From: Cyanophora paradoxa CCMP329
Taxonomy: Eukaryota > Plantae > Glaucophyta
Assembly (NCBI GenBank): GCA_004431415.1
Contig: QPMI01000674.1
Span: forward strand, 1-64,000
Direction: 5' to 3'
Length of the DNA: 64,000 nt
Below are positions 1 to 64,000 of the stretch, in pieces. Position 1 is the stretch's first letter. Each line of letters opens with the position of its first letter. The translations under genes and the position numbers were made by a program. The notes under the pieces are model-generated. The model was given only the letters and a program-made list of their open reading frames with translations. It did not search any database and was not told the origin of the DNA.

Positions 1-572
1 AAGGTAGTTCCCCACAAGGGGTGATTGAGTGTGATAGGTTTGCCATCATACTTTAGAAAATTCTCAGGGCGATATGGAGATTGAGAGGGCGAATTGTCAT
101 CCATAAATGAAGACTGGAACTCAGTTGAGCTTAACCCCAGAAGCTTACCAATACGCTTATTGCTTGCTCTTATACGGAAAAATCTGTTACTGTAGAACTC
201 CCTTTATAAGTGGTTGGATTGTAAAATAATTTGAATTCGAAAGCAACTGTTTTCCTGGCTATAGTTTCCTCATAGAAACATAGTTCAATCCATAGTTGTA
301 TGGTTGGGTGACCCCAAAATGTCCCTGATTGATATAACCGGTTGGCAGGGGGAGATGTTGTAAGTTACTGTTTCAGTGACAGAAACTATCCTGATAGGTG
401 AATTCCACTATTAAATGATCTGTTCCCACACTATGTAAATGCTGTTTGGAATTTCTGCGTAAATAACCCTACACTCTCGAGGTCTCTCTCTGGTGTTGTG
501 AGGGCAACCCTGTAAGAGTTTTCGGTTCACCTTGGCTGCGATCCTGCTATCAACATTGACAAGCCGGTTCAT
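1..572 (-). CDS. Minor capsid (penton)-like protein 2, 5' part; runs off the window and is frameshifted
   Basis: Starts MNRLVNVDSR, then RVGLFTAEIPN. Paralogous to 12861-13787 and to 39667-40512 (INCDSRD...FRVLSAEIPNS). Confidence 0.7.
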
Positions 573-601
573 TTTAATATATGAATATAGATAAAAGGAG
601 A

Positions 602-1601
602 ATGCCCGTGGATTACATTGAGGTGAGTTCTTTTAATACAATCTCTGGTGACGGTCCTACTTCAAGCTTGTAGCTCGACTTCCAAACATATATGAGAATG
701 TGAGGGCTGTCAGGCTGGTCTCCGGCCGAATTTTATAATAGTATCCCTATGGTGAGTGGTGAAACGCAACAGGGGATATTACAATTGATAATTCATTCAG
801 CATTTTTTGGAGTGAAGAATTCGATGGGCTGGCATTGATGGCATTCCAACTACTCGACCAGCGGCCGGCTTTGAACCTTGGAAGCAATTAATCATAAGTC
901 GCAAAAACCCATTCAAGCCACAGCAATTGGTAAATGTAATTAATGCGAAATTCGATGATAGAGAGCCGGAACCATCTATTCGCTGTAAATGGGATGAGTC
1001 ACTAAAACGAATTTATTCCACTCAGAGAAACCTTTCTATTTAGCCTTCTCTAACGCTGGAAATCCAAACCAGAAAACGATCCAAAGTTGCTGAGCGCTGC
1101 CCGATTGCTTGGTCTTGATCCCGGAAGATATGGAAATTCCCAATCCAATCACAGGTTTATAATGCTCTACTGATGGCATCTTTACTGGTGAACGGGTGAA
1201 TGGTATTATATCTTCGTTGAGCCTGAAAAGACAAGGGACAGTGTTTTATTTGTCAGAGTAAAAGAGTTGGGTGATCTGGTCAGTGTGGGGATGGTCTCCT
1301 GACTGGTTACTTCCACAAAATCGTGGTTCCTGACAAGGACTATGGTGAGCATGTGGTTTACAATTCAACAGAATCTCACCCACTTTACAAGTACTATAAC
1401 AAAAAAATGGGTTTGTCTACATTCTCTGTGGATATAGTAAATGCTATAAACGAACCAATCGATTTTGAGGGTCAACCTGTCCACCTCACATTTGAAATTC
1501 GATATGGGGAGGAGCCAGCAGGCGACCCTGTCTATGAATACTTTAAGATGCGGATGTCACAAAGTCATCCAACATATCCAATCATTGCGAGTTTTGGGTA
1601 A
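602..1601 (+). CDS. Minor capsid (penton)-like protein 1, several frameshifts
   Basis: ATG at 602 (MPVDYIEVSSF...YENVRAVRLVS). Collinear with the intact ORF 13817-14827; ORF 1323-1601 is its C-terminus. Confidence 0.8.
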
Positions 1602-1655
1602 ACACTAGGTTCATTCGTAATTTTTTTATGTTACAGTATAATAAAAGAGAAAATC

Positions 1656-3016
1656 ATGGATATTACGTCGACCCTCCAGCGCCTTTCGTTGAAAGAAGCC
1701 CTAACAACCCAGAGGAGGCCAAGGCCTTCTTTCTGGATAACTCCCTAATGCTTGGTCTTGAATCCAAGTCTAAGCCCGTTCTTGTTGTTGTGAACCGAGC
1801 AATACTTTTGAAAATAGTGTTGGAAATCGCATTTCATTCAAACTCCCTCGCTACAATTTCTGTGGCAAACTTGAACTTGCCTTCGACCTTCCAGCTATCA
1901 CTTTTGGTGATGCTGATCTTGTTCGAAATGGGTATACTCGCCCAGTTGGTGCTTTGGTTCAGCGACTTGAAATTACCTATGGGTCATACACCTACCATAT
2001 CCCTTCTGATTCCTTGCTCATTTCCCTCTTGTCTATTATAGTGAGATCAGCTTGCCAAAAAGAAGCGGTCAATGGGCATGCTTCACGGCATCCCCGCCCA
2101 TGGAACCAACCGACTTGGTGGCTCATTCTTGTTGAAATTCCTGTGCCTTGGCTAAACCACTACCTACCTCTTGGTGCTCTGTCTGGTGAAATGGTAGTAA
2201 CTGTTTGGTTCAAGGATGTAGGAAGGGTTATGTTGAGACTTCTTATGGTGGTCGTACTCTTCCTAAGGCTGGGGACACAGCCATTGATGGGGACAAGGAC
2301 GATGGGCTTGGCGTCGCACCTGCTGAATCTGTGCTGGCACATGTTGGCCAAAACATCACCACTTTCAATCTTGGTGCGCCAAACGTTGAAATTAAAATTA
2401 CTTCTCCTCGCCTTTATATGTATGCTGTTAATGTGTCTGATGAGCTTTTCGCTACTGTTATTGAGAAGGTAAAGACAACTGGCATGGCTATCCCTGCTCT
2501 GGATATTGGATTTGTGGATGTCAGTGATATGAAAGCCAAGGGTGGTGCCCAACCCAATCGAGTTAACCTCTCCCAAATCTCAGGTCTCGTTTATGCTCTG
2601 CTTGTTTCAGTTCGTGATAACGCTACTGTTGACAAAGCTAATGGTTCCACAGTGTTCTCAAGACCTACTCCAACTCCAAAGATATTACTTTCACTGTGGA
2701 AATTAATGGTCAACGTCTCTATGCCACTGAGCCTATTCCACTGCTCAAGGTGCTGAGCTGATTGCTGATGTCTTCAAATGCTCTAATATGGATAAGGTTG
2801 CTGATCGCTATGTTCTTTCGGGTATGAGTTTCTGTCTTGACGGTGAGAAGGCGATTCGCAATATTGCCCAGTCTGGCTATGTTGACCTGACCAATTCTTC
2901 ATCTTCATTCCTCACTCTCTACATGCCACTGAAAAGGCAATTGATGTCAATGTTCGCGCTCTCATGCACACGTTCCTCATTTTGGACAAGGACGGTTTAC
3001 GAAAATTAATCTATGA
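1656..3016 (+). CDS. Major capsid protein (double jelly-roll, NCLDV-like), frameshifted
   Basis: Reconstructed from fragments (GNRISFKLPRYNFCGKLELAFDLP; LVQRLEITYG; EIPVPWLNHYLPLGAL). Collinear with 14881-16246; lies between penton and packaging ATPase. Confidence 0.8.
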
Positions 3017-3153
3017 TCAGGAATGTATGTTTGTCTTACTGTTCTGCTCACAATTGGATTTGTTTTTTCATCATCGATTTCTACTTAATTCCCGAAGAAA
3101 ATGATATAAAGAAAAAAGCAACATGTATATAAAGGCCCTTTAACTTTGTTAAA

Positions 3154-4089
3154 ATGGTACGAGCTTTGACCCTTCATGAATTCATCGAAAAGAGCAAAAG
3201 AATACATGGAGAGAAGTATGATTACTCAAAAGTAACCTACAAAAACAATTCCACTTATGTAGTTATTCAATGTAAATCTTGCTCCATGGAATTCAAACAG
3301 CTCCCTGGTGGGCATTTAGCAGGTCGAGGGTGTAGAAAATGCGCTGCTAAACTAACTGGGGCGGCACAAAAACTTTCGACTGAACAGTTTATTGAGAAAT
3401 CAAGAGCTGTTCATGGTGATGTCTTTGATTATACAAAGACTGTCTATGAATCTGGACACAAAAAGTCACTGTCACTTGTAAGAAATGTGGAGCAGATTCT
3501 TGTATTTTAGCACAAAATCATCTATTTAAACAAGGGTGTAAGCAATGCTCTTTAGAAGAACGCAAGAGCAAAACTAGAAAAAGCAAAGACGATTTCATTA
3601 GAAAAGCCATCGAAATCCACGGCGATCGATATGATTATAATGAAGTTGTTTACATTAACAACAAAACAAAAGTAGTAGTTAAATGTAAGCAGTGTAACTC
3701 CAACTTTGCTCCAGTCCCAACCGATCACTACAAAGGACAGGTTGTCCTCGATGCCAATTCTCAAGGGGCGAAACAAGAATTGATCAATATTTAAAGAAGC
3801 TTGGGATTTCATTGAGATTCAAAAGAAATTCGAACGCTGCCGGAATAAGTTTCCCCTCCCTTTCGATTCTATATTCCAGACATGAATGCTTGTATTGAAT
3901 ACAAGGAGAGCAGCATTATAAAAAGGTTGGACATTGGGGAACTGATGGTACCTTCAAAAGTATCAGGAAAGGGACGCCATCAAACTTTTATTCTGTCAAA
4001 TAAACAACATACATTTGCTTGTTATTCCTTACACAGAGAAAGATATTGAACGGGCTGTAGAAACATTCCTTCAATCTCTTAAAGATTAA
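3154..4089 (+). CDS. Putative homing/selfish endonuclease: repeated DUF723-like Zn modules plus C-terminal PD-(D/E)XK/Vsr-like nuclease, frameshifted
   Basis: Three repeats of FIEKS..HG..YDY.K..Y......V...C..C, then a FPLPFD-(F)YIPDMNACIEY-(Q)GEQHYK-like tail. Absent at the orthologous site in B. Confidence 0.7.
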
Positions 4090-4142
4090 ACCATCTCCAG
4101 TCACACTGTATTATTTTTATCTGTTTCTTTATAGAAAGAACC

Positions 4143-4923
4143 ATGGGCGACTTGGACGAATTTGTGGCTGGTGAAATGATAAATCCCCCTTTCCGCGTTT
4201 TGGCAATTGGCAAATCTGCTACTGGTAAATCAGAGGCTGTCAAGTACTGGCTAAAGCAGCTTCATGATGCCAAAAAGATTGATGTCGTTCTTGTTATCAG
4301 TGGAACTGCTTTTAACAACTTTTGGAACAATGTAGCAAGTGTTCAGCTTGGCAAATGGGATGCTCATTACATTGAAAAGGTTTTGGAAGATCGACAACAG
4401 AAAATAGAAAAGGGAGAGCCGATTAATCAACTCTTAGTTGTACTGGACGATCTAATTGATAATGACTTGGTCGATCTCACTCGCGATAAAATAATCAACA
4501 AATTGTACTCTATGGGCAGACATTTGAAAATATCTATTATCTGTATCACACAAAAGCTAAGGAAAGTCTCATCGACCATTCGCGTCAACTCAGATTATGC
4601 TATGTTCCTAAGCGCTGCAATAGAAAGGAGCTTGAAGCCATTGAGGAAGAATACAATATAATGCGGGACAAAGATGTTTTCTATAAAATGTTTGAAGAGT
4701 ACGTACATTCCTACCAGTTCCTAATTTGGTCATCTGCCGATTATTCTGTAAAATATTTCGTAGATAAAGCGGATTTGGTCAAAGATTTCCCATTTCCACG
4801 GTTCCACAGGAAACCAAAAAGAAAGAAGACGAGCTTAAACCACCAGAGAAAGAAGAGGGGCGCAAAGAAGTGAAAAGCCAAGTTCATAGTAATAAGTTAA
4901 TGCGATATAAACGCGGTCTATAA
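4143..4923 (+). CDS. A32/FtsK-like genome packaging ATPase, frameshifted near the C-terminus
   Basis: Walker A GKSATGKS, Walker B LLVVLDD, GRHLKISIICITQ, and TIRVNSDY motif. Confidence 0.9.
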
Positions 4924-4950
4924 AATATCTCTCACTTTAATAAAGACACA

Positions 4951-5677
4951 ATGCCCCCCAAACGCAAAATAGGCATCCCTGCTGGGGCTGTTGTTATTCA
5001 GGTGGTGGTAACAATGGCTCCATTAACACAGACCCGCTTAAATTCAATGGAATGAATGAGGTTAAGCCCTCACAACAGCAAGAGGATCCCCTTAATGCCG
5101 CCTATGAGGAATCCTTTGATGACAAGCCCCACAGACGTCCACCAGTGATCAGCTCAACATCTCCCCTGAAGCTTCTAAAATGAAGGCTGTGGTGAGGTGC
5201 CAGGCGAATTATAGGTGCTGCTGATGATAAAGGTCTTGGGCTCCAAGATCTATCACTCACTCGCAAAGGTGAGGGTCTCAGTAAGAATCCGACAAGGTTA
5301 TCCAGTCTATGGCGGTGAAGTCACATACAAGACTGCTCCCACCAGAATATTCATAGAGTTCCCAAGGCTCAATGGGACGAAATGACTGCCAAGCTTAAAG
5401 ATCTGGAAGCCAAATCAAGTGCCTTAGAGCAGTATGTAACTGAGAAGAGAGAGAGATCCAAACTCAAGAAATGCTTAGAAAGGAGGTGTTCAAAATGGGG
5501 ATCACTGGGATTCCAGATAAACAGTTTATTGCCAAGAAAGAGAACCAAATTGATGAGCAAGCTGTTGATGAAATGAAAACAAAGACCCAAAAGGGGACTA
5601 TTGAGCCAGGTGCTACAAAGGCTGAGGTGGACAAAGGTGTAGCTCCCACAGTGTATAAACGACGGGTTTGGCTTTGA
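4951..5677 (+). CDS. Hypothetical charged/coiled-coil viral protein (possible core protein), frameshifted
   Basis: Collinear with intact ORF 17119-17853; positional counterpart of 35760-36443. Confidence 0.7.
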
Positions 5678-5702
5678 AAGCGTTTTTCTATAGATATTAT
5701 AA

Positions 5703-5933
5703 ATGGAGGATACCATTAGTTTGGTGGAGTTCACTGTCGATAGCCCTGTGACAGAGAGTTATATTAAAAACGCTTTAGCAAACCAAAAAAGATACAGGGA
5801 AGACCCGGAATATAGAGAGTTTAAGAAACAGCAAGCCTTGGCATCATATTATCGCCGAAAGGCACAAAAAGAAGCAGTGAGGCCCATAGGGAGGCCAATT
5901 AAATATTATCAGACTACTGAGAGCAGCAACTGA
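5703..5933 (+). CDS. Small basic protein with GRP (AT-hook-like) tail
   Basis: MEDTISL...KRYREDPEYREFKKQQALASYYRRK...PIGRPIKY; paralog of 18132-18377. Confidence 0.7.
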   Translation: MEDTISLVEFTVDSPVTESYIKNALANQKRYREDPEYREFKKQQALASYYRRKAQKEAVRPIGRPIKYYQTTESSN

Positions 5934-5934
5934 G

Positions 5935-6472
5935 TTATTTTGTCTCGTTAATAGTAAAATGTGGCAATGGCTCCAGCAATTGCTGGATATGTTTCATATA
6001 CATGTGACCAGCAATTATAAGTGTAGCTGTTGTGATACTACTATTGACGTCAGCATTGGATCTTCCTCCCAAGTGGATCCAGGAGTGGGTCTCCCTATGA
6101 TGTGGTGATGAGGACAGGCTCAACTGAGGGCAAAGGTAAGCTTGGAGAGTATTGAAGAGGTGACAGGGAGCAATTTGCTCAGGCTGTAAACAGCGCTTGG
6201 AATGAGTACCAAGGAAACCGTCTACATTGAACGCATTATCTGCCATCAGGGAAGGGGGTAATCTCGTTTCCAAGCATTAGAAGGTCGTTTGATATTTTTT
6301 GTAAGGCTGCTTTAATGTGTGGAGACAAAGGAGCTATGCGGTGTCCAAGGTTGTACAGTTCTATAGAGACGCGATGTATGGAGTCACTCAATTCAGGGCT
6401 TGGAGACGTCAGCGCCAGATGTGAGAGCTCAAAGGATATTTCTACAAGGCGAGTATGGATGGGAGTTGTCAT
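5935..6472 (-). CDS. Hypothetical protein(s), possibly one frameshifted gene
   Basis: Overlapping ORFs 6236-6472 and 5935-6273, convergent with 5703-5933. No recognisable motif and no counterpart in B or C. Confidence 0.3.
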
Positions 6473-6664
6473 AATAATCTACTTTTAGGCAGCATAAAAA
6501 TGCGAAAGGGGCGGCTCTGCGTAGAGCTTGATGAGAGCTTTACAGGGAAAAAAAGAGCGCTCAAAACGGCCAATCTGGTGAGGAGATATTCGCGTTTGGA
6601 GTTCCTTAAGTGGCTCTAATTGAACATTTTAGAAAAGTTCTTATAGAGCTCTATAAGGAAAAAG

Positions 6665-6800
6665 CCGCCTACTGCTGTACGGTAGGCATGAGGCTCTACC
6701 GGTAGGCGAGTAGGCAGGGCCCTACTGTCCTACCGCCGGCGGCCTGTGCCTACCGGTCTGCTGTAGACACACGGGCTCGCCTACCACTGCGGTAGGCTGG
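6665..6800. repeat. GC-rich array of CCTAC/GTAGG iterons in both orientations (putative terminal or origin element)
   Basis: gcctactg, ggtaggc, ctaccggtaggc, gtaggc, ccctactg, cctacc, gcctaccgg, gcctacc, ggtaggc within ~135 bp. Confidence 0.7.
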
Positions 6801-6802
6801 CT

Positions 6803-6843
6803 CATATATGTATATGATATATATGAAAAAAAACAAGTTTCGG
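6803..6843 (+). repeat. Left copy of a short imperfect inverted repeat flanking element B
   Basis: catatatgtatat..atatatgaaaaaaaacaagtttcgg resembles the reverse complement of 26963-27011. Confidence 0.45.
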
Positions 6844-6946
6844 TAAAAACTACAGCGCCGTGATCGCCATGACGCGGCGAGTCCGGAAAGCTATGATATA
6901 TATATATATGTCATGTGACATTATGATATATCATATACATATATCA

Positions 6947-8007
6947 TTATGGTATATACAATCCAAAGAACCATCTGATATTATAATATGAAGAAGCTCC
7001 ACCACTGACACTATATGATATTTTGATGGAATCATTAGCTTGAAGGTCAACTATTATTTCCAATCCATTGTTTGCATACACAGATGGATAATTATTATTA
7101 ACTTCAATTCCAGATGAGCTTCCGTTTTTCTGTAAAAATGTTGTTATAATACCTGGTCTTCCAGCCGTATAACAGGATCCACTAAATGTGACAAGATAGT
7201 TTCCTGTAACAGGGGCAGTAAAAAGCCCTGTCGCAGGATCGAAATGATTTCCTTGGTTCACTATGACTCCTGTTGTTGGATATATATTTATTGAGGAAAT
7301 TGTTGCAGTTATTGACCCATTTGGTTGCTGTTTTGTTGCAAAGAAACGAGGATGGCTACTTAATTTGAGATATTTGCTTGTCGGAAGTGTGAGATGTTGA
7401 ACAGTTGTGTTATCTGTCTGAATAGTTTTTTGAAGAGAAAGAATGGTATCCCATTCCTCTTGTAATTCATGACTGTGTCACTCATGTTGTCAATCTCAGG
7501 TGTATTTATTCTTGTTGTAAGTGTGAGAGTTCCATACTGAATACTCCCTGAAAGCCCACCATTAAAGGTCATCAATCCTGCAAATGAACATGTCCCACTC
7601 ACAGTCAATTGATTTGCTGTCAGAGTTCCTGCTACATTTGCTCCATCACCAATGTAGGCTCCTCCACTTTTCACCACAAGAGCAGAATTATTGCTTGTAT
7701 TACCAAAAGTAACTATCTGTGCTGTGGTGAATCCACCCACATTATCATATATTGCTGAATTGGGGACTACCTGACCTGCTTGAACTTGGTTTTTATTCGA
7801 GATTATAATGCCTGTGGTTCTAATCTTGCCTCCATTTCGATCACATCGAATTTCTTTGACCCTCAGTATACTGTTCTCTGTGAAAGAGGTATTACTTGTA
7901 GTTTCAGTGCAAATAAAACCGGGTGTGGAGTCGACTACTTCATGAGAGGTGCTGTGGAGTGATTTGGCTGCAAGTTCATAGTTTGGAATCTCTAAAAGGG
8001 AGGTCAT
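6947..8007 (-). CDS. Structural/fibre protein with C-terminal C1q (TNF-like) domain, frameshifted near 7430
   Basis: ATG at 8007 (MTSLLEIP). N-terminal FTENSILRVKEIRCDRNGG matches 48875-49891 (FNETSILRVKELRADKAGG). C-terminal NQGNHFDPATGLFTAPVTGNYLVTF is the C1q signature. Confidence 0.8.
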
Positions 8008-8026
8008 CTTTATAATTACGAAATAG

Positions 8027-11000
8027 TTAAATTGCGACAGCAATGTAATGAATTGTAACTGGAAATCCTGGTCTGTCAAAAGAACTTAATGGAACTATGT
8101 CAAGCTCACAAGTGAAATAGCTACTGTAAACTTGTTTAAGCCTAACATACATTCGATAGTAGTAGGCTGTCTCATTGTGTTGTATACCAGTTGTTACAAT
8201 AGGAGGGTTAGCAAAGCTGCTGTTGAAATTAATAGTGAGGTTAAACCTATGGTCAGGATTTGCCCAAAGATAAGGAGTAGTGTAAACATACGTTCCTGCT
8301 TGGATTTTCCATTAAAATATGCATTGAGTTGACTGGAAAGATCTGCCTCTGTAATACATCGACTGATGGTCGCATTATTTGAGGGGTTCATAGCATAGAA
8401 ATTTCTTGCATAGGCATTTCCACGAACAAGTAAGGTTTTATCAAAGTAATTCTGCGAATTGTGGAAGAACCATGTTTCTTCAAACATAGGTCCTGCTGGT
8501 TCTACAATCTGACCTGATCCTACATACATTGTGTTGTTGGCTCTGATTGTGGTGGCTGTGAAAGGATCAAGAGTTGGTCTATTGGTCAAATCATTGTAGT
8601 TTCCTGAGAAAATTGCAGGTTTGTTATAGATATCTGTATTCCAATCATGAGTGTGTGCAAAATCTGTAATCTCTGCCTTTGTGTGGGTGTGACCAACATA
8701 TGCAACATTTCCAAGATCTGTAATCTCTGCCTTGGTATGGGTGTGACCCACATATGCAACATTTCCGAGATCTAATATCTCTGATTTAACATGAGTGTGA
8801 GCGAAATTTGTGATATCTGCTCTTGTGTGGAAGTGTGCAAAATCTGTAATTTGTGATTTGGTGTGAGTGTGTGCAAAATCTGTGATTTCTGCCTTTGTGT
8901 GGGTGTGTGATCTATTATTTAGATCAAGGAAACTACCCGAAAATGCAACAGGATGCAGATTTGCAGCAGTAGGTTTATTTATGAGATCATTATAATCTCC
9001 TGTGAAAGAGATGGTCTTTAGTTCACCCCTTCCTACATAATCAGAAGGGAGATCAATCTTAATGGGCATAATAGCTGGATCATCAGGTATCTCATACTCA
9101 CCTCCTGGATGAACCACAGGAAAGGTTTGATTGCTTTCAGTATGGACAAAGAAGTTACATGCTGTTACTGTTCCATCAATAGTCCCACCTGTGAGAGGGA
9201 GGTAATTGCCTGTAACACCAATACCTATACCTGCAATGATTGTATTTAGTTCTGTTTCATCTATGTAGTTCTGAGCTTGAAGGTAATCCTCTGTGACTAC
9301 TCTCGAAATGCTCTCATTGTGTATGTTTTTTGCAGCCATTCTTTGATTGGCTTCCAGAACCCCACCATAATCTGTTTTAATCCATGCAAGCTCTGCCCTT
9401 CCATAATTATCATTTGCAGTTCCCACTATGGGAATGTAGGAATACTTATCTCGACTGAAAACTATCATTGGTCTTGAGCCATCTAAGCTGCTTACATCTG
9501 CTACATGAACCTGTATAGCAGAGTTGTAATTTTGGTAGGTTGCTGGGTCTGTTGGGACTCTGAATGTATCTGTGGGAATGTCAGCCTCCATGTAGCTTGA
9601 CACAAAGATATTTGGTATGGTTGCTCCTGGTGGTGGTGGGGTTTCAAAAGAGCCTGGTAATGTCCTAATATGAAGTGGTCCTCTCATAGCTGAATTTGCA
9701 AGTGTCCCATTCACATGAACATAGTGTTCATTCAAAAAGATCCTTTCAGGGATATTACAAGTCTGGTAAAGAGAAACCCCAAGTTATCAAGAGGCTCCAC
9801 CTTTGCAAATTCTGGTTGGTCATTGATCTCATCCCAAATATGTTCATGTTTGCTTGGTGGGAACTCAGTTGGAATCCCATCAATTTCACCCCAATCATGC
9901 CTGTGATCCTCTGGTGGATACTTTTGAGGTTTGCCTAAGATCTCATCCCAATCATGATTGTGATCCTCTGGGGATACTTTGCAGGTTTATTATTAATTTG
10001 TTCATAATCAGGAAAGAACTCCCAGATCTCAGGTCGAAATCCATCTGGTAATAATTCCTCATGGGGTTCATAAGGTTGCTCATAATCAACAACTGGTGGA
10101 TCATGCCCATCTGGCAAATACTCCTCATCAGGTTCATAGTTCTGCTCATACTCAAACTCTTGTGGATCTAAGCCATCTGGTAGTATCTCCTCCTCATTGG
10201 GATCAAACTGATCATATTCATATTCTTGTGGGTCAAAACCATCTGGTAAATATTCTTCCTCATCTGGAACGAATTGATATTCATCAAGCTCTAATATATC
10301 GATTTCAGGAGGTAAATACTGCTCATCTATTTGCTTTTTTGGTTCAATTATAGGTTTATTGCGAACTTGCTCCCAACTAACAATGTGCTGCCCAAAGGCT
10401 ACATCTTCAGTTGCTGTGTATTCTCTTCCAGGTTGCTTCTTTGGTGTTAAATCGGGTGGTCCATTGGGAAATGGAATAGGGAATGGGACAGTAGGTCCAT
10501 TGGGACCATAATGCTCAATGATTTCTCTTAGGGTTTTCTCACTTACAAGCTTCTCTCCATTTGCATACACATTGCTGCCATGGATATTTCGCCATTGCCT
10601 GGTTCGAATTCCAAGGTCTTTCACATTGCTATACAAAGGCAAAAGGTGCCTATCCATTTCGACTAAATCAGGGTGTAAATGGATTGCTACTGGTTGACTG
10701 GGGCTACTGTTGATTGTAATTGATGGCTTTTTTTGATGGACATCTTTTGGAGTAAAGAACCCAAAAGGCTCATTTCTTGCAAAGTCATATGTAATATCCT
10801 TGGGGTAGACATCATTTGTGTAGGAGACCTGATTTGTATTGGCAATGGGACCCACTTGCAATACTTGGGGGACCTCAGCTTTTGCAGTGCTGCCCTCATT
10901 GTAAATTCGTAAAGCTGTGTTCTGTTTGCCCTGCTCATCTTGAACATTGAAAATCAATCGACCACTATCGAACCTGGAAGGTATATCTGGGTGAGTGCCA

Positions 11001-11282
11001 CTGGTTTTTAGTTTCCTAGGTCTCCTTCTTGTTGCTTTGATCTCTGCCACTTGGTTTGCTTTCACATTACCCAAACTAAAAGCAACACTGACCTCCTCTT
11101 TATCTGGATCGGTTTGATTCACAGATAAAGCATGCTCCCTTGATTGAGTCTTTGATGAATTATCAGAGCTGTGGTCAATGAAACTGAACCCTTTACTTTA
11201 ATATTATCAAAGTTCACATGCTTGGTGCTGCTTGCATTATCATCTTGAATGGTTTCTAGATTGGTGGGTAATTGAAGCTCAT
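8027..11282 (-). CDS. Long tail-fibre-like protein (HxH repeats, acidic repeats, C-terminal H-type lectin/gp53-like domain), frameshifted
   Basis: Joins ORFs 9935-11122 and 8194-9735 with an alternate-frame C-terminus (KIQAGTYV...INFNSSFANPPIV...IHYIAVAI*). Homologous to 42056-44056 (FDSGRLIFNVQDE) and 45792-48854 (DGSRPMIVFSR...LEANQRMAAKNIHNE). Confidence 0.8.
8640..8910 (-). repeat. Intragenic HTHTKAEITDF(A) tandem repeats
   Basis: Six to seven copies of the H-x-H-x-x-x-(E/Q/D)-I motif typical of trimeric viral fibres. Confidence 0.85.
10020..10300 (-). repeat. Intragenic acidic ~21-aa repeats (P.EE.LPDG.DP...Y)
   Basis: Four copies of LPDG (CCATCTGG on the plus strand) spaced about 63 bp apart. 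Confidence 0.8.
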
Positions 11283-11324
11283 GGCTTTTACTATATGGAT
11301 TTATAAAATTCTGATAAGTAAAAG

Positions 11325-12871
11325 ATGCCTCTCAAGGTCGTTTTAAGTCTTTCTGGCGGGGGTGCAAGGGGCATTATCATAACCAGGCTGCTAAAAGAAA
11401 TCGAAAATCGAACTGGCAGAGATAATCGATCTTGTGGATCTTGTGAGTGGAACTTCCACTGGTGGGATCATTGCAATAGGTTTGAATATAGGCATCCTGA
11501 TAACCAGGTGAACCTAAACTGACAGCAAACGATTTACACAATATTTACCTAACTCAACTGCCTTGATTTTCGCAAATCCTCGAAATATCATCGAAAATGC
11601 CCTTTTAATACAAAGTATGATGTGGGACCCTTGGAGACTGCAATCAATTCAGTTACTGGTGAATCACTAATACAGGATTCCCTAAAGGACATTGTGATTA
11701 CATCCTTTGATACTCAGAATATGAAACCAATATTTATCACAAATGACAACAATTACAACTTTATGCCTGTAAGATTGCTGCTAGGGCTACTTCTGCTGCT
11801 CCTACATATTTTCTCCTGTAAGCATTGTTGATTTCAATCGGGGAGTATATGTCTGTCTCATTGATGGTGCCATTTCGGGAAACAATAATCCCAGTGTGTG
11901 TGGTTACAGCCATGCAAAGAAGATTTACAGTGATGATGATGATATATAGTAATAAGTATCTCTTGTGGAGAGGTGGACCCACATTTAGAGTCTGATTATG
12001 TGGGTTATGCTTATGAGACTGTGAACAGCTGGGGAATTCTCTCATGGATTGCCTCAACAGATGGAAGCCCATTGATTAACATGCTCATGGCTGCAAGTGA
12101 GCTTTCTGCCCTTGATAAGATGGAGGAGTTGTTACCCTACAACTATGATCAAGATTATGGTAGATACTATAGGCTATCGGTCCCTCTTCCAAACCATATA
12201 GTTAGCTCCCTTGATGACACTTCTAAAATCCCAGATATGCTTTCTTTCACAGAAACCTACATTGCAGCAAACAATGATATGATCAATAAGCTTTGCAGCC
12301 TACTAGTAGCAAACTATGAACTAAAGAACCCTTCAAAGGCTTACATTTCATCCACTCTCACTACATCACCACCTTTGGATGCTAATTGGTATCAGCTTGC
12401 AGATGATGCCTTCACTGCCTCATCCTCTGTGACTGGTAAAGAGCCTTTCATGGCTAGACCTTCAGCATTTGGCTGGGAAGCTGGAGCCTATGCTCCTGAG
12501 CAGATATGGGAAACCCCCACTGAATACCTTCAAGTTGCTTTTCCATATACTTTTGAACTCTCCTCTGTGATTGCCTATGGATCAGGGGACACCAATGCTT
12601 TTATTAAGACTTTCAATGTGGCAACATCCACTGATGGGATCAACTGGTCTTTTATTCGATCAGATGGGCAAAACAAAATATATGTCTGTGAGAACATTAA
12701 CAATGCTCACAACTCTGGTGATGTGGCTCTATTGAGTGGGTTCCCTCTCAGCATCAAGGATGCTTTTTACATAGGTTTTCTCTGAGAATAAGATATATTC
12801 GCATTTATCCCCTTGTGTATGTGAATGCTCCCACAATGAGAGTTGACTTTACAGGTGCCTTTATTCGATAA
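11325..12871 (+). CDS. Patatin-like phospholipase with C-terminal F5/8 (discoidin)-like domain, frameshifted
   Basis: LSGGGARG, GTSTGG, RATSAAPTYF, IDGA; C-terminal EYLQVAFP...IKTFNVATSTDGINW...MRVDFTG. Orthologous to intact 40519-42012. Confidence 0.85.
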
Positions 12872-13787
12872 ACTCCAACTGAAAAGAATTATCGATTCCA
12901 TTCATATCAATCAGTTCACCAAAGTAATCTTTAAACTCCACAGTGAGTTCCCTTATCACCAGGTTTCTGTCATTGATTTGAATAAATTCTGCATGTTCAC
13001 CACTATGGTAAACATAGCCCCCTATATCTTTACTCAATTGCAATCTAAGGATAGCTCCCTGGTTTTGTGGTTGCGATTTTGGAATTATATTGTGTCTGCT
13101 GGCAAAGGGGACAGCTCTTTAATATGCATGTACAGATACTGCTCAGCATTCATATCAGACATCTTCCTGCTGTCAAAATAATATTGCAAGGGCTTAGAGG
13201 AGAGTCTGGGTCCTGAGAAGGTGATTCCCATGCTGGGTGATCAGGTGTAATAGGTTTGCCATCATACTTTAAAAGGTTCTCAGGTCGATAGGGAGATCCA
13301 CCAACAGGAGGAGTGCTATAATACCCAGTGGTGTATTCAGTAGAACTACACCCAAAAGCTTCCTATTCTCTGGTTGCTTGCAATAAAACGAAACTCATGG
13401 TTACTGTAAAACTCCACTTTATAGGTAGTTGGGTTATAGAATATCTTGAACTCAAAAGCTACTGTTTTGCCTGCAATGTTTGGAAGCTTGAATAGTTCAG
13501 CCCATAATTATAAGGGTGTGTTACCCCAAAATGACCCTGATTGATGTAGCCACTGGGAAGGGGATACACTTGTTGTGTGATCACTTGGTTATATGAACCA
13601 TCTTGGTAATTAAACTGAACTGTTAGATGATCAGTTCCCACACTGTTATAGATCTGTTTGGAATCTCTGCATATAGAACCCTGCATTCCCTTGGTCTCTC
13701 TACTGGAGTTGTGAGGGTGACCCTGTAAGAGTTTTCATTTTGTCCTTGGCTTCTATCCCTGCTATCAATATTAACGAGCCGGTTCAT
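12861..13787 (-). CDS. Minor capsid (penton)-like protein 2, frameshifted
   Basis: MNRLVNIDSRDRSQ...RVLYAEIPN at the N-terminus; C-terminal LTVEFKDYFGELIDMNGIDNSFQLEF matches the penton C-terminal motif of 39667-40512. Confidence 0.75.
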
Positions 13788-13816
13788 TTTAATATATAAA
13801 TATAGATAAAAGAAGA

Positions 13817-14827
13817 ATGCCTGTGGATTACATCGAGGTTAGCTCATTTAATACAATCTCTGGTGATGGTCCCACATCAAGCTTTGTGGCTAGACTCCCC
13901 AGTAGTTATGAGAATGTGAGGGCTGTGAGACTGGTCTCAGCCGAATTTTATAACAGTATCCCTATGGTGAGTGGTGAAACCAAAGCAGGAGATGTGACAG
14001 TTGACAATGCATTTAGCATTTATTATTCTGAACAAACTCCTGGAGCTGGAAGCTCAGGAATTCCAACAGTTCGCCCAGCTGCTGACTATGAACAATGGAA
14101 ACAATTCATTATAAGTCGAAACACCCCCATCCAAAGCCACCAGCAACTGGTGAATGTAATTAACTCTAAATTCGAAGGCAGAAATCCCCAACCATCCATT
14201 CGCTGCAAATGGGATGAATCACTGAAACGAATTATATTCCACTCAGCAGTACCATTTTACTTGGCTTTCTCAGTAGCTGTGAACCCAAGCCAACAAACAA
14301 TCCAAAAGCTGTTGAGTTCAGCTAGACTGCTGGGTCTTGATCCTGGAAGATATGGTAACTCCCCAATCCAATCACAGGTCTATGATGCTCTCACTGATGG
14401 AATCTTTACTGGTGGTCGCGTGAATGGCATTATATCTTCTTTTGAGCCTGAGAAGACCAGGGACAGTGTTTTGTTTGTGAGAGTAAAGGAGCTGGGTGAT
14501 CTGGTGCAATGTGGGGATGGTCTTCTGACTGGTTACTTTCACAAAATAGTGGTCCCTGATAAAGACTATGGTGAGCATGTTGTTTACAATTCAACAGAAG
14601 CTCACCCACTTTACAAATACTATAATAAAAAGGTTGGATTATCCACTTTCTCGGTTGATATTGTAAATGCTATTAATGAACCAATTGATTTTGAGGGTCA
14701 ACCTGTTCATCTTACCTTTGAAATTCGCTATGGTGATGAGCCAGCTGGGGACCCAGTTTATGAATACTTCAAGATGCGAATGTCACAGCTTCACCCTTCC
14801 TATCCAGTTATTACAAACTTCGCATAA
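13817..14827 (+). CDS. Minor capsid (penton)-like protein 1
   Basis: Intact 336 aa; ARLPSSYENVRAVRLVSAEF and IDFEGQPVHLTFEI, the single-jelly-roll penton pattern of PLVs and NCLDVs. Confidence 0.8.
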   Translation: MPVDYIEVSSFNTISGDGPTSSFVARLPSSYENVRAVRLVSAEFYNSIPMVSGETKAGDVTVDNAFSIYYSEQTPGAGSSGIPTVRPAADYEQWKQFIISRNTPIQSHQQLVNVINSKFEGRNPQPSIRCKWDESLKRIIFHSAVPFYLAFSVAVNPSQQTIQKLLSSARLLGLDPGRYGNSPIQSQVYDALTDGIFTGGRVNGIISSFEPEKTRDSVLFVRVKELGDLVQCGDGLLTGYFHKIVVPDKDYGEHVVYNSTEAHPLYKYYNKKVGLSTFSVDIVNAINEPIDFEGQPVHLTFEIRYGDEPAGDPVYEYFKMRMSQLHPSYPVITNFA

Positions 14828-14880
14828 ATTAAGGATCATTGGTAGATTTTTTATGTTGCAGTATAATAAAAGAGAATATA

Positions 14881-16246
14881 ATGGATATCACTTCCACTCT
14901 TCAAAGACTTTCGCTGAAAGAAGCCCTAACAACCCCAGAAGAGGCGAAAGCCTTTTTCCTGGATAACTCCCTTATGCTTGGTCTCGAATCCAAATCTAAG
15001 CCAGTTCTAGTTGTTGTGAATCCCAGCAATACTTTTGAGAATAATGTTGGAAATCGCATTTCCTTCAAGCTACCTCGCTACAATTTCTGTGGAAAACTCG
15101 AACTTGCTTTCGACCTTCCAGCCATCACGTTTGCTGGTGATACTGACCTAGTTCGCAATGGATACACTCGCCCAGTTGGTGCTTTAGTTCAGCGACTTGA
15201 AATTACCTATGGATCTTACACCTACCATATTCCATCTGATTTCCTTGCTCATTTCCCCTGGTCTATTATTCGGAGGATCAACTAGCTAAAAAGAAGCGAT
15301 CAATGGGCATGGTTCATGGCATCCCTGCTCATGGAACCAACCGCCTTGGTGGCTCATTCTTTGTTGAAATCCCTGTGCCTTGGCTAAATCACTACCTTCC
15401 CCTTGGTGCTTTATCTGGTGAAATGGTTGTTACTGTTTGGTTTAAGGATGCTGGAAAGGGTTATGTTGAAACTTCCTATGGTGGTCGCTCTCTCCCTGTT
15501 GTTGGTGGGACAGTTGCTGATAAGACAGAAGATGATGGTCTTGGTGATACTGCTAATGCCACACTTGCCCATGTTGGTCAAAATATCACAACTTTCAGTC
15601 TTGGTGCAACAACTCCTGTTATTTCTATTACTTCTCCTCGCCTTTACATGCATGCTATTAATGTTTCTGATGAGCTTTTCGCTACTGTCATTGAAAAGGT
15701 TAAGACAACTGGCATGGCTATTCCCTCCCTTGATATTGGATTTGTAGATGCTAGTGCTTTCCCTGCCAAGGGCAATGCCCAACCCAATCGAATTAACCTC
15801 TCTCAAATCTCAGGTCTTGTATATGCTCTGCTTGTTTCAGTTCGTGATCATGAAACTGTTGACAAATCCAATGGCTCCCACAGTGTTCTTAAGACCTATG
15901 CCAACTCCAAAGACATAACATTTACAACTGAAATAAATGGTCAGCGACTTTTTGCCACTGAGCCAATTTCCCTACTCAAAGGTGCTGAGCTAATTGCTGA
16001 TGCCTTCAAATGCTCTAACATGGATAAGGTTGCTGATCGCTATGTCCTTCAGGACTCCATTCTGCTTGATGGAGAAAAGGCAATTCGAAATATTGCCCAG
16101 TCTGGTTATGTTGATTTAACAAATTCCTCTCTTCCTTCCTCACCCTCTACATGCCCTCAGATAAGGTAATCGATGTTAATGTTCGCGCTCTCATGCATAG
16201 CTTTATTATTGTCGACAAAGATGGTTTACGCAGAATTAATTTATAG
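14881..16246 (+). CDS. Major capsid protein (double jelly-roll, NCLDV-like), frameshifted
   Basis: ORFs 14839-15285 and 15303-16169 plus tail (DKDGLRRINL*). Aligns by eye with intact 37363-38676. Confidence 0.82.
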
Positions 16247-16311
16247 ATTGTTACGATTTTCAGTCTCCCTGCATTATTTTTATATGTCTTTATTAAGAAA
16301 GATATACAACA

Positions 16312-17090
16312 ATGACTGATTTGGATGAATTTGTGGCTGGTGAAATGATAGAACCACCATTTCGAGTCCTAGCAATTGGGAAATCAGCAACTGGTAAATC
16401 AGAAGCTGTAAAATATTGGTTGAAGCAGTTGCATGATGCCAAAAAGATTGATGTTGTATTAGTTGTGAGTGGAACCAGCTTCAATCATTTCTGGGATAAA
16501 GTTGCAACATTGCAACTGGGAAAATGGGATGCCCCTTACATTGCTAAATTGCTAGATGAAAGGCAAGAGAAAATAGAAAAGGTGAACCTGTTAACCAGTT
16601 ATGTGTGGTTCTAGATGATTTAATCGATAATGAGATTGTAGACTAACTCGTGATAAAATTATGGCTCTCTGTATTCCAGAGGTCGCCATTCGAAAATATC
16701 CATTATCTGCATCACACAAAAGCTAAGGAAAGTCTCTTCGACTATTCGAGTTAATTCGGACTATGCTATGTTTTTAAGTGCTGCAAATCGCAAAGAACTG
16801 GAAGCCATAGAGGAAGAATACAATATAATGCGAAATAAAGAGGATTTTACAAGATGTTTGAAGAGTATGTTCACTCCTATCAGTATATTATTTGGTCCTC
16901 TGCAAACTACTCAGTTAAATACTATGTAGATAAAGCTGAGCTTGTGAAAGATTTCCCATTTCCTCGCTTCCACAGAAAGCCAAAAAAGAAAGAAGATGAA
17001 CTGAAACCACCAGAGAAAGAGGAAGCCCCCAAAGAAGTGAAAAGCCAAGTCCATAGCAATAAATTGATGCGATATAAACGCGGTTTATAA
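16312..17090 (+). CDS. A32-like packaging ATPase, frameshifted
   Basis: GKSATGKS, VVLDDL, GRH, ITQKLRKVSSTIRVNSDY. Confidence 0.88.
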
Positions 17091-17118
17091 AATTATCTCT
17101 CATTCTAATAAAGATACA

Positions 17119-17853
17119 ATGCCTCCCAAACGAAAGATAGGGATCCCAGCTGGGGCTGTTGGCTATTCAGGTGGTGGAAACAATGGATCCATTAACACAG
17201 ACCCACTGAAATTCAATGGTATGAATGAAGTGAAGCCCTCTCAACAACAAGAAGACCCCCTCAATGCTGCCTATGAGGAATCATTTGATGACAAAGCCCC
17301 ACAGGCTTCAACCAGTGACCAACTCAACATTTCACCTGAAGCCTCAAAGATGAAGGCTGTTGCTGAGGGAGCCAGGCGAATTATTGGTGCTGCTGATGAT
17401 AAAGGTTTAGGCTTGCAAGATCTATCACTGGCTCGCAAAGGTGAGGGTCTTAGTAAGGAATCAGACAAGGTAATTCAGTCTATGGCTGGTGAAGTCACAT
17501 ACAAGACTGCTCCCACTCAAAATATTCATCGAATTCCCAAGGCTCAATGGGATGAGATGACTGCTAAACTCAAAGATCTGGAAGCCAAATCAAGTGCCTT
17601 GGAGCAGTATGTTACTGAGAAGAAAGAGAGAGCCAAGCTAAAGGAGATGCTTCGAAAGGAAGTTTATAAAATGGGCATTACTGGTGTCCCAGATAAACAG
17701 TTTATTGCTAAGAAAGAGACCCAAATCGATGAGCAGGCAGTAGATGAAATGAAAACAAAGACCCAGAAGGGAACCATTGAACCTGGTGCCACTAAAGCTG
17801 AAGTAGAAAAGGGAGTAGCTCCCACAGTATATAAAAGACGAGTTTGGCTTTAA
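17119..17853 (+). CDS. Hypothetical charged/coiled-coil viral protein
   Basis: Intact 244 aa; conserved in A with mostly synonymous differences; syntenic with 35760-36443 (both have a K(L/V)(K/R)DLE.K coiled coil). Confidence 0.75.
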   Translation: MPPKRKIGIPAGAVGYSGGGNNGSINTDPLKFNGMNEVKPSQQQEDPLNAAYEESFDDKAPQASTSDQLNISPEASKMKAVAEGARRIIGAADDKGLGLQDLSLARKGEGLSKESDKVIQSMAGEVTYKTAPTQNIHRIPKAQWDEMTAKLKDLEAKSSALEQYVTEKKERAKLKEMLRKEVYKMGITGVPDKQFIAKKETQIDEQAVDEMKTKTQKGTIEPGATKAEVEKGVAPTVYKRRVWL

Positions 17854-17875
17854 TTATCTCTGTTTTATTAGAGAC

Positions 17876-18148
17876 ATGGATATAATACGAAAGTTTTTCG
17901 AGATGTTCAGTCTGCATGTGGTGAGCAATTGCCACAGTGGATGCTGTGAGACAAGAGTGGAGTTTGAGATGTCAGATACTGAGGATAATGCCTCAGAAGC
18001 AAGAGAGAGAAGGAGGTCTACGATTTCTGTGGAGTCAATGCCAGCAGACCCCACAGAGTATACATATGAGCAACAGGAGTATCCAAGGAGAAGTTCTTTA
18101 CCAGGCGAAAACGTTTTCTCAGCAAATATTAATGGAGGATACAATTAG
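17876..18148 (+). CDS. Small Cys/His-motif protein
   Basis: FEMFSLHVVSNCHSGCCETRVE is homologous to 35142-35555 (IEMFHLHFTSTCHNSCCDTTVE); both also contain RRxS motifs and a C-terminal NG(G)Y. Confidence 0.75.
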   Translation: MDIIRKFFEMFSLHVVSNCHSGCCETRVEFEMSDTEDNASEARERRRSTISVESMPADPTEYTYEQQEYPRRSSLPGENVFSANINGGYN

Positions 18149-18377
18149 TTTGATCGAGTTTACTAGTGATGAGCCTTTAACTGAGGGTGCTATTAGACAC
18201 ATTCTAGCAAAGCAGAAACGATATAGAGAGGACCCAGCATATAGAGAGTATAAGAAACAACAAGCCCTGGCATCCTATTATCGCAGAAAAGCCCAAAAAG
18301 AGGAGCAGAGACCCAGAGGGAGACCGATTAAATATTATTTGCCTACTGATAGTAGCAATGGACCCACAGGTCTATAA
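18132..18377 (+). CDS. Small basic protein with RGRP AT-hook
   Basis: Probable start MEDTISL at 18132 (by paralogy to 5703); PRGRPIKY. Confidence 0.7.
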   Translation: MEDTISLIEFTSDEPLTEGAIRHILAKQKRYREDPAYREYKKQQALASYYRRKAQKEEQRPRGRPIKYYLPTDSSNGPTGL

Positions 18378-18529
18378 GATACTTGAGAAAAAGCGGTCTC
18401 AGTATGCTACTGAGGCAGCTATTAAAGTTTACAGACAGGAACTGGTGTTCGCAACAAAAAATGACTTAAAGAAAAAGTAGATAGGTTGTATTGAGGAAAA
18501 ATTATTTTCGTATCTACTATTAAAGAGAA

Positions 18530-18856
18530 ATGCCGAATATCCGCAAGATACTCACAGATGATGAAAAAGCAGAGAAGCTGAGACTGAAAAGGGAGCAAGA
18601 TGCCCAAAGAAAACGCGAAGCCTATCATAAAAAGAAGGAGGAACGATTATCCCAAGGAGCCGCTACAGTTCACACACCAGAAGAACTCAAAAAGATTGCC
18701 CTCAGACACCAGAGGAAATACAGGGAAAATGAAGAATATCGCGAACAGAAAAAGGCGAAAGCGCTGGAATACTACCACAAGAAAAAAGACGAACTACCCA
18801 AGACAACCAAAGAGCATAAACCGGTTGGAAGACCTCGGAAATATATCGAAGAATAA
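18530..18856 (+). CDS. Basic DNA-binding protein (AT-hook GRPRK)
   Basis: EKAEKLRLKREQDAQRKR...TPEELKKIA...GRPRKY; clear ortholog of 34604-35017. Confidence 0.8.
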   Translation: MPNIRKILTDDEKAEKLRLKREQDAQRKREAYHKKKEERLSQGAATVHTPEELKKIALRHQRKYRENEEYREQKKAKALEYYHKKKDELPKTTKEHKPVGRPRKYIEE

Positions 18857-19073
18857 ATTCTCGATCGAAACAAATTTTGTAGAAATCGATTTGATCGGAG
18901 GCAAAAAAATGACAGCTTTCTTCCCTCTTTTTTAAAACTGTACCTATATATCGAGACAGTATCCCGACCCAAAACTACTTAAGGACTTGGCAAATAATAG
19001 GATATATATAAAAGACAATTCCTCCTTCCGAAATTATTTTCTTCGTTAAAGGTAGAAGTCCCCAAAATCGAAA

Positions 19074-21667
19074 ATGAACAAAATCGAGAAATTCGCCACC
19101 CCTGTTGAAAATGCTACATTCCTTAGTACTCTCATTGGTGATCGCAACAAGGTCACCCATGTATTTGATTCTGCCGAAGATGCCCTTGAAGCCATTGATA
19201 ATAGCAAGGTTAAGACCTGGGCTGAATGCATTCAACCTGAGCAAGTGACCAGAGTTTACCTGGACCTGGATAAATTCGCTGATTTGAAGGAGAACATTGC
19301 TGATAACTATGCTGAGGCGGAAACTGTTGTAAGAGAGATGAGAGATAAGCTATGGAAGCGATCTGGTACCACTTCTATTAACGATATTGCTGTTGCAGTT
19401 CGCCATAGAAGGGTTTATTTGATTAAGGAGGATGTCACCAAGTTCAAGATTTCAGCCCACTTTATTATTAAATCGCTTGCATGCAAACATGAAGATATCC
19501 CAAGCTTTTCAAAGCGATGGGATTGGTGAAAAATGAGGATTATGACAGTGGAGTTTACAGCTCCACACAGAACCTAATCTGCCTCAATTGCTGCAAAGGT
19601 GAGACTCTGGATGCTCAAAATAAGTCGAAAAAAGATGTTGATAAAAACGTTTGCTTTAAGAAATTCGTTGACTGTGACAAAGTGTTAATGCGAAATGAGG
19701 ACTTCTTTGTATCTTACTTCTCAGCTACTACTAAACTTGTGGATGAATCAAATATTTCTGCATTTGCAAATTATACTCCTGAGCCAAAACCAGTTAAAAA
19801 GGAGCCAAAAAGTGATAAAGTGAAGACTGAGAAGGTAGAAGCTGAAAAAGACACTGAACCCGAAAATCCTGTTACTTTCGAACTGCTACAAAGTGTTATA
19901 ATGGGTCTCAATGCTGAAAGAGCCAGCGAGTATAAGACTTGGATTGATGTTGGACTGGTCATCATCAATGTTGGGGAAGACAACAAATTTACCCCTAAAA
20001 TGCAGGCTGAACTCTTCCACCAATTCTCAGAACAGAGTGACAAGTATGATTATGATGAATGCCAGGAAAAGTTTACACAGCTTCGCAGAAGCAAGAAGAA
20101 GGCTGAGCCTGGCAAAGTGTTGACCTTCAAATCCTTGGTTTATTGGTTGAGCAAAGATAACAATGAGCTTTTCAAGGAACTCTTCCCCAAAAAGTATGCA
20201 TTCCTACCAGAGGACACAGATGAAATCGATTACAAGACTGCAAGTATCCCTCCTTTGGCTGAACATTACAATGTGCATAAGAGGTATTTCAATGCTCGCA
20301 TGCATCATGTTGAAAATGTTGGTTGTGTGATGCTCTGGGATGAACAACTACTTTGCTGGATGCCCAAAGACATTGGAAAACTGTCTACAAAGCATTTCCC
20401 CCACTTGATGCATAAGGTGATTGTGAATGAGGGGACAGATAATGAGAAAGAGAAATGGGAGCAATCATTTAGGAAATGGATTGTGGATCCAACAGCCACA
20501 AGATCAACTTACATGGATTTCCTCCCACCTCCTGCTACTCTCAGTGCAAAATGCAAGTCTGTATTTAATCTCTATCCAGGAATGAAGGTCGACCATCAGC
20601 AATTCGAAAATGCTCCAGAGGATGTAACTGCTGAGATGATTAAGCCTTTCCTTGATCACTTGTTCTTAATGTCTGGTGAGGATCAAAATACCTATGAATA
20701 TCTGTTGAAATGGTTTGCCCACATGCTGCAAAAGCCTGGGGAACTCAATGGAGTATCCTTAATCTTCATTGGTGAACAGGGAACTGGTAAGAATGTGTTG
20801 GTTGATACTTTCCAAAAGAAGATACTTGGAGATGCCCTGAGTTATGCAACTGGTAAGCCAAAAGAGGATCTGTTTGGTCGATTTGCCCACAATAGAGAGG
20901 ATAAGATCTTGATTGTTGTGAATGAAGCCTCAGGCAAGGACACATTCGAAAATAATGATATGCTTAAAGATCTCATTACTTCTGATAAGATTGTTATTGA
21001 ACACAAAGGGATAGATTCATACACAAAAAGCAACTTTGCCAGGATTATATTCACCAGCAATAACAACATTCCAGTTAAAATTGAAGCTGGAGATAGGCGA
21101 TTTGTGGTTGTTGAAGTTAGTAAGAAATTCGCAAAGGATAGGTCATACTTCCTTCCACTTGTAAAATGGCTTAATGATCACTGCAATATTCGAAACATTG
21201 CCCACTATTTGAGAACCAAAGTTGAATGTGAGGATGTGAACTGGATTGCTGATAGACCCCTTACAAATAAATACTATTTAGCCCAGCAGGTGTGCGCTCC
21301 AATCATCCTTATGTTCACTAAGTGGCTTGTGGATCGAGGCTTAATTTCCGAGAATAAATGCAAGTCTGGTAGCCTTGTGGAAACCTGGAAATGGTTCCAG
21401 GAGTTCATTACCAGCAATAAATATAAAAACGATTATAATAGTCGCAGATATTATACAGAAATGCGAAGTGTTACATATATCCAAGTGAAAACTACAAATG
21501 GCAAACAATACTATCATTTCCTATTCCCACAAGTATTTGAGGAATTCAGAAAGATGAAGCTTGTAGATGATGAGACTATTGAGGAAGAAGCTAATCCAAG
21601 GATGAAACAGGACCTACCTGCTGCTGATCCTGATGCATCAGATTATGATTCTGATGTTGAAGTTTAG
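19074..21667 (+). CDS. AEP primase - PriCT-2 - SF3 (D5-like) helicase, one frameshift near 19510
   Basis: AEP motifs RVYLDLD, SAHF, YDSGVY; PriCT-2-like YKTWIDVG...FSEQSDKYD; SF3 Walker A GEQGTGKN, Walker B IVVNE, sensor IFTSNN. Confidence 0.9.
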
Positions 21668-21678
21668 GTTTAGCCAAA

Positions 21679-21859
21679 GGTGGACTCACAGTTGACTCAA
21701 ATTTATCATAAAAGACCCAAACAGTCTTTTATTTATGGTTTATTTATCGATTAGGTTGACTAAGTGGGGGGAGTTGACTCATTTTTTCACAGATTCTAAA
21801 AAAGGACTCTGCCCTAAAAAGAAATAAAAAGTGCCTCAACTCCACCCACTAAGTCAACC
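21679..21859. promoter_or_regulatory. Palindromic GTTGACT iteron/stem-loop, candidate replication origin
   Basis: Arms ggttgactaagtggggggagttga (from 21754) and tcaactccacccactaagtcaacc (to 21859) flank an AT-rich spacer directly after the helicase stop. Extra GT(G/T)GACTCA units lie upstream. Confidence 0.6.
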
Positions 21860-21910
21860 AAAAAATGATTTAAGAGATAGAAAAATATATTTATATGTAA
21901 CTAGTAAGAA

Positions 21911-22261
21911 ATGGCTGGAACAGATCATGATTCTGGATCGATCTATATGATTGAGAGTCAGGAAATGAACAAAGTCTACATAGGAAGAACCTCACAGCCA
22001 CTTCAAAAAAGATGGAGACAACACAAATCAGGTCAAATGCCATCTACAGCAGACCTATGCAAGGCTTCTGATGTGAAGTTCTCAGTCCTGTATTCAAGTA
22101 AGAAGGGTGGGCATGAAGACCTAATGAACAGAGAAGCATATTACATGTATCTCTTTGAACCTTGGATAGTCAATTTACAAAAACCGAAATCCCGATTTAG
22201 GATTAATAGGTTTTTGCGATTCCATTCAGAGGAAGCCAGTGGATCCATTAAAACATTTTAA
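21911..22261 (+). CDS. GIY-YIG endonuclease
   Basis: GSIYMIES...VYIGRT...KRWRQHK...REAYY. Confidence 0.85.
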   Translation: MAGTDHDSGSIYMIESQEMNKVYIGRTSQPLQKRWRQHKSGQMPSTADLCKASDVKFSVLYSSKKGGHEDLMNREAYYMYLFEPWIVNLQKPKSRFRINRFLRFHSEEASGSIKTF

Positions 22262-22320
22262 ATTGCGTTTAGAACATCCTAAAATAAAATATCCCTTAGA
22301 ATAGGAACAAGTTAGGAATA

Positions 22321-25300
22321 ATGCCCCGAATTACCAACAAACTCATAAGGGAGAAGAAATGGGAACTCATGGGATTGCTGGGAACACTTTATGCAGCCCA
22401 TGAAATTACAGAGGCTGAATATGACCGGGAAATAGATTTAATTGCAAAGGGCAGACCCACTTTAAGCAGATTAACCAGAAAAGCAAATAACCTATATGAT
22501 AAAATTGAAACCTTGGATGAATTGGATAGGCTTAGGCAAATAGAACCAGATGCAGAAGATGGAACAGCCATGAATGAATTATATCGCTGGCTCACTTACA
22601 GAGCCAGAAGGGAAGTTGTTGTAGATGTGATTGAATTCCTGGACAGAATTGCTACATCCCTTCCCAATCGATTAAAGCAGGGTTTAGATCAATTCAGGGC
22701 AATCAAGGTTCGCTTGTCTTTTATCTGCAAGTTCGTTAAAGTGAGCAATCCACAGGTTTGGATATCGAAATACATTTACAGTGATTACTTTGTATTAACC
22801 AGGTCGAGAAATATTCGAACTGAGCTGAATAAAGCAGCCCAAATGTGTCAGGAGCAGATGAATGTGGTTGATAGCTATCGCTTAGAAAGAATTGAAATAC
22901 TCAGAGTGGCTATTATGAGTTATGCTCCAACTGGTGGATGCTTTCTACAAACCCCAGAGTGGATTGCTAGGAAGAGAGCCACAGTGAATATTCGAAATAT
23001 AGATGATTCCTGCTTCGAAAATGCGATTTTAGCCTCGATTTACAGAAAATCTATTAACTCTCATAAGAGGAATGAGCTTTCACAATATCGCAAATGGAAA
23101 TACTCAGCAATCGCTTATAATCCGCTGGCTCTCAATTTCGACAATATCCCATTCCCTGTTGCCTGTGATGCTGAAATAATTGATAAATTCGAGGCTCAAA
23201 ATGCAGGCATTAGCATTAATATATTCGGAATCGATGGAGAGGTTGTTTATCCCCTGCATCAATCCAGTTACCCAGGCAGAAAGCATAAGGTTAATCTCAT
23301 GCTGATATTTGATGATGAAGGGAATGGTCATTATATTACAATCATGTCCCTTTCAAGATTATTGAAAGTAAACCATGAAACATACAATGATCAGAAGTTA
23401 CACTACTGTGACACATGCTTATCTCGATTCAGGTCTGAGGCTAAACTCACTGCTCATGTGGACTCAAATAGATGCATTGATTGGAGACTCTCAAAGGGAA
23501 TCACACCTAAACCTGAGACCACCATAGAGTTTGGACTGAAAAACCTCAGGAAAACTGTTTGGCTTCCTGTTGTGGTTTACTGCAAGATTGAACATAGAAG
23601 CATCCCCATTGATGCATCAAAATCTAAGAGGGAAGTCTCAGCAGTCAACCTGAGAGTAGTCACTGGGGCAGATGTTCAGGAGTTTCGATTTGAGGGTCAG
23701 GATCCAATGGGAGGTCTCTTTGAATGCTTGGAGTCCAAAGCAAGAGAACTAATCGATTTCCTGTTTACCAACATTCCTATGAATGAACTCACAGATGAGC
23801 AGAAAGCAATTTACAGAGCTACCAAACACTGTTACCTTTGCAGTGAGAGGTTCACTAAGGAGAACTTCAAATGCAGGGATCATGATCACCACACAGGTCA
23901 TTACATTGCACCTGCATGCAGAAACTGCAATCTCCATAGGAGAATCTCAAAGCAAACAAAAGTAGCAGTGGTTGTTGACCAAATGGATGACTGTGGGACA
24001 TTCATTTTCAGAAAAATAGCAGGCATGGGTGATAAAAAGCGAATCGAAATCCTTTCGAAAAACTTTGATCAATACCTTTCATTGCAATGGGGTCTTTACA
24101 AGTTCATTGATGCAAGTAATTTTATGGAATTTGGGGCTGCTGATGTAGATGAGTTAATGGACAAATTCCAAGCCTTCAGAAGGCTTTCACACACAGTATA
24201 TGGATTGGACCCAGTTCATTATGTATCTGCACCTGGGTTATCTTGGGATGCTATGCTTAGGACCACCAAGGCAAAAATAGAGCTTATAAGTGATGTAGAG
24301 CAATACGAATTTGTTGAGAGGGGAATCAGGGGTGGCTTTGCAACAATGCCTTGTAGGTATGCTGAGGCTGATGGTGAAAACTCCCACATTATGCTGTTTG
24401 ATGCTAACAACTTGTATGGCTACTGTTTGAGTCAGCCAATTCCAGTTGGTGATTTTAGATGGGAGACCGAATTCAACCCACAAGATAACAGATCCAGTTT
24501 CCTAGAAGTTGATCTGGATTACCCAATTAGGCTGTTTCTAGATCACAGTGATTTCCCCCTAATTATTAACAAGAAAATAGTAGAATATGCGGAATTATCA
24601 CAATATCAAAAGAGCCTATTAGATCTCTCAGGAGAAGAGCTTGATAAAACCCAAAGCTAACTGCAACCTTTGGTTCTGTGGCAAACTATGTGATTTCTGA
24701 GCCTCTTCTGCAATATCTGTTGGACAAAGGGGTGAAATTAAAGAAAGTTCACAGGGTCCTATCATTTACTGTGGCTCCTGTAATGAAACCCTACATTGAG
24801 CTGAACACTGAGATGAGAAGGAAAGCAGTGAATAAATTCGAGGCTGATTTCTATAAACTCATGAATAACTCAATCTATGGGAAATGCATTGAATCTTGCA
24901 GAGGTAGATCTGTGGTTAAGATTGCAAACAGTGAGAAACTGTTTATGAAATATGCAGCCTCTCCATTGGTGAAATCAACCAGCCCCATAAACGAAAAAGC
25001 AGTTGCCTTTGAGTTTTACACAAAGCATGTGAAACTAGATAAGCCTGTTGCAATTGGGGCTTATGTTTTGGATGCTGCCAAACTGTATAATTACCAATTC
25101 TTTTATGATACTGTAAGGACCCAGTGGACAAAAGCCAAGTTACTATTCCATGATACTGATTCCTTTTGTCTATATATCGAATCTAAGACCCTCCAAGAGG
25201 ACCTAGATAATATATCCTATAATCTGGACCTAGGGGGATCCAACAGAATGACCCCAGGTAAATACAAAAATGAGATGCCAGGTTCTGCTATATTGGAATA

Positions 25301-25565
25301 TGTGGGTCTGAGAGCCAAAGTTTACAGTTTCAGAACTGCTGAGATTGAGAGAAGTAAGCTCTCTGGGACTTCACCTGAGGAACTCCAATTTAATGATTTT
25401 AAGCAGTGTTTATTTGCAGGTATAAGCAAGACTGTGACTGCCAAGCAGAAGAGAAGGGCAGATCACACAATAATAGATACTGTAAGTAGAAGGGTTGCCC
25501 TAAACTGCTTTGATGCAAAGAGATACATCTTACCAGATGGTATTAATTCTGTTCCTTTTAATTAA
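22321..25565 (+). CDS. Protein-primed family B DNA polymerase (Polinton type), one frameshift near 24655
   Basis: Polymerase motifs FDANNLYG, KLMNNSIYGK, HDTDSF, GLRAKVY, FDAKRY. N-terminal vOTU-like NIRNIDDSCF...GHY; EndoVII-like CYLC..RDHDHHTG..CRNCN insertion. Confidence 0.92.
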
Positions 25566-25568
25566 GAG

Positions 25569-26954
25569 ATGCCAGCAACTGGAAGAATAGTTAGAAGAAC
25601 CACTGAGCAACTGCAAGGTAACCTACTGCCCATCACAATTCCAAAGGAGGAAAAGGGGGAATCTCGAATTGTAAAAAAGTCAGAGATGAAAGAGCTTGTC
25701 CCAGTAGAGATCCCAGTTGCTATTGCAGTGAAAGAAACCAGCAAGATTGCCAAGAGATTCTATGATGTGAGAACTGGTTACAAAGGGCTTCAAGCTATGA
25801 GGGCTGAGTTACCTGATGAATCCTATAAGCAGTTGCAAGAGTTCTATAAAAAACAAGAGGTAGTTCAGATCAATGCACCAGCTATATCTAGGAAGAGAGA
25901 TCCCATGGTCCCAATCAGGCAACCCCTTGATACCTATGTGATTGATTTGCTCTTTTTCCCAGCTTATAAGAAACAAAACAATGGCTATGATACCTTTATG
26001 ACTGCTATGGAATCAACACTGAGAACTGGGTATATCATACCTATAAGAGATAAATCAGCTCTCACTACATTAGCTGCATTTAAGCAACTTGAAATGAGAG
26101 TGGCAAGACCCATAGTAAAAGTTCAATCAGATGCTGGGAGTGAATTCCAAAATCGAATATTCCAGGAGTATTTATCTAGTAAATACATAGAACACCAAGT
26201 GAGTGGAACTGCTGACCATAGAAGCCAAGGTCGAATTGAAGCCTTTAACAAGCAGATTAAGAGACTGATCACAAACTACTGCATAGCTAATAACACAGCT
26301 AGATTCTTTGATGTGTTAGGTGATATTGAGTATAATTACAATAATACAGTTCACTCAGCTACTAAGATGAAGCCAGGTGAAACTACAGAGGAGCATTACA
26401 GGTATATAGTGGGATTAGAAGATGAGAGATTCAAGAAATCAATAGCTTATCTTGATACCATGCAGCCTGGCATGTTTGTTAGAGTGAAAGTTGAGAAGAA
26501 CCCCTTTGCTAAACAGGGTAACAATTGGTCTAGGATGGTTTACACAGTTGATAGTAGGGAAGGCTTTAAGTTTAAGCTAAGGAGTCCCACTGGTGAGATC
26601 ATAGATAACAGGTTTGCATTCCATGAGCTGTTGCCTGTGAATGCAGTTGAGTATCTGGAAACACCTACAGTGGATGCCTTGGAGCAAGCTAAAGAGGAAG
26701 CCAGGGTTGATGCTGCTATAAGGAGAGAGGGCATTGAGGCTGCTAATGAAGTCCCAGATAAGCCTTTGATAGAAGCTAGAAAGGAGAAGACTGGCAAGGT
26801 TAATAGGGAACTCAAAAAGCTCACTATAGCAGGGACACATAAACTTTCAGAAGTGAATAGCCAGAGATGGTATAATGACTTTCAGACTACTAAGGAGTCA
26901 TATACAGCCCCTAAACCTCAAAGAACACTAAGAGAAAGGACCAAAACTAGCTAG
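25569..26954 (+). CDS. Retroviral-like (rve) DDE integrase
   Basis: Intact triad YVIDL / VQSDAGSEF / GRIEAFNK; YNNTVHSATKMKP; Polinton-like K...NWS..VY. No chromodomain. Confidence 0.92.
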   Translation: MPATGRIVRRTTEQLQGNLLPITIPKEEKGESRIVKKSEMKELVPVEIPVAIAVKETSKIAKRFYDVRTGYKGLQAMRAELPDESYKQLQEFYKKQEVVQINAPAISRKRDPMVPIRQPLDTYVIDLLFFPAYKKQNNGYDTFMTAMESTLRTGYIIPIRDKSALTTLAAFKQLEMRVARPIVKVQSDAGSEFQNRIFQEYLSSKYIEHQVSGTADHRSQGRIEAFNKQIKRLITNYCIANNTARFFDVLGDIEYNYNNTVHSATKMKPGETTEEHYRYIVGLEDERFKKSIAYLDTMQPGMFVRVKVEKNPFAKQGNNWSRMVYTVDSREGFKFKLRSPTGEIIDNRFAFHELLPVNAVEYLETPTVDALEQAKEEARVDAAIRREGIEAANEVPDKPLIEARKEKTGKVNRELKKLTIAGTHKLSEVNSQRWYNDFQTTKESYTAPKPQRTLRERTKTS

Positions 26955-26962
26955 TTTCATAG

Positions 26963-27011
26963 CCGAAAACTCGTTTTTTCCAAATATATGTATGTGTGAT
27001 ATACATATATG
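26963..27011 (-). repeat. Right copy of the short imperfect inverted repeat flanking element B
   Basis: Reverse complement resembles 6803-6843. Confidence 0.45.
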
Positions 27012-27309
27012 CATATGATATACACATCAACGTGTAGATCTTCTCAAGCGCTTCACAACGCTATGCAGAACGCTGCAAGTTGACTATCTGGTGATGAGAT
27101 ACAAGCGTTTGAAGATGCCGATTATCGATTTTTCGAGATTTCGGAATGATGCATCATAATGATGTAATAATGATGTATCATAAACATATAACATATATAT
27201 ATCGCCGTGATCGTCATGATCTCCCGAGTTCGATGGTGTGTCATATATATCATATACATTTGCATCGTCATTATGACATCATTTCGTAAAATTACACGTC
27301 CGTCATCGT

Positions 27310-27530
27310 CTTTTTCCGCAGCGAACAGATAAGTGAACAGTTAAGGAGACAACTATTGTAATAGTGGACTGCAACAACAATTGAAAACAAGATCTGTGGG
27401 AAAGCTATTGAAAGACAATGAAGCAAATTGCGAACAATTAAGTGAACAGTTAAGTGGACACCTGTTGGGAGTAGGCAGTGTCTACTCGTTTATCGTGAAA
27501 CGGTGTCCACTTAACTGTTCATTTAACTGT
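27310..27530. repeat. Direct and inverted repeats of AAGTGAACAGTTAAG(T/G)
   Basis: gcgaacagataagtgaacagttaaggagaca (~27310), gcgaacaattaagtgaacagttaagtggaca (~27430), inverted tgtccacttaactgttcatttaactgtt (~27504). Confidence 0.8.
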
Positions 27531-27702
27531 TGACGAAAACCCATGCATTATGACATCATATCATTAAACCCCATACAAAACACTAAAATGCATGTATCTC
27601 TTCACCAACTCATCATCTTACAAAGATAAAAACAGATTCGGAATCCTCTTAACGAGACCAGCGTGACTATGTAAGTATCATAGGCTCAATAATTCATATG
27701 TT

Positions 27703-28592
27703 AATAAGCATCTCCCCTTCATTCCCCCTATTATATTATATTTATATTAAAGTGGACTCAAGGTTGACTCATATTAATCGTAAAAGTAGTAAAAGTATAT
27801 GGATTTTGTTACGAATTCAATGCAAGGGTTGACTAAGTGGGTTGAGTTGACTCAAATTTCACAGGAAATATTTGGGACCTAAAGTTTTCTAAAAAGGATT
27901 TCAAAAAATGTGTCAACTCCCCCCACTTAGTCAACCCTGACCATAAACAGTAAGGATTTGAGCTAACATGTATCACAAAGTGAACATTTTGAGTCCACTT
28001 AGAAGATCCACCTAACAATTTAGAGTCAAATTTACTTGGGAATTCGATTTGTATGAAAAAGTGAGTCCACCCTGACCATATTCAATAAGCATTCCTCTTA
28101 ATCCCCTTGTTTATATTTACATTGATTAATATTTAATACTAAGTGGACTCATGGTTGATTCATATTAATCGTAAAAGGAGTAAATGTATATAAAAATGTG
28201 ACCATTTCAATGCTAAGGTTGACTAAGTGGGTTGAGTTGACTCAAATTTCAGAGGAAATTTTGAGATCCAAAGAATATTCTATAAAAGATTTTGAAAAAT
28301 GTGTCAACTCCCCCCACTTAGTCAACCCTGACCATATACAGTAAGCATAAGAACTTAAATGTATCACAAAGTGAACATTATGAGTCCACTTAGAAGATCC
28401 AATTTTGAAATATAAGTTGATTTTGCTTGAAATTTCAAAGTTGATCTAAAAGTGAGTCCACCCTGATTGATTATGGTAACAAAGTTGACTAAGTTGACTA
28501 AATTGAGTCATCTTAAGAAATTCAAGGAGACTAAGAGTTCAAAATGTTTATGAAAAGTGAGTCAACTTAGACCACTTATGGTAACAAAGTTA
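27703..28592. repeat. Tandem ~392-bp units (two full plus one partial), each full unit carrying the GTTGACT stem-loop also found at 21679-21859
   Basis: gtggactc at 27751 and 28143. Hairpin arms 27826-27854 and 27909-27937 (26/29 complementary) recur in unit 2. Confidence 0.88.
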
Positions 28593-28627
28593 AATATTTA
28601 ATTGATTTAATAGGAAAAGAACATGAT

Positions 28628-28854
28628 TTAATCGAATTTATTGATATAATTCCGATTAGATTCATTTAGGATTCAATTAAGATTAATCGAAGTTATAGAT
28701 ATAATTCCGATTAACTACAATTAAGATACAATATCGATTAATCGAGTTTATCGATATAAAATCGATTAAATTAATTGAAAATGCATTTAAAAATATGAAA
28801 ATTCATGTGAAAATTCAAATAAATTAATCGATTTTATTGATATAACATCGAATC
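28628..28854. repeat. Four ~34-bp AT-rich quasi-palindromic repeats (TTAATCGA.TT.AT.GATATAA...CGA.T)
   Basis: Read directly in the sequence just downstream of element C's integrase. Confidence 0.7.
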
Positions 28855-28868
28855 ACACATATGAATAT

Positions 28869-30104
28869 TCATATTTTAATCCTGAGGCGGAACGCCGAGG
28901 GATTAAAATATGAATATTCATATGTGTCATCTATGCCTTCTTTTTGAACCTGCCGGATAGAGGCGGCTTCTATTTCGGCTGCTTTGATTGCGTTGCCTGA
29001 TGGTTCCACCACAGCTTCGACCTCTGTAATGATCTGCAATTCGTGCGGCTTAAAAAGCTTCGGCATTACGTTTCCGGATGCATCTTGCACCTCTATTGCG
29101 TTTCCTCTCCTTCCCGCAATTTTGTAGACCTCTCGGCTATACCTTTGGGTTGCCCCTTTATCGAATTTCGATCTCGGCAATAACAGGCGGACGTGGAGAC
29201 CCGGCTTAAAGTCGCTGAATATATCCTTGACGATTGTGTTCTTTCTTGAAATAATAGCCGCTCGGATCCGCTCCATATCTGAGAGCTTGACATCCCCGGG
29301 TTTCATTCCTATCGTTCTGTGAATGGTGTTGTTGTAATTGAAAACAAAGTCGTCCAATTTATCCATAAATCGCACAGTGTTATAAGCGACACAGTAATTG
29401 TTTATCATCGTTTTAAGGGTCAAATGGAAGCGATTCATTATTCCCAGCGATGTGTGATCTCCGACCTGTTTAAAGCGGTGCTCTATCGCATTATTTTTCA
29501 CGACCTCCTGAAACTCCTTTGCGATGAATTCTGAACCGTTATCTGTTTCCAATCGAATCATCGGAGCCGGGAGCTCTGTTAGCATCTCCGCAAAAGCGGC
29601 GGCAACACTTGCGCCCTCTTTATTCTTTAATTTCTTGGCATATGCTTTTCGGCTTGTCATCTCGATGAGAGTAAGGACTGCAATGTAGCCGGAATTATAA
29701 TTGCCATAAGAGAGATAAAAGATGAGATCGGCTTGGTAGCACCACGGTGGAGCTGTAATGGGAATAAAAGCTGTTTGGGTCGGTGCGGGGGGCTTCTTGT
29801 TGATCTGCATAAATTCTTGTTTCGCTGCGACATCTTGCACTTCTTTCAATGTGAGGGTCTTGTCCTCTTTTCTCAGCTCTTCGTACAATGCCGATGGGTT
29901 CTTAAAACCTGTCTTTGGGTCATACATGCGTCGCACGATCTTAGAGGACGGGTTAGCAATGCTAAAAGGAACATCTCCTAATAAATTTGATTTTGCTTGG
30001 CGTTTTGTAATTTTTTGGGGGACTTGCTCAGTTTCAGGAACCGCGATAGGTAGTATGGTAGTCTCTGTCTCCTCTCCCGCTACCCTTCTGACGATCCGTG
30101 ACAT
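28869..30104 (-). CDS. rve integrase, third catalytic residue appears to be Asn
   Basis: YQADL, LETDNGSEF, GIMNRF (E>N), YNNTIHRTIGMKP. N-terminus RIVRR...LPI shared with B's integrase. Confidence 0.9.
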   Translation of the reverse strand: MSRIVRRVAGEETETTILPIAVPETEQVPQKITKRQAKSNLLGDVPFSIANPSSKIVRRMYDPKTGFKNPSALYEELRKEDKTLTLKEVQDVAAKQEFMQINKKPPAPTQTAFIPITAPPWCYQADLIFYLSYGNYNSGYIAVLTLIEMTSRKAYAKKLKNKEGASVAAAFAEMLTELPAPMIRLETDNGSEFIAKEFQEVVKNNAIEHRFKQVGDHTSLGIMNRFHLTLKTMINNYCVAYNTVRFMDKLDDFVFNYNNTIHRTIGMKPGDVKLSDMERIRAAIISRKNTIVKDIFSDFKPGLHVRLLLPRSKFDKGATQRYSREVYKIAGRRGNAIEVQDASGNVMPKLFKPHELQIITEVEAVVEPSGNAIKAAEIEAASIRQVQKEGIDDTYEYSYFNPSAFRLRIKI

Positions 30105-30122
30105 TCTTCTAATTAACCCTGT

Positions 30123-33100
30123 TTATTTTTTGCTGCAATTGCACCCGTGATGCGCGAGTTGACAATTGTCTTTAAGATGTGGGCGCCTGTTGTTAATGCG
30201 ATCCACGACGAGCTTGTAATTCGGATCTTGCGGCTCAATCGGAATCGGAAGGGAACAGATCGCACAGGCGCCCTTCTGTTGCTTCTTGCGCTCTAATATC
30301 CACTCCGGCGTAATATAATCCGCCTCGTCGAAATCGCGCCCGGCACGCTGATCCTGGCATTTATATCCGCGGATCTTCGTTTTCAGATATTCGATGTAGT
30401 CGCTCTTTCCTTGGAATCTGTGAATCGGTGTATAAATCAGCACAGTAGACAGATCACGGTTACGAGTGAGCGCGGTATAGAACCATTCGCGAGTGGTATA
30501 GCGGAACGTAGCCTCACAAATGACAATGCCCGAATCAAGTGTGAGACCTTGCGTTGAATGACCTGTTCCTGCATAAGGGAGAGAAAAATGTTCTAACATC
30601 GCGCACGGAACCTCGAACGTGACACCATCGAAAACGTCCGTTAATGTGACCATTTGCTTTGTGATTTTGGTGATCCGATAGGTGTAATTTGTGTATGCAT
30701 TAATAGACTCACCCTCAGATCGCGAAATGCGTAGATACCTGCGGCAAACGACTTCCAAACCTTTGTAGAATTTGATGCCGTTGACCTCTACGGTTGCAAT
30801 ATTTACTTTTCGTCTATCGTGCATCAGTTTGTTGTAGGCTAAGGTCATTTCGTTTCTGTAAGCGATGCCAAAGTAGCCGTCGGGGATAGCGTTTAGATCA
30901 TTAATTGTCGGCAACCCGTATTTCGAGATAATCTGTGCGGCTTCCAGTCCGTTCTCGAAGAGATCCTCTTTAATCGCCCGAATTAATTCACGGTCTGTCT
31001 CCTTCTTGTGCCGCTTGTTATTGCGTAGACTCAGAACGTTAGGGAACATACTCTGCACCGCGCGCTTATAGTAGCCCTTGCGATCAGAAACCGAGAGCTC
31101 GTCATTAATTGGTTCATTTTGATAGGTGTCGCCATTAGCCAAATATTTGATATCCGGATAGCGATCGATAAACGACTTGATCTTAGCGAGATCTTTTACG
31201 GAATACGCGAATATCTCGTCGAACATAATGTGACTGAACTCGGAGACGAACGCCCTCTGGTCTTTTTCGCTCATAGCCTCTTCGTAGGTCTGATCATTTG
31301 AGACACGGATCCCGAGAACATTATATAAAGTACGAACGGTAATATTCTCGATTCCGCGGACTTTGAGAGAGTCCCTCAGCTCCGCGCACTGTTTGTTATA
31401 GGGGCAAATAACTAAGCAATTCGACTTTTGAGATGCGAAACAGTTAATACCGAGTGTCGACTTTCCACTTCCGGGCATGTCAGCAAGGACAAGCATACGA
31501 TTATGGAGCTTCGCAACCCAATTAAAGCACTCCGGATTAAATTCGTCCCTCAGCGAGAACCGGTTAATGAGTGTCTCGGGATCCTGAAATTCGAGAGTTA
31601 CACCCCGTGGTGGGCGGAGTGCATTCTCAGGGCATCTTTTCCCGGGAATATAGCTGAATTTGCCCATGTTCTCAAACGCATTTCGGTCGAACTCTTTCTT
31701 ACTTGTCCATGAACCTTCGATATATAGGCAATCCGTTCTGATCCCGGCAACCTTGTGCCCGCGCGCTGTCAGGCGCTTGTATTGCGCAAACATATTAGCG
31801 CGGTTGCGATCGTAAATATGAAAGTGGATCGGGAGGAATCCGTTAACAAGCTCGCGGTGAGAGCTGATCTTAACGAAATAGATGTGACCTTCGAATTCGC
31901 TGAGAGCTTTGACACGTTTCGAATTCTTAGGATTGAAAGTAAACACCTCTACTGTTCCTCCGCATTCTTGGGCGAACCTTTCAGCCTCGGCACGGTTGTA
32001 GAACATTTTCGTGGATGTTTGCGAGTCTTGGAATTTGCCGAGCATTCCGATCTCTTTCACTAAAATGTGCTTCTTGTCTGTGGATTGAATGTCGCTTGAC
32101 AGCACTTTCTTCATCTCAGCGATCGACGTATTGGGCACCAAATGCGAAGGCTCCGCGACCGCGATAATCTCTATCTTGTCCTTTACGTCCGCCCAATGCA
32201 TGGAGAGAGTGTAGCCTGTGATGAAATTGTAGCACCGACCACTCACGGAAAATGCGCGATCCAGAATAATTTCGATTCCATCAATCTTGCGAGACATGGC
32301 GGCATCATAATCAATGTCCTCATCGTCGGCGAAAGTTGCTTGCTCTCTCTCAAACGCAACGACACGCACGTAGTAGATCGCGTATTCGAGAATATCGCTT
32401 CCCACTTTAAAGGGAACGAAGTCATCGAATACATTGTATTTCGGAAGATATTGCATGCCTTTCAGTATCGAAGGGTAGCACTTCGCCATATCGACGGCTG
32501 TGTAGGTGGCTTTCGGGTTTGGCTTATAGAAATAGCCGCTAAGTGCGGATCGCTTGTAGTGCGTGAGAATTTCGCGCATGTTCGGGCTGTAATGTGAGAT
32601 ATTCGTCGCATTTAGTAGCGACTCGCGGAACCCCTTACCGATTTCACAGACCTTATTATAATACTCCTCTGTTTCGAAATCTTGCTCAATAAAGTGGTCT
32701 GTTGTGCGTGGATCTTTGATAGAGAACATGGAGCCATTAGCTTTGAATGTGATGCTGTCGATCTGTTTCGATGGTGTTAGCTTCACAGCGGGCTCATATC
32801 GCATTTTCAGGAACGTAAATAGAAGACCTTCCAGACCTTCGCGCCCAGTATACAGAATGCGAATGAAACTGCGCTCGTCAGGCGATAGTTTTAATTGCGT
32901 GATCTTTAACAGATCCTTGGATGTGTGCGCGAAGATATCGTGAGTAAGACACGTCGGAATTTTATAGAGTGCTAACGAAGAGGTCGACTTAGGAACATGA
33001 TTATCGAGCTCTTCGACCTCCATCTTTGCCATGCGCATTTCGAGCGACTTGATGTTATCGTTGAATATATAGATGTGCTTGTTGTGAATCATAAAGTGAA

Positions 33101-34433
33101 TATTGCGTGGAAAGATGTTTTTGTTAATTGATTCCGCCGCGAATTTGTATATTAACTTTCCGTCGACATCAAAGACGCGGAAGCCTGTCTGGATCCTCTT
33201 ACAGAATTTCTCGATATGGCGGAGCGTGAGAGCCAGAGAGTCGCCAGGTGTGCGTTCACGACCGTGAAAGAATTTATAAAGACCGTCGTACGACATAGTT
33301 AAGTCAGTATATCGCGGTTTTGGCGCCTCCTGACACTTCTTAATGGACGCTCCCCATGTGGAGATGATCATATCATAGCCGCAAGCGTTAGATGTCGATG
33401 ATTTGGGAAGCTCAATAACATCTTCGAACTCAGACGCGTTTGGATTTAATGTATAGTCTGTGAATTTGCTCATAATCGCGGTGCATCGCATGCTGTCCGT
33501 AAGCTCCTCATCCAGAAACGCATAGCGATTTCCAGGAATAGCACCGGCTCCGTCATCTTCGACACCTTCGTCCCCATAGATCACGACCTCATGCACAGTT
33601 ATAAAGGCATCATCGACACTGCCGCCAAAATCATCGAAACCTTTGCGTAGTTTTTTCTGTTCCTCGGTTGGTGGTGTCTTAAAGAAGAACATCTCGTATG
33701 CTTGTCCGAAAGTTCCCAGACCAATCTTCAATTCATCGTAGTTTTCGAGTAAATCGAAGATTGAATCTCTCTCTTCCGAATAATAACGATTTTGAGCGGT
33801 GAGAATTCCATACACTCTATCGATTTTTGCCAGAGCAAAGTTTCTCAACACCCTCACCGAAACTGTCTCTCTTATATTCTGGTAGGTGACAAAGGTTTTG
33901 TCTTTTATATATGTTCCGGGAATTCCGGGAATAACAATTACCTCCGACGACCGAGCACCGGATCCGGGCGCCCATAGCTTGAACGTAATTGTTGCGAGAG
34001 TTTCCGGATCGTATGCGGCGATTGGGTCGAGAATAGTGCGTTTAATCGCATCCTCTACCGCTTTTAGTTTACCTCTCTGCTGCTTCGCTTCGAGTTTCGC
34101 TTCTTTCGCTCGTTTCTGTTCTTGCTTGCGATCGAAGCGCTGTAAACGCTTAGCCTCTTGTTCTTTTTGCTTCTGCTTTTCTATATTAACTTGGGTGCGA
34201 GCGGCACGCTTTTCTTTCCGCTCTGCCCTGCGGAAAACGCGGGGATTAATGATGCCATTCAGAGTATCCCGAATGTCGATCAGCGTTTGGAGCTTGGGCT
34301 TCCGATTCATTGTGTTGTGCATCGCCCAATGCGCCTGTTCTTCGGTTAGCAAATCCTGACTCAATCCCTGCATAATGTATCCGATAATTTCATCCCGAAC
34401 ATTGTTAGCGATTCTGTTGGTTGCGCGCGGCAT
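30123..34433 (-). CDS. 1436-aa fusion: divergent PolB + SF1 (Pif1/RecD-like) helicase + C-terminal HNH-like domain
   Basis: PolB motif A AVDMAKCYPS, B-like KHILVKEIGMLGK, C IRTDCLY. SF1 motifs PGSGKS, MFDE, GDTYQNEPI, TGHSTQGLT, YTALTR. C-terminal CAIC...VDRINNRRPH...NCQLAHHGCN. Confidence 0.85.
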   Translation of the reverse strand: MPRATNRIANNVRDEIIGYIMQGLSQDLLTEEQAHWAMHNTMNRKPKLQTLIDIRDTLNGIINPRVFRRAERKEKRAARTQVNIEKQKQKEQEAKRLQRFDRKQEQKRAKEAKLEAKQQRGKLKAVEDAIKRTILDPIAAYDPETLATITFKLWAPGSGARSSEVIVIPGIPGTYIKDKTFVTYQNIRETVSVRVLRNFALAKIDRVYGILTAQNRYYSEERDSIFDLLENYDELKIGLGTFGQAYEMFFFKTPPTEEQKKLRKGFDDFGGSVDDAFITVHEVVIYGDEGVEDDGAGAIPGNRYAFLDEELTDSMRCTAIMSKFTDYTLNPNASEFEDVIELPKSSTSNACGYDMIISTWGASIKKCQEAPKPRYTDLTMSYDGLYKFFHGRERTPGDSLALTLRHIEKFCKRIQTGFRVFDVDGKLIYKFAAESINKNIFPRNIHFMIHNKHIYIFNDNIKSLEMRMAKMEVEELDNHVPKSTSSLALYKIPTCLTHDIFAHTSKDLLKITQLKLSPDERSFIRILYTGREGLEGLLFTFLKMRYEPAVKLTPSKQIDSITFKANGSMFSIKDPRTTDHFIEQDFETEEYYNKVCEIGKGFRESLLNATNISHYSPNMREILTHYKRSALSGYFYKPNPKATYTAVDMAKCYPSILKGMQYLPKYNVFDDFVPFKVGSDILEYAIYYVRVVAFEREQATFADDEDIDYDAAMSRKIDGIEIILDRAFSVSGRCYNFITGYTLSMHWADVKDKIEIIAVAEPSHLVPNTSIAEMKKVLSSDIQSTDKKHILVKEIGMLGKFQDSQTSTKMFYNRAEAERFAQECGGTVEVFTFNPKNSKRVKALSEFEGHIYFVKISSHRELVNGFLPIHFHIYDRNRANMFAQYKRLTARGHKVAGIRTDCLYIEGSWTSKKEFDRNAFENMGKFSYIPGKRCPENALRPPRGVTLEFQDPETLINRFSLRDEFNPECFNWVAKLHNRMLVLADMPGSGKSTLGINCFASQKSNCLVICPYNKQCAELRDSLKVRGIENITVRTLYNVLGIRVSNDQTYEEAMSEKDQRAFVSEFSHIMFDEIFAYSVKDLAKIKSFIDRYPDIKYLANGDTYQNEPINDELSVSDRKGYYKRAVQSMFPNVLSLRNNKRHKKETDRELIRAIKEDLFENGLEAAQIISKYGLPTINDLNAIPDGYFGIAYRNEMTLAYNKLMHDRRKVNIATVEVNGIKFYKGLEVVCRRYLRISRSEGESINAYTNYTYRITKITKQMVTLTDVFDGVTFEVPCAMLEHFSLPYAGTGHSTQGLTLDSGIVICEATFRYTTREWFYTALTRNRDLSTVLIYTPIHRFQGKSDYIEYLKTKIRGYKCQDQRAGRDFDEADYITPEWILERKKQQKGACAICSLPIPIEPQDPNYKLVVDRINNRRPHLKDNCQLAHHGCNCSKK

Positions 34434-34603
34434 CTCTATTAGTTCTTTTAAAATAACCGGAGAAAATAATTTCGGCGCAATCTACCAAATTCTCCTTTTC
34501 ATACCCTTGTCGCCAATTCTTTAAGTGCTTTTTTGACGGATACGGGGAATAAAAAGAGAGGTAAAAAAATTAATCATTTTTTGCATCGTACGGATACTTT
34601 CCG

Positions 34604-35017
34604 CTACGAATTTTTTGCGTTCTCGACCACATGCTTTCGGGGTCTTCCAGCGGGCTTTTGCGGCTGAGGTTTAGCGGGTGGGTTCAGCTTGCGTTCCGCT
34701 CTTTTCCTGCGTTGGTATTCACGTGCCTTCTCTCGGATTTTCTCCCGATACTCTTCATCGTCTTGGTATCGCTGCTGTTTACGAATTGCAATCTTTTGTA
34801 GCTGTTCCGGGGTGAATATCGTAGCCTCTCCGGCGGCTAATCGCTCCTGTTTCTGTCTCTGATGCTTGTTTCGCTGCCTCTCGGCGTCTTTTTCGCGTTT
34901 TAGTCTTAATCTCTCCGCCTTCTCCCCTTCTGTGATCACCTTCTTCGGTCGCCCGGGTCTGCGCTTTTCCTGCTGTGCCGCCATTGCCTCTTGGTTTGAG
35001 ATCTTGGGTTTCGCCAT
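34604..35017 (-). CDS. Basic DNA-binding protein with two AT-hooks
   Basis: RRPGRPKK and AGRPRK; ortholog of 18530-18856. Confidence 0.8.
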   Translation of the reverse strand: MAKPKISNQEAMAAQQEKRRPGRPKKVITEGEKAERLRLKREKDAERQRNKHQRQKQERLAAGEATIFTPEQLQKIAIRKQQRYQDDEEYREKIREKAREYQRRKRAERKLNPPAKPQPQKPAGRPRKHVVENAKNS

Positions 35018-35141
35018 TTACTATAACCGGAGAAAATAGTTTTTTGTCACTCTGTATTATTTCCCTTGCCCTTATATACCTTTTACCGAAACCTTCAATT
35101 TTTGCGCTCGGATCGATAGGAGCACCACCGAAATTCACCGC

Positions 35142-35555
35142 TCAATAACCGTTCCAGACAGTTCGTTCTTGTTGCTGAGGATATACATAAGGGTTTGTTA
35201 AGCTGTCATCGTCGCCTAATGCCATTTGATCCAATCTATACATCGGATAAGGTGAATCAGCGCGAAAATGCCCTTCCACAAATTCAGGACATGATCGCCT
35301 TCTAATATGCTCTACATGCACATCCTCTATCTGAGAGGTTTCGATATTGGAACTCATAGCCGCGGGCACAGGCGAGGGCGATCGAGATCTTGGGTGGTTG
35401 TGATTGTCGCTGTGGTTAGAATATACAGAAAGGCGCCTACCTCCATTCTCGTCGTCAGAAATATTAACCTCTACGGTTGTGTCGCAACAGGAGTTATGGC
35501 ACGTGCTCGTGAAATGTAAATGAAACATTTCGATGCATTGTGTGATGAAATTCAT
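35142..35555 (-). CDS. Small Cys/His-motif protein
   Basis: Ortholog of 17876-18148 (CHxxCC motif). Confidence 0.75.
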   Translation of the reverse strand: MNFITQCIEMFHLHFTSTCHNSCCDTTVEVNISDDENGGRRLSVYSNHSDNHNHPRSRSPSPVPAAMSSNIETSQIEDVHVEHIRRRSCPEFVEGHFRADSPYPMYRLDQMALGDDDSLTNPYVYPQQQERTVWNGY

Positions 35556-35604
35556 CGACCCTACAAATGGGCAACGTATTAAATATCGGAGAAAATAAAA
35601 GGGA

Positions 35605-35763
35605 ATGAGGGCTTTACTTGCTCGTGTGTTCCCCTACGAATTAGTCGACCTTATAATGCTGTTTATGGAGCCGACATGCCCGTTTTGCAAGGGCATTCAT
35701 ATTAAGACACGCTCTAAATACGGGCGGGTTCAGCTTTGCCTTGCGGATATTCACAGCCATTAG
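35605..35763 (+). CDS. 52-aa micro-ORF with an F-box-like helix and CxxC
   Basis: MRALLARVFPYELVDLIMLFMEPTCPFCKGIH... fills an intergenic gap; below the ORF-track cut-off. Confidence 0.3.
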   Translation: MRALLARVFPYELVDLIMLFMEPTCPFCKGIHIKTRSKYGRVQLCLADIHSH

Positions 35764-36443
35764 CGGATATGGCGTTTACCACCAAGCATTGCGGCATAAT
35801 TTACGGGTGCAGTCGGCACTATGTGCGCATATTGCGGGGCGACCGATTGCTGACGAGTTACGGCTTGCGCATCTGTCTTTTCCTCCTTTTTAATCTCCTC
35901 TACGTCGACTTTTTGCTTTAATCCGAGTTTGGAGATCTCTTTCTTTACAAGCCCCTTTAATTTCTTGCGTTCGTTATAATCTTGCATCCATTTCTCGTAG
36001 TTAGAGACTTTCATTTCAAGGTCTCGCACTTTCTCTTCAAAGCTCATGACAACGTCGACAGGAACCGTGTGTTTTTGATAGGATCCGCGCTTTTTGAGCT
36101 CGGTTTCGGCGGCTTTCGGAACGTCTTGTGTCTTGTGTTGGCTTGCAACAACTTGCGCTTTGAGTACTTTGTCGGTTGCTTCATCGACAGAGCCGCCTCC
36201 AATCTGTGGTTTTACAGTAGCTAAATCCTCCATTTGGCGTTTACCGCTATCTTGGTTTCCCTTGTCCGCGGTGGCACTCGCAATAATCGCCTCTTGCTTG
36301 GCGACCTCCTCTGGCGAAGTGTCTACAAGATATTCGGGCATTTCGAGACCGCCACCCGACGTTAATCCAGACTCTTCAAGTCCGCGATTTGGATTACCAG
36401 AAGCGACCGCTTGTAGGGTTTGAGGCTTCTTTCGGTAGACCAT
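35760..36443 (-). CDS. Hypothetical charged/coiled-coil viral protein
   Basis: Syntenic and weakly similar to 17119-17853 (DKV..., KVRDLEMK...ERKKLKGLVKKEI.KLG). Confidence 0.75.
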   Translation of the reverse strand: MVYRKKPQTLQAVASGNPNRGLEESGLTSGGGLEMPEYLVDTSPEEVAKQEAIIASATADKGNQDSGKRQMEDLATVKPQIGGGSVDEATDKVLKAQVVASQHKTQDVPKAAETELKKRGSYQKHTVPVDVVMSFEEKVRDLEMKVSNYEKWMQDYNERKKLKGLVKKEISKLGLKQKVDVEEIKKEEKTDAQAVTRQQSVAPQYAHIVPTAPVNYAAMLGGKRHIR

Positions 36444-36445
36444 GA

Positions 36446-37312
36446 TTATCTTTTCTTACACTTGATTAACATTTTCTTTTTCTTAGGCGAAATTTGGGAA
36501 AGTTTGGGGATACCTTCAAGCTCACGCTCAAATTTGGATAAAGTTTTACAGACAGTTGTCGAATCTTTGACAGGCGGCGGTTTTGTAGCTTGCTCTTCTT
36601 GTTGTTTGCGCTTCTTTTCTTCAAAAGCCGCCCGCTTGTGGAATTTAGTAAACGGGTGGTCATCGATCATATCGGCTTTTTCGACCCACCATCGCACAGA
36701 ATACCCGGTATTATCGTGAATGATCGCTTGGTAGCTATGACAAAACTCTTGGAACATACGTTTGAAACTCTCCTTATCCATGTTGCCGAATTCCTCGTGA
36801 TATGCTTCGAACTCTCGCATGTTTGACCAGCTGAGGAATATGATATACTCCGCATTACTGCGAATGATAGTTGACAGCTTTGTTAATTTCTGCGAGATTA
36901 AAGCCACGGAACAAAACGTATGACGACCTTGCGCCATCAATTTATTTAGCAAATGATCGCGCGAAAGATCGATAGTTCCGGACTCCAAACAATCGTCGAG
37001 TACGATGAGAATATTCTTTGGTTTCTTACCCGCGATGATGGCTTTTTTGCGGGCTTCTATGATCGACTCTACATATTCCGGCTTCCAGGTATCATGCACT
37101 TCGTCTGTTATTTGACCCCAGAAACCGTTGAAACTCGTAGGACAGAAAACCAGAACATACGAGATCTGATCTTCGAGTTCTTTGATCAGCCACTTTAAGA
37201 ATACCGATTTACCACAATTGGTTTTCGCCAATAGGAGAAATCGTGCGGGAAGTTTCACCCTCTGTTTCGGGTTCCATTCTTCGAGATCCATGGGCGTTGT
37301 CCCTTTTTGCAT
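36446..37312 (-). CDS. A32-like packaging ATPase
   Basis: AKTNCGKS, LIVLDDC, GRHTFCSVALISQ, IIRSNAEY. Confidence 0.9.
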   Translation of the reverse strand: MQKGTTPMDLEEWNPKQRVKLPARFLLLAKTNCGKSVFLKWLIKELEDQISYVLVFCPTSFNGFWGQITDEVHDTWKPEYVESIIEARKKAIIAGKKPKNILIVLDDCLESGTIDLSRDHLLNKLMAQGRHTFCSVALISQKLTKLSTIIRSNAEYIIFLSWSNMREFEAYHEEFGNMDKESFKRMFQEFCHSYQAIIHDNTGYSVRWWVEKADMIDDHPFTKFHKRAAFEEKKRKQQEEQATKPPPVKDSTTVCKTLSKFERELEGIPKLSQISPKKKKMLIKCKKR

Positions 37313-37362
37313 TCTTTCACTATAAAAACAATAGAAAAATAAGACTGAATGTGGTCAATAGA

Positions 37363-38676
37363 CTAGGCGCTTACTCTTCGAAGACCGTCGCCTGTGACTA
37401 TCATTATGTTATGAGCAAGGGCGATGCACTGAATTTGCATCTTCTGATATGCCGACGATGCATACCACTCCTCATTACCGACTCCACCGGCTGTGACACC
37501 ATTGAATTCGAAGACCAGATCGAACGCCGATGTGCCTGTGGCATCGATGTAGCCCGTGTTCTCTTGGTTGAGAAGCGACGCCTTTCCGTTTCCAGCACCG
37601 AAGTAAATGCCAGAGAGAGCCGGGTAGCTTGTGCTCTCGGTGAAAATCGCCGAATTATATTTATCTTGAAGTTCGGTCGCGGCAATCATGAGAGGAAGCG
37701 AAGTATTCGAGTAGAGGCGGTTATTGTTGAGTTCCACATAGAAGCTTACAGCGTTGGTTCGGAGTGCACGAGGAGCCAGAACCGAGAGAGTTCCGTTGTT
37801 CACCTTCGTCTTCGCGTTTTGGCGCACAGAGAATACGAGAGTGTGGATGAGACCCGCACCTGTGAGTTGCGAGAGATTGACTCGCGAACCGGAGGCGGTC
37901 GGCTGGAAATCTGTGTGGAGGAAACCGATTTCGTTGTAGGGGATCGCGATACCAGTCGATTTTACACGGGCAATGGTCTCAGATACAACCGCCTCATCGG
38001 CATTTACGACCTTGCAGATAATGCGGGGTTTCAGCACTTGAAGGGAAGCGCCATTGTTGGTAACCGCAATATTGGCAACATTGTTAGTATCCTCAATGAT
38101 ACCATCACCAATCGCCTTGAATTCGATTTCGACCACGATCTCAGAGTTCAGAGCGCAAAGTGGGAACATCGCCTTCTCGAAAGGAGAGGGTAAATCGATT
38201 TCGTAGGTTCCACCGACAGTGTTACCAGCGGTTCCGACAAGACCACCCACATAGCGAAGTTTCTTATCGAGTTCGCCCTGTTCGGTCATCAGTAGAAAAT
38301 ACTGGGTGACGAAATCCTCTGGGACAACGTAGCGGAATGAAGCGTGAGAGATTTCGATGCGCTTAATTAGCGATCCAATAACGCGAAGGTAGCCAGTAGT
38401 TCCAGCGACACCATTCGTGAGATCAGTGAGGGTGATCGGGTTAAGATCGAGTTGCAGCGCGAGACCATTCAGGAAATGGTAGCGGGGGATTTTGAAGACA
38501 ACTCGGTTGCCGAGAGCGCTGGGTGGCTCAGTGTCGGGGGCGACCAGAACTCGAAGTGGCTTAGTGCCAGAGGACGTTCCAATGACCAGCGACTTGTTTA
38601 GGAAATAATCCTTGTAGTCATCGGTGGTGAGCATAGATTTCAGCGTTGGGCGCTGGAATTGGCTGTTAGTCTCCAT
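37363..38676 (-). CDS. Major capsid protein (double jelly-roll, NCLDV-like), intact
   Basis: Probable start METNSQ. GNRVVFKIPRYHFLNGLALQLDL, GSLIKRIEI, FPLCAL.SEIVVEIEF, TGYID, ALAHNIMIV. Confidence 0.85.
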   Translation of the reverse strand: METNSQFQRPTLKSMLTTDDYKDYFLNKSLVIGTSSGTKPLRVLVAPDTEPPSALGNRVVFKIPRYHFLNGLALQLDLNPITLTDLTNGVAGTTGYLRVIGSLIKRIEISHASFRYVVPEDFVTQYFLLMTEQGELDKKLRYVGGLVGTAGNTVGGTYEIDLPSPFEKAMFPLCALNSEIVVEIEFKAIGDGIIEDTNNVANIAVTNNGASLQVLKPRIICKVVNADEAVVSETIARVKSTGIAIPYNEIGFLHTDFQPTASGSRVNLSQLTGAGLIHTLVFSVRQNAKTKVNNGTLSVLAPRALRTNAVSFYVELNNNRLYSNTSLPLMIAATELQDKYNSAIFTESTSYPALSGIYFGAGNGKASLLNQENTGYIDATGTSAFDLVFEFNGVTAGGVGNEEWYASSAYQKMQIQCIALAHNIMIVTGDGLRRVSA

Positions 38677-38723
38677 GAGCGTTTCTTCTCTTATCTTTGG
38701 GATCAGAAAATAATTTACAGGGC

Positions 38724-39650
38724 TCAATAGAAATTCATTTCGGGCGGTGCGTCGTAGGTTTCGATTTCAAAAGTGAAATAATGCGCCCAAACCCCGAAAT
38801 CTAAGAGAGCGCCATCATGGTCGATGAGTTTAATCGTGAGGCGGTCGAAAGATTTTAATTCGCGGAATTCGCGAACGAGAGGCACAGTAGTGGACGTGTC
38901 GAAGTGGTAGATATCACCATGTTCGAGTTCCTGTGGGATTGGAATGCGCATGAAATAACCGTCGACGTGCTTGTTGACTGAGCGAATAAATGGCGCGAAT
39001 TCCTCAATATATAGCCAGATCATTGCAGCCGGGGTCTCATCTCCACGAGTATAGCCGCGAATGCGTCGATTAAGTGTCACAGTCCCCGATCCAGGATTGA
39101 ATACAAGGAATGTATCGCTTGCAAGAGGGGTAAATGTCTCGTAAACATATAGCTGAATATCTTTGAAACCGAATATTGCGAGTTTCTTAGCGATTGCTTT
39201 GCGATTACTGGATTTTCTGAGTGTTTCAGGGGAAGCTTTGGAGAACTTGAACCAAAAGTTACTATCACTGAAAAACTCATAGATCTTTGAAGTAGTATTA
39301 TAGCGGCATTTAATATATTTTCCACCGAAATCTGAAAGGCGAGCTGCTTCGAGTCTTTCTGTGACTTTTGCGGCAAGGTCGTCTTTGGTGTAAAATCCTT
39401 TGGGGATTGTGATGGTCACGAATCCGGAATCCGAAGCTGTGACCGAGAAATAGAGTTCCATGCGCTCGATGGTTGCACCAGTCGCGTCTATATCGTTTGT
39501 CACGGTCGAAAGAACATTGGGAACCGTTGCCTGCACCAGGCGCACCGATTTTACGTTGTCATAGCGACGGGGTAATGTCACTACATACTGGTTTGGCTGA
39601 GTAAACTCCTCATCGCGATCATCGCTCGAAAAGCTCAGGTATTCTTTCAT
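38724..39650 (-). CDS. Minor capsid (penton)-like protein 1
   Basis: Probable start MKEYLSFSSDDRD...PNQYVVTLPRRYDNVKSVRLVQATVPN; C-terminal RLTIKLIDHDGALLDFG...FTFEI. Confidence 0.82.
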   Translation of the reverse strand: MKEYLSFSSDDRDEEFTQPNQYVVTLPRRYDNVKSVRLVQATVPNVLSTVTNDIDATGATIERMELYFSVTASDSGFVTITIPKGFYTKDDLAAKVTERLEAARLSDFGGKYIKCRYNTTSKIYEFFSDSNFWFKFSKASPETLRKSSNRKAIAKKLAIFGFKDIQLYVYETFTPLASDTFLVFNPGSGTVTLNRRIRGYTRGDETPAAMIWLYIEEFAPFIRSVNKHVDGYFMRIPIPQELEHGDIYHFDTSTTVPLVREFRELKSFDRLTIKLIDHDGALLDFGVWAHYFTFEIETYDAPPEMNFY

Positions 39651-39666
39651 CTTACTATAATAGATT

Positions 39667-40512
39667 ATGAAAAGAATAACAATAAATTGCGACAGTAGAG
39701 ACCTTGAAAATGGCGTGCTGCACTTGAAAACGCGCCTTAATAATGTGCGACGATTTCGTGTGCTATCCGCTGAGATTCCCAATAGCTCTTATGTTGTTCC
39801 GCCCGATCAGACAATAACTATAACGCTTCTAAACGAAGAGCCCACAGTAATCCCCGCATCCAAAATGATAGCACCGATTCCCAGCGTAAACGATTATTAT
39901 TACGTCGATGCTGATAACGAACGATATCCGAAAGAGAGAGCTCTAAACAGTGATGCTTTACTCGGATTTGCGGGCGGTTCTTTTAATCCACTCGGTCTCT
40001 TCCCGGTCTCCTATTCTCTCGCTCTGTCTACGAACCGCTTCGTTTTCTCATCTCCGAATAGCCCTTTTACATTAGAGTCCTCAGACCAGGAGTTCTGTGA
40101 TTGTCTCGGCATAGAACCCGGAGTGGTTTACGCCAGCACACCAGAACCAGTGACGGTTCCACTCAGAGATTACCCCAGTCGCTACGCGATTATATGCCCG
40201 AAAATGGTCGACTTTAATGCAATTCCATATATTTACCTTGATATCGAAGAGCTCCGCCCTTTTACCAAATTCGCAGCGGTTACAGGTAGACAGAACAATG
40301 TCGACGACTCCTATCTATTGCGAATTCAGATGAATTCGGACTTTGGTAGATATTCCTTTTACCACGAACCGAGCGCAAGCATCCCTTTCGTAAATGTCAC
40401 ATCGCAACTCGATTTAGATCGTCTCACAATTTCGCTTCGAAAATGGCGGGGCTCTGTTGCGGATATAAACGGTCTCTCATACTCGTTCCAGCTCGAAGTG
40501 ATCACGGATTAA
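39667..40512 (+). CDS. Minor capsid (penton)-like protein 2
   Basis: INCDSRD...NVRRFRVLSAEIPNS; PYIYLDIEEL; LDRLTISLRKWRGSVADINGLSYSFQLEV. Confidence 0.8.
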   Translation: MKRITINCDSRDLENGVLHLKTRLNNVRRFRVLSAEIPNSSYVVPPDQTITITLLNEEPTVIPASKMIAPIPSVNDYYYVDADNERYPKERALNSDALLGFAGGSFNPLGLFPVSYSLALSTNRFVFSSPNSPFTLESSDQEFCDCLGIEPGVVYASTPEPVTVPLRDYPSRYAIICPKMVDFNAIPYIYLDIEELRPFTKFAAVTGRQNNVDDSYLLRIQMNSDFGRYSFYHEPSASIPFVNVTSQLDLDRLTISLRKWRGSVADINGLSYSFQLEVITD

Positions 40513-40518
40513 GCGCTG

Positions 40519-42012
40519 TCACACATAGTAGCCCTCGAAATCAATTCGGCATGCCGAAGCAATATTCGTCGTGAGCACCCAGATTACGAGGGTTCTCACA
40601 GATCTCGGGTTCGCTAAGAAATGTTCGTCGGGCTCCGCACTTCCGGCTATTTGATTTGCATTGGTAAACACTCTCGTCGCGCCGGCTTCTGTGTATGTAA
40701 CAAGCGCAGAAACTCCGGAAGTGAGCTGGTAATCGATCTCAAACGTTTTAATATAGTTGCCATTCGCAGCCGGCTTCATTTTTATTGAGGAAAGCATGAA
40801 CAGACGCGGAAAATCGATGCGTAAATAATTGCCTCCCGACCTACTACCTTGCGGCGGGTTGGTAAATCCCACCCACCCCGTAGCATTCGACCAGCGGGCA
40901 TTGGAGGCTGTCCCGAATTCCGCAATAAAAGCGCTATTATCGAGCGGCACCCAGTTGGACTCCGGGGGTGCGCTTACATCTGTGCACCCGGACAGATTAA
41001 TTATGGGAACGTCGCCCTCTGATAAATTCATTGTCAGCACTGAATACATTGCATTAAAATACGTTTGCTGTGCGGAAACAAACGTGAGCGCTTCCGTTTC
41101 TAAATATTGCAGGTGACTCGTTGTGATAGTATCGAGGGTCATTTTATCTTTCGGTAAAGGGACGCTCAGCTTATAGTAGCGATCGTAGTTCTGATCATCA
41201 TTTCTGGGTAAAAGTTCCAGCAGCTTTACGTGGGCATTTAGATCGCTCGACTCTAAGAACATGCTGAGAATTGGCGATCCTGTCGCGCTTAGCATCCATT
41301 GCACGATTCCCCAATTTTTCATAGTGTCATACGAATATCCAGCTGTCGCTTTATCTAAGTCTTGGACGTGACCCGCCGTAATCGAAACCACGATAAGCTC
41401 CTCCTCGCAAGAGTTTCCGAATAAAGTGCGGGCGAATGTGTAGCCACAAACCCCGGGCGAATTATTTCCGCTCATGCAACCATCGATTAAACAGTATGTT
41501 CTCCCGGCGACTGTGACTTGTTTCGGCTCGAAATAGGTGGGAGCAGCCGAGGTAGCCCTTGCAGCATCTCGCACAAGCATCCCATTAATATCTTCGTCGT
41601 TGCTGGAAATAAAAACGGGGGACATTAAGACCGTGTCAAACGCAGTCACGATGGTGGGTTTATAGAGATCCGCCATAGTCGCTGAGCCGCAGAGTTCGAG
41701 AGCCACCGCTTCTAAATTCGTGGCTTCATACTTGGGGCGTTGCACAATCGATGTGAGCACTCGTGGATTTGCGAAAATCAGCGGTAGCTTCGCTTTGTAG
41801 AGCGCCAGAATATCAGTAGCAGTATATTTAGGGGCGCCATCGGTTCCCTTGATATTCAATAGGAGCGCGATTAATCCACCTGTGGATGTTCCCGCAAAGC
41901 AGTCGAATAGCTGTTGGATTCGTTTACCTGTTTGTGCTTCAATCTGTGCCAGTATAGCAGCCTCGATTATTCCGCGCGACCCCCCTCCACTCAGACATAA
42001 AACGGTCTTCAT
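40519..42012 (-). CDS. Patatin-like phospholipase with C-terminal F5/8 (discoidin)-like domain
   Basis: GGGSRG, AGTSTGG, RATSAAPTYF, IDGC; C-terminal YLRIDF...YIKTFEIDY...CRIDFEG. Confidence 0.92.
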   Translation of the reverse strand: MKTVLCLSGGGSRGIIEAAILAQIEAQTGKRIQQLFDCFAGTSTGGLIALLLNIKGTDGAPKYTATDILALYKAKLPLIFANPRVLTSIVQRPKYEATNLEAVALELCGSATMADLYKPTIVTAFDTVLMSPVFISSNDEDINGMLVRDAARATSAAPTYFEPKQVTVAGRTYCLIDGCMSGNNSPGVCGYTFARTLFGNSCEEELIVVSITAGHVQDLDKATAGYSYDTMKNWGIVQWMLSATGSPILSMFLESSDLNAHVKLLELLPRNDDQNYDRYYKLSVPLPKDKMTLDTITTSHLQYLETEALTFVSAQQTYFNAMYSVLTMNLSEGDVPIINLSGCTDVSAPPESNWVPLDNSAFIAEFGTASNARWSNATGWVGFTNPPQGSRSGGNYLRIDFPRLFMLSSIKMKPAANGNYIKTFEIDYQLTSGVSALVTYTEAGATRVFTNANQIAGSAEPDEHFLANPRSVRTLVIWVLTTNIASACRIDFEGYYV

Positions 42013-42055
42013 TATCTTATATACTTCTTATATATCTTCTTTGTTTATAAAGAGG

Positions 42056-45000
42056 ATGTCGTTCCTGAATCCGAGACCCGATGCACGAGTAATTAATTCG
42101 ACCACGCAGATAGAGGACACTGACCAGGTAAACACCGAAATTCGTGGGTCTATCAGAATAAATTACAATGCAGACCGCGAAGATCCAGTCAGTGGAACAC
42201 CGAGCAGACCCGCAGCTTTGCAGTTAATGAACGTCGAGAAGGGGGATCATAAACTTGGAATCGACTTTTTACTTGATGATAACGAGCGAAACAGAGTTGC
42301 CAGCATCCAGGCGACTCGTCAGTTACCGAAAACAGTGCGCTATAATCGCAGGAACATTCCCAAAGCATTCGACAAGGGTCGCTTAAACTTCTTTATTCAA
42401 GATGAGAGCGGTTTCCAGAATGCAGCTATGAGAATTGTGGATAATAGCACGCTTATAGCCGGGGTTTCAAACAGACAGACAAAGGTAGAAATTGTTCACG
42501 GTTTATCTACAAGTAATTTGACAGCAAGTAACATTACCACGAATACCCTCAACGTAAACTCGCTTAACTCCGAGTCGTTTTTCGCCACTAATGTCGCTAC
42601 ATGCAATCTAACCCTTGATTCCTTTATAATTCAGAAGAGCAACACTGTTCCCCAAATCACAGAGGGCGTTTTTACAGTAGATCCCGCGAAACCGACCTTA
42701 GAAATTGTCGAAAATGGGAACGTTGTGGATATAATTGGCGCCAATGCTCCGAATGTGAGATCCTTAGCACTTGATAAAACGACTATATCATTTGCAGAAG
42801 AAATTCCGGCATTTACCACAGAGAAACAGGCACTGAGAACAGATCATGTTCACATTACCAGAGACAATATAAACGATCTTTTGGGCAAGGACATTGTAAA
42901 GGCGTTTTTGGAGTTTGAAAGGAGCAAGAACACCAAAGATTCCAGCCAGGATGGAACCCTCACGACTCACACAACCGAAATAGCCGCAATACAATCGGAG
43001 ATTAATGCTCTGTTTGCAGCAGATGGAGCGCTTGCAATTTCTTTGGCTCACATTCTCTCAAAAAGGAACATTTACCCTTCTATCGATAACACATACCGAG
43101 TTGGTCTCTCGAATCTGAGATGGTCAGAGGTTCATGGAGTTTCCATGTTTGCCTCCAATTTAATCCTTCCATTAAATCACTCACTCCGACCTAATCAGAT
43201 TCTTACCAATGATAATGCACTGATCAGCTACACCGACTATAATAGTAACCTTTCCCGCTCGGTTTCGCAAACTGAGACCTACACTGTCGAGGGATACCCT
43301 CAGCAGCTCGCAAATGGGGTCTATGTCGCTTATGTAGGCAAACCTACATATACATTCACTTGGGATCAGTTGGGTGTCACAGGTTTCGAGACGAATATAC
43401 CCACTGTTTCATTGGTGGATCACACTACTTATTATAATCCTATCTATAACAATAATGAATCTAATAAAGCATTTATCCAAAATGTCACCTCCACAGGGTT
43501 TCAGGTTTCGTTTGTCATTAACGAGACATACAATTTACTTATCATCCGAAACAACTCATTGAGTTCCGAAGCTACTATTAGTTTCACTCTTAACATCAAT
43601 TATATCACCCCTGAATTCGATAGCAAACCCAGAGTGAAGGTTTACCGAGATTTACAAGGTAGCAATATCGTGCCCTTCTCACAGAATTTCGATCTTGGGG
43701 CGAATTCTTTGAGGTGGAACACAGTTTATACTTTGAATGCAAACACCTGTAATATTGTGGTCGCAGGGTCATCGGCTACTATTGGAGATCTGACCGCCCC
43801 TTTCAAAAAGGAGTATCTTAAAGAGCTGTATATTACAAAGTCTGATTTACCAGATGCTATTTCGTTGGTGCTCTCCCCGACTCCCAGTATATCCTATCAC
43901 AATGTGAAAGACACCAGTAATGTAGTGCAGAGGGGAAGCAAAGTATTCCAGGCATCCGAGATATCAGCAACAACATATAGATACCTTGCAGCGGTTCCAG
44001 CGAATTTTAATTTCACATTTGAGACACCATTTGTTTCCCTCCTACTATTGAAATAACTGACACGAATTTGTATGTGATCAATAATGGGTCGACCACCTCT
44101 ATTAACAATGCACCAGCCGGCTACTCCCCATTTGTTGCAACTAACATAACAACCACCGGCTTCACACTTGTCGGAAATGCAACAGTGACATATGCTCTTA
44201 CAGCATATCCTGTTGGGTTGTATTTTGCGAAATTTAATCTTTCAGCGATCCCACCTGTGTCCCTTTCTCCTCCCTTTACTATCAATTGGAAGGCAACAGG
44301 AACTATTCCGCGATTTGACCCCGAAGACCGCTTGAAAATAAGGTATCCTCTCGATGTGACCGACCTCCATACTACGAGAATAAATGGGCAGAATTTCGTA
44401 TTTAATGGAACCAATGCAACTCTGATCGATAATCGAGTAACGAATAATTACTTTTTCGATTCTCGATATATTAATACTTGCAATATTGTCATACAGAACA
44501 CGTTTGAGAATCGAAGTAAGACCTTATCAGTCACCTTGCCCACTCACTCGAATGTCTCAGATGGATTTCACTATTATCTTTTCAATCGCAATTACACCTC
44601 ATATATTCCATACCCTTCTGAGACTGTCAACATGAGCTATCCCAGAGTCACCCTTACATCGACCAATGCTGACTTCTTTGGATCCACGGACTTTATGACC
44701 TTCTTTGCTTTCACATCGTCCACAGATGGTCTCTTAGTTTATTACACTTTCAGATATGATGCTGTTTGGACTCAGCTTGACAGCCACCCAAATACAGATG
44801 TAATCGAAGTGGGCGATAAGAAATATATTAAAACCGCTTCCCCATGGGTTTGCACTGTCCGGCTCGATGACAGATACACTCCTAACCTAAATAGCATTGG
44901 AATGCACTCGACATGCAATATTTATGTGCAAGGTGCAATTTCGGCTACCAAATATTTCGAGGGAGGGAACTGTGATGCAGGGCATCGATTGCTATCGCGA

Positions 45001-45762
45001 AATGGATTCTTTGAGTCATTCAGTGGGACAGCTCTACCGCCCTTTATCAGGGACACAGTGTATGATACCACATGCAATATTTGGGTGTGTCGATCTGTGA
45101 GCAATCCGCCTGTGACAAAGGAATTATATAAATATCTGTCAGATACCTATGGTGCAATTACAGGGTCTTCAACAGGAAATCCAGCGACGGCTCCTATCGT
45201 ATTTGCGAATGCATACACAGCGCCCACATCATTAGCAGGGTCGACAGAGCCGCCACCAAACGATCCCAATCCGAACCAGCCTAACCCAGATCCCGATTCA
45301 AAAGATCCCCCTACAACTGATCCAGATCCGAACACGACACCTAATAATCCCAGTAATCCTACAAATCCAGTCGGATCGCCAGGAATGGATCCCGGGACGT
45401 TAGTGCTTCTAATTCTCTTGCCAATTCTCGGTGCCCTTGGACTTGTGCTTGCATACAAATTCCGAGCTTTATGTTGTGCTTGCATAGACAGAACCATTGC
45501 AGGAGCAGGTAATAAATACTCAACACCAGAGCTTAATGTGACCCAAACAGCCGAAGGAGATGTGGGGTTAGAGGTGAGGTCAGCCGAGGGGCATGGTCTT
45601 AGTGTAGTGAGAACTGATCAACCACCAGCAAGTAGGGCAGCACCCAAAAAATCACGAGCAGAACGAATGGCTGAATCAATAATGAATGAAAATGCAGACT
45701 TTATGGCGGAAATTGCACAACGAGAGGGCAGAACATACGAGCTTCTCCCAATGCGACCTTAA
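42056..45762 (+). CDS. Large fibre/spike-like protein with gp53/H-lectin-like modules and a C-terminal transmembrane anchor, one frameshift near 44040
   Basis: ATG at 42056 (MSFLNP). FETPFVS/PPTIEIT joins ORFs 41849-44056 and 44068-45762. DLGANSLRWNTVY fibre motifs, P/N/D-rich linker, LVLLILLPILGALGLVLAY-KFRALCCAC. Confidence 0.75.
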
Positions 45763-45791
45763 TTTTTGTAGAATGCCTTAATAGAGAAATA

Positions 45792-48700
45792 ATGACGGAA
45801 CCCATAGTAGAAACGACAGTAAAGAATGCTGTATTGGATAATCAATTTTATATAACCCATGCCAATATACCCAGTGAATCCAATGACCTAATCGTTAATC
45901 TAAAAGGCTATGTGATGGGAGCTATGGCTTCTAACCTATGGAATGACATTTTTGGTTACGAGTTTGGTCACATCTATGACATTGCAAATGGGATTGGCTA
46001 TGTGGATGCAATGGCAGGCACAGCCTTTCGCAATTTAAATTGCAACTGTGTGGGAGGGTGGATGTTTCAGATCTGTTCAAATGTCGATCCTACTATTGAT
46101 CCCGCCACGATTACCTTTGATTGCAATCTGTTTGCCCCCAAAACGATTTTCTCCATCACTTGCAATCTCGTTAATTCGGATGTGCCCATTGTGGCACCTG
46201 TAATAGGTGCATCAAATATGTATATCCAAAGAAATCCGGTCGTGCATACAGGCGCCGAATTTATATTAGGCGACAACACCCCAATTAGTCGAATCGAACT
46301 ACCCAATTCTCACAAGCATTTGTGGGAACATATCACCAATGCCCCATTTACCTATCCGCCCAGTTCTCACGAGCATTTGTGGGAGCATATCACCAATCGA
46401 CCATTAACCTTCCCACCTGATCCACACACTCATGATTACTTGTCTCTCAAAGGTGGTGTTATTTCATCTAATCTTACAATTTCGTCAAACCTTACAGTCA
46501 CAAGTAACATTTATGCCAGTAACATTAATGCCAGTAACATTTACAGCAGTAACCTATGGGCAAGTAATATTAATGGAAGTAATGTAATAGTCGATTATCT
46601 CACTGTGAAGATTGAAGCAAACCTACCAAATCATCCGACATCGAATGTTGTTTTAGATTGGTTAGCAAAGCAAAAACACACAAAAGCAGATATTACAGAT
46701 TTTGCACACACTCACACAAAAGATCAAATAACAGATTTCGCCCACACTCATTTATGGGAGCATATCACGAATCCGCCATCGACCTTCCCACCAGGAACAC
46801 ACACTCATGATTACTCAGAGATTACTAATAGTAACCACAGGCACCCATGGGAGGAAATAGATGAGAAACCACGTTTTGCATCGACAGGTGATTTAGTAAA
46901 TGGTGACGGATTTTATGGGGTTAGTTTCTATCAGAGTGACACCATTCCTGAAAGATTACAATTAAGTGAATACTATTTACACCGAAAAGGAATTGAAGCA
47001 GGCACCACAATGGAAGGAGAGCTATATGTTAAACAACCCACAAGAACAACATTAGTAGCAGCTGGTGGCGATGCATTAATAGACACCAAACCAGGTATAT
47101 TTTTAACAAGTTATTATAATGCGGATATCCCAGTTACAGCAGGTTTACCACCGCTTCCATCTGATCCAGCAACTTATGATGACAAAGACGCCATTTTACA
47201 AGTGAATGTAACAGATGTAAGCGCAACCGATGGTTCACGTCCGAAAATTATATTTAGTCGCTCGAAATTCAATTACATCCCACTTGTGGGACAACCATAC
47301 GATGATCACGGAAAATGCGAGATGGCGTGGATTAAAACAACAACAGGTGGCGCCTTAGAAGTCAATCAGAGAATGGCGGCTAAAAACTTACATAATGAAA
47401 CCCTTTCAGGTGTGGTAACAGATGATTACCTCGAAAGCAAAAACTATGTAGATGATACAGAACTTGCAGCAATTCTTGAAGATTATGTAACAGATACCGA
47501 ATTAACGTCGGCTCTTGGGGATTATTTACCTCTCACAGGTGGGACTCTTACAGGTGATGTGCATGCTCCGAATTTCTTTGTGGACACTCCGAATGATCAG
47601 TCATTCCCTGTTGTCCACCTTGGTGCTGAATATGTATTAGATCCAAACACTCCATTTAGTCGACTTGAATTACCCAATGTTCACAAGCATTTTTGGGAGC
47701 ATATTGTCAATCCCCCATCGACCTATCCACCTGATTCACACGATCATGATTATTTACCACTAACAGGTGGAACAATTGCAGGTGATGTGCATGCCTCGAA
47801 TTTCTTTGTTACTACTCCAAATGATCAAACATTTCCTGTTGTCCACCTTGGTGCTGAATATGTATTAGATCCAAACACCCCAATAAGTCGACTCGAATTG
47901 CCCACGAATTCCAAATTTAATGTCGCTGATGACTTCCCTAACAGTCAAAACCTCATGTATTTCACCTCTGAAAATCAGCTTTTGGGAGCATTCTCGCCCA
48001 TTGAGCTGTCGATACCGAAACAAAAGGTGAGCTACAAAGAACTCACAGATGTCCCGGCGGGATTTAGTGGTAAATGGACTGATATTACTGAGAAGCCAAC
48101 TTGGAGTAGTGTAGCATTCACAGGTGATTACTATGATTTAGCACGAATTCCCGATTTCACCACTTACATACCTCGCTGGATCGATCAAAGTGTTATTATA
48201 TCCGAATCTACACTCCCTTTCAATGGGACATGGGATAGGTTATTTACTAAACCGAATTTGCATGCTGTCGCCACAAGTGGAAACTACAACGATTTAACTA
48301 ACACCCCTATTGCACCGACCTTGCATGCTGTGGCTACAAGTGGGAGCTATACAGATTTAGTTAATACACCAAACTTGCATGCTGTGGCTACAAGCGGGAA
48401 CTATGACGATTTAATTAACACACCCACTTCGCCACCTACTCACAATCACAGCATAGAGTTGCTCACGAATTTCGGTAATTATGTGAATCCAAATGCATAT
48501 GTGCAACAAGGGACAGCGGATGTAGTTATACCTAATCAAGTTTATACAGTAGGGCAAGTGTTTACAGCATCAGGAACCGTTACATTTTCTACCCCATATT
48601 ATAGTGATCCAATAGTTAATGCTACTCTCGAAAACAGTATTATTTTAACAAGTGTCGATTTCACCAATAGCATATATCTCTCTGCTGAATATCAGTTCGG

Positions 48701-48854
48701 GAATCGCATTGGGTTCAAAAATAAATTCACTTGGATTGCCATATTTACTTGTTATTCGGCAATCAATTATACGAATGTGCCTCAAAACGAAAGAACGCTT
48801 AAACTTCATTGGATTGCTGTCGGACCTCTCCAAAACAATAATATTCTCACGTAA
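45792..48854 (+). CDS. Tail-fibre-like protein
   Basis: HxHxW repeats, HTKADITDFAHTH, YLPLTGG, LHAVATSG.Y.DL repeats, C-terminal H-lectin-like domain. Homologous to 8027-9735. Confidence 0.85.
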   Translation: MTEPIVETTVKNAVLDNQFYITHANIPSESNDLIVNLKGYVMGAMASNLWNDIFGYEFGHIYDIANGIGYVDAMAGTAFRNLNCNCVGGWMFQICSNVDPTIDPATITFDCNLFAPKTIFSITCNLVNSDVPIVAPVIGASNMYIQRNPVVHTGAEFILGDNTPISRIELPNSHKHLWEHITNAPFTYPPSSHEHLWEHITNRPLTFPPDPHTHDYLSLKGGVISSNLTISSNLTVTSNIYASNINASNIYSSNLWASNINGSNVIVDYLTVKIEANLPNHPTSNVVLDWLAKQKHTKADITDFAHTHTKDQITDFAHTHLWEHITNPPSTFPPGTHTHDYSEITNSNHRHPWEEIDEKPRFASTGDLVNGDGFYGVSFYQSDTIPERLQLSEYYLHRKGIEAGTTMEGELYVKQPTRTTLVAAGGDALIDTKPGIFLTSYYNADIPVTAGLPPLPSDPATYDDKDAILQVNVTDVSATDGSRPKIIFSRSKFNYIPLVGQPYDDHGKCEMAWIKTTTGGALEVNQRMAAKNLHNETLSGVVTDDYLESKNYVDDTELAAILEDYVTDTELTSALGDYLPLTGGTLTGDVHAPNFFVDTPNDQSFPVVHLGAEYVLDPNTPFSRLELPNVHKHFWEHIVNPPSTYPPDSHDHDYLPLTGGTIAGDVHASNFFVTTPNDQTFPVVHLGAEYVLDPNTPISRLELPTNSKFNVADDFPNSQNLMYFTSENQLLGAFSPIELSIPKQKVSYKELTDVPAGFSGKWTDITEKPTWSSVAFTGDYYDLARIPDFTTYIPRWIDQSVIISESTLPFNGTWDRLFTKPNLHAVATSGNYNDLTNTPIAPTLHAVATSGSYTDLVNTPNLHAVATSGNYDDLINTPTSPPTHNHSIELLTNFGNYVNPNAYVQQGTADVVIPNQVYTVGQVFTASGTVTFSTPYYSDPIVNATLENSIILTSVDFTNSIYLSAEYQFGNRIGFKNKFTWIAIFTCYSAINYTNVPQNERTLKLHWIAVGPLQNNNILT

Positions 48855-48874
48855 TAATAAAGAACAATCAAAAG

Positions 48875-49891
48875 ATGTCGACTGTGTTCACTCCGGTTTT
48901 TAGTTTGAGTGCCTCAGCTGTCCATAACGTGCAACACACTGTTTATGATCTAAACGAGTCATTCCCTTCGACTGAAACAGCGAAATCTGATTCTTTCAAT
49001 GAGACTTCCATACTCAGAGTCAAAGAACTCAGAGCCGACAAGGCTGGTGGAATCGTTAAAGCTACTCAAATGATCGTATCTAATCGACCCGCAAAAACAG
49101 GGGATCTAATCACCAAAGATAATCTATATGAAGGTCAAGCGGATTATAAAACAGCTTTTAATCCGGCTGATAGGAAATCAGCGGCTTTTCAAGTAGTTAG
49201 TGGTGGGGCATGGATTGGGACTGGACTTGGAGTGAATGGGAATGCAACAGTGAGCGGGAATGCAACAGTTACTGGAAGCCTTACAGCTGGATCATTTGGG
49301 ACAGTTAAAACGACGACTATTGATTCTGGGGCAAATACAGAGTTGGTGATCAAGCGAAATAATGAGAATATCGCTTCTACTTTCACAGCATCACACACTA
49401 ATGCAACAGGTGGGGCAGTTGCAGGAACTTATAGCTGGAAAGGTCTCACTATTAATGGGACTAATTCCTATCTTGCACTTCCTAATCATCCCCGGTTTTG
49501 TGTTGGTCTTTCTGGAACTGTAACTGGTTCGGCTTTTATTGGAGCCTATGGGCATACATTTCTAAACCATGGAAATCACGTAAATGTTTCCACAGGTTAC
49601 TTCACAGCTCCTGTGTCAGGTCATTACAGATTCGTGTTCACTGGCATAACAAGTCTAAATAATGTTGATACATATGTAGCATTTAGAGTCAATGATGGGC
49701 TTCCTAATGGTAAAAATCTCGATGGTTATACATCAGCGTTAGGAACGAACTATCATAGAACTATATGCTTAAATGTCATTGTAGCAATGTATGCTGGTGA
49801 CACAGGAAGGTTATATGTTGGAGGAACAATTATGGGAGCTGCTGGAACAGCAAATTGTCAATGGTCGGGCGAATTAATTTCAGCACTATAA
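48875..49891 (+). CDS. Structural protein with C-terminal C1q domain
   Basis: HPRF...NHGNHVNVSTGYFTAPVSGHYRF...WSGELI; ortholog of 6947-8007. Confidence 0.85.
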   Translation: MSTVFTPVFSLSASAVHNVQHTVYDLNESFPSTETAKSDSFNETSILRVKELRADKAGGIVKATQMIVSNRPAKTGDLITKDNLYEGQADYKTAFNPADRKSAAFQVVSGGAWIGTGLGVNGNATVSGNATVTGSLTAGSFGTVKTTTIDSGANTELVIKRNNENIASTFTASHTNATGGAVAGTYSWKGLTINGTNSYLALPNHPRFCVGLSGTVTGSAFIGAYGHTFLNHGNHVNVSTGYFTAPVSGHYRFVFTGITSLNNVDTYVAFRVNDGLPNGKNLDGYTSALGTNYHRTICLNVIVAMYAGDTGRLYVGGTIMGAAGTANCQWSGELISAL

Positions 49892-49899
49892 GTAAAAGA

Positions 49900-50163
49900 A
49901 TGTCGCACAACTATCAAGTTGTTCTAACTGACACTGAAAAGCTGGGAATGGAATACTGTGCCTACTCTGTTCAGGATTGGATCGATAATGCGGCTCATAA
50001 TAGGGCGAGAATCGCGATTGATGAGATTGTGGACAAAGAAGTTAAATCGTGCATTGCTGCTGGAATTCCGATTCCACTCACAAAGGAAGCGATTGTAGAG
50101 CAAGCGTTTGCAAGGGGAACTGTGCAAAAGGCAAGCGAAATTCCTGTGAGTGCTCCTATGTAA
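49900..50163 (+). CDS. Small phage-like protein following the C1q gene
   Basis: MSHNYQVVLTDTEKLGMEYCAYSVQDWIDNAAHNRARIAIDEIV resembles small proteins I recall next to C1q fibres in aquatic phages (not searched). Confidence 0.6.
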   Translation: MSHNYQVVLTDTEKLGMEYCAYSVQDWIDNAAHNRARIAIDEIVDKEVKSCIAAGIPIPLTKEAIVEQAFARGTVQKASEIPVSAPM

Positions 50164-50393
50164 AGAATTCGAATTCGAAGAATGAGAGATGGGTTTATTG
50201 TTATTTTTCATAGATCATGCATAAGAAAGGCATGTATCTTGCATAGTGGGCGGGGCGCGAGTGTATTTTAACGTGGTCTATCGTCGTACTTTGTCGATCA
50301 TCGTACTTTGTCGATGGGGTGCGCAAGTTTGTGCAGGTGGGCATTTTCGGCAGCACAAACTTGCTTTAAAAACTATAAAATAGAAATCATGCA

Positions 50394-50717
50394 TTAGCTC
50401 GTCCGAGTCTCACTATAACACTGTCGGCATTTATAGTAGAGACCATCCTTCGTACTTTGCTTTTTATTATACTCGCTTGCAGGCTTCTCAATCTTGCAAT
50501 CGGGGCATATTTTCGATTGTACTTCGATTTTCGGACGCGTTTTTAAGACTTTGTGATACAGGTCAAGGTGATAGTCGCGGTTGCACTCGATGCATCTTGG
50601 ATTCAATGCGACATTACCAGTTTTTAATTTACGCAAACCAAAACACGATGCAGGTCTATCTACTTTGCAGATAGTGCATTGCTTACTTTTGGGTAGTGGG
50701 AGTTGATTGCTCGGCAT
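50394..50717 (-). CDS. Small protein with two CxxC...CxxC zinc ribbons
   Basis: KQCTICKVDRP..CF...CIECN and KICPDCKIEKP..EY.K....DGL...CRQC. No nuclease domain. Confidence 0.7.
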   Translation of the reverse strand: MPSNQLPLPKSKQCTICKVDRPASCFGLRKLKTGNVALNPRCIECNRDYHLDLYHKVLKTRPKIEVQSKICPDCKIEKPASEYNKKQSTKDGLYYKCRQCYSETRTS

Positions 50718-50867
50718 CTTTATAGCTATATAGCGGGAAATCTTTAAGTGGGGATAAACGCATTTCATATGTTGATTTACGCTATCGGTGGGGGTCACCT
50801 TGATTTTTCAATTTGGGTAACTGAAAACAGTTTGGAAACGATTGGGAACATTTCGTAAAAATATGGG

Positions 50868-51068
50868 TCTTACTGTCCTTACTGAGATATCGAGAGAGGG
50901 TTTTAGGGCTTACTGGGAATGGTAAGGAATTAGAAAAATGAAGAATGGAAGGGTTTCGTGATTGGTTTCAGTAAGGAGAGGTTAGATGTTTGAAAAATAC
51001 AGTGCTATTTTATAGTTTGTTACTGAGCCTTACTGAGAAATTCGAAAATGGATAATGGGCTTACTGAA
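50868..51068. repeat. CTTACTG/CAGTAAG iteron array at the outer end of element C
   Basis: tcttactg, ccttactga, gcttactg, cagtaagg, gttactga, ccttactga, gcttactga within 200 bp, just before the GC shift. Confidence 0.7.
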
Positions 51069-51521
51069 TGTGGTAGTGGGGAAGGAAAGAAGAGGGCGCG
51101 CAATTGGTGGGGTTCTCCTGGAAGCGAGCTACTCGACAACAAGCCTCACCGAAGGACTGATGTCCAGCACGGTGCGATCCTCGTAATAATAAGTGCCATA
51201 GAGAATGGCGGCGTCGGTGAGACTGCGCACGCCCGCGGACAGTCAGCGGCTCGCAGTACTAGTTTATACCGGTACAAATTAAACGCGACGCATGCGCAGG
51301 TGCAGCTGCAGGTGCCTATATTTGATTGCATTTGCTCTTGAGATTCTATACGTATATCTAATGAAAATTAAAGCAGGATTCCGGGGGTACGACGCACGTG
51401 GCCTTCACGTAGCCGAGGCCGCCCACCACGCTGGACGCGACGAGGGTGCCGGTCTTGCTGGAGCCAGTCTGAAATGAATTCGAAGGAACAGCAGACTCGT
51501 TAAGCGGAATTCGAAGTTCAT

Positions 51522-52313
51522 TTATTTAAATAGGAAGCTCACCGAAAAGTAGATGGCGGTGGGGGCGGCGGGGTACGGGTGCGCGATGTGGAGATCGACC
51601 TCAACGGAGTAGTTCCAGTTGGACAGCGTCTTGATCTTGCCGACGAAGCCGCCGAGCGAGTTGTTTGTGGAGAGCTTAGTGTCCCAGAGGTCTCCGAGGA
51701 CGTCGAAGGCGCCCCGTCCGCTGGTGTAATTGTAGGTCGGCGAAGGGCCGCTGGGTCTCGGTACCGGCGTGACCACGGCGGTCGGGCTCGTGGGGCCTAT
51801 GGCGACGAGGCCGCCGGAGCCGGAGAGGGGCCCGATCAGCTGAGTGCCGTTGTTGGCCGCGGTGATGGCGGCGAGGAGCGCGTTGGCGCCGGCGGGGATC
51901 TTGAGCATGCCGGAGAGGGCCATGCCGGTCGCGTACGCCGAGCCGGCGGTCACAGTGAAATCGAAGGTCACGATTGCGACAGAGGCGGAATCGGCCGCGC
52001 AGGTCACGGTCGCGGTGTCGATCACGCCCGCCAGGGCTCTGAAACCGCTGCTGAGGGCGAGCTTCTTGTCGTTGCAGGTGGCGACCGGAATGGGGAGGGT
52101 CATCCTGAGCTGAGAGGCCCTCTTTGCGTCGCCCGTGCAGACGGTCGGGAGCCCGTCCGTGCCGGTATTCGCGGGCCACGTGATGGATCCCCCGGAGGTG
52201 GCTGCGGCCGCGGGGGCGGCGAACTTGCCGGAGACCTCGACCGTGCCGGCGGTGGCGCCGTCCAGCGTGATCGCCGGCTCGTCACTCGCGCTGGAGAAGA
52301 GAAACGGGATCTC
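51522..52313 (-). CDS. Terminal exon of a host gene (Ala/Thr/Gly-rich, probably extracellular)
   Basis: GC3-rich codons; on the minus strand a pyrimidine-rich tract plus CTGCAG acceptor (52319-52314) precedes EIPFLFSS; stop at 51522. Confidence 0.65.
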   Translation of the reverse strand, partial: EIPFLFSSASDEPAITLDGATAGTVEVSGKFAAPAAAATSGGSITWPANTGTDGLPTVCTGDAKRASQLRMTLPIPVATCNDKKLALSSGFRALAGVIDTATVTCAADSASVAIVTFDFTVTAGSAYATGMALSGMLKIPAGANALLAAITAANNGTQLIGPLSGSGGLVAIGPTSPTAVVTPVPRPSGPSPTYNYTSGRGAFDVLGDLWDTKLSTNNSLGGFVGKIKTLSNWNYSVEVDLHIAHPYPAAPTAIYFSVSFLFK

Positions 52314-52620
52314 CTGCAGAGCGAATGAAAAAGTATTGCAAGAAGCCCTCACATCGCACTCTGATCTCTCTTTATTGTGGATAGATTGCAAGGGGGGAAG
52401 GGGGCCCCCTTGCTTCCCGTTCCCTCGCTTCAGCCAAAAGTTTTCTATGAGGCCGTTTTCGAGGGCCAGCTTGCAACGAAATTGTCGGTTATTCGCGATC
52501 CGATTGGCTCGGTGAACCGGTCAGCTCTCGACTTTCGAGCGTCGAATTCGAGGGGAAAAAGTGGTTTTCGAGGGGAAAACTAATTATATAACTTCTCTCT
52601 AACTCCGGTCTTCGAATTCC

Positions 52621-52775
52621 TTGCGCGGTTCTGCATGGAACCAGTTCTCCCTAGCTGTCTCCTCTAGATTTCGGCTTCCTCGCAGTGCGTCGCGTACGCC
52701 TTGCTCTTCGTTGCGCGGTTCTGCATGGAACCACTTCTCTCTACCTGTCAACGTCTCCTCTAGATTTCCGCTTCG
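52621..52775. repeat. Two-copy direct repeat of ~60 bp
   Basis: ttgcgcggttctgcatggaacca...gtctcctctagatttc at 52621 and 52711. Confidence 0.8.
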
Positions 52776-53430
52776 TCGCACTGCGCAGCCTACGCCGCAG
52801 GGTACCCGTGCTGCGTGGACTAATTTTCAATGCATGCAGCTTGCACCGCTTTTTTTGCAAAAGTGGACGTCGCATTGATACACCACGGCACATGTATCAA
52901 TGTTCTACGTGACGTGCCCTTCCGACCGGTCATCTGTCTAGCCGAAGACGCTAGCAAGGTGCCGGCCATGGGTCGCTCAATATGGGAGGTTCGCCTGAGT
53001 GGGGGAGCCATGGTTTTCGGTGATAGCCGTAACCAGGCCCGCGCGCCCACCCCTTGATCAACTCCTCCATCCCTCATGAGCCCTGGAAGTGAAATGTCTC
53101 GCAGTCCGCCGCCCTCCCTTGCCGCCGCTCCGCCACCCCTCCTCCTCCTCACTCTGCCTCCTCCCTCCTCCTCACCTGCGCCCCAGGACCCGATTAATCG
53201 GTGTCCCGTTCTGTCGAGGTGAAGAAGGTGGTAGGAGGAAGATATGAGGAAGGAGAGGGAGTGGGCGGCGGCAGCGGGAGGGGGTGGGCAGCGGATGCGG
53301 GGCAGGGCAGGGAGCGGTGCCGGGACGGCAGAGTGGAGTGAGCGTGGGCACTGACAGGCGGCGCAGAGAGCGGGGAGTGCGGAGACGAGGCGGGTCGCGA
53401 GGGGTCGGGAGGGGTCGGTCTGAGTAGGGG

Positions 53431-53566
53431 GGGTGGCCGAGGCCAGAGGGGTGGCCGAGGCCGATGGGGTGGCCGAAGCCGGGGGGGGGGCCGAAGCCGA
53501 TGGGGTGGCCGAAGCCGAGGGGGGGGCCGAAGCCAGTGGGGGGGCCGAAGCCATGGGGGTGGCCGG
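53431..53566. repeat. 18-bp minisatellite encoding ASA(T/P)P(S/P/L)
   Basis: About 7 copies of ggtggccga(g/a)gccga.ggg. Confidence 0.85.
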
Positions 53567-56149
53567 AGTCAACGAGGGGTTCGACACTTGTGAGTCGGTT
53601 GGGGCCGGGGGAGGGACCGTAGGGGGCGGCGGGGCGGCCTCGTGCGGGGTCTCGGTCGGGGGGGCCGGCTGAAGCGAGGAGGGGGGGGGAGAGTCGGCTA
53701 CTGGAAGCGTCGTTAGTGGTTTGTACACTCCAGGTGCGAAGAGGGACGTGATTGTGAGTTGTCCATCGGGTATCGACACCGTTCGCGCTTTTTTGGTCCC
53801 GCGCTTGGGGGTCTTGCGACCGGCTGCCTTTCTTTTCGCCGTAGGTACGGGTGGGGCGGGTGCAGAGGCGGGAAGGGGAGGGGTCATGGGGCGCGGGCGT
53901 TTGGGTGCCGGGGCGGGGGGAGTATCGGTTGTCCGTTTGCGTGAGGCAGGCGACGGGCGAGTTCGTTTCGAGGGAGGGGCCAGGGGGGGCGTTAGGGCGG
54001 GGCGCTTGGAAGGTTGAGTAGCGGACGTAGGGCCCGTGGGCAAGGCGGGCAGGGTGCCATTGTCGGGGTTCTTGTGAGAAGGTTGCGTTGGGGGTGCAGC
54101 AGGTTGGGAGGCAGATCTAGAGTATGAGGTGGTCTCAGGGCGAGCGGGGCACTTTCCCCGTCTGGCGTCGGAGTGGGCCTGGAGGGCAGCTGCGGAGGCA
54201 AATCGGGTGCCACAGGTACAAGAGAAGTCAGATGTCATGGCTACGGTGCTGGTATTGGGCGGCTGGGGGAGGGGGGGCCTGGGGGAGGGGGCGGTCTGGG
54301 GCGAGGGGGAGGCAGGGAGTCGTGCAATTGCCTGGCGGAAATTTTCCAGGAGAACCCATGGTTGGCTTTCCGAGTCCAATCCGCAGCAGAAGTCAGTGAT
54401 GGAGATAGTATCATGGAGGGAGGGGCGGGGGGGGCGGGGGGGAGGGGGGACCAGGCGGCTGTACTGGCGGCGAGCGGGAGGGTTTGGTGTCGGCATGTTT
54501 GCGGTATCGACGTTTGGTTCTGTCAGTGATGCCTTGTCGGAGCTCCCAGGCGTGGTTGCGGGCGCAGCGGTCCCTCCAGATCGCACGGAGGTGTTGGTCG
54601 AGGAGTAGCGCTAAATCTTTTTGGATTGACATTGTGGTGGTCTTGTTAATGCCCAGGGCTGTGCAGAGGGCGGGCAATCCTGCCGGGGTACCGAGGCGCA
54701 GGAGGGCAGGGGCGGGGAAGGGGAGCAGGTCAGCCAAGGCCGGGCTAAGCTTTGTCCATAGGGTATCGGTGAGACCTGGGGGGCGGAAAAGGGCCGGATT
54801 TTCAGTGGGGGAGAGGAGGGCGGATTGGAGGGGAGAGGCGGGGTCAGGGGAGACGAGGCGGAGGAAGGGAAAGAGTTGAAAAATAGTATCGTCGTGTCCT
54901 AAGGGTTTGGGCGAGTGGCGGAGAACCCGGGTGCGGAGGAAGGTCACGAGTGCGTCCTGGAGAGCTTGGAGGAGGAGGCGAGCGGCGGGGCAAGTAAATA
55001 TGTGAATGAAGTCTTCGGGGGGTGGGTTGTGGGTCGGGCTGTCTGGGGTCTGCGGCCCTCGGTGGGGAAGAGGGCGGGGGGGAGCCCGGGGGGGTGAACG
55101 TGGCAGGGGGCGGGGAGGGTGGGGGTGGGGAAGCAGGGTCCTCGGGGACTGGGGCAGGGGTGGGAGGGAGGTGACAGAAGGGGCAGTGGGCGATACCGTC
55201 AGGAAAGAGAGGGCCGTATAGGTCGGGGTCGTGGAGGAGGCGGATGGTGAGGGAGGGGAGGCCTCCAAGAATGCATTGGAATCTGACTTTGCGGAGGTGA
55301 TCGCCTGTGGGGGTACGGCGGTCCGGTGGCTTGTCGGACACGAGGGAGAGGGCTGGGGCGAGGGTAACGTGAGGATTGCTGAGGACGGCCCCCGCGTTGC
55401 GAAGCTGGCGCCAGTCGAGGTATTGGGAGAGGGAGGCTTCGGCTAGGAAGTGAGAGCGGGGGTCCCCCTCAACGCGGTATGCATGGAGTTTGCCTCTGTA
55501 GGGCTCGGCTCCTGGAACTGGGCCTTGGGATGACGGGGGCGGGAGGCCGACGCGGATGAGAAAGCATTTGAAACTGTGGGGAATGAAGAGAAGGGCTGAG
55601 AGGGGGGCGTCTGGGGTCGTTTTGGCAAGCTTGTCAACGGCGTCATTGTGGCAGTTGTCAGGAGTATATGCTGGGTTCGGGATACGGTTCTTGGCCGGGG
55701 TCCGGGCCGCCTCTTTCTTTGCGACCGTTTTAGATGTTTTGGCGGACCGTGGTGGCGGCTGGGCGGCGTCGCGGTGAGCGGCTTCAGCTAGGATGGTCGC
55801 CGCCTCGAGTGGGGTCACGTGGGACGGCCGGAAGAGACGGCGTGCTGTTGCGGAAGCTTCGTTGCGGGCCAGGTCAGTGAGCTGAGAGGCGAGTTCTTGG
55901 GCGTAGCGAGCACCGGGAGGGAGGGGGGTGGCGGGCCCTGCAGGGCGAGGCGGGGTAGACTCAAGCACAGTTGGGGAGCGCGGGAGGGCTGGGTGGTCGG
56001 GGGAGGATGGTGGGGAGTCTAGGGTAGGCAGGGTGCCGCCAGTGGAGACCGGGGGGCGGCGTGGCGGGTGGGGACGCCCCGGGAAGGTCGGTGGGGGTCT
56101 GAGGGCCGGGAGGGCAGGACCACAGCATATAGGGTCAAGGGTGACGGAC

Positions 56150-56830
56150 CCGTAGCAGAGGCTGAGGGCAATATATTCACGGTATCTGCGGAGCGTTGCA
56201 TTGTCGATCTGAATGTAGGCTGGGGGGCGGGGCAAGTCCGACGGGGCAAGTGCTGAGGAGCGACTGAGTAGGTCAGCTGTGAGGAGGAGGAGAGGGCCGC
56301 AGGCCGTGCTGTTGGGGGGCTGGAGAACGGAGAGGGATGTCTCCGGGCGTAAATAGGTCCATCTGCAGAATGGAGTGAGGGGGAGGGGGGAACCAGAGTC
56401 GCGGTGACTCCAAGTGGCGGCCAAGTCTTGTGCAAAGGAGACAAGGTGATCAGGGACGTCGAGGGAGCCGTTGTGAATGTAGAACGAGCGCGTCTGAGGA
56501 AATAAAGCGAGTAGGTGCCAGTGTCCCGGGGGGCCCTGAGGGTGCCGGGATCTGCCTGAGGGAAGGGTCGGCGAGGGGGCTGGTGGGGTATGATGAGTGG
56601 GGCGATAGGTAAGGATGGGGACAAGGACAAGGCGGGCATCGAGAAGGCGTCCGGGGGGAAGGTATTGGTGCAGGGGGAGAAGGGCAGAGCCCCGAGAGTC
56701 AAATTGGGAGGCTGCACTAGCGGGATAGGAGCTGGACGACAGGAAGTAGGCAGGGTGAGGCGAGGCCAGGGCGGCTTCACGGGAGGAGAGCATGTCAAGG
56801 AAGGCTTCCACAAGGGGGAGGCTGAGGGCG
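56150..56830 (-). CDS. Ulp1/SENP (peptidase C48)-like domain
   Basis: VLVPI...GHWHLLAL...FYIHNGS...LQPPNSTACGPLLL...LRRYREYIAL. Confidence 0.72.
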
Positions 56831-57283
56831 GCATGCGGCCGGAGGTGGATAAGGTCGCCTCGTCGAATGAGGGAGTGGCGATGAGGGTCAGGTCGGGGGG
56901 CGGGTGGGAGGGGGGTTTCGACATGAGAGTTTGCTCCGCGCAGTAATCATTGTCTGCAAACCGGAAGGCATTCCCCAGCCAACTTTTCTCCGCCAGCGTC
57001 AGGGGGCGAGGGAGGGGAAATTCAGTCGGGTGAGCGGGGTTCGGCCTGGGGAAGTAGTTGGTCGGGCCTCGGGCGCCGGGGGCGTGGGGGTGGGGAAGGG
57101 CAGGTGGGGGGGGGTGGGGGCTGCGGGGAGGAGGGAGGGAATTGGGGGACCGGGGGTTACCGGTGTAAGGGACGGGGGGAGAGGGGAGGACGGAAGGGAG
57201 GAGGGGTGGGTCTCGCTTGCGTCTGACCGGACGGCGGGCTTTGGCTGCCGTGTGCTGGGAGGGGCGGGAGCTGGTGCGCGGGG

Positions 57284-57990
57284 TCATGCGCTGTCGTTTT
57301 GTTGTGAATGCCGGGTCGTTAGCCTGGACTGTCCCCAGGAGAACCTCAGGGTCCCGGAGAAGGAGAGCGGCCGCCCAACGCTCCCGGTAGATGGGGGCGT
57401 GGAAGGGATAGGGCGGCCCCGTCCTTTGCCATACAGGTGGACTTCCTCACCGCGGCCAATGAACTCAGCAGCGGTCATGACGAAGAGAGCGTCTTCACCC
57501 GTGTGGACGTTTTTCCAGGCTTGTGTGGGGAAGGTGCTGGTGTCGTACTTCCAGGCCGAGCGTGGGAGGGTCGCCGGGGCGGAGAGTCGCCGTCCACCAG
57601 CTGATGACCCAGTCTTTAAGAGGGGCCGTGACGTCGGAGGCGGTTTGCGGGTGACGTCCAGGATGCGGATTTCGCGGAGGCGGGCCGAGATGATTGCTAG
57701 TCGCCAGGGTCGGGACCCAGAGGGGGGCAGGGGGAGGAGAATATAATCGTATTCCGTTGGGGAGAAAGGGTGCGGGACGTAGGGTCGGTCCAGGTGTGGC
57801 TGGCCTGCGCGGGCTTTGAGAGAGAGGGCAGTGGGGGCTGTGCCCATGAGGATCGAGGTTGCGTGGGAGGACGAGAGGAAGAGGCACTTGGGGGTGGTCG
57901 GGGCATGAAGGCGGAAGGAGACTTGTCGGTTTTGGAGAAGTCTGAAGAAAGCGTCGACGGGTTCTGCAGGTATGGGTTGTGCGAGGAGAA
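57284..57990 (-). CDS. Degenerate Ulp1/C48-like domain lacking catalytic His and Cys
   Basis: VDAFFRLL...YDYILLPL...PWRLAII...IRILD...EDALFVMTAAE parallels the next domain. Confidence 0.45.
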
Positions 57991-59214
57991 CGGGTGTGGC
58001 CAGGTGGGCCCCAGACCGGGGGTTGGGGTCGATGAGGGAGAGGGGGGCCGCTTTAAGGGCAGCCAGGCGAGATTTTATGCCGTCGAGGAGGGGAAGTACT
58101 CGGCGATCATACCTGGGGCCGTCAGGGTCGATGGCAGCTGAGTAGGGATGGCTCGGCGTCCATAGCGTTCGAATGAAACAGGAAGGGCGCCGGTTTGGTC
58201 GCGGAAAGGGAACGTGGGTGGGGGCCAGGCGGGGCGGGGGTGGGGTGGCAGTGCGGGCAGGACAGGGCGGGTCCCGTGCCCATTGTTCTGCGATCAGGAG
58301 GAAATAGGAACGCCCCACATGCCAGGGTCGCAACGGTGGTACGCGACCAGAGGGGTGCCAGCCTCGGTCTGGGAGGTGGGGGCGAGTGTAAGATCCTCGT
58401 CCCAGTACCAGGCGGGGAGAGGCGTGTCACGGTCGGCGGGGACAGCGGGTTTGCAGAGGGAAGTGGGTAGAAATGCCAGGTGGGGCCGGAACCCTAGGAT
58501 GGGCTAAGTAATAGTCGAGGGCGAGTTTCCTTGTAGGCCCGGGATCAGGGTAGTCAACATCAGGGGCGTCCTCGGGGAGTGGTTGAAGGAAGATTGGGTT
58601 GGGAGGGGAGCAGCACTGGAAGGAGATGCTGTGAGTGATGTCTCTGCGTCCTAAGGCTTCAAGGAAAGCGGAGTAGGCGCGGAGGATGTCGCAGTCCGAG
58701 ACAATGGTCAGGTGTTCGTCGGAGGGGAAGAGAGCATGATCCTTGGGAAGTCGGATGCAGCGGTTCCAGATGACGGTTTCCGCCGCCGTGAAGGCGCGTT
58801 CAAGTCTGGCGGACGCGAGGGGGACGAGGTCGAGGACCAGGTGGGTGTTGGTAGTCTCAGAGGCGTCTACATAGTCAACGAGGTCCGCTTGGCATCGGAG
58901 GAAATGGTAGTCGGCGGGGCTGTCAGCTAGAATATATGTGCGAATGTGCCGGCGAGGCGGGAAGAGGGACGAGAATAGGGACGGGGGGAGGGGTGGGGAG
59001 GAGTCGTCCGAAAAAAGGAGTCGGGCATCGGGGATGTCCATTCCGCCAATATAGTGGTAGGGAGCCGAGGCAGAGAACGTCTGCGGGGCGGTAGGTAGGG
59101 GGGCAGCTGGTCCGCTGAGGGGGACACGGGGTCGGCGGGGGAAGAGGGGGCCGGGCGGCGGGTCGTCGTTGGTGTCGGAGCCGTTGCAGGTGGCCGCGGG
59201 ATGGTCTTTGGTTG

Positions 59215-59630
59215 GTGAGAGGGGACCCACTGAAGCGTGACTTGGAAGTTCGGGTCTTGGGCGATACGAATGGCGTATTGCGTTCGAGCGTTGAGGAGAA
59301 GGGCCCCGTCTTCTCGGCGGAGCAGGGTGCGGAAGTTGATGGGATGGGAGAAAGATGAAGGGTCTTGAAAGGCGAAGGCTGTCAGGGCTCGGATAGTGTT
59401 CTGACTGTCCGTGATAATTTTCCCGCCCGTGGGCCCGAAATACGTGAATGCTGCGGAGATTGTGCCTGCTAGCTCTCCCAGGTTCACGTTGTGTTGGACG
59501 CCGGGAGACGGTGGGCGAACTCGATTTTGTCAGGCAGGTCGGGATTATTTTCGAGGGGTGCAAGGCCGGCGTAAGTGGTTCGGACGGAGGCGGAGCCCTG
59601 TTTTTGTGTGCTGGCGTCCGTGTATATTAC
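59215..59630 (-). CDS. RNase H domain, N-terminal three-quarters
   Basis: VIYTDAS (from 59630), frameshift, NVNLGELAG, KIITDSQNTIRAL, VTLQWVPSH. Confidence 0.8.
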
Positions 59631-60639
59631 CCGGGGAGTAGGTCCGGAGGGAAGGGGCGGGGAGTTTAGTGCGCGGAGTGTAGGGCAGAGCTCTGCGAAA
59701 AGGGCTCGGGAGGTAATGAAAAGGAAGTCGAGCCCGGCCGGGATTCATAGAAGTCGCGGTCGGCTTGTGATGCGGGGTCATAAGGCGTGGGCGTCTCTCG
59801 AGGGCAACATTGGTAGCCTGGGCCTCCGCTCGGAAAGAGTCCCACCAGTCAGTTTCCCGGAGCCAGAGGTCGATGAAGCCAATGTGTGTGATTTCGCGGG
59901 GGAGGTTGGGAGGGGGGAGTTCGGGGTCATATTGAGCAGGAGGGGTAGCTGAGGAGGGGTCAAGGCGGGCTTTTTTAGCTGCTCGTGTGGGTTGAGCACG
60001 GGAGGGCTGCTGTCCTCTAGAGTGGGAGCATGTGAAGGCGGAGGTGGAGTCGGGCAGCTGCCGGGAGCGGGTGGGCACCGGCCTATTGAGATTGGAGAGG
60101 CTCGGAGACCAGCCCTTCGATTCGCACGACGAGCCTGCCGGGATTCGGCGGACGTGAGATGCGTACTCGACCCATCGACAAGCAGTCGTAGAGAGGCCCA
60201 GCTCGCGATGAAGCTGTTCAGAGCCGCAGTATTTTGGGTGAGGGCAAAATTGGAATTCCAGTCTGCGTTCACGCCAGGCGGGGTCGAGCTCAAGCGCCGA
60301 TAGACCGGGGTCGCGCATGGAGAAACCATCATATGGGGTGAGGCAGTAATGGACGAGTTCCACCCCATAGTTATACTCTGAATCTCGGGGGCAGTTAGGA
60401 TCCGCATCGGAGTCCTCCGAAGCTAGTTCGTCCGGGTTTTCGTCTGGGATAGGGGGTTTCCCCACGACGCGGCCGACCAGGCCTTGGGATGTCCAGACAA
60501 AGTCACCAATGTTGAGTCCCGCAAGGACGGCATTAGCTTGGAGAGAGCGACGAATGTCTGGGATAGAGGGCGGCGGAGGCATAGGGTGGCGGGGGAGGAA
60601 AGGGGACCGGGTGGAGGGGCGGGGAAGAGAGAGTTCTTC

Positions 60640-63600
60640 GCGGACAGCGTCCCACTATCGCGTACCATCCTCCCGGCAATTCGACTGCGATACGCCGCTG
60701 CCCTCTACCTTTCAGACCTCAGCCTCACAGGACAAGGCTACAAACCACCGAAGCCCTCTTTCCCTGCCGACTGGACCGGGCCCACCCACCCACATGACTT
60801 GGATCAGCTGCATCCGTCTGCGACGCCGCCTCAACCGGAGCCCCCGTCGGCACCAATATTCGGCTCTGTCGCGGCACCCGCACTAGCCGACCCGCCTTCA
60901 CCGGTGCCCACAACACGCTCCGTGTCTCCTCCCGCCTCACCACCCTCGGGCAAGCAGGGCGCCGAACCATCAGCTACCGCCCCTGTACCGCCCCTCCCCG
61001 AGCTCTATCAGAAGCCGAGAAGGCTCTGCTTCCCCAAATTCGCATCTGCTGGGGTCCAGCCTCAACCGAGGCGACCATGCAGCGGAGAACGCCATCATTG
61101 GGCTCCCACGTGCTTGCATTACGACAGACAGCCGACCCTCCCGATCGCCTGCCCCGGACCTCTACGTCGCAGACCTCGCTCGCCTCTACACAGATCTAGA
61201 CCTACCCCCGCACCTAGGGATGGCGAGCTCGGACTATTGCAAGTGCACTTCCCGTGGAGTCTCGGACCGTGTGGTTGATGCCTTCTTCGATGTCCTGGCA
61301 GCCCGTCCCGTGTGCCGTGGGGGCGACGTTTGCTTCCTTCCTACCGCGATCTCCACGGTCGGTGCAGGCGCCCAACCCCACACCCTGAACCCAGCACAAG
61401 CCCTGCAATATCTGCCGCCACGGCCACTACGGTCGTACCGCATGGTTTTCTTCCTGCTCTGGTCCCGTCCGCCTCCCGCAGCGGGAAGGCGACTCGGCCG
61501 ACCACTGGGTCCTCCTTCTCATTGCCCCAGACAACGCTCGATCCGAATCTACGACGGCGGCAACCGAAGCCGACCCGACCGAACAGCCCTCGGCCTTGAC
61601 CTTGTCAGAATCTGGCTTCGAAGGGATGACGAGCCCTTCGCCCGCCTCTCTGGACATCCTTCTCGACAGACGCCTGTGACGGCCCCATCCAGATTGCCCG
61701 CTCCTCCTGTGGGATCCTTCTCCTCATGACAGCCTACGTCCTCTCGGGTGACCCGTCGACGCAACGCCTCAGCACACTCATCCGGGACTTCCCGGAACGG
61801 CTTCGGACCTACACCCATTTCATTATACTTGCCCTTTACCTCGGCACCACTGAAATAGGCTCCGCACCTTTCCCCCGGATCAGCTCGCGTTTGCGACTCC
61901 AGAAACAGCATGCGTTCCAACGCTCGGCAGCCGGCGCCGGCGAACGGTGGCAACCTTGCACCACGGTGGCATGCTGCCGACGCCGCCTGACTCTGAAATC
62001 GACGACGGAGGCGAGACCCGCTTAACACTCGAGGACAACTGGCAGGCAAGCGACAGCGAAGAGGACTCCCTCGTTGCTCACTCCTGCCCTCCCTCGCCAA
62101 CGCTCATCACGTTACCAGATCCGGCAGCAGATCCCCCGCCAAAATCAGACGAGGCCGCCTTCGCCCAGGTCGTAGGAAAACTGCAAAGAGAACGGAGGCT
62201 GCATCTGCCTCGCGCCGAGATTCTCTCTAACCTTACCCGCCCGGCATCGCTCCGCGCAGCTGAGGTTGCCACCCTCGCCGAAGAGAACTCAAAATCGCCC
62301 CACCGGCCCTGCGCCTGCCCCGACCAAGAAAGACCGGGCGCGAGCCCGCCGGGCGCCGGGAGCGGAACTGGTACCCAATCCAGCGTACGACTGCTACAAC
62401 GACCAGGCCGATCGCCTCGCGAAAAGCTGCAACGATGGGCCTTTCCCTGCCCTTCTATACCTCCCGCAGGATGCGGGTCCACCACCCCGCTCATCCGCTA
62501 TGGCACCAAGCCTGGCTCTGCGGAGCTACCGACCGGCACAGAGAGATACGCCGGCCACCTCTTGGCGTACCGCGTGAACGGAGACCCGCGCAAACACATG
62601 GACGAGGAAGCCCACCTCGTGGATTTCATTCAGTGGAGCTGTCAACTCGAAGCTGGTAGACTCCTGCGCTTCACTGGCGGCCAAATCGACGCTGCTCTCT
62701 CCCTCATGTCCGCACACCGCAAAGATGGACGCCGCAAGACCCAAGCCGGGGTTCAGCTTCGCGCGACGCGCTCGAAACTGCTGACTGCATCTCTGGCCAC
62801 GCTGCGAGTCCGTGCTCGCACGCGCCCGGACATCTATGCGGCAATCTGCCCGAGGGACCGATTTGCCCCGCTGCCGCCTCGCAGAGGAAGACTTCGATCA
62901 CATCTGGGTATGCCCTGCTGCTGCTACTGCCGTCAACGTCTTTCGCCTAGCCGCCCGCGAACACGTCCTTAAACACGTGATGAAACACAAGCCGACGGAC
63001 TTCGCAGCTCCTGGGACTCGCTATTCCCTTCCTACTAGACCCTGGCATGTCCAGCCCTCCGCTCGAGTTCGCTCCGGATTGCCACTGGGCAGAAACTAGC
63101 TATTCTCGAAGCAGCCGACCTCCTTCATCAATTCGAATTTCGCGCTCTCTTCCAGCTTGTCGCCCCGCAAGGAATTCACGTCCTACTCCGAGCCTTCGGA
63201 GTTCGAACTCTAGCTACGACCTCGCAGCAAGCAGTGAATGGATTGGTGCAACTAGCGGACGAACATGCACGGACCATCTGGAAAACCCGCTGCGACGCAG
63301 TCATAGCCTGGGAACAGGAACACGGCATCACGTCGGGCAAAAACGCACCAAGCGGGCTAAGGCCTCAATGCTGGCTCAGGTCTCTGCTACGCCAGCCCGG
63401 CACCAATCCCTCTCAACCCGACTACCCGATGCCCTCGCTCGAACGCCAACAAGTCACGATCACGGAGTACCTCGGCGGGGCAGCTCCTGCCCTGGCGGCC
63501 GAGCTGGCGGCGTTCACCTGGAAGAAGCTGGAAGAGGAACCTACTCAACAGCCCCCCGACGTAGCGCCCGCCTCCGCGAACTCGACGCACGACGCCCTCG

Positions 63601-64000
63601 CTGCGACACCTGCGGGACAAGCTTTGCCTCCGCCCGCCGGTGCCTCCGCCACCTCGCTACCGGTCTCTGCGTCGACAGCGCAGCGGGAGTCGGCTTCCAG
63701 CTAGTCCGCAATCCTAGCCCTCCCAGCCCACGTCCTCGACGACCGACTTGGAACTACCCCTTCTCTACCCCCGCAGCCCCCGCCCGCGTAGCGAAACGGC
63801 CTGCAGTCACGCCTGCAGCACCCCGACATCAGCTAAACGCTTCAGAGACGAGCACGGGCCCCGCAACACCCGCCACCGTCCACCAGCAGGCCTCCACCCG
63901 TTGGCTCCAAACGCACGGTGGAGGATGACGTTACAGCCCCGGCCTCCAGCGCCAAACGTCGCCCAGGGATAACACCGTCAGAGCCGCCGAGCAGCAAACG
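60640..64000 (+). mobile_element. Second, diverged 5'-truncated copy of the same retroelement family, head-to-head with the first
   Basis: Ulp1 motifs VVDAFF, DHWVLL, IYDG, IQ...SCGILLL; PNPAYDCYNDQADRLAK; AYRVNGDPR; RPDIY..CP...EEDFDHIWVCP; IWKTRC..WEQEHGIT; C2H2-like CDTCGTSF...H. Confidence 0.7.

What the first reader, a model, noticed from the sequence alone, without database searches (positions are those of the whole stretch)
6660..51070. Two mirror-image endogenous viruses joined integrase-to-integrase, sharing a virion chassis but with swapped replication modules
Seen: read from each outer end inward, B and C have the same order: iteron array, C1q, fibre, patatin, penton2, penton1, MCP, ATPase, coiled-coil ORF, CHxxCC ORF, AT-hook ORF, replication module, integrase. 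Only the replication slot differs substantially. B has AEP-SF3 helicase + GIY-YIG + pPolB; C has one PolB-SF1-HNH fusion. Known: PLVs exchange replication modules. Inference: a distinct virus family with a plug-in replication cassette whose members insert next to one another, or a composite ~44 kb two-headed unit in which the partners complement each other.
Basis: partly seen in the sequence, partly recalled or inferred. Interest (0 to 1): 0.85.

Follow-up and report, generated by a model that had tools for sequence, protein, structure and literature searches.

The report
One endogenous virus cutting into another
Two distantly related virus-like elements, each repeated many times in this genome, carry the same capsid and integrase genes in the same order but different DNA-copying enzymes; they likely sit end to end because one inserted into the tail of the other's integrase gene, not because they form one unit, and both nesting and enzyme swapping are already reported for such viruses.

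Summary
The mirror-image gene order is real. Twelve of 16 C genes have B counterparts in the same order and relative strand, and the two integrases are sisters (95/91). Only the replicase between the AT-hook gene and the integrase is a true swap: C has a Tlr1-like polymerase-helicase-HNH, B has AEP-SF3 plus an exonuclease-degraded pPolB.

The 27.0-28.9 kb 'junction' is B's own terminal region and ends in a hairpin at 28927. C's integrase is cut at 28928. Other contigs leave or enter at exactly this point. There is no terminus at 6660. CpG content steps sharply at the join.

Best reading: a nested insertion of two multicopy sibling polinton-like viruses, not a 44-kb two-headed unit. No contig bridging the join was displayed. 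Nesting, double replicases, terminal palindromes and replicase swaps are published, and this scan noted a nested two-replicase pair on other DNA of this genome. New here: a very isolated capsid lineage, a promoter-like motif shared across the swapped slot, and an origin-like repeat both behind AEP-SF3 and in B's end.

The parts
1..6950 (+). Element A: a third, B-like element (penton, MCP, inserted HNH-type gene, ATPase, coiled-coil, AT-hook, CHxxCC, then non-coding end region); no replicase or integrase follows; runs off the window's left edge
   Evidence: 78-82% nt identity to B 13235-18358; HNH PHROG hits at 3133-3507; multicopy contigs span 5809-6252 and 6345-6635
6640..6810 (.). GCCTAC repeat array; likely inside A's end region, not B's outer end
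   Evidence: 7 copies, shuffle max 6; flanked by motifs at 6521-6601 and 6851-6908 that resemble B's post-integrase region in direct orientation, 67-69%; contigs break both ways at 6960/6961
6947..11197 (-). B: C1q-tipped protein, phage-tail-repeat fibre, and ORF homologous to C 42056; B's left terminus is missing here
   Evidence: Pfam C1q, PTR; tblastn
11331..18377 (+). B chassis: patatin-F5/8, penton2 (minus strand), penton1, MCP, A32 ATPase, coiled-coil, CHxxCC, AT-hook 1; patatin, penton2, MCP and ATPase frames are broken in the window
18490..22261 (+). B cassette: AT-hook 2, AEP-PriCT2-SF3 primase-helicase (19056-21667, frame broken near 19.5 kb), origin-like repeat, GIY-YIG
   Evidence: Pfam PriCT_2, DUF5906, GIY-YIG; one X1 contig joins 18489 to 22256 on opposite strands, and 2 contigs each in X2 and X6 enter at 22302 from other sequence
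21664..21859 (.). Origin-like unit directly behind the AEP-SF3 stop: short iterated sites in opposed orientation around AT-rich spacers (function inferred)
   Evidence: 66-67% identity over 186-203 nt to both 391-bp units at 27738-28466
22321..25565 (+). B pPolB: vOTU Cys/His, EndoVII insert and palm motifs kept; exonuclease motifs I and II altered and about 100 residues including motif III region missing
   Evidence: alignment with 4 of 4 IMG/VR relatives that keep these motifs; motif names recalled
25569..26954 (+). B rve integrase, 461 aa
   Evidence: Pfam rve; sister to C integrase
26955..28927 (.). B terminal region: AT-rich repeats, an optional ~280-bp block, two 391-bp units plus a partial third, TTAATCGA repeats, terminal hairpin
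   Evidence: joints 27259>27546 and 27290>27570 in 3 of 4 runs link both halves in other copies
28855..28927 (+). 73-nt terminal hairpin of B (29 pairs, a 2x2 GA/GA internal loop, 4 pairs, 3-nt loop); its last base is the junction
   Evidence: z -11.4, 0 of 200 shuffles; an X15 contig ends at 28927 and two others run on into different flanks
28928..30104 (-). C rve integrase, cut after residue 392; the last 19 codons in the window are read from B's hairpin
   Evidence: 3 X2 contigs enter at 28928 from sequence that reads like B's integrase tail (4 of 9 residues identical, against 1 of 9 for the window's tail)
30123..34433 (-). C Tlr1-like replicase, 1436 aa: vOTU (C351, H453), PolB palm (D648, K788, T900-D901 with the first Asp replaced), SF1 helicase, HNH
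   Evidence: 1,347 relatives at E<=0.001; these residues match the majority in 39-40 of 40 aligned relatives; PMC11161782 section 9
34604..42012 (-). C chassis: AT-hook, CHxxCC, coiled-coil, A32 ATPase, MCP (37363-38676), penton1, penton2 (plus strand), patatin; frames open
42056..50163 (+). C: 666-aa ORF, 579-codon ORF with a hydrophobic stretch (no B counterpart), 1020-aa fibre, C1q protein, 100-aa ORF
50394..51070 (-). C: HNH/EndoVII-like ORF and CTTACTG repeat array; probable outer end near 51070 (not tested with reads)
   Evidence: GC rises from 0.41 to 0.58 at 51 kb; no hairpin
18499..18509 (+). AAATTATTTTC promoter-like motif; exact copies also at 19031(+), 34472(-), 38716(-), each 31-43 nt before a start codon (B AT-hook 2, B AEP-SF3, C replicase, C MCP)
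   Evidence: 4 exact copies in 1-51100 against 0.03 expected; with one mismatch allowed 6 against 3.4; function inferred

Best explanation
B and C are two multicopy, distantly related endogenous polinton-like viruses that share capsid, packaging and integrase genes but not their replicase, and they touch here likely because a B-type element inserted into the 3' end of C's integrase gene. Shown: the shared gene order, the sister integrases, the two replicase types, B's hairpin ending at 28927, C's integrase cut at 28928, and other contigs leaving and entering at that point. Inferred: B's rve integrase joined the hairpin end into C by chance in a virus-rich region; the rest of C (integrase tail and inner terminus) lies left of the window or was deleted; B's own left terminus was lost where it meets A. 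Inferred mechanism of the swap: the replicase sits in a slot between an AT-hook gene with its promoter-like motif and the integrase, next to homing-type nucleases. C would copy itself by protein priming with the Tlr1-like enzyme. B carries two systems, an exonuclease-less pPolB and an AEP-SF3 cassette whose origin-like repeat also sits in B's end, and likely relies on the primase-helicase and the hairpin end, with or without pPolB as the elongating enzyme.
For: Three independent signs meet at 28927/28928: the hairpin's last paired base, the end of B-C integrase homology at C residue 392, and contig ends and loose ends in X15 and X2. The sequence that precedes 28928 in 3 X2 contigs reads like B's integrase tail and is absent from the window. 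One X15 flank of the B-type end matches GC-rich repeat DNA at 58826 (21 of 22 nt, 0 of 100 shuffles). Long contigs have depths tens of times those of the rarest contigs (X6: 1737-1806 on AEP-SF3, 1375 on C's replicase, against 46; X2: 3822-4108 and 2745 against 100). CpG o/e is 0.05-0.43 in 9 of 10 B gene blocks and 0.71-1.42 in all 7 C gene blocks. B and C integrases group at 95/91 among 18 rows, apart from the 3 Tlr1-linked integrases (100/100). Nested and tandem polisuviruses are reported.
Against: No contig bridging 28927/28928 was displayed (32 of 10,889 pieces shown), so the adjacency itself is not read-confirmed. No target-site duplication can be tested, as B's other end is absent. The window's A and B carry single-base frame breaks that the short-read contigs mostly lack while C's frames are open, so the two sides differ in assembly quality. 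Contig depth is not a copy number (tool warning). X15 is a guessed RNA run with only 19 contigs laid. The integrase tree has few rows, 9 of them found with C's own query; 2 distant rows (P0161, P0162) were left out. Origin and promoter functions are untested.
Confidence: 0.78

Rival explanations
1. The adjacency is an assembly error joining two repeat families.
For: No bridging contig shown; both sides are high-copy repeats; A and B are rich in frame breaks that short-read contigs lack, C is not; no whole genome was available.
Against: The join falls exactly on B's independently seen terminus and the two sides share no sequence that could seed a false overlap.
Confidence: 0.08
2. B-type elements prefer to integrate in or beside related viruses, which drives replicase exchange.
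Against: Of the 2 other flanks seen, one matches GC-rich repeat DNA at 58826 and the other matches nothing in the window. Nesting is expected by chance where viral DNA is abundant or tolerated.
Confidence: 0.1
3. B and C form a fixed 44-kb two-headed unit whose halves complement each other.
For: Near-perfect mirror symmetry; B's capsid and ATPase frames are broken in the window while C's are open.
Against: No shared outer repeats; no terminus at 6660; both halves have full gene sets; contigs branch both ways at the join; sharp CpG step; the B breaks that could be checked (19059, 19498, 22292, 24649, 7449) differ in the short-read contigs.
Confidence: 0.02
4. The inserted unit is larger than B: a tandem A+B element with two capsid modules whose left end lies beyond the window.
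For: A and B lie in the same orientation with unbroken multicopy depth between them; B has no left terminus and C's missing tail is not in the window; contigs with tandem 70-78% identical capsid modules are reported.
Against: Contigs break both ways at 6960/6961 and the commoner C1q variant differs from B's at 17 of 166 letters, so the A-B join may be private to few copies.
Confidence: 0.25

Closest known systems
Tlr1-like helicases of PLVs and transpovirons (Krupovic et al. 2024, PMC11161782; passages and section 9 read)
   Same: C's replicase has vOTU, PolB palm with the first motif-C Asp replaced, SF1 helicase and C-terminal HNH, beside an rve integrase
   Different: Only 26-37% identical to its best relatives; 6 IMG/VR loci with a long match to it show no tblastn match to C's capsid genes
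Tandem and mosaic polisuviruses with replicase turnover (Barth, Ha, Aylward, bioRxiv 10.64898/2026.10.13.758929; parts 1-4 of 5 read)
   Same: Tandem integration, homologous capsid modules with different replicases, genomes with a second replicase bracketed by repeats, nearby endonucleases
   Different: Their two syntenic examples are 70-100% identical and swap PolA for AEP or similar; here the chassis is only 22-50% identical in protein, and the integrase follows the capsid, not the replicase class
Endogenous virophages and PLVs of Halocafeteria seosinensis (bioRxiv 10.64898/2026.07.28.741278; passages and section 7 read)
   Same: Nested elements, pPolB together with D5 primase-helicase, terminal palindromes linked to non-pPolB replicases and rve integrases
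   Different: Other host; no origin-like repeat shared between the cassette and the terminus in the parts read
Glaucophyte and rhizarian PLVs noted in Bulzu et al. 2025 (PMC12220804; passages read)
   Same: Patatin fused to F5/8 discoidin domain, phage-tail-repeat fibres
   Different: The passages give no capsid type or gene order for these; the supplements were not opened and may hold this lineage
Oxyrrhis marina PLV (PMC12721341; part 1 of 7 read)
   Same: ~1,500-aa SF1 helicase-pPolB fusion; capsid with affinity to giant viruses
   Different: That fusion keeps a complete exonuclease; C's matches the exonuclease-less Tlr1 type
SaPI pri-rep-ori module (PMC9371898; passages read), as an analogy only
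   Same: Iterated short sites in opposed orientation around an AT-rich centre directly behind the helicase gene
   Different: Bacterial element; no homology tested

Membership tests
Polisuviricotina (polinton-like viruses in the broad sense) | [quoted passage not shown] | tested here: met
   Top 11 of 48,161 chains are DJR capsids, best Z 12.2, rmsd 4.7, 173 aligned; 83 BFVD matches at E<=0.001 led by MCPs; low-confidence model, N-terminal half only
Polisuviricotina (polinton-like viruses in the broad sense) | Single jelly-roll penton | tested here: inconclusive
   Ranks 1-11 are virophage, PBCV-1, adenovirus and EhV capsid or penton entries, best E 1.4e-3; model pLDDT 47
Polisuviricotina (polinton-like viruses in the broad sense) | A32-like packaging ATPase | tested here: met
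   Pfam Pox_A32 E 1.9e-10 for C, 6.1e-12 for A; B by homology
Polisuviricotina (polinton-like viruses in the broad sense) | 14-40 kb genome with terminal inverted repeats and target-site duplication | tested here: inconclusive
   Each is about 22 kb; only one end of each is in the window, no inverted partner found
Polintoviricetes (Maverick/Polinton) | pPolB plus rve integrase | tested here: met
   B only; its exonuclease is degraded
Polintoviricetes (Maverick/Polinton) | Adenain/Ulp1-type maturation protease | tested here: inconclusive
   No such Pfam family among 48 scanned ORFs; several ORFs stay unannotated and B's frames are broken
Polintoviricetes or Aquintoviricetes or unplaced MCP groups | MCP falls in the class's clade | not testable with these tools
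   No profile set of PLV MCP groups is held; 1 relative at E<=0.001, none in PDB by sequence
Tlr1-like helicases | vOTU Cys and His before the palm | tested here: met
   C351 and H453 match 40 of 40 relatives
Tlr1-like helicases | PolB palm motifs A and B, motif C without its first Asp | tested here: met
   D648, K651, Y653, K788, G796, T900, D901 conserved in 38-40 of 40; residue 899 is Arg
Tlr1-like helicases | SF1 helicase then GIY-YIG or HNH nuclease | tested here: met
   G988-K991, D1072-E1073, H1292-G1296, C1390-C1431 conserved; weak Pfam helicase hits
Tlr1-like helicases | Terminal-protein domain; no exonuclease domain | not tested
   No structure predicted for this protein; vOTU-to-palm spacing is about 200 residues
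   No similarity between 5900-7000 and 50100-51600 at E<=0.05
   Contigs branch both ways at 28927/28928

The most novel reading that the evidence does not exclude
B and C define a family-level lineage of polinton-like viruses with a fixed replicase slot, and B is caught mid-switch: a mobile, invertible AEP-SF3 cassette with its own origin has seeded that origin into the virus end, turning a protein-primed virus into a hairpin-ended one while its pPolB decays or is demoted to elongation, with capsid-only A elements riding along as satellites.
Probability: 0.2. Interest if true: 0.7.

Novelty: new member of a known kind. Interest (0 to 1): 0.4.

Why it matters
It is a clean natural case of replicase replacement in which capsid, gene order, promoter-like motif and integrase stay while the polymerase type changes. 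That runs against the reported tendency of integrase to travel with replicase only in part (both replicases here are PolB-derived) and gives named cis sites to test: the slot motif, the origin-like repeat and the hairpin. If the origin reading holds, it would explain why terminal palindromes go with non-pPolB replicases. The end-to-end arrangement itself is ordinary nesting.

Tried and rejected
No whole genome was held, so copies could not be listed. ESM Atlas gave no result. The word-seeded search found no relative of C's replicase although the full HMMER scan found 1,347, so the single MCP hit is no proof of isolation. No related loci for C's MCP in viral contigs, for its one relative in metagenome contigs or for C's integrase in viral contigs. 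The origin-like motif's 15 IMG/VR matches are single sites, none repeating the 13-nt site. Four loose-end motifs have no match in the window. A shared N-terminal cap between B pPolB and C's replicase is weak (5 of 5,000 shuffles at 60 residues, 69 of 5,000 at 100) and is not used. No hairpin at C's outer end. No RNA holder listed; nothing is claimed on expression. Earlier-finding look-ups by place near, sequence, words and relatives were empty. Bellas et al. 2023 (PMC10120064): a term search of the main text found none of 6 terms; its supplements and those of PMC12220804 were not opened and may list these elements, and preprint supplements are closed. A search for the host name with polinton and endogenous gave 1 paper; searches were seen as listings and showed no paper on this locus. 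EMALE paper PMC8547959 and PMC11296320: passages only. No complex was predicted.
Full report
What is in the window. Bases 1-51,070 are AT-rich (GC 0.30-0.49) and gene-dense; beyond 51 kb GC rises to 0.58-0.70. The AT-rich part holds three related elements. A (1-~6950) is 78-82% identical to B 13235-18358 on the same strand. B runs from about 6961 to 28927, C from 28928 to about 51070. No whole genome was held. Earlier unreviewed notes on this genome name the host as the glaucophyte Cyanophora paradoxa; I did not test that, though patatin-F5/8 fusions and tail-repeat fibres are reported for glaucophyte PLVs (PMC12220804, passage).

The shared chassis is real. Twelve of 16 C ORFs have a B counterpart, in mirror order and mirror strand, at 22-50% identity over their main segments. 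The MCP model is weak (pLDDT 40) but matches only double jelly-roll capsids in its top 11 rows and in the viral library. The penton2 model ranks virophage and PBCV-1 entries first without reaching E 0.001. ATPase, integrase, patatin, C1q and fibre labels come from Pfam and PHROGs. Four C ORFs have no B counterpart, so the replicase is the main but not the only difference. The capsid has one relative, at 61%, in the word-seeded search; that search is insensitive (compare).

The replicases. C's 1436-aa protein has 1,347 relatives. Its vOTU Cys/His, palm motifs, SF1 helicase motifs and HNH residues are conserved across 40 aligned relatives, and the first Asp of motif C is replaced. This is the Tlr1-like helicase of Krupovic et al. 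2024 (section 9 read), so the fusion is known. B has an AEP-PriCT2-SF3 gene, a GIY-YIG gene and a pPolB. Against 4 of 4 IMG/VR relatives, B's pPolB keeps vOTU, the EndoVII insert and the palm but has altered exonuclease motifs and lacks about 100 residues (motif names recalled). B and C integrases are sisters (93/94 among 13 rows; 95/91 among 18 rows), and C's does not join the three integrases that follow Tlr1-like genes elsewhere. So the integrase stayed with the capsid genes while the gene before it changed. An exact AAATTATTTTC lies 31-43 nt before B's AT-hook 2, B's AEP-SF3, C's replicase and C's MCP (4 copies, 0.03 expected; with one mismatch the excess vanishes, 6 against 3.4). Promoter function is inferred.

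The junction. The stretch 26955-28927 belongs to B: contigs in 3 of 4 runs join 27259 or 27290 to 27546 or 27570, skipping an optional block. It ends in a 73-nt hairpin whose last paired base is 28927. In run X15 one contig ends at 28927 and two others run on from 28927 and 28928 into different sequence; one of these matches GC-rich repeat DNA at 58826. C's integrase aligns with B's only to residue 392, the junction, and its last 19 codons are read from the hairpin. Three X2 contigs enter C at 28928 from other sequence, which in C's frame resembles B's integrase tail (4 of 9 identical, against 1 of 9 for the window's tail) and is absent from the window. CpG o/e steps from 0.29 in B to 1.14 in C and is low across B's chassis, AEP-SF3, pPolB and integrase alike, so B's modules have long shared one history that C has not. 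The simplest reading is insertion of a B-type end into C's integrase gene. Against it: no bridging contig was among the 32 pieces shown of 10,889, and no target-site duplication can be checked.

Copy number. Thousands of variant contigs lie on both elements (5,543, 3,040 and 2,254 in three runs). Long contigs are about 38-41 times (AEP-SF3), 22-26 times (the link to pPolB) and 27-30 times (C's replicase) deeper than the rarest contigs in X2 and X6. The tool warns that depth is no copy number; tens of copies is an inference. Several single-base frame breaks in B (near 7449, 19059, 19498, 22292, 24649) differ in most or all covering contigs, so they are likely assembly errors or private to this copy; the breaks in B's MCP and ATPase were not checked.

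The outer ends. Depth is unbroken over 5400-8000 and contigs break both ways at 6960/6961, not at 6660 (21 of 85 loose ends shown). The motifs around the GCCTAC array resemble B's post-integrase region in direct orientation. The array therefore likely belongs to A's end, and B's left terminus is missing. A has no replicase or integrase after its CHxxCC gene, and multicopy contigs cover that region. C's outer end near 51070 has a different repeat and no hairpin and was not tested with reads. The two outer regions share nothing.

The AEP-SF3 cassette. A 200-bp unit of opposed short sites around AT-rich spacers starts directly behind the AEP-SF3 stop and recurs twice in B's terminal region. This is the layout of SaPI origins (PMC9371898, passages), an analogy only. 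One X1 contig joins 18489 to 22256 on opposite strands, and contigs in X2 and X6 enter pPolB at 22302 from other sequence, so the cassette is likely optional and perhaps invertible; the inversion rests on one contig.

Comparison with the literature. Tandem integration, homologous capsid modules with different replicases and second replicases bracketed by repeats are described by Barth, Ha and Aylward (parts 1-4 of 5 read). Nested elements, pPolB with D5 primase-helicase and terminal palindromes are described in Halocafeteria (passages and section 7). This scan noted a nested two-replicase pair and a G-A hairpin end on other pieces of this genome (unchecked). Both elements work like polinton-like viruses; their class cannot be fixed here.

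Verdict. Observation partly confirmed, composite unit rejected, module swap supported and known. New member of a known kind; interest 0.4.

Noticed in passing
window 1-6950: Element A has capsid genes and an inserted HNH-type gene but no replicase or integrase before its end region; multicopy contigs cover that region, so a capsid-only, non-autonomous family is possible.
   Followed up: partly
window 6961-26954 against 28928-51070: B is strongly CpG-depleted (o/e 0.29; integrase 0.05), A intermediate (0.57), C not (1.14): different exposure to host methylation is one reading.
   Followed up: partly
window 27300-27545, 6640-6810, 27738-28580, 28628-28860, 50800-51080: Five unrelated short-repeat arrays lie in end regions; the first is missing in some copies, suggesting exchangeable binding-site blocks.
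   Followed up: partly
window 22321-22473 and 34281-34433: Weak ungapped likeness of the first 51 residues of B pPolB and C replicase (5 of 5,000 shuffles).
   Followed up: yes
window 44023-45762: C-only ORF with a Pro-rich linker and a hydrophobic stretch followed by Cys residues; may be a membrane protein, which with patatin hints at a lipid-containing particle.
   Followed up: no
window 51522-52520: A 332-codon minus-strand frame rich in Ala, Gly and Thr with no Pfam or PHROG match, just outside C.
   Followed up: no
window 52800-64000: GC-rich, GC-skewed frames with RNase H-like and Cys/His motifs (recalled, no Pfam hit) on opposite strands either side of about 60.6 kb, like decayed retroelements; one B-type end in run X15 is joined to this kind of DNA.
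   Followed up: partly
L022 2364-15413: A 16-kb IMG/VR contig with a Tlr1-like replicase, integrase and what look like penton, capsid and ATPase genes that gave no tblastn match to C's.
   Followed up: no
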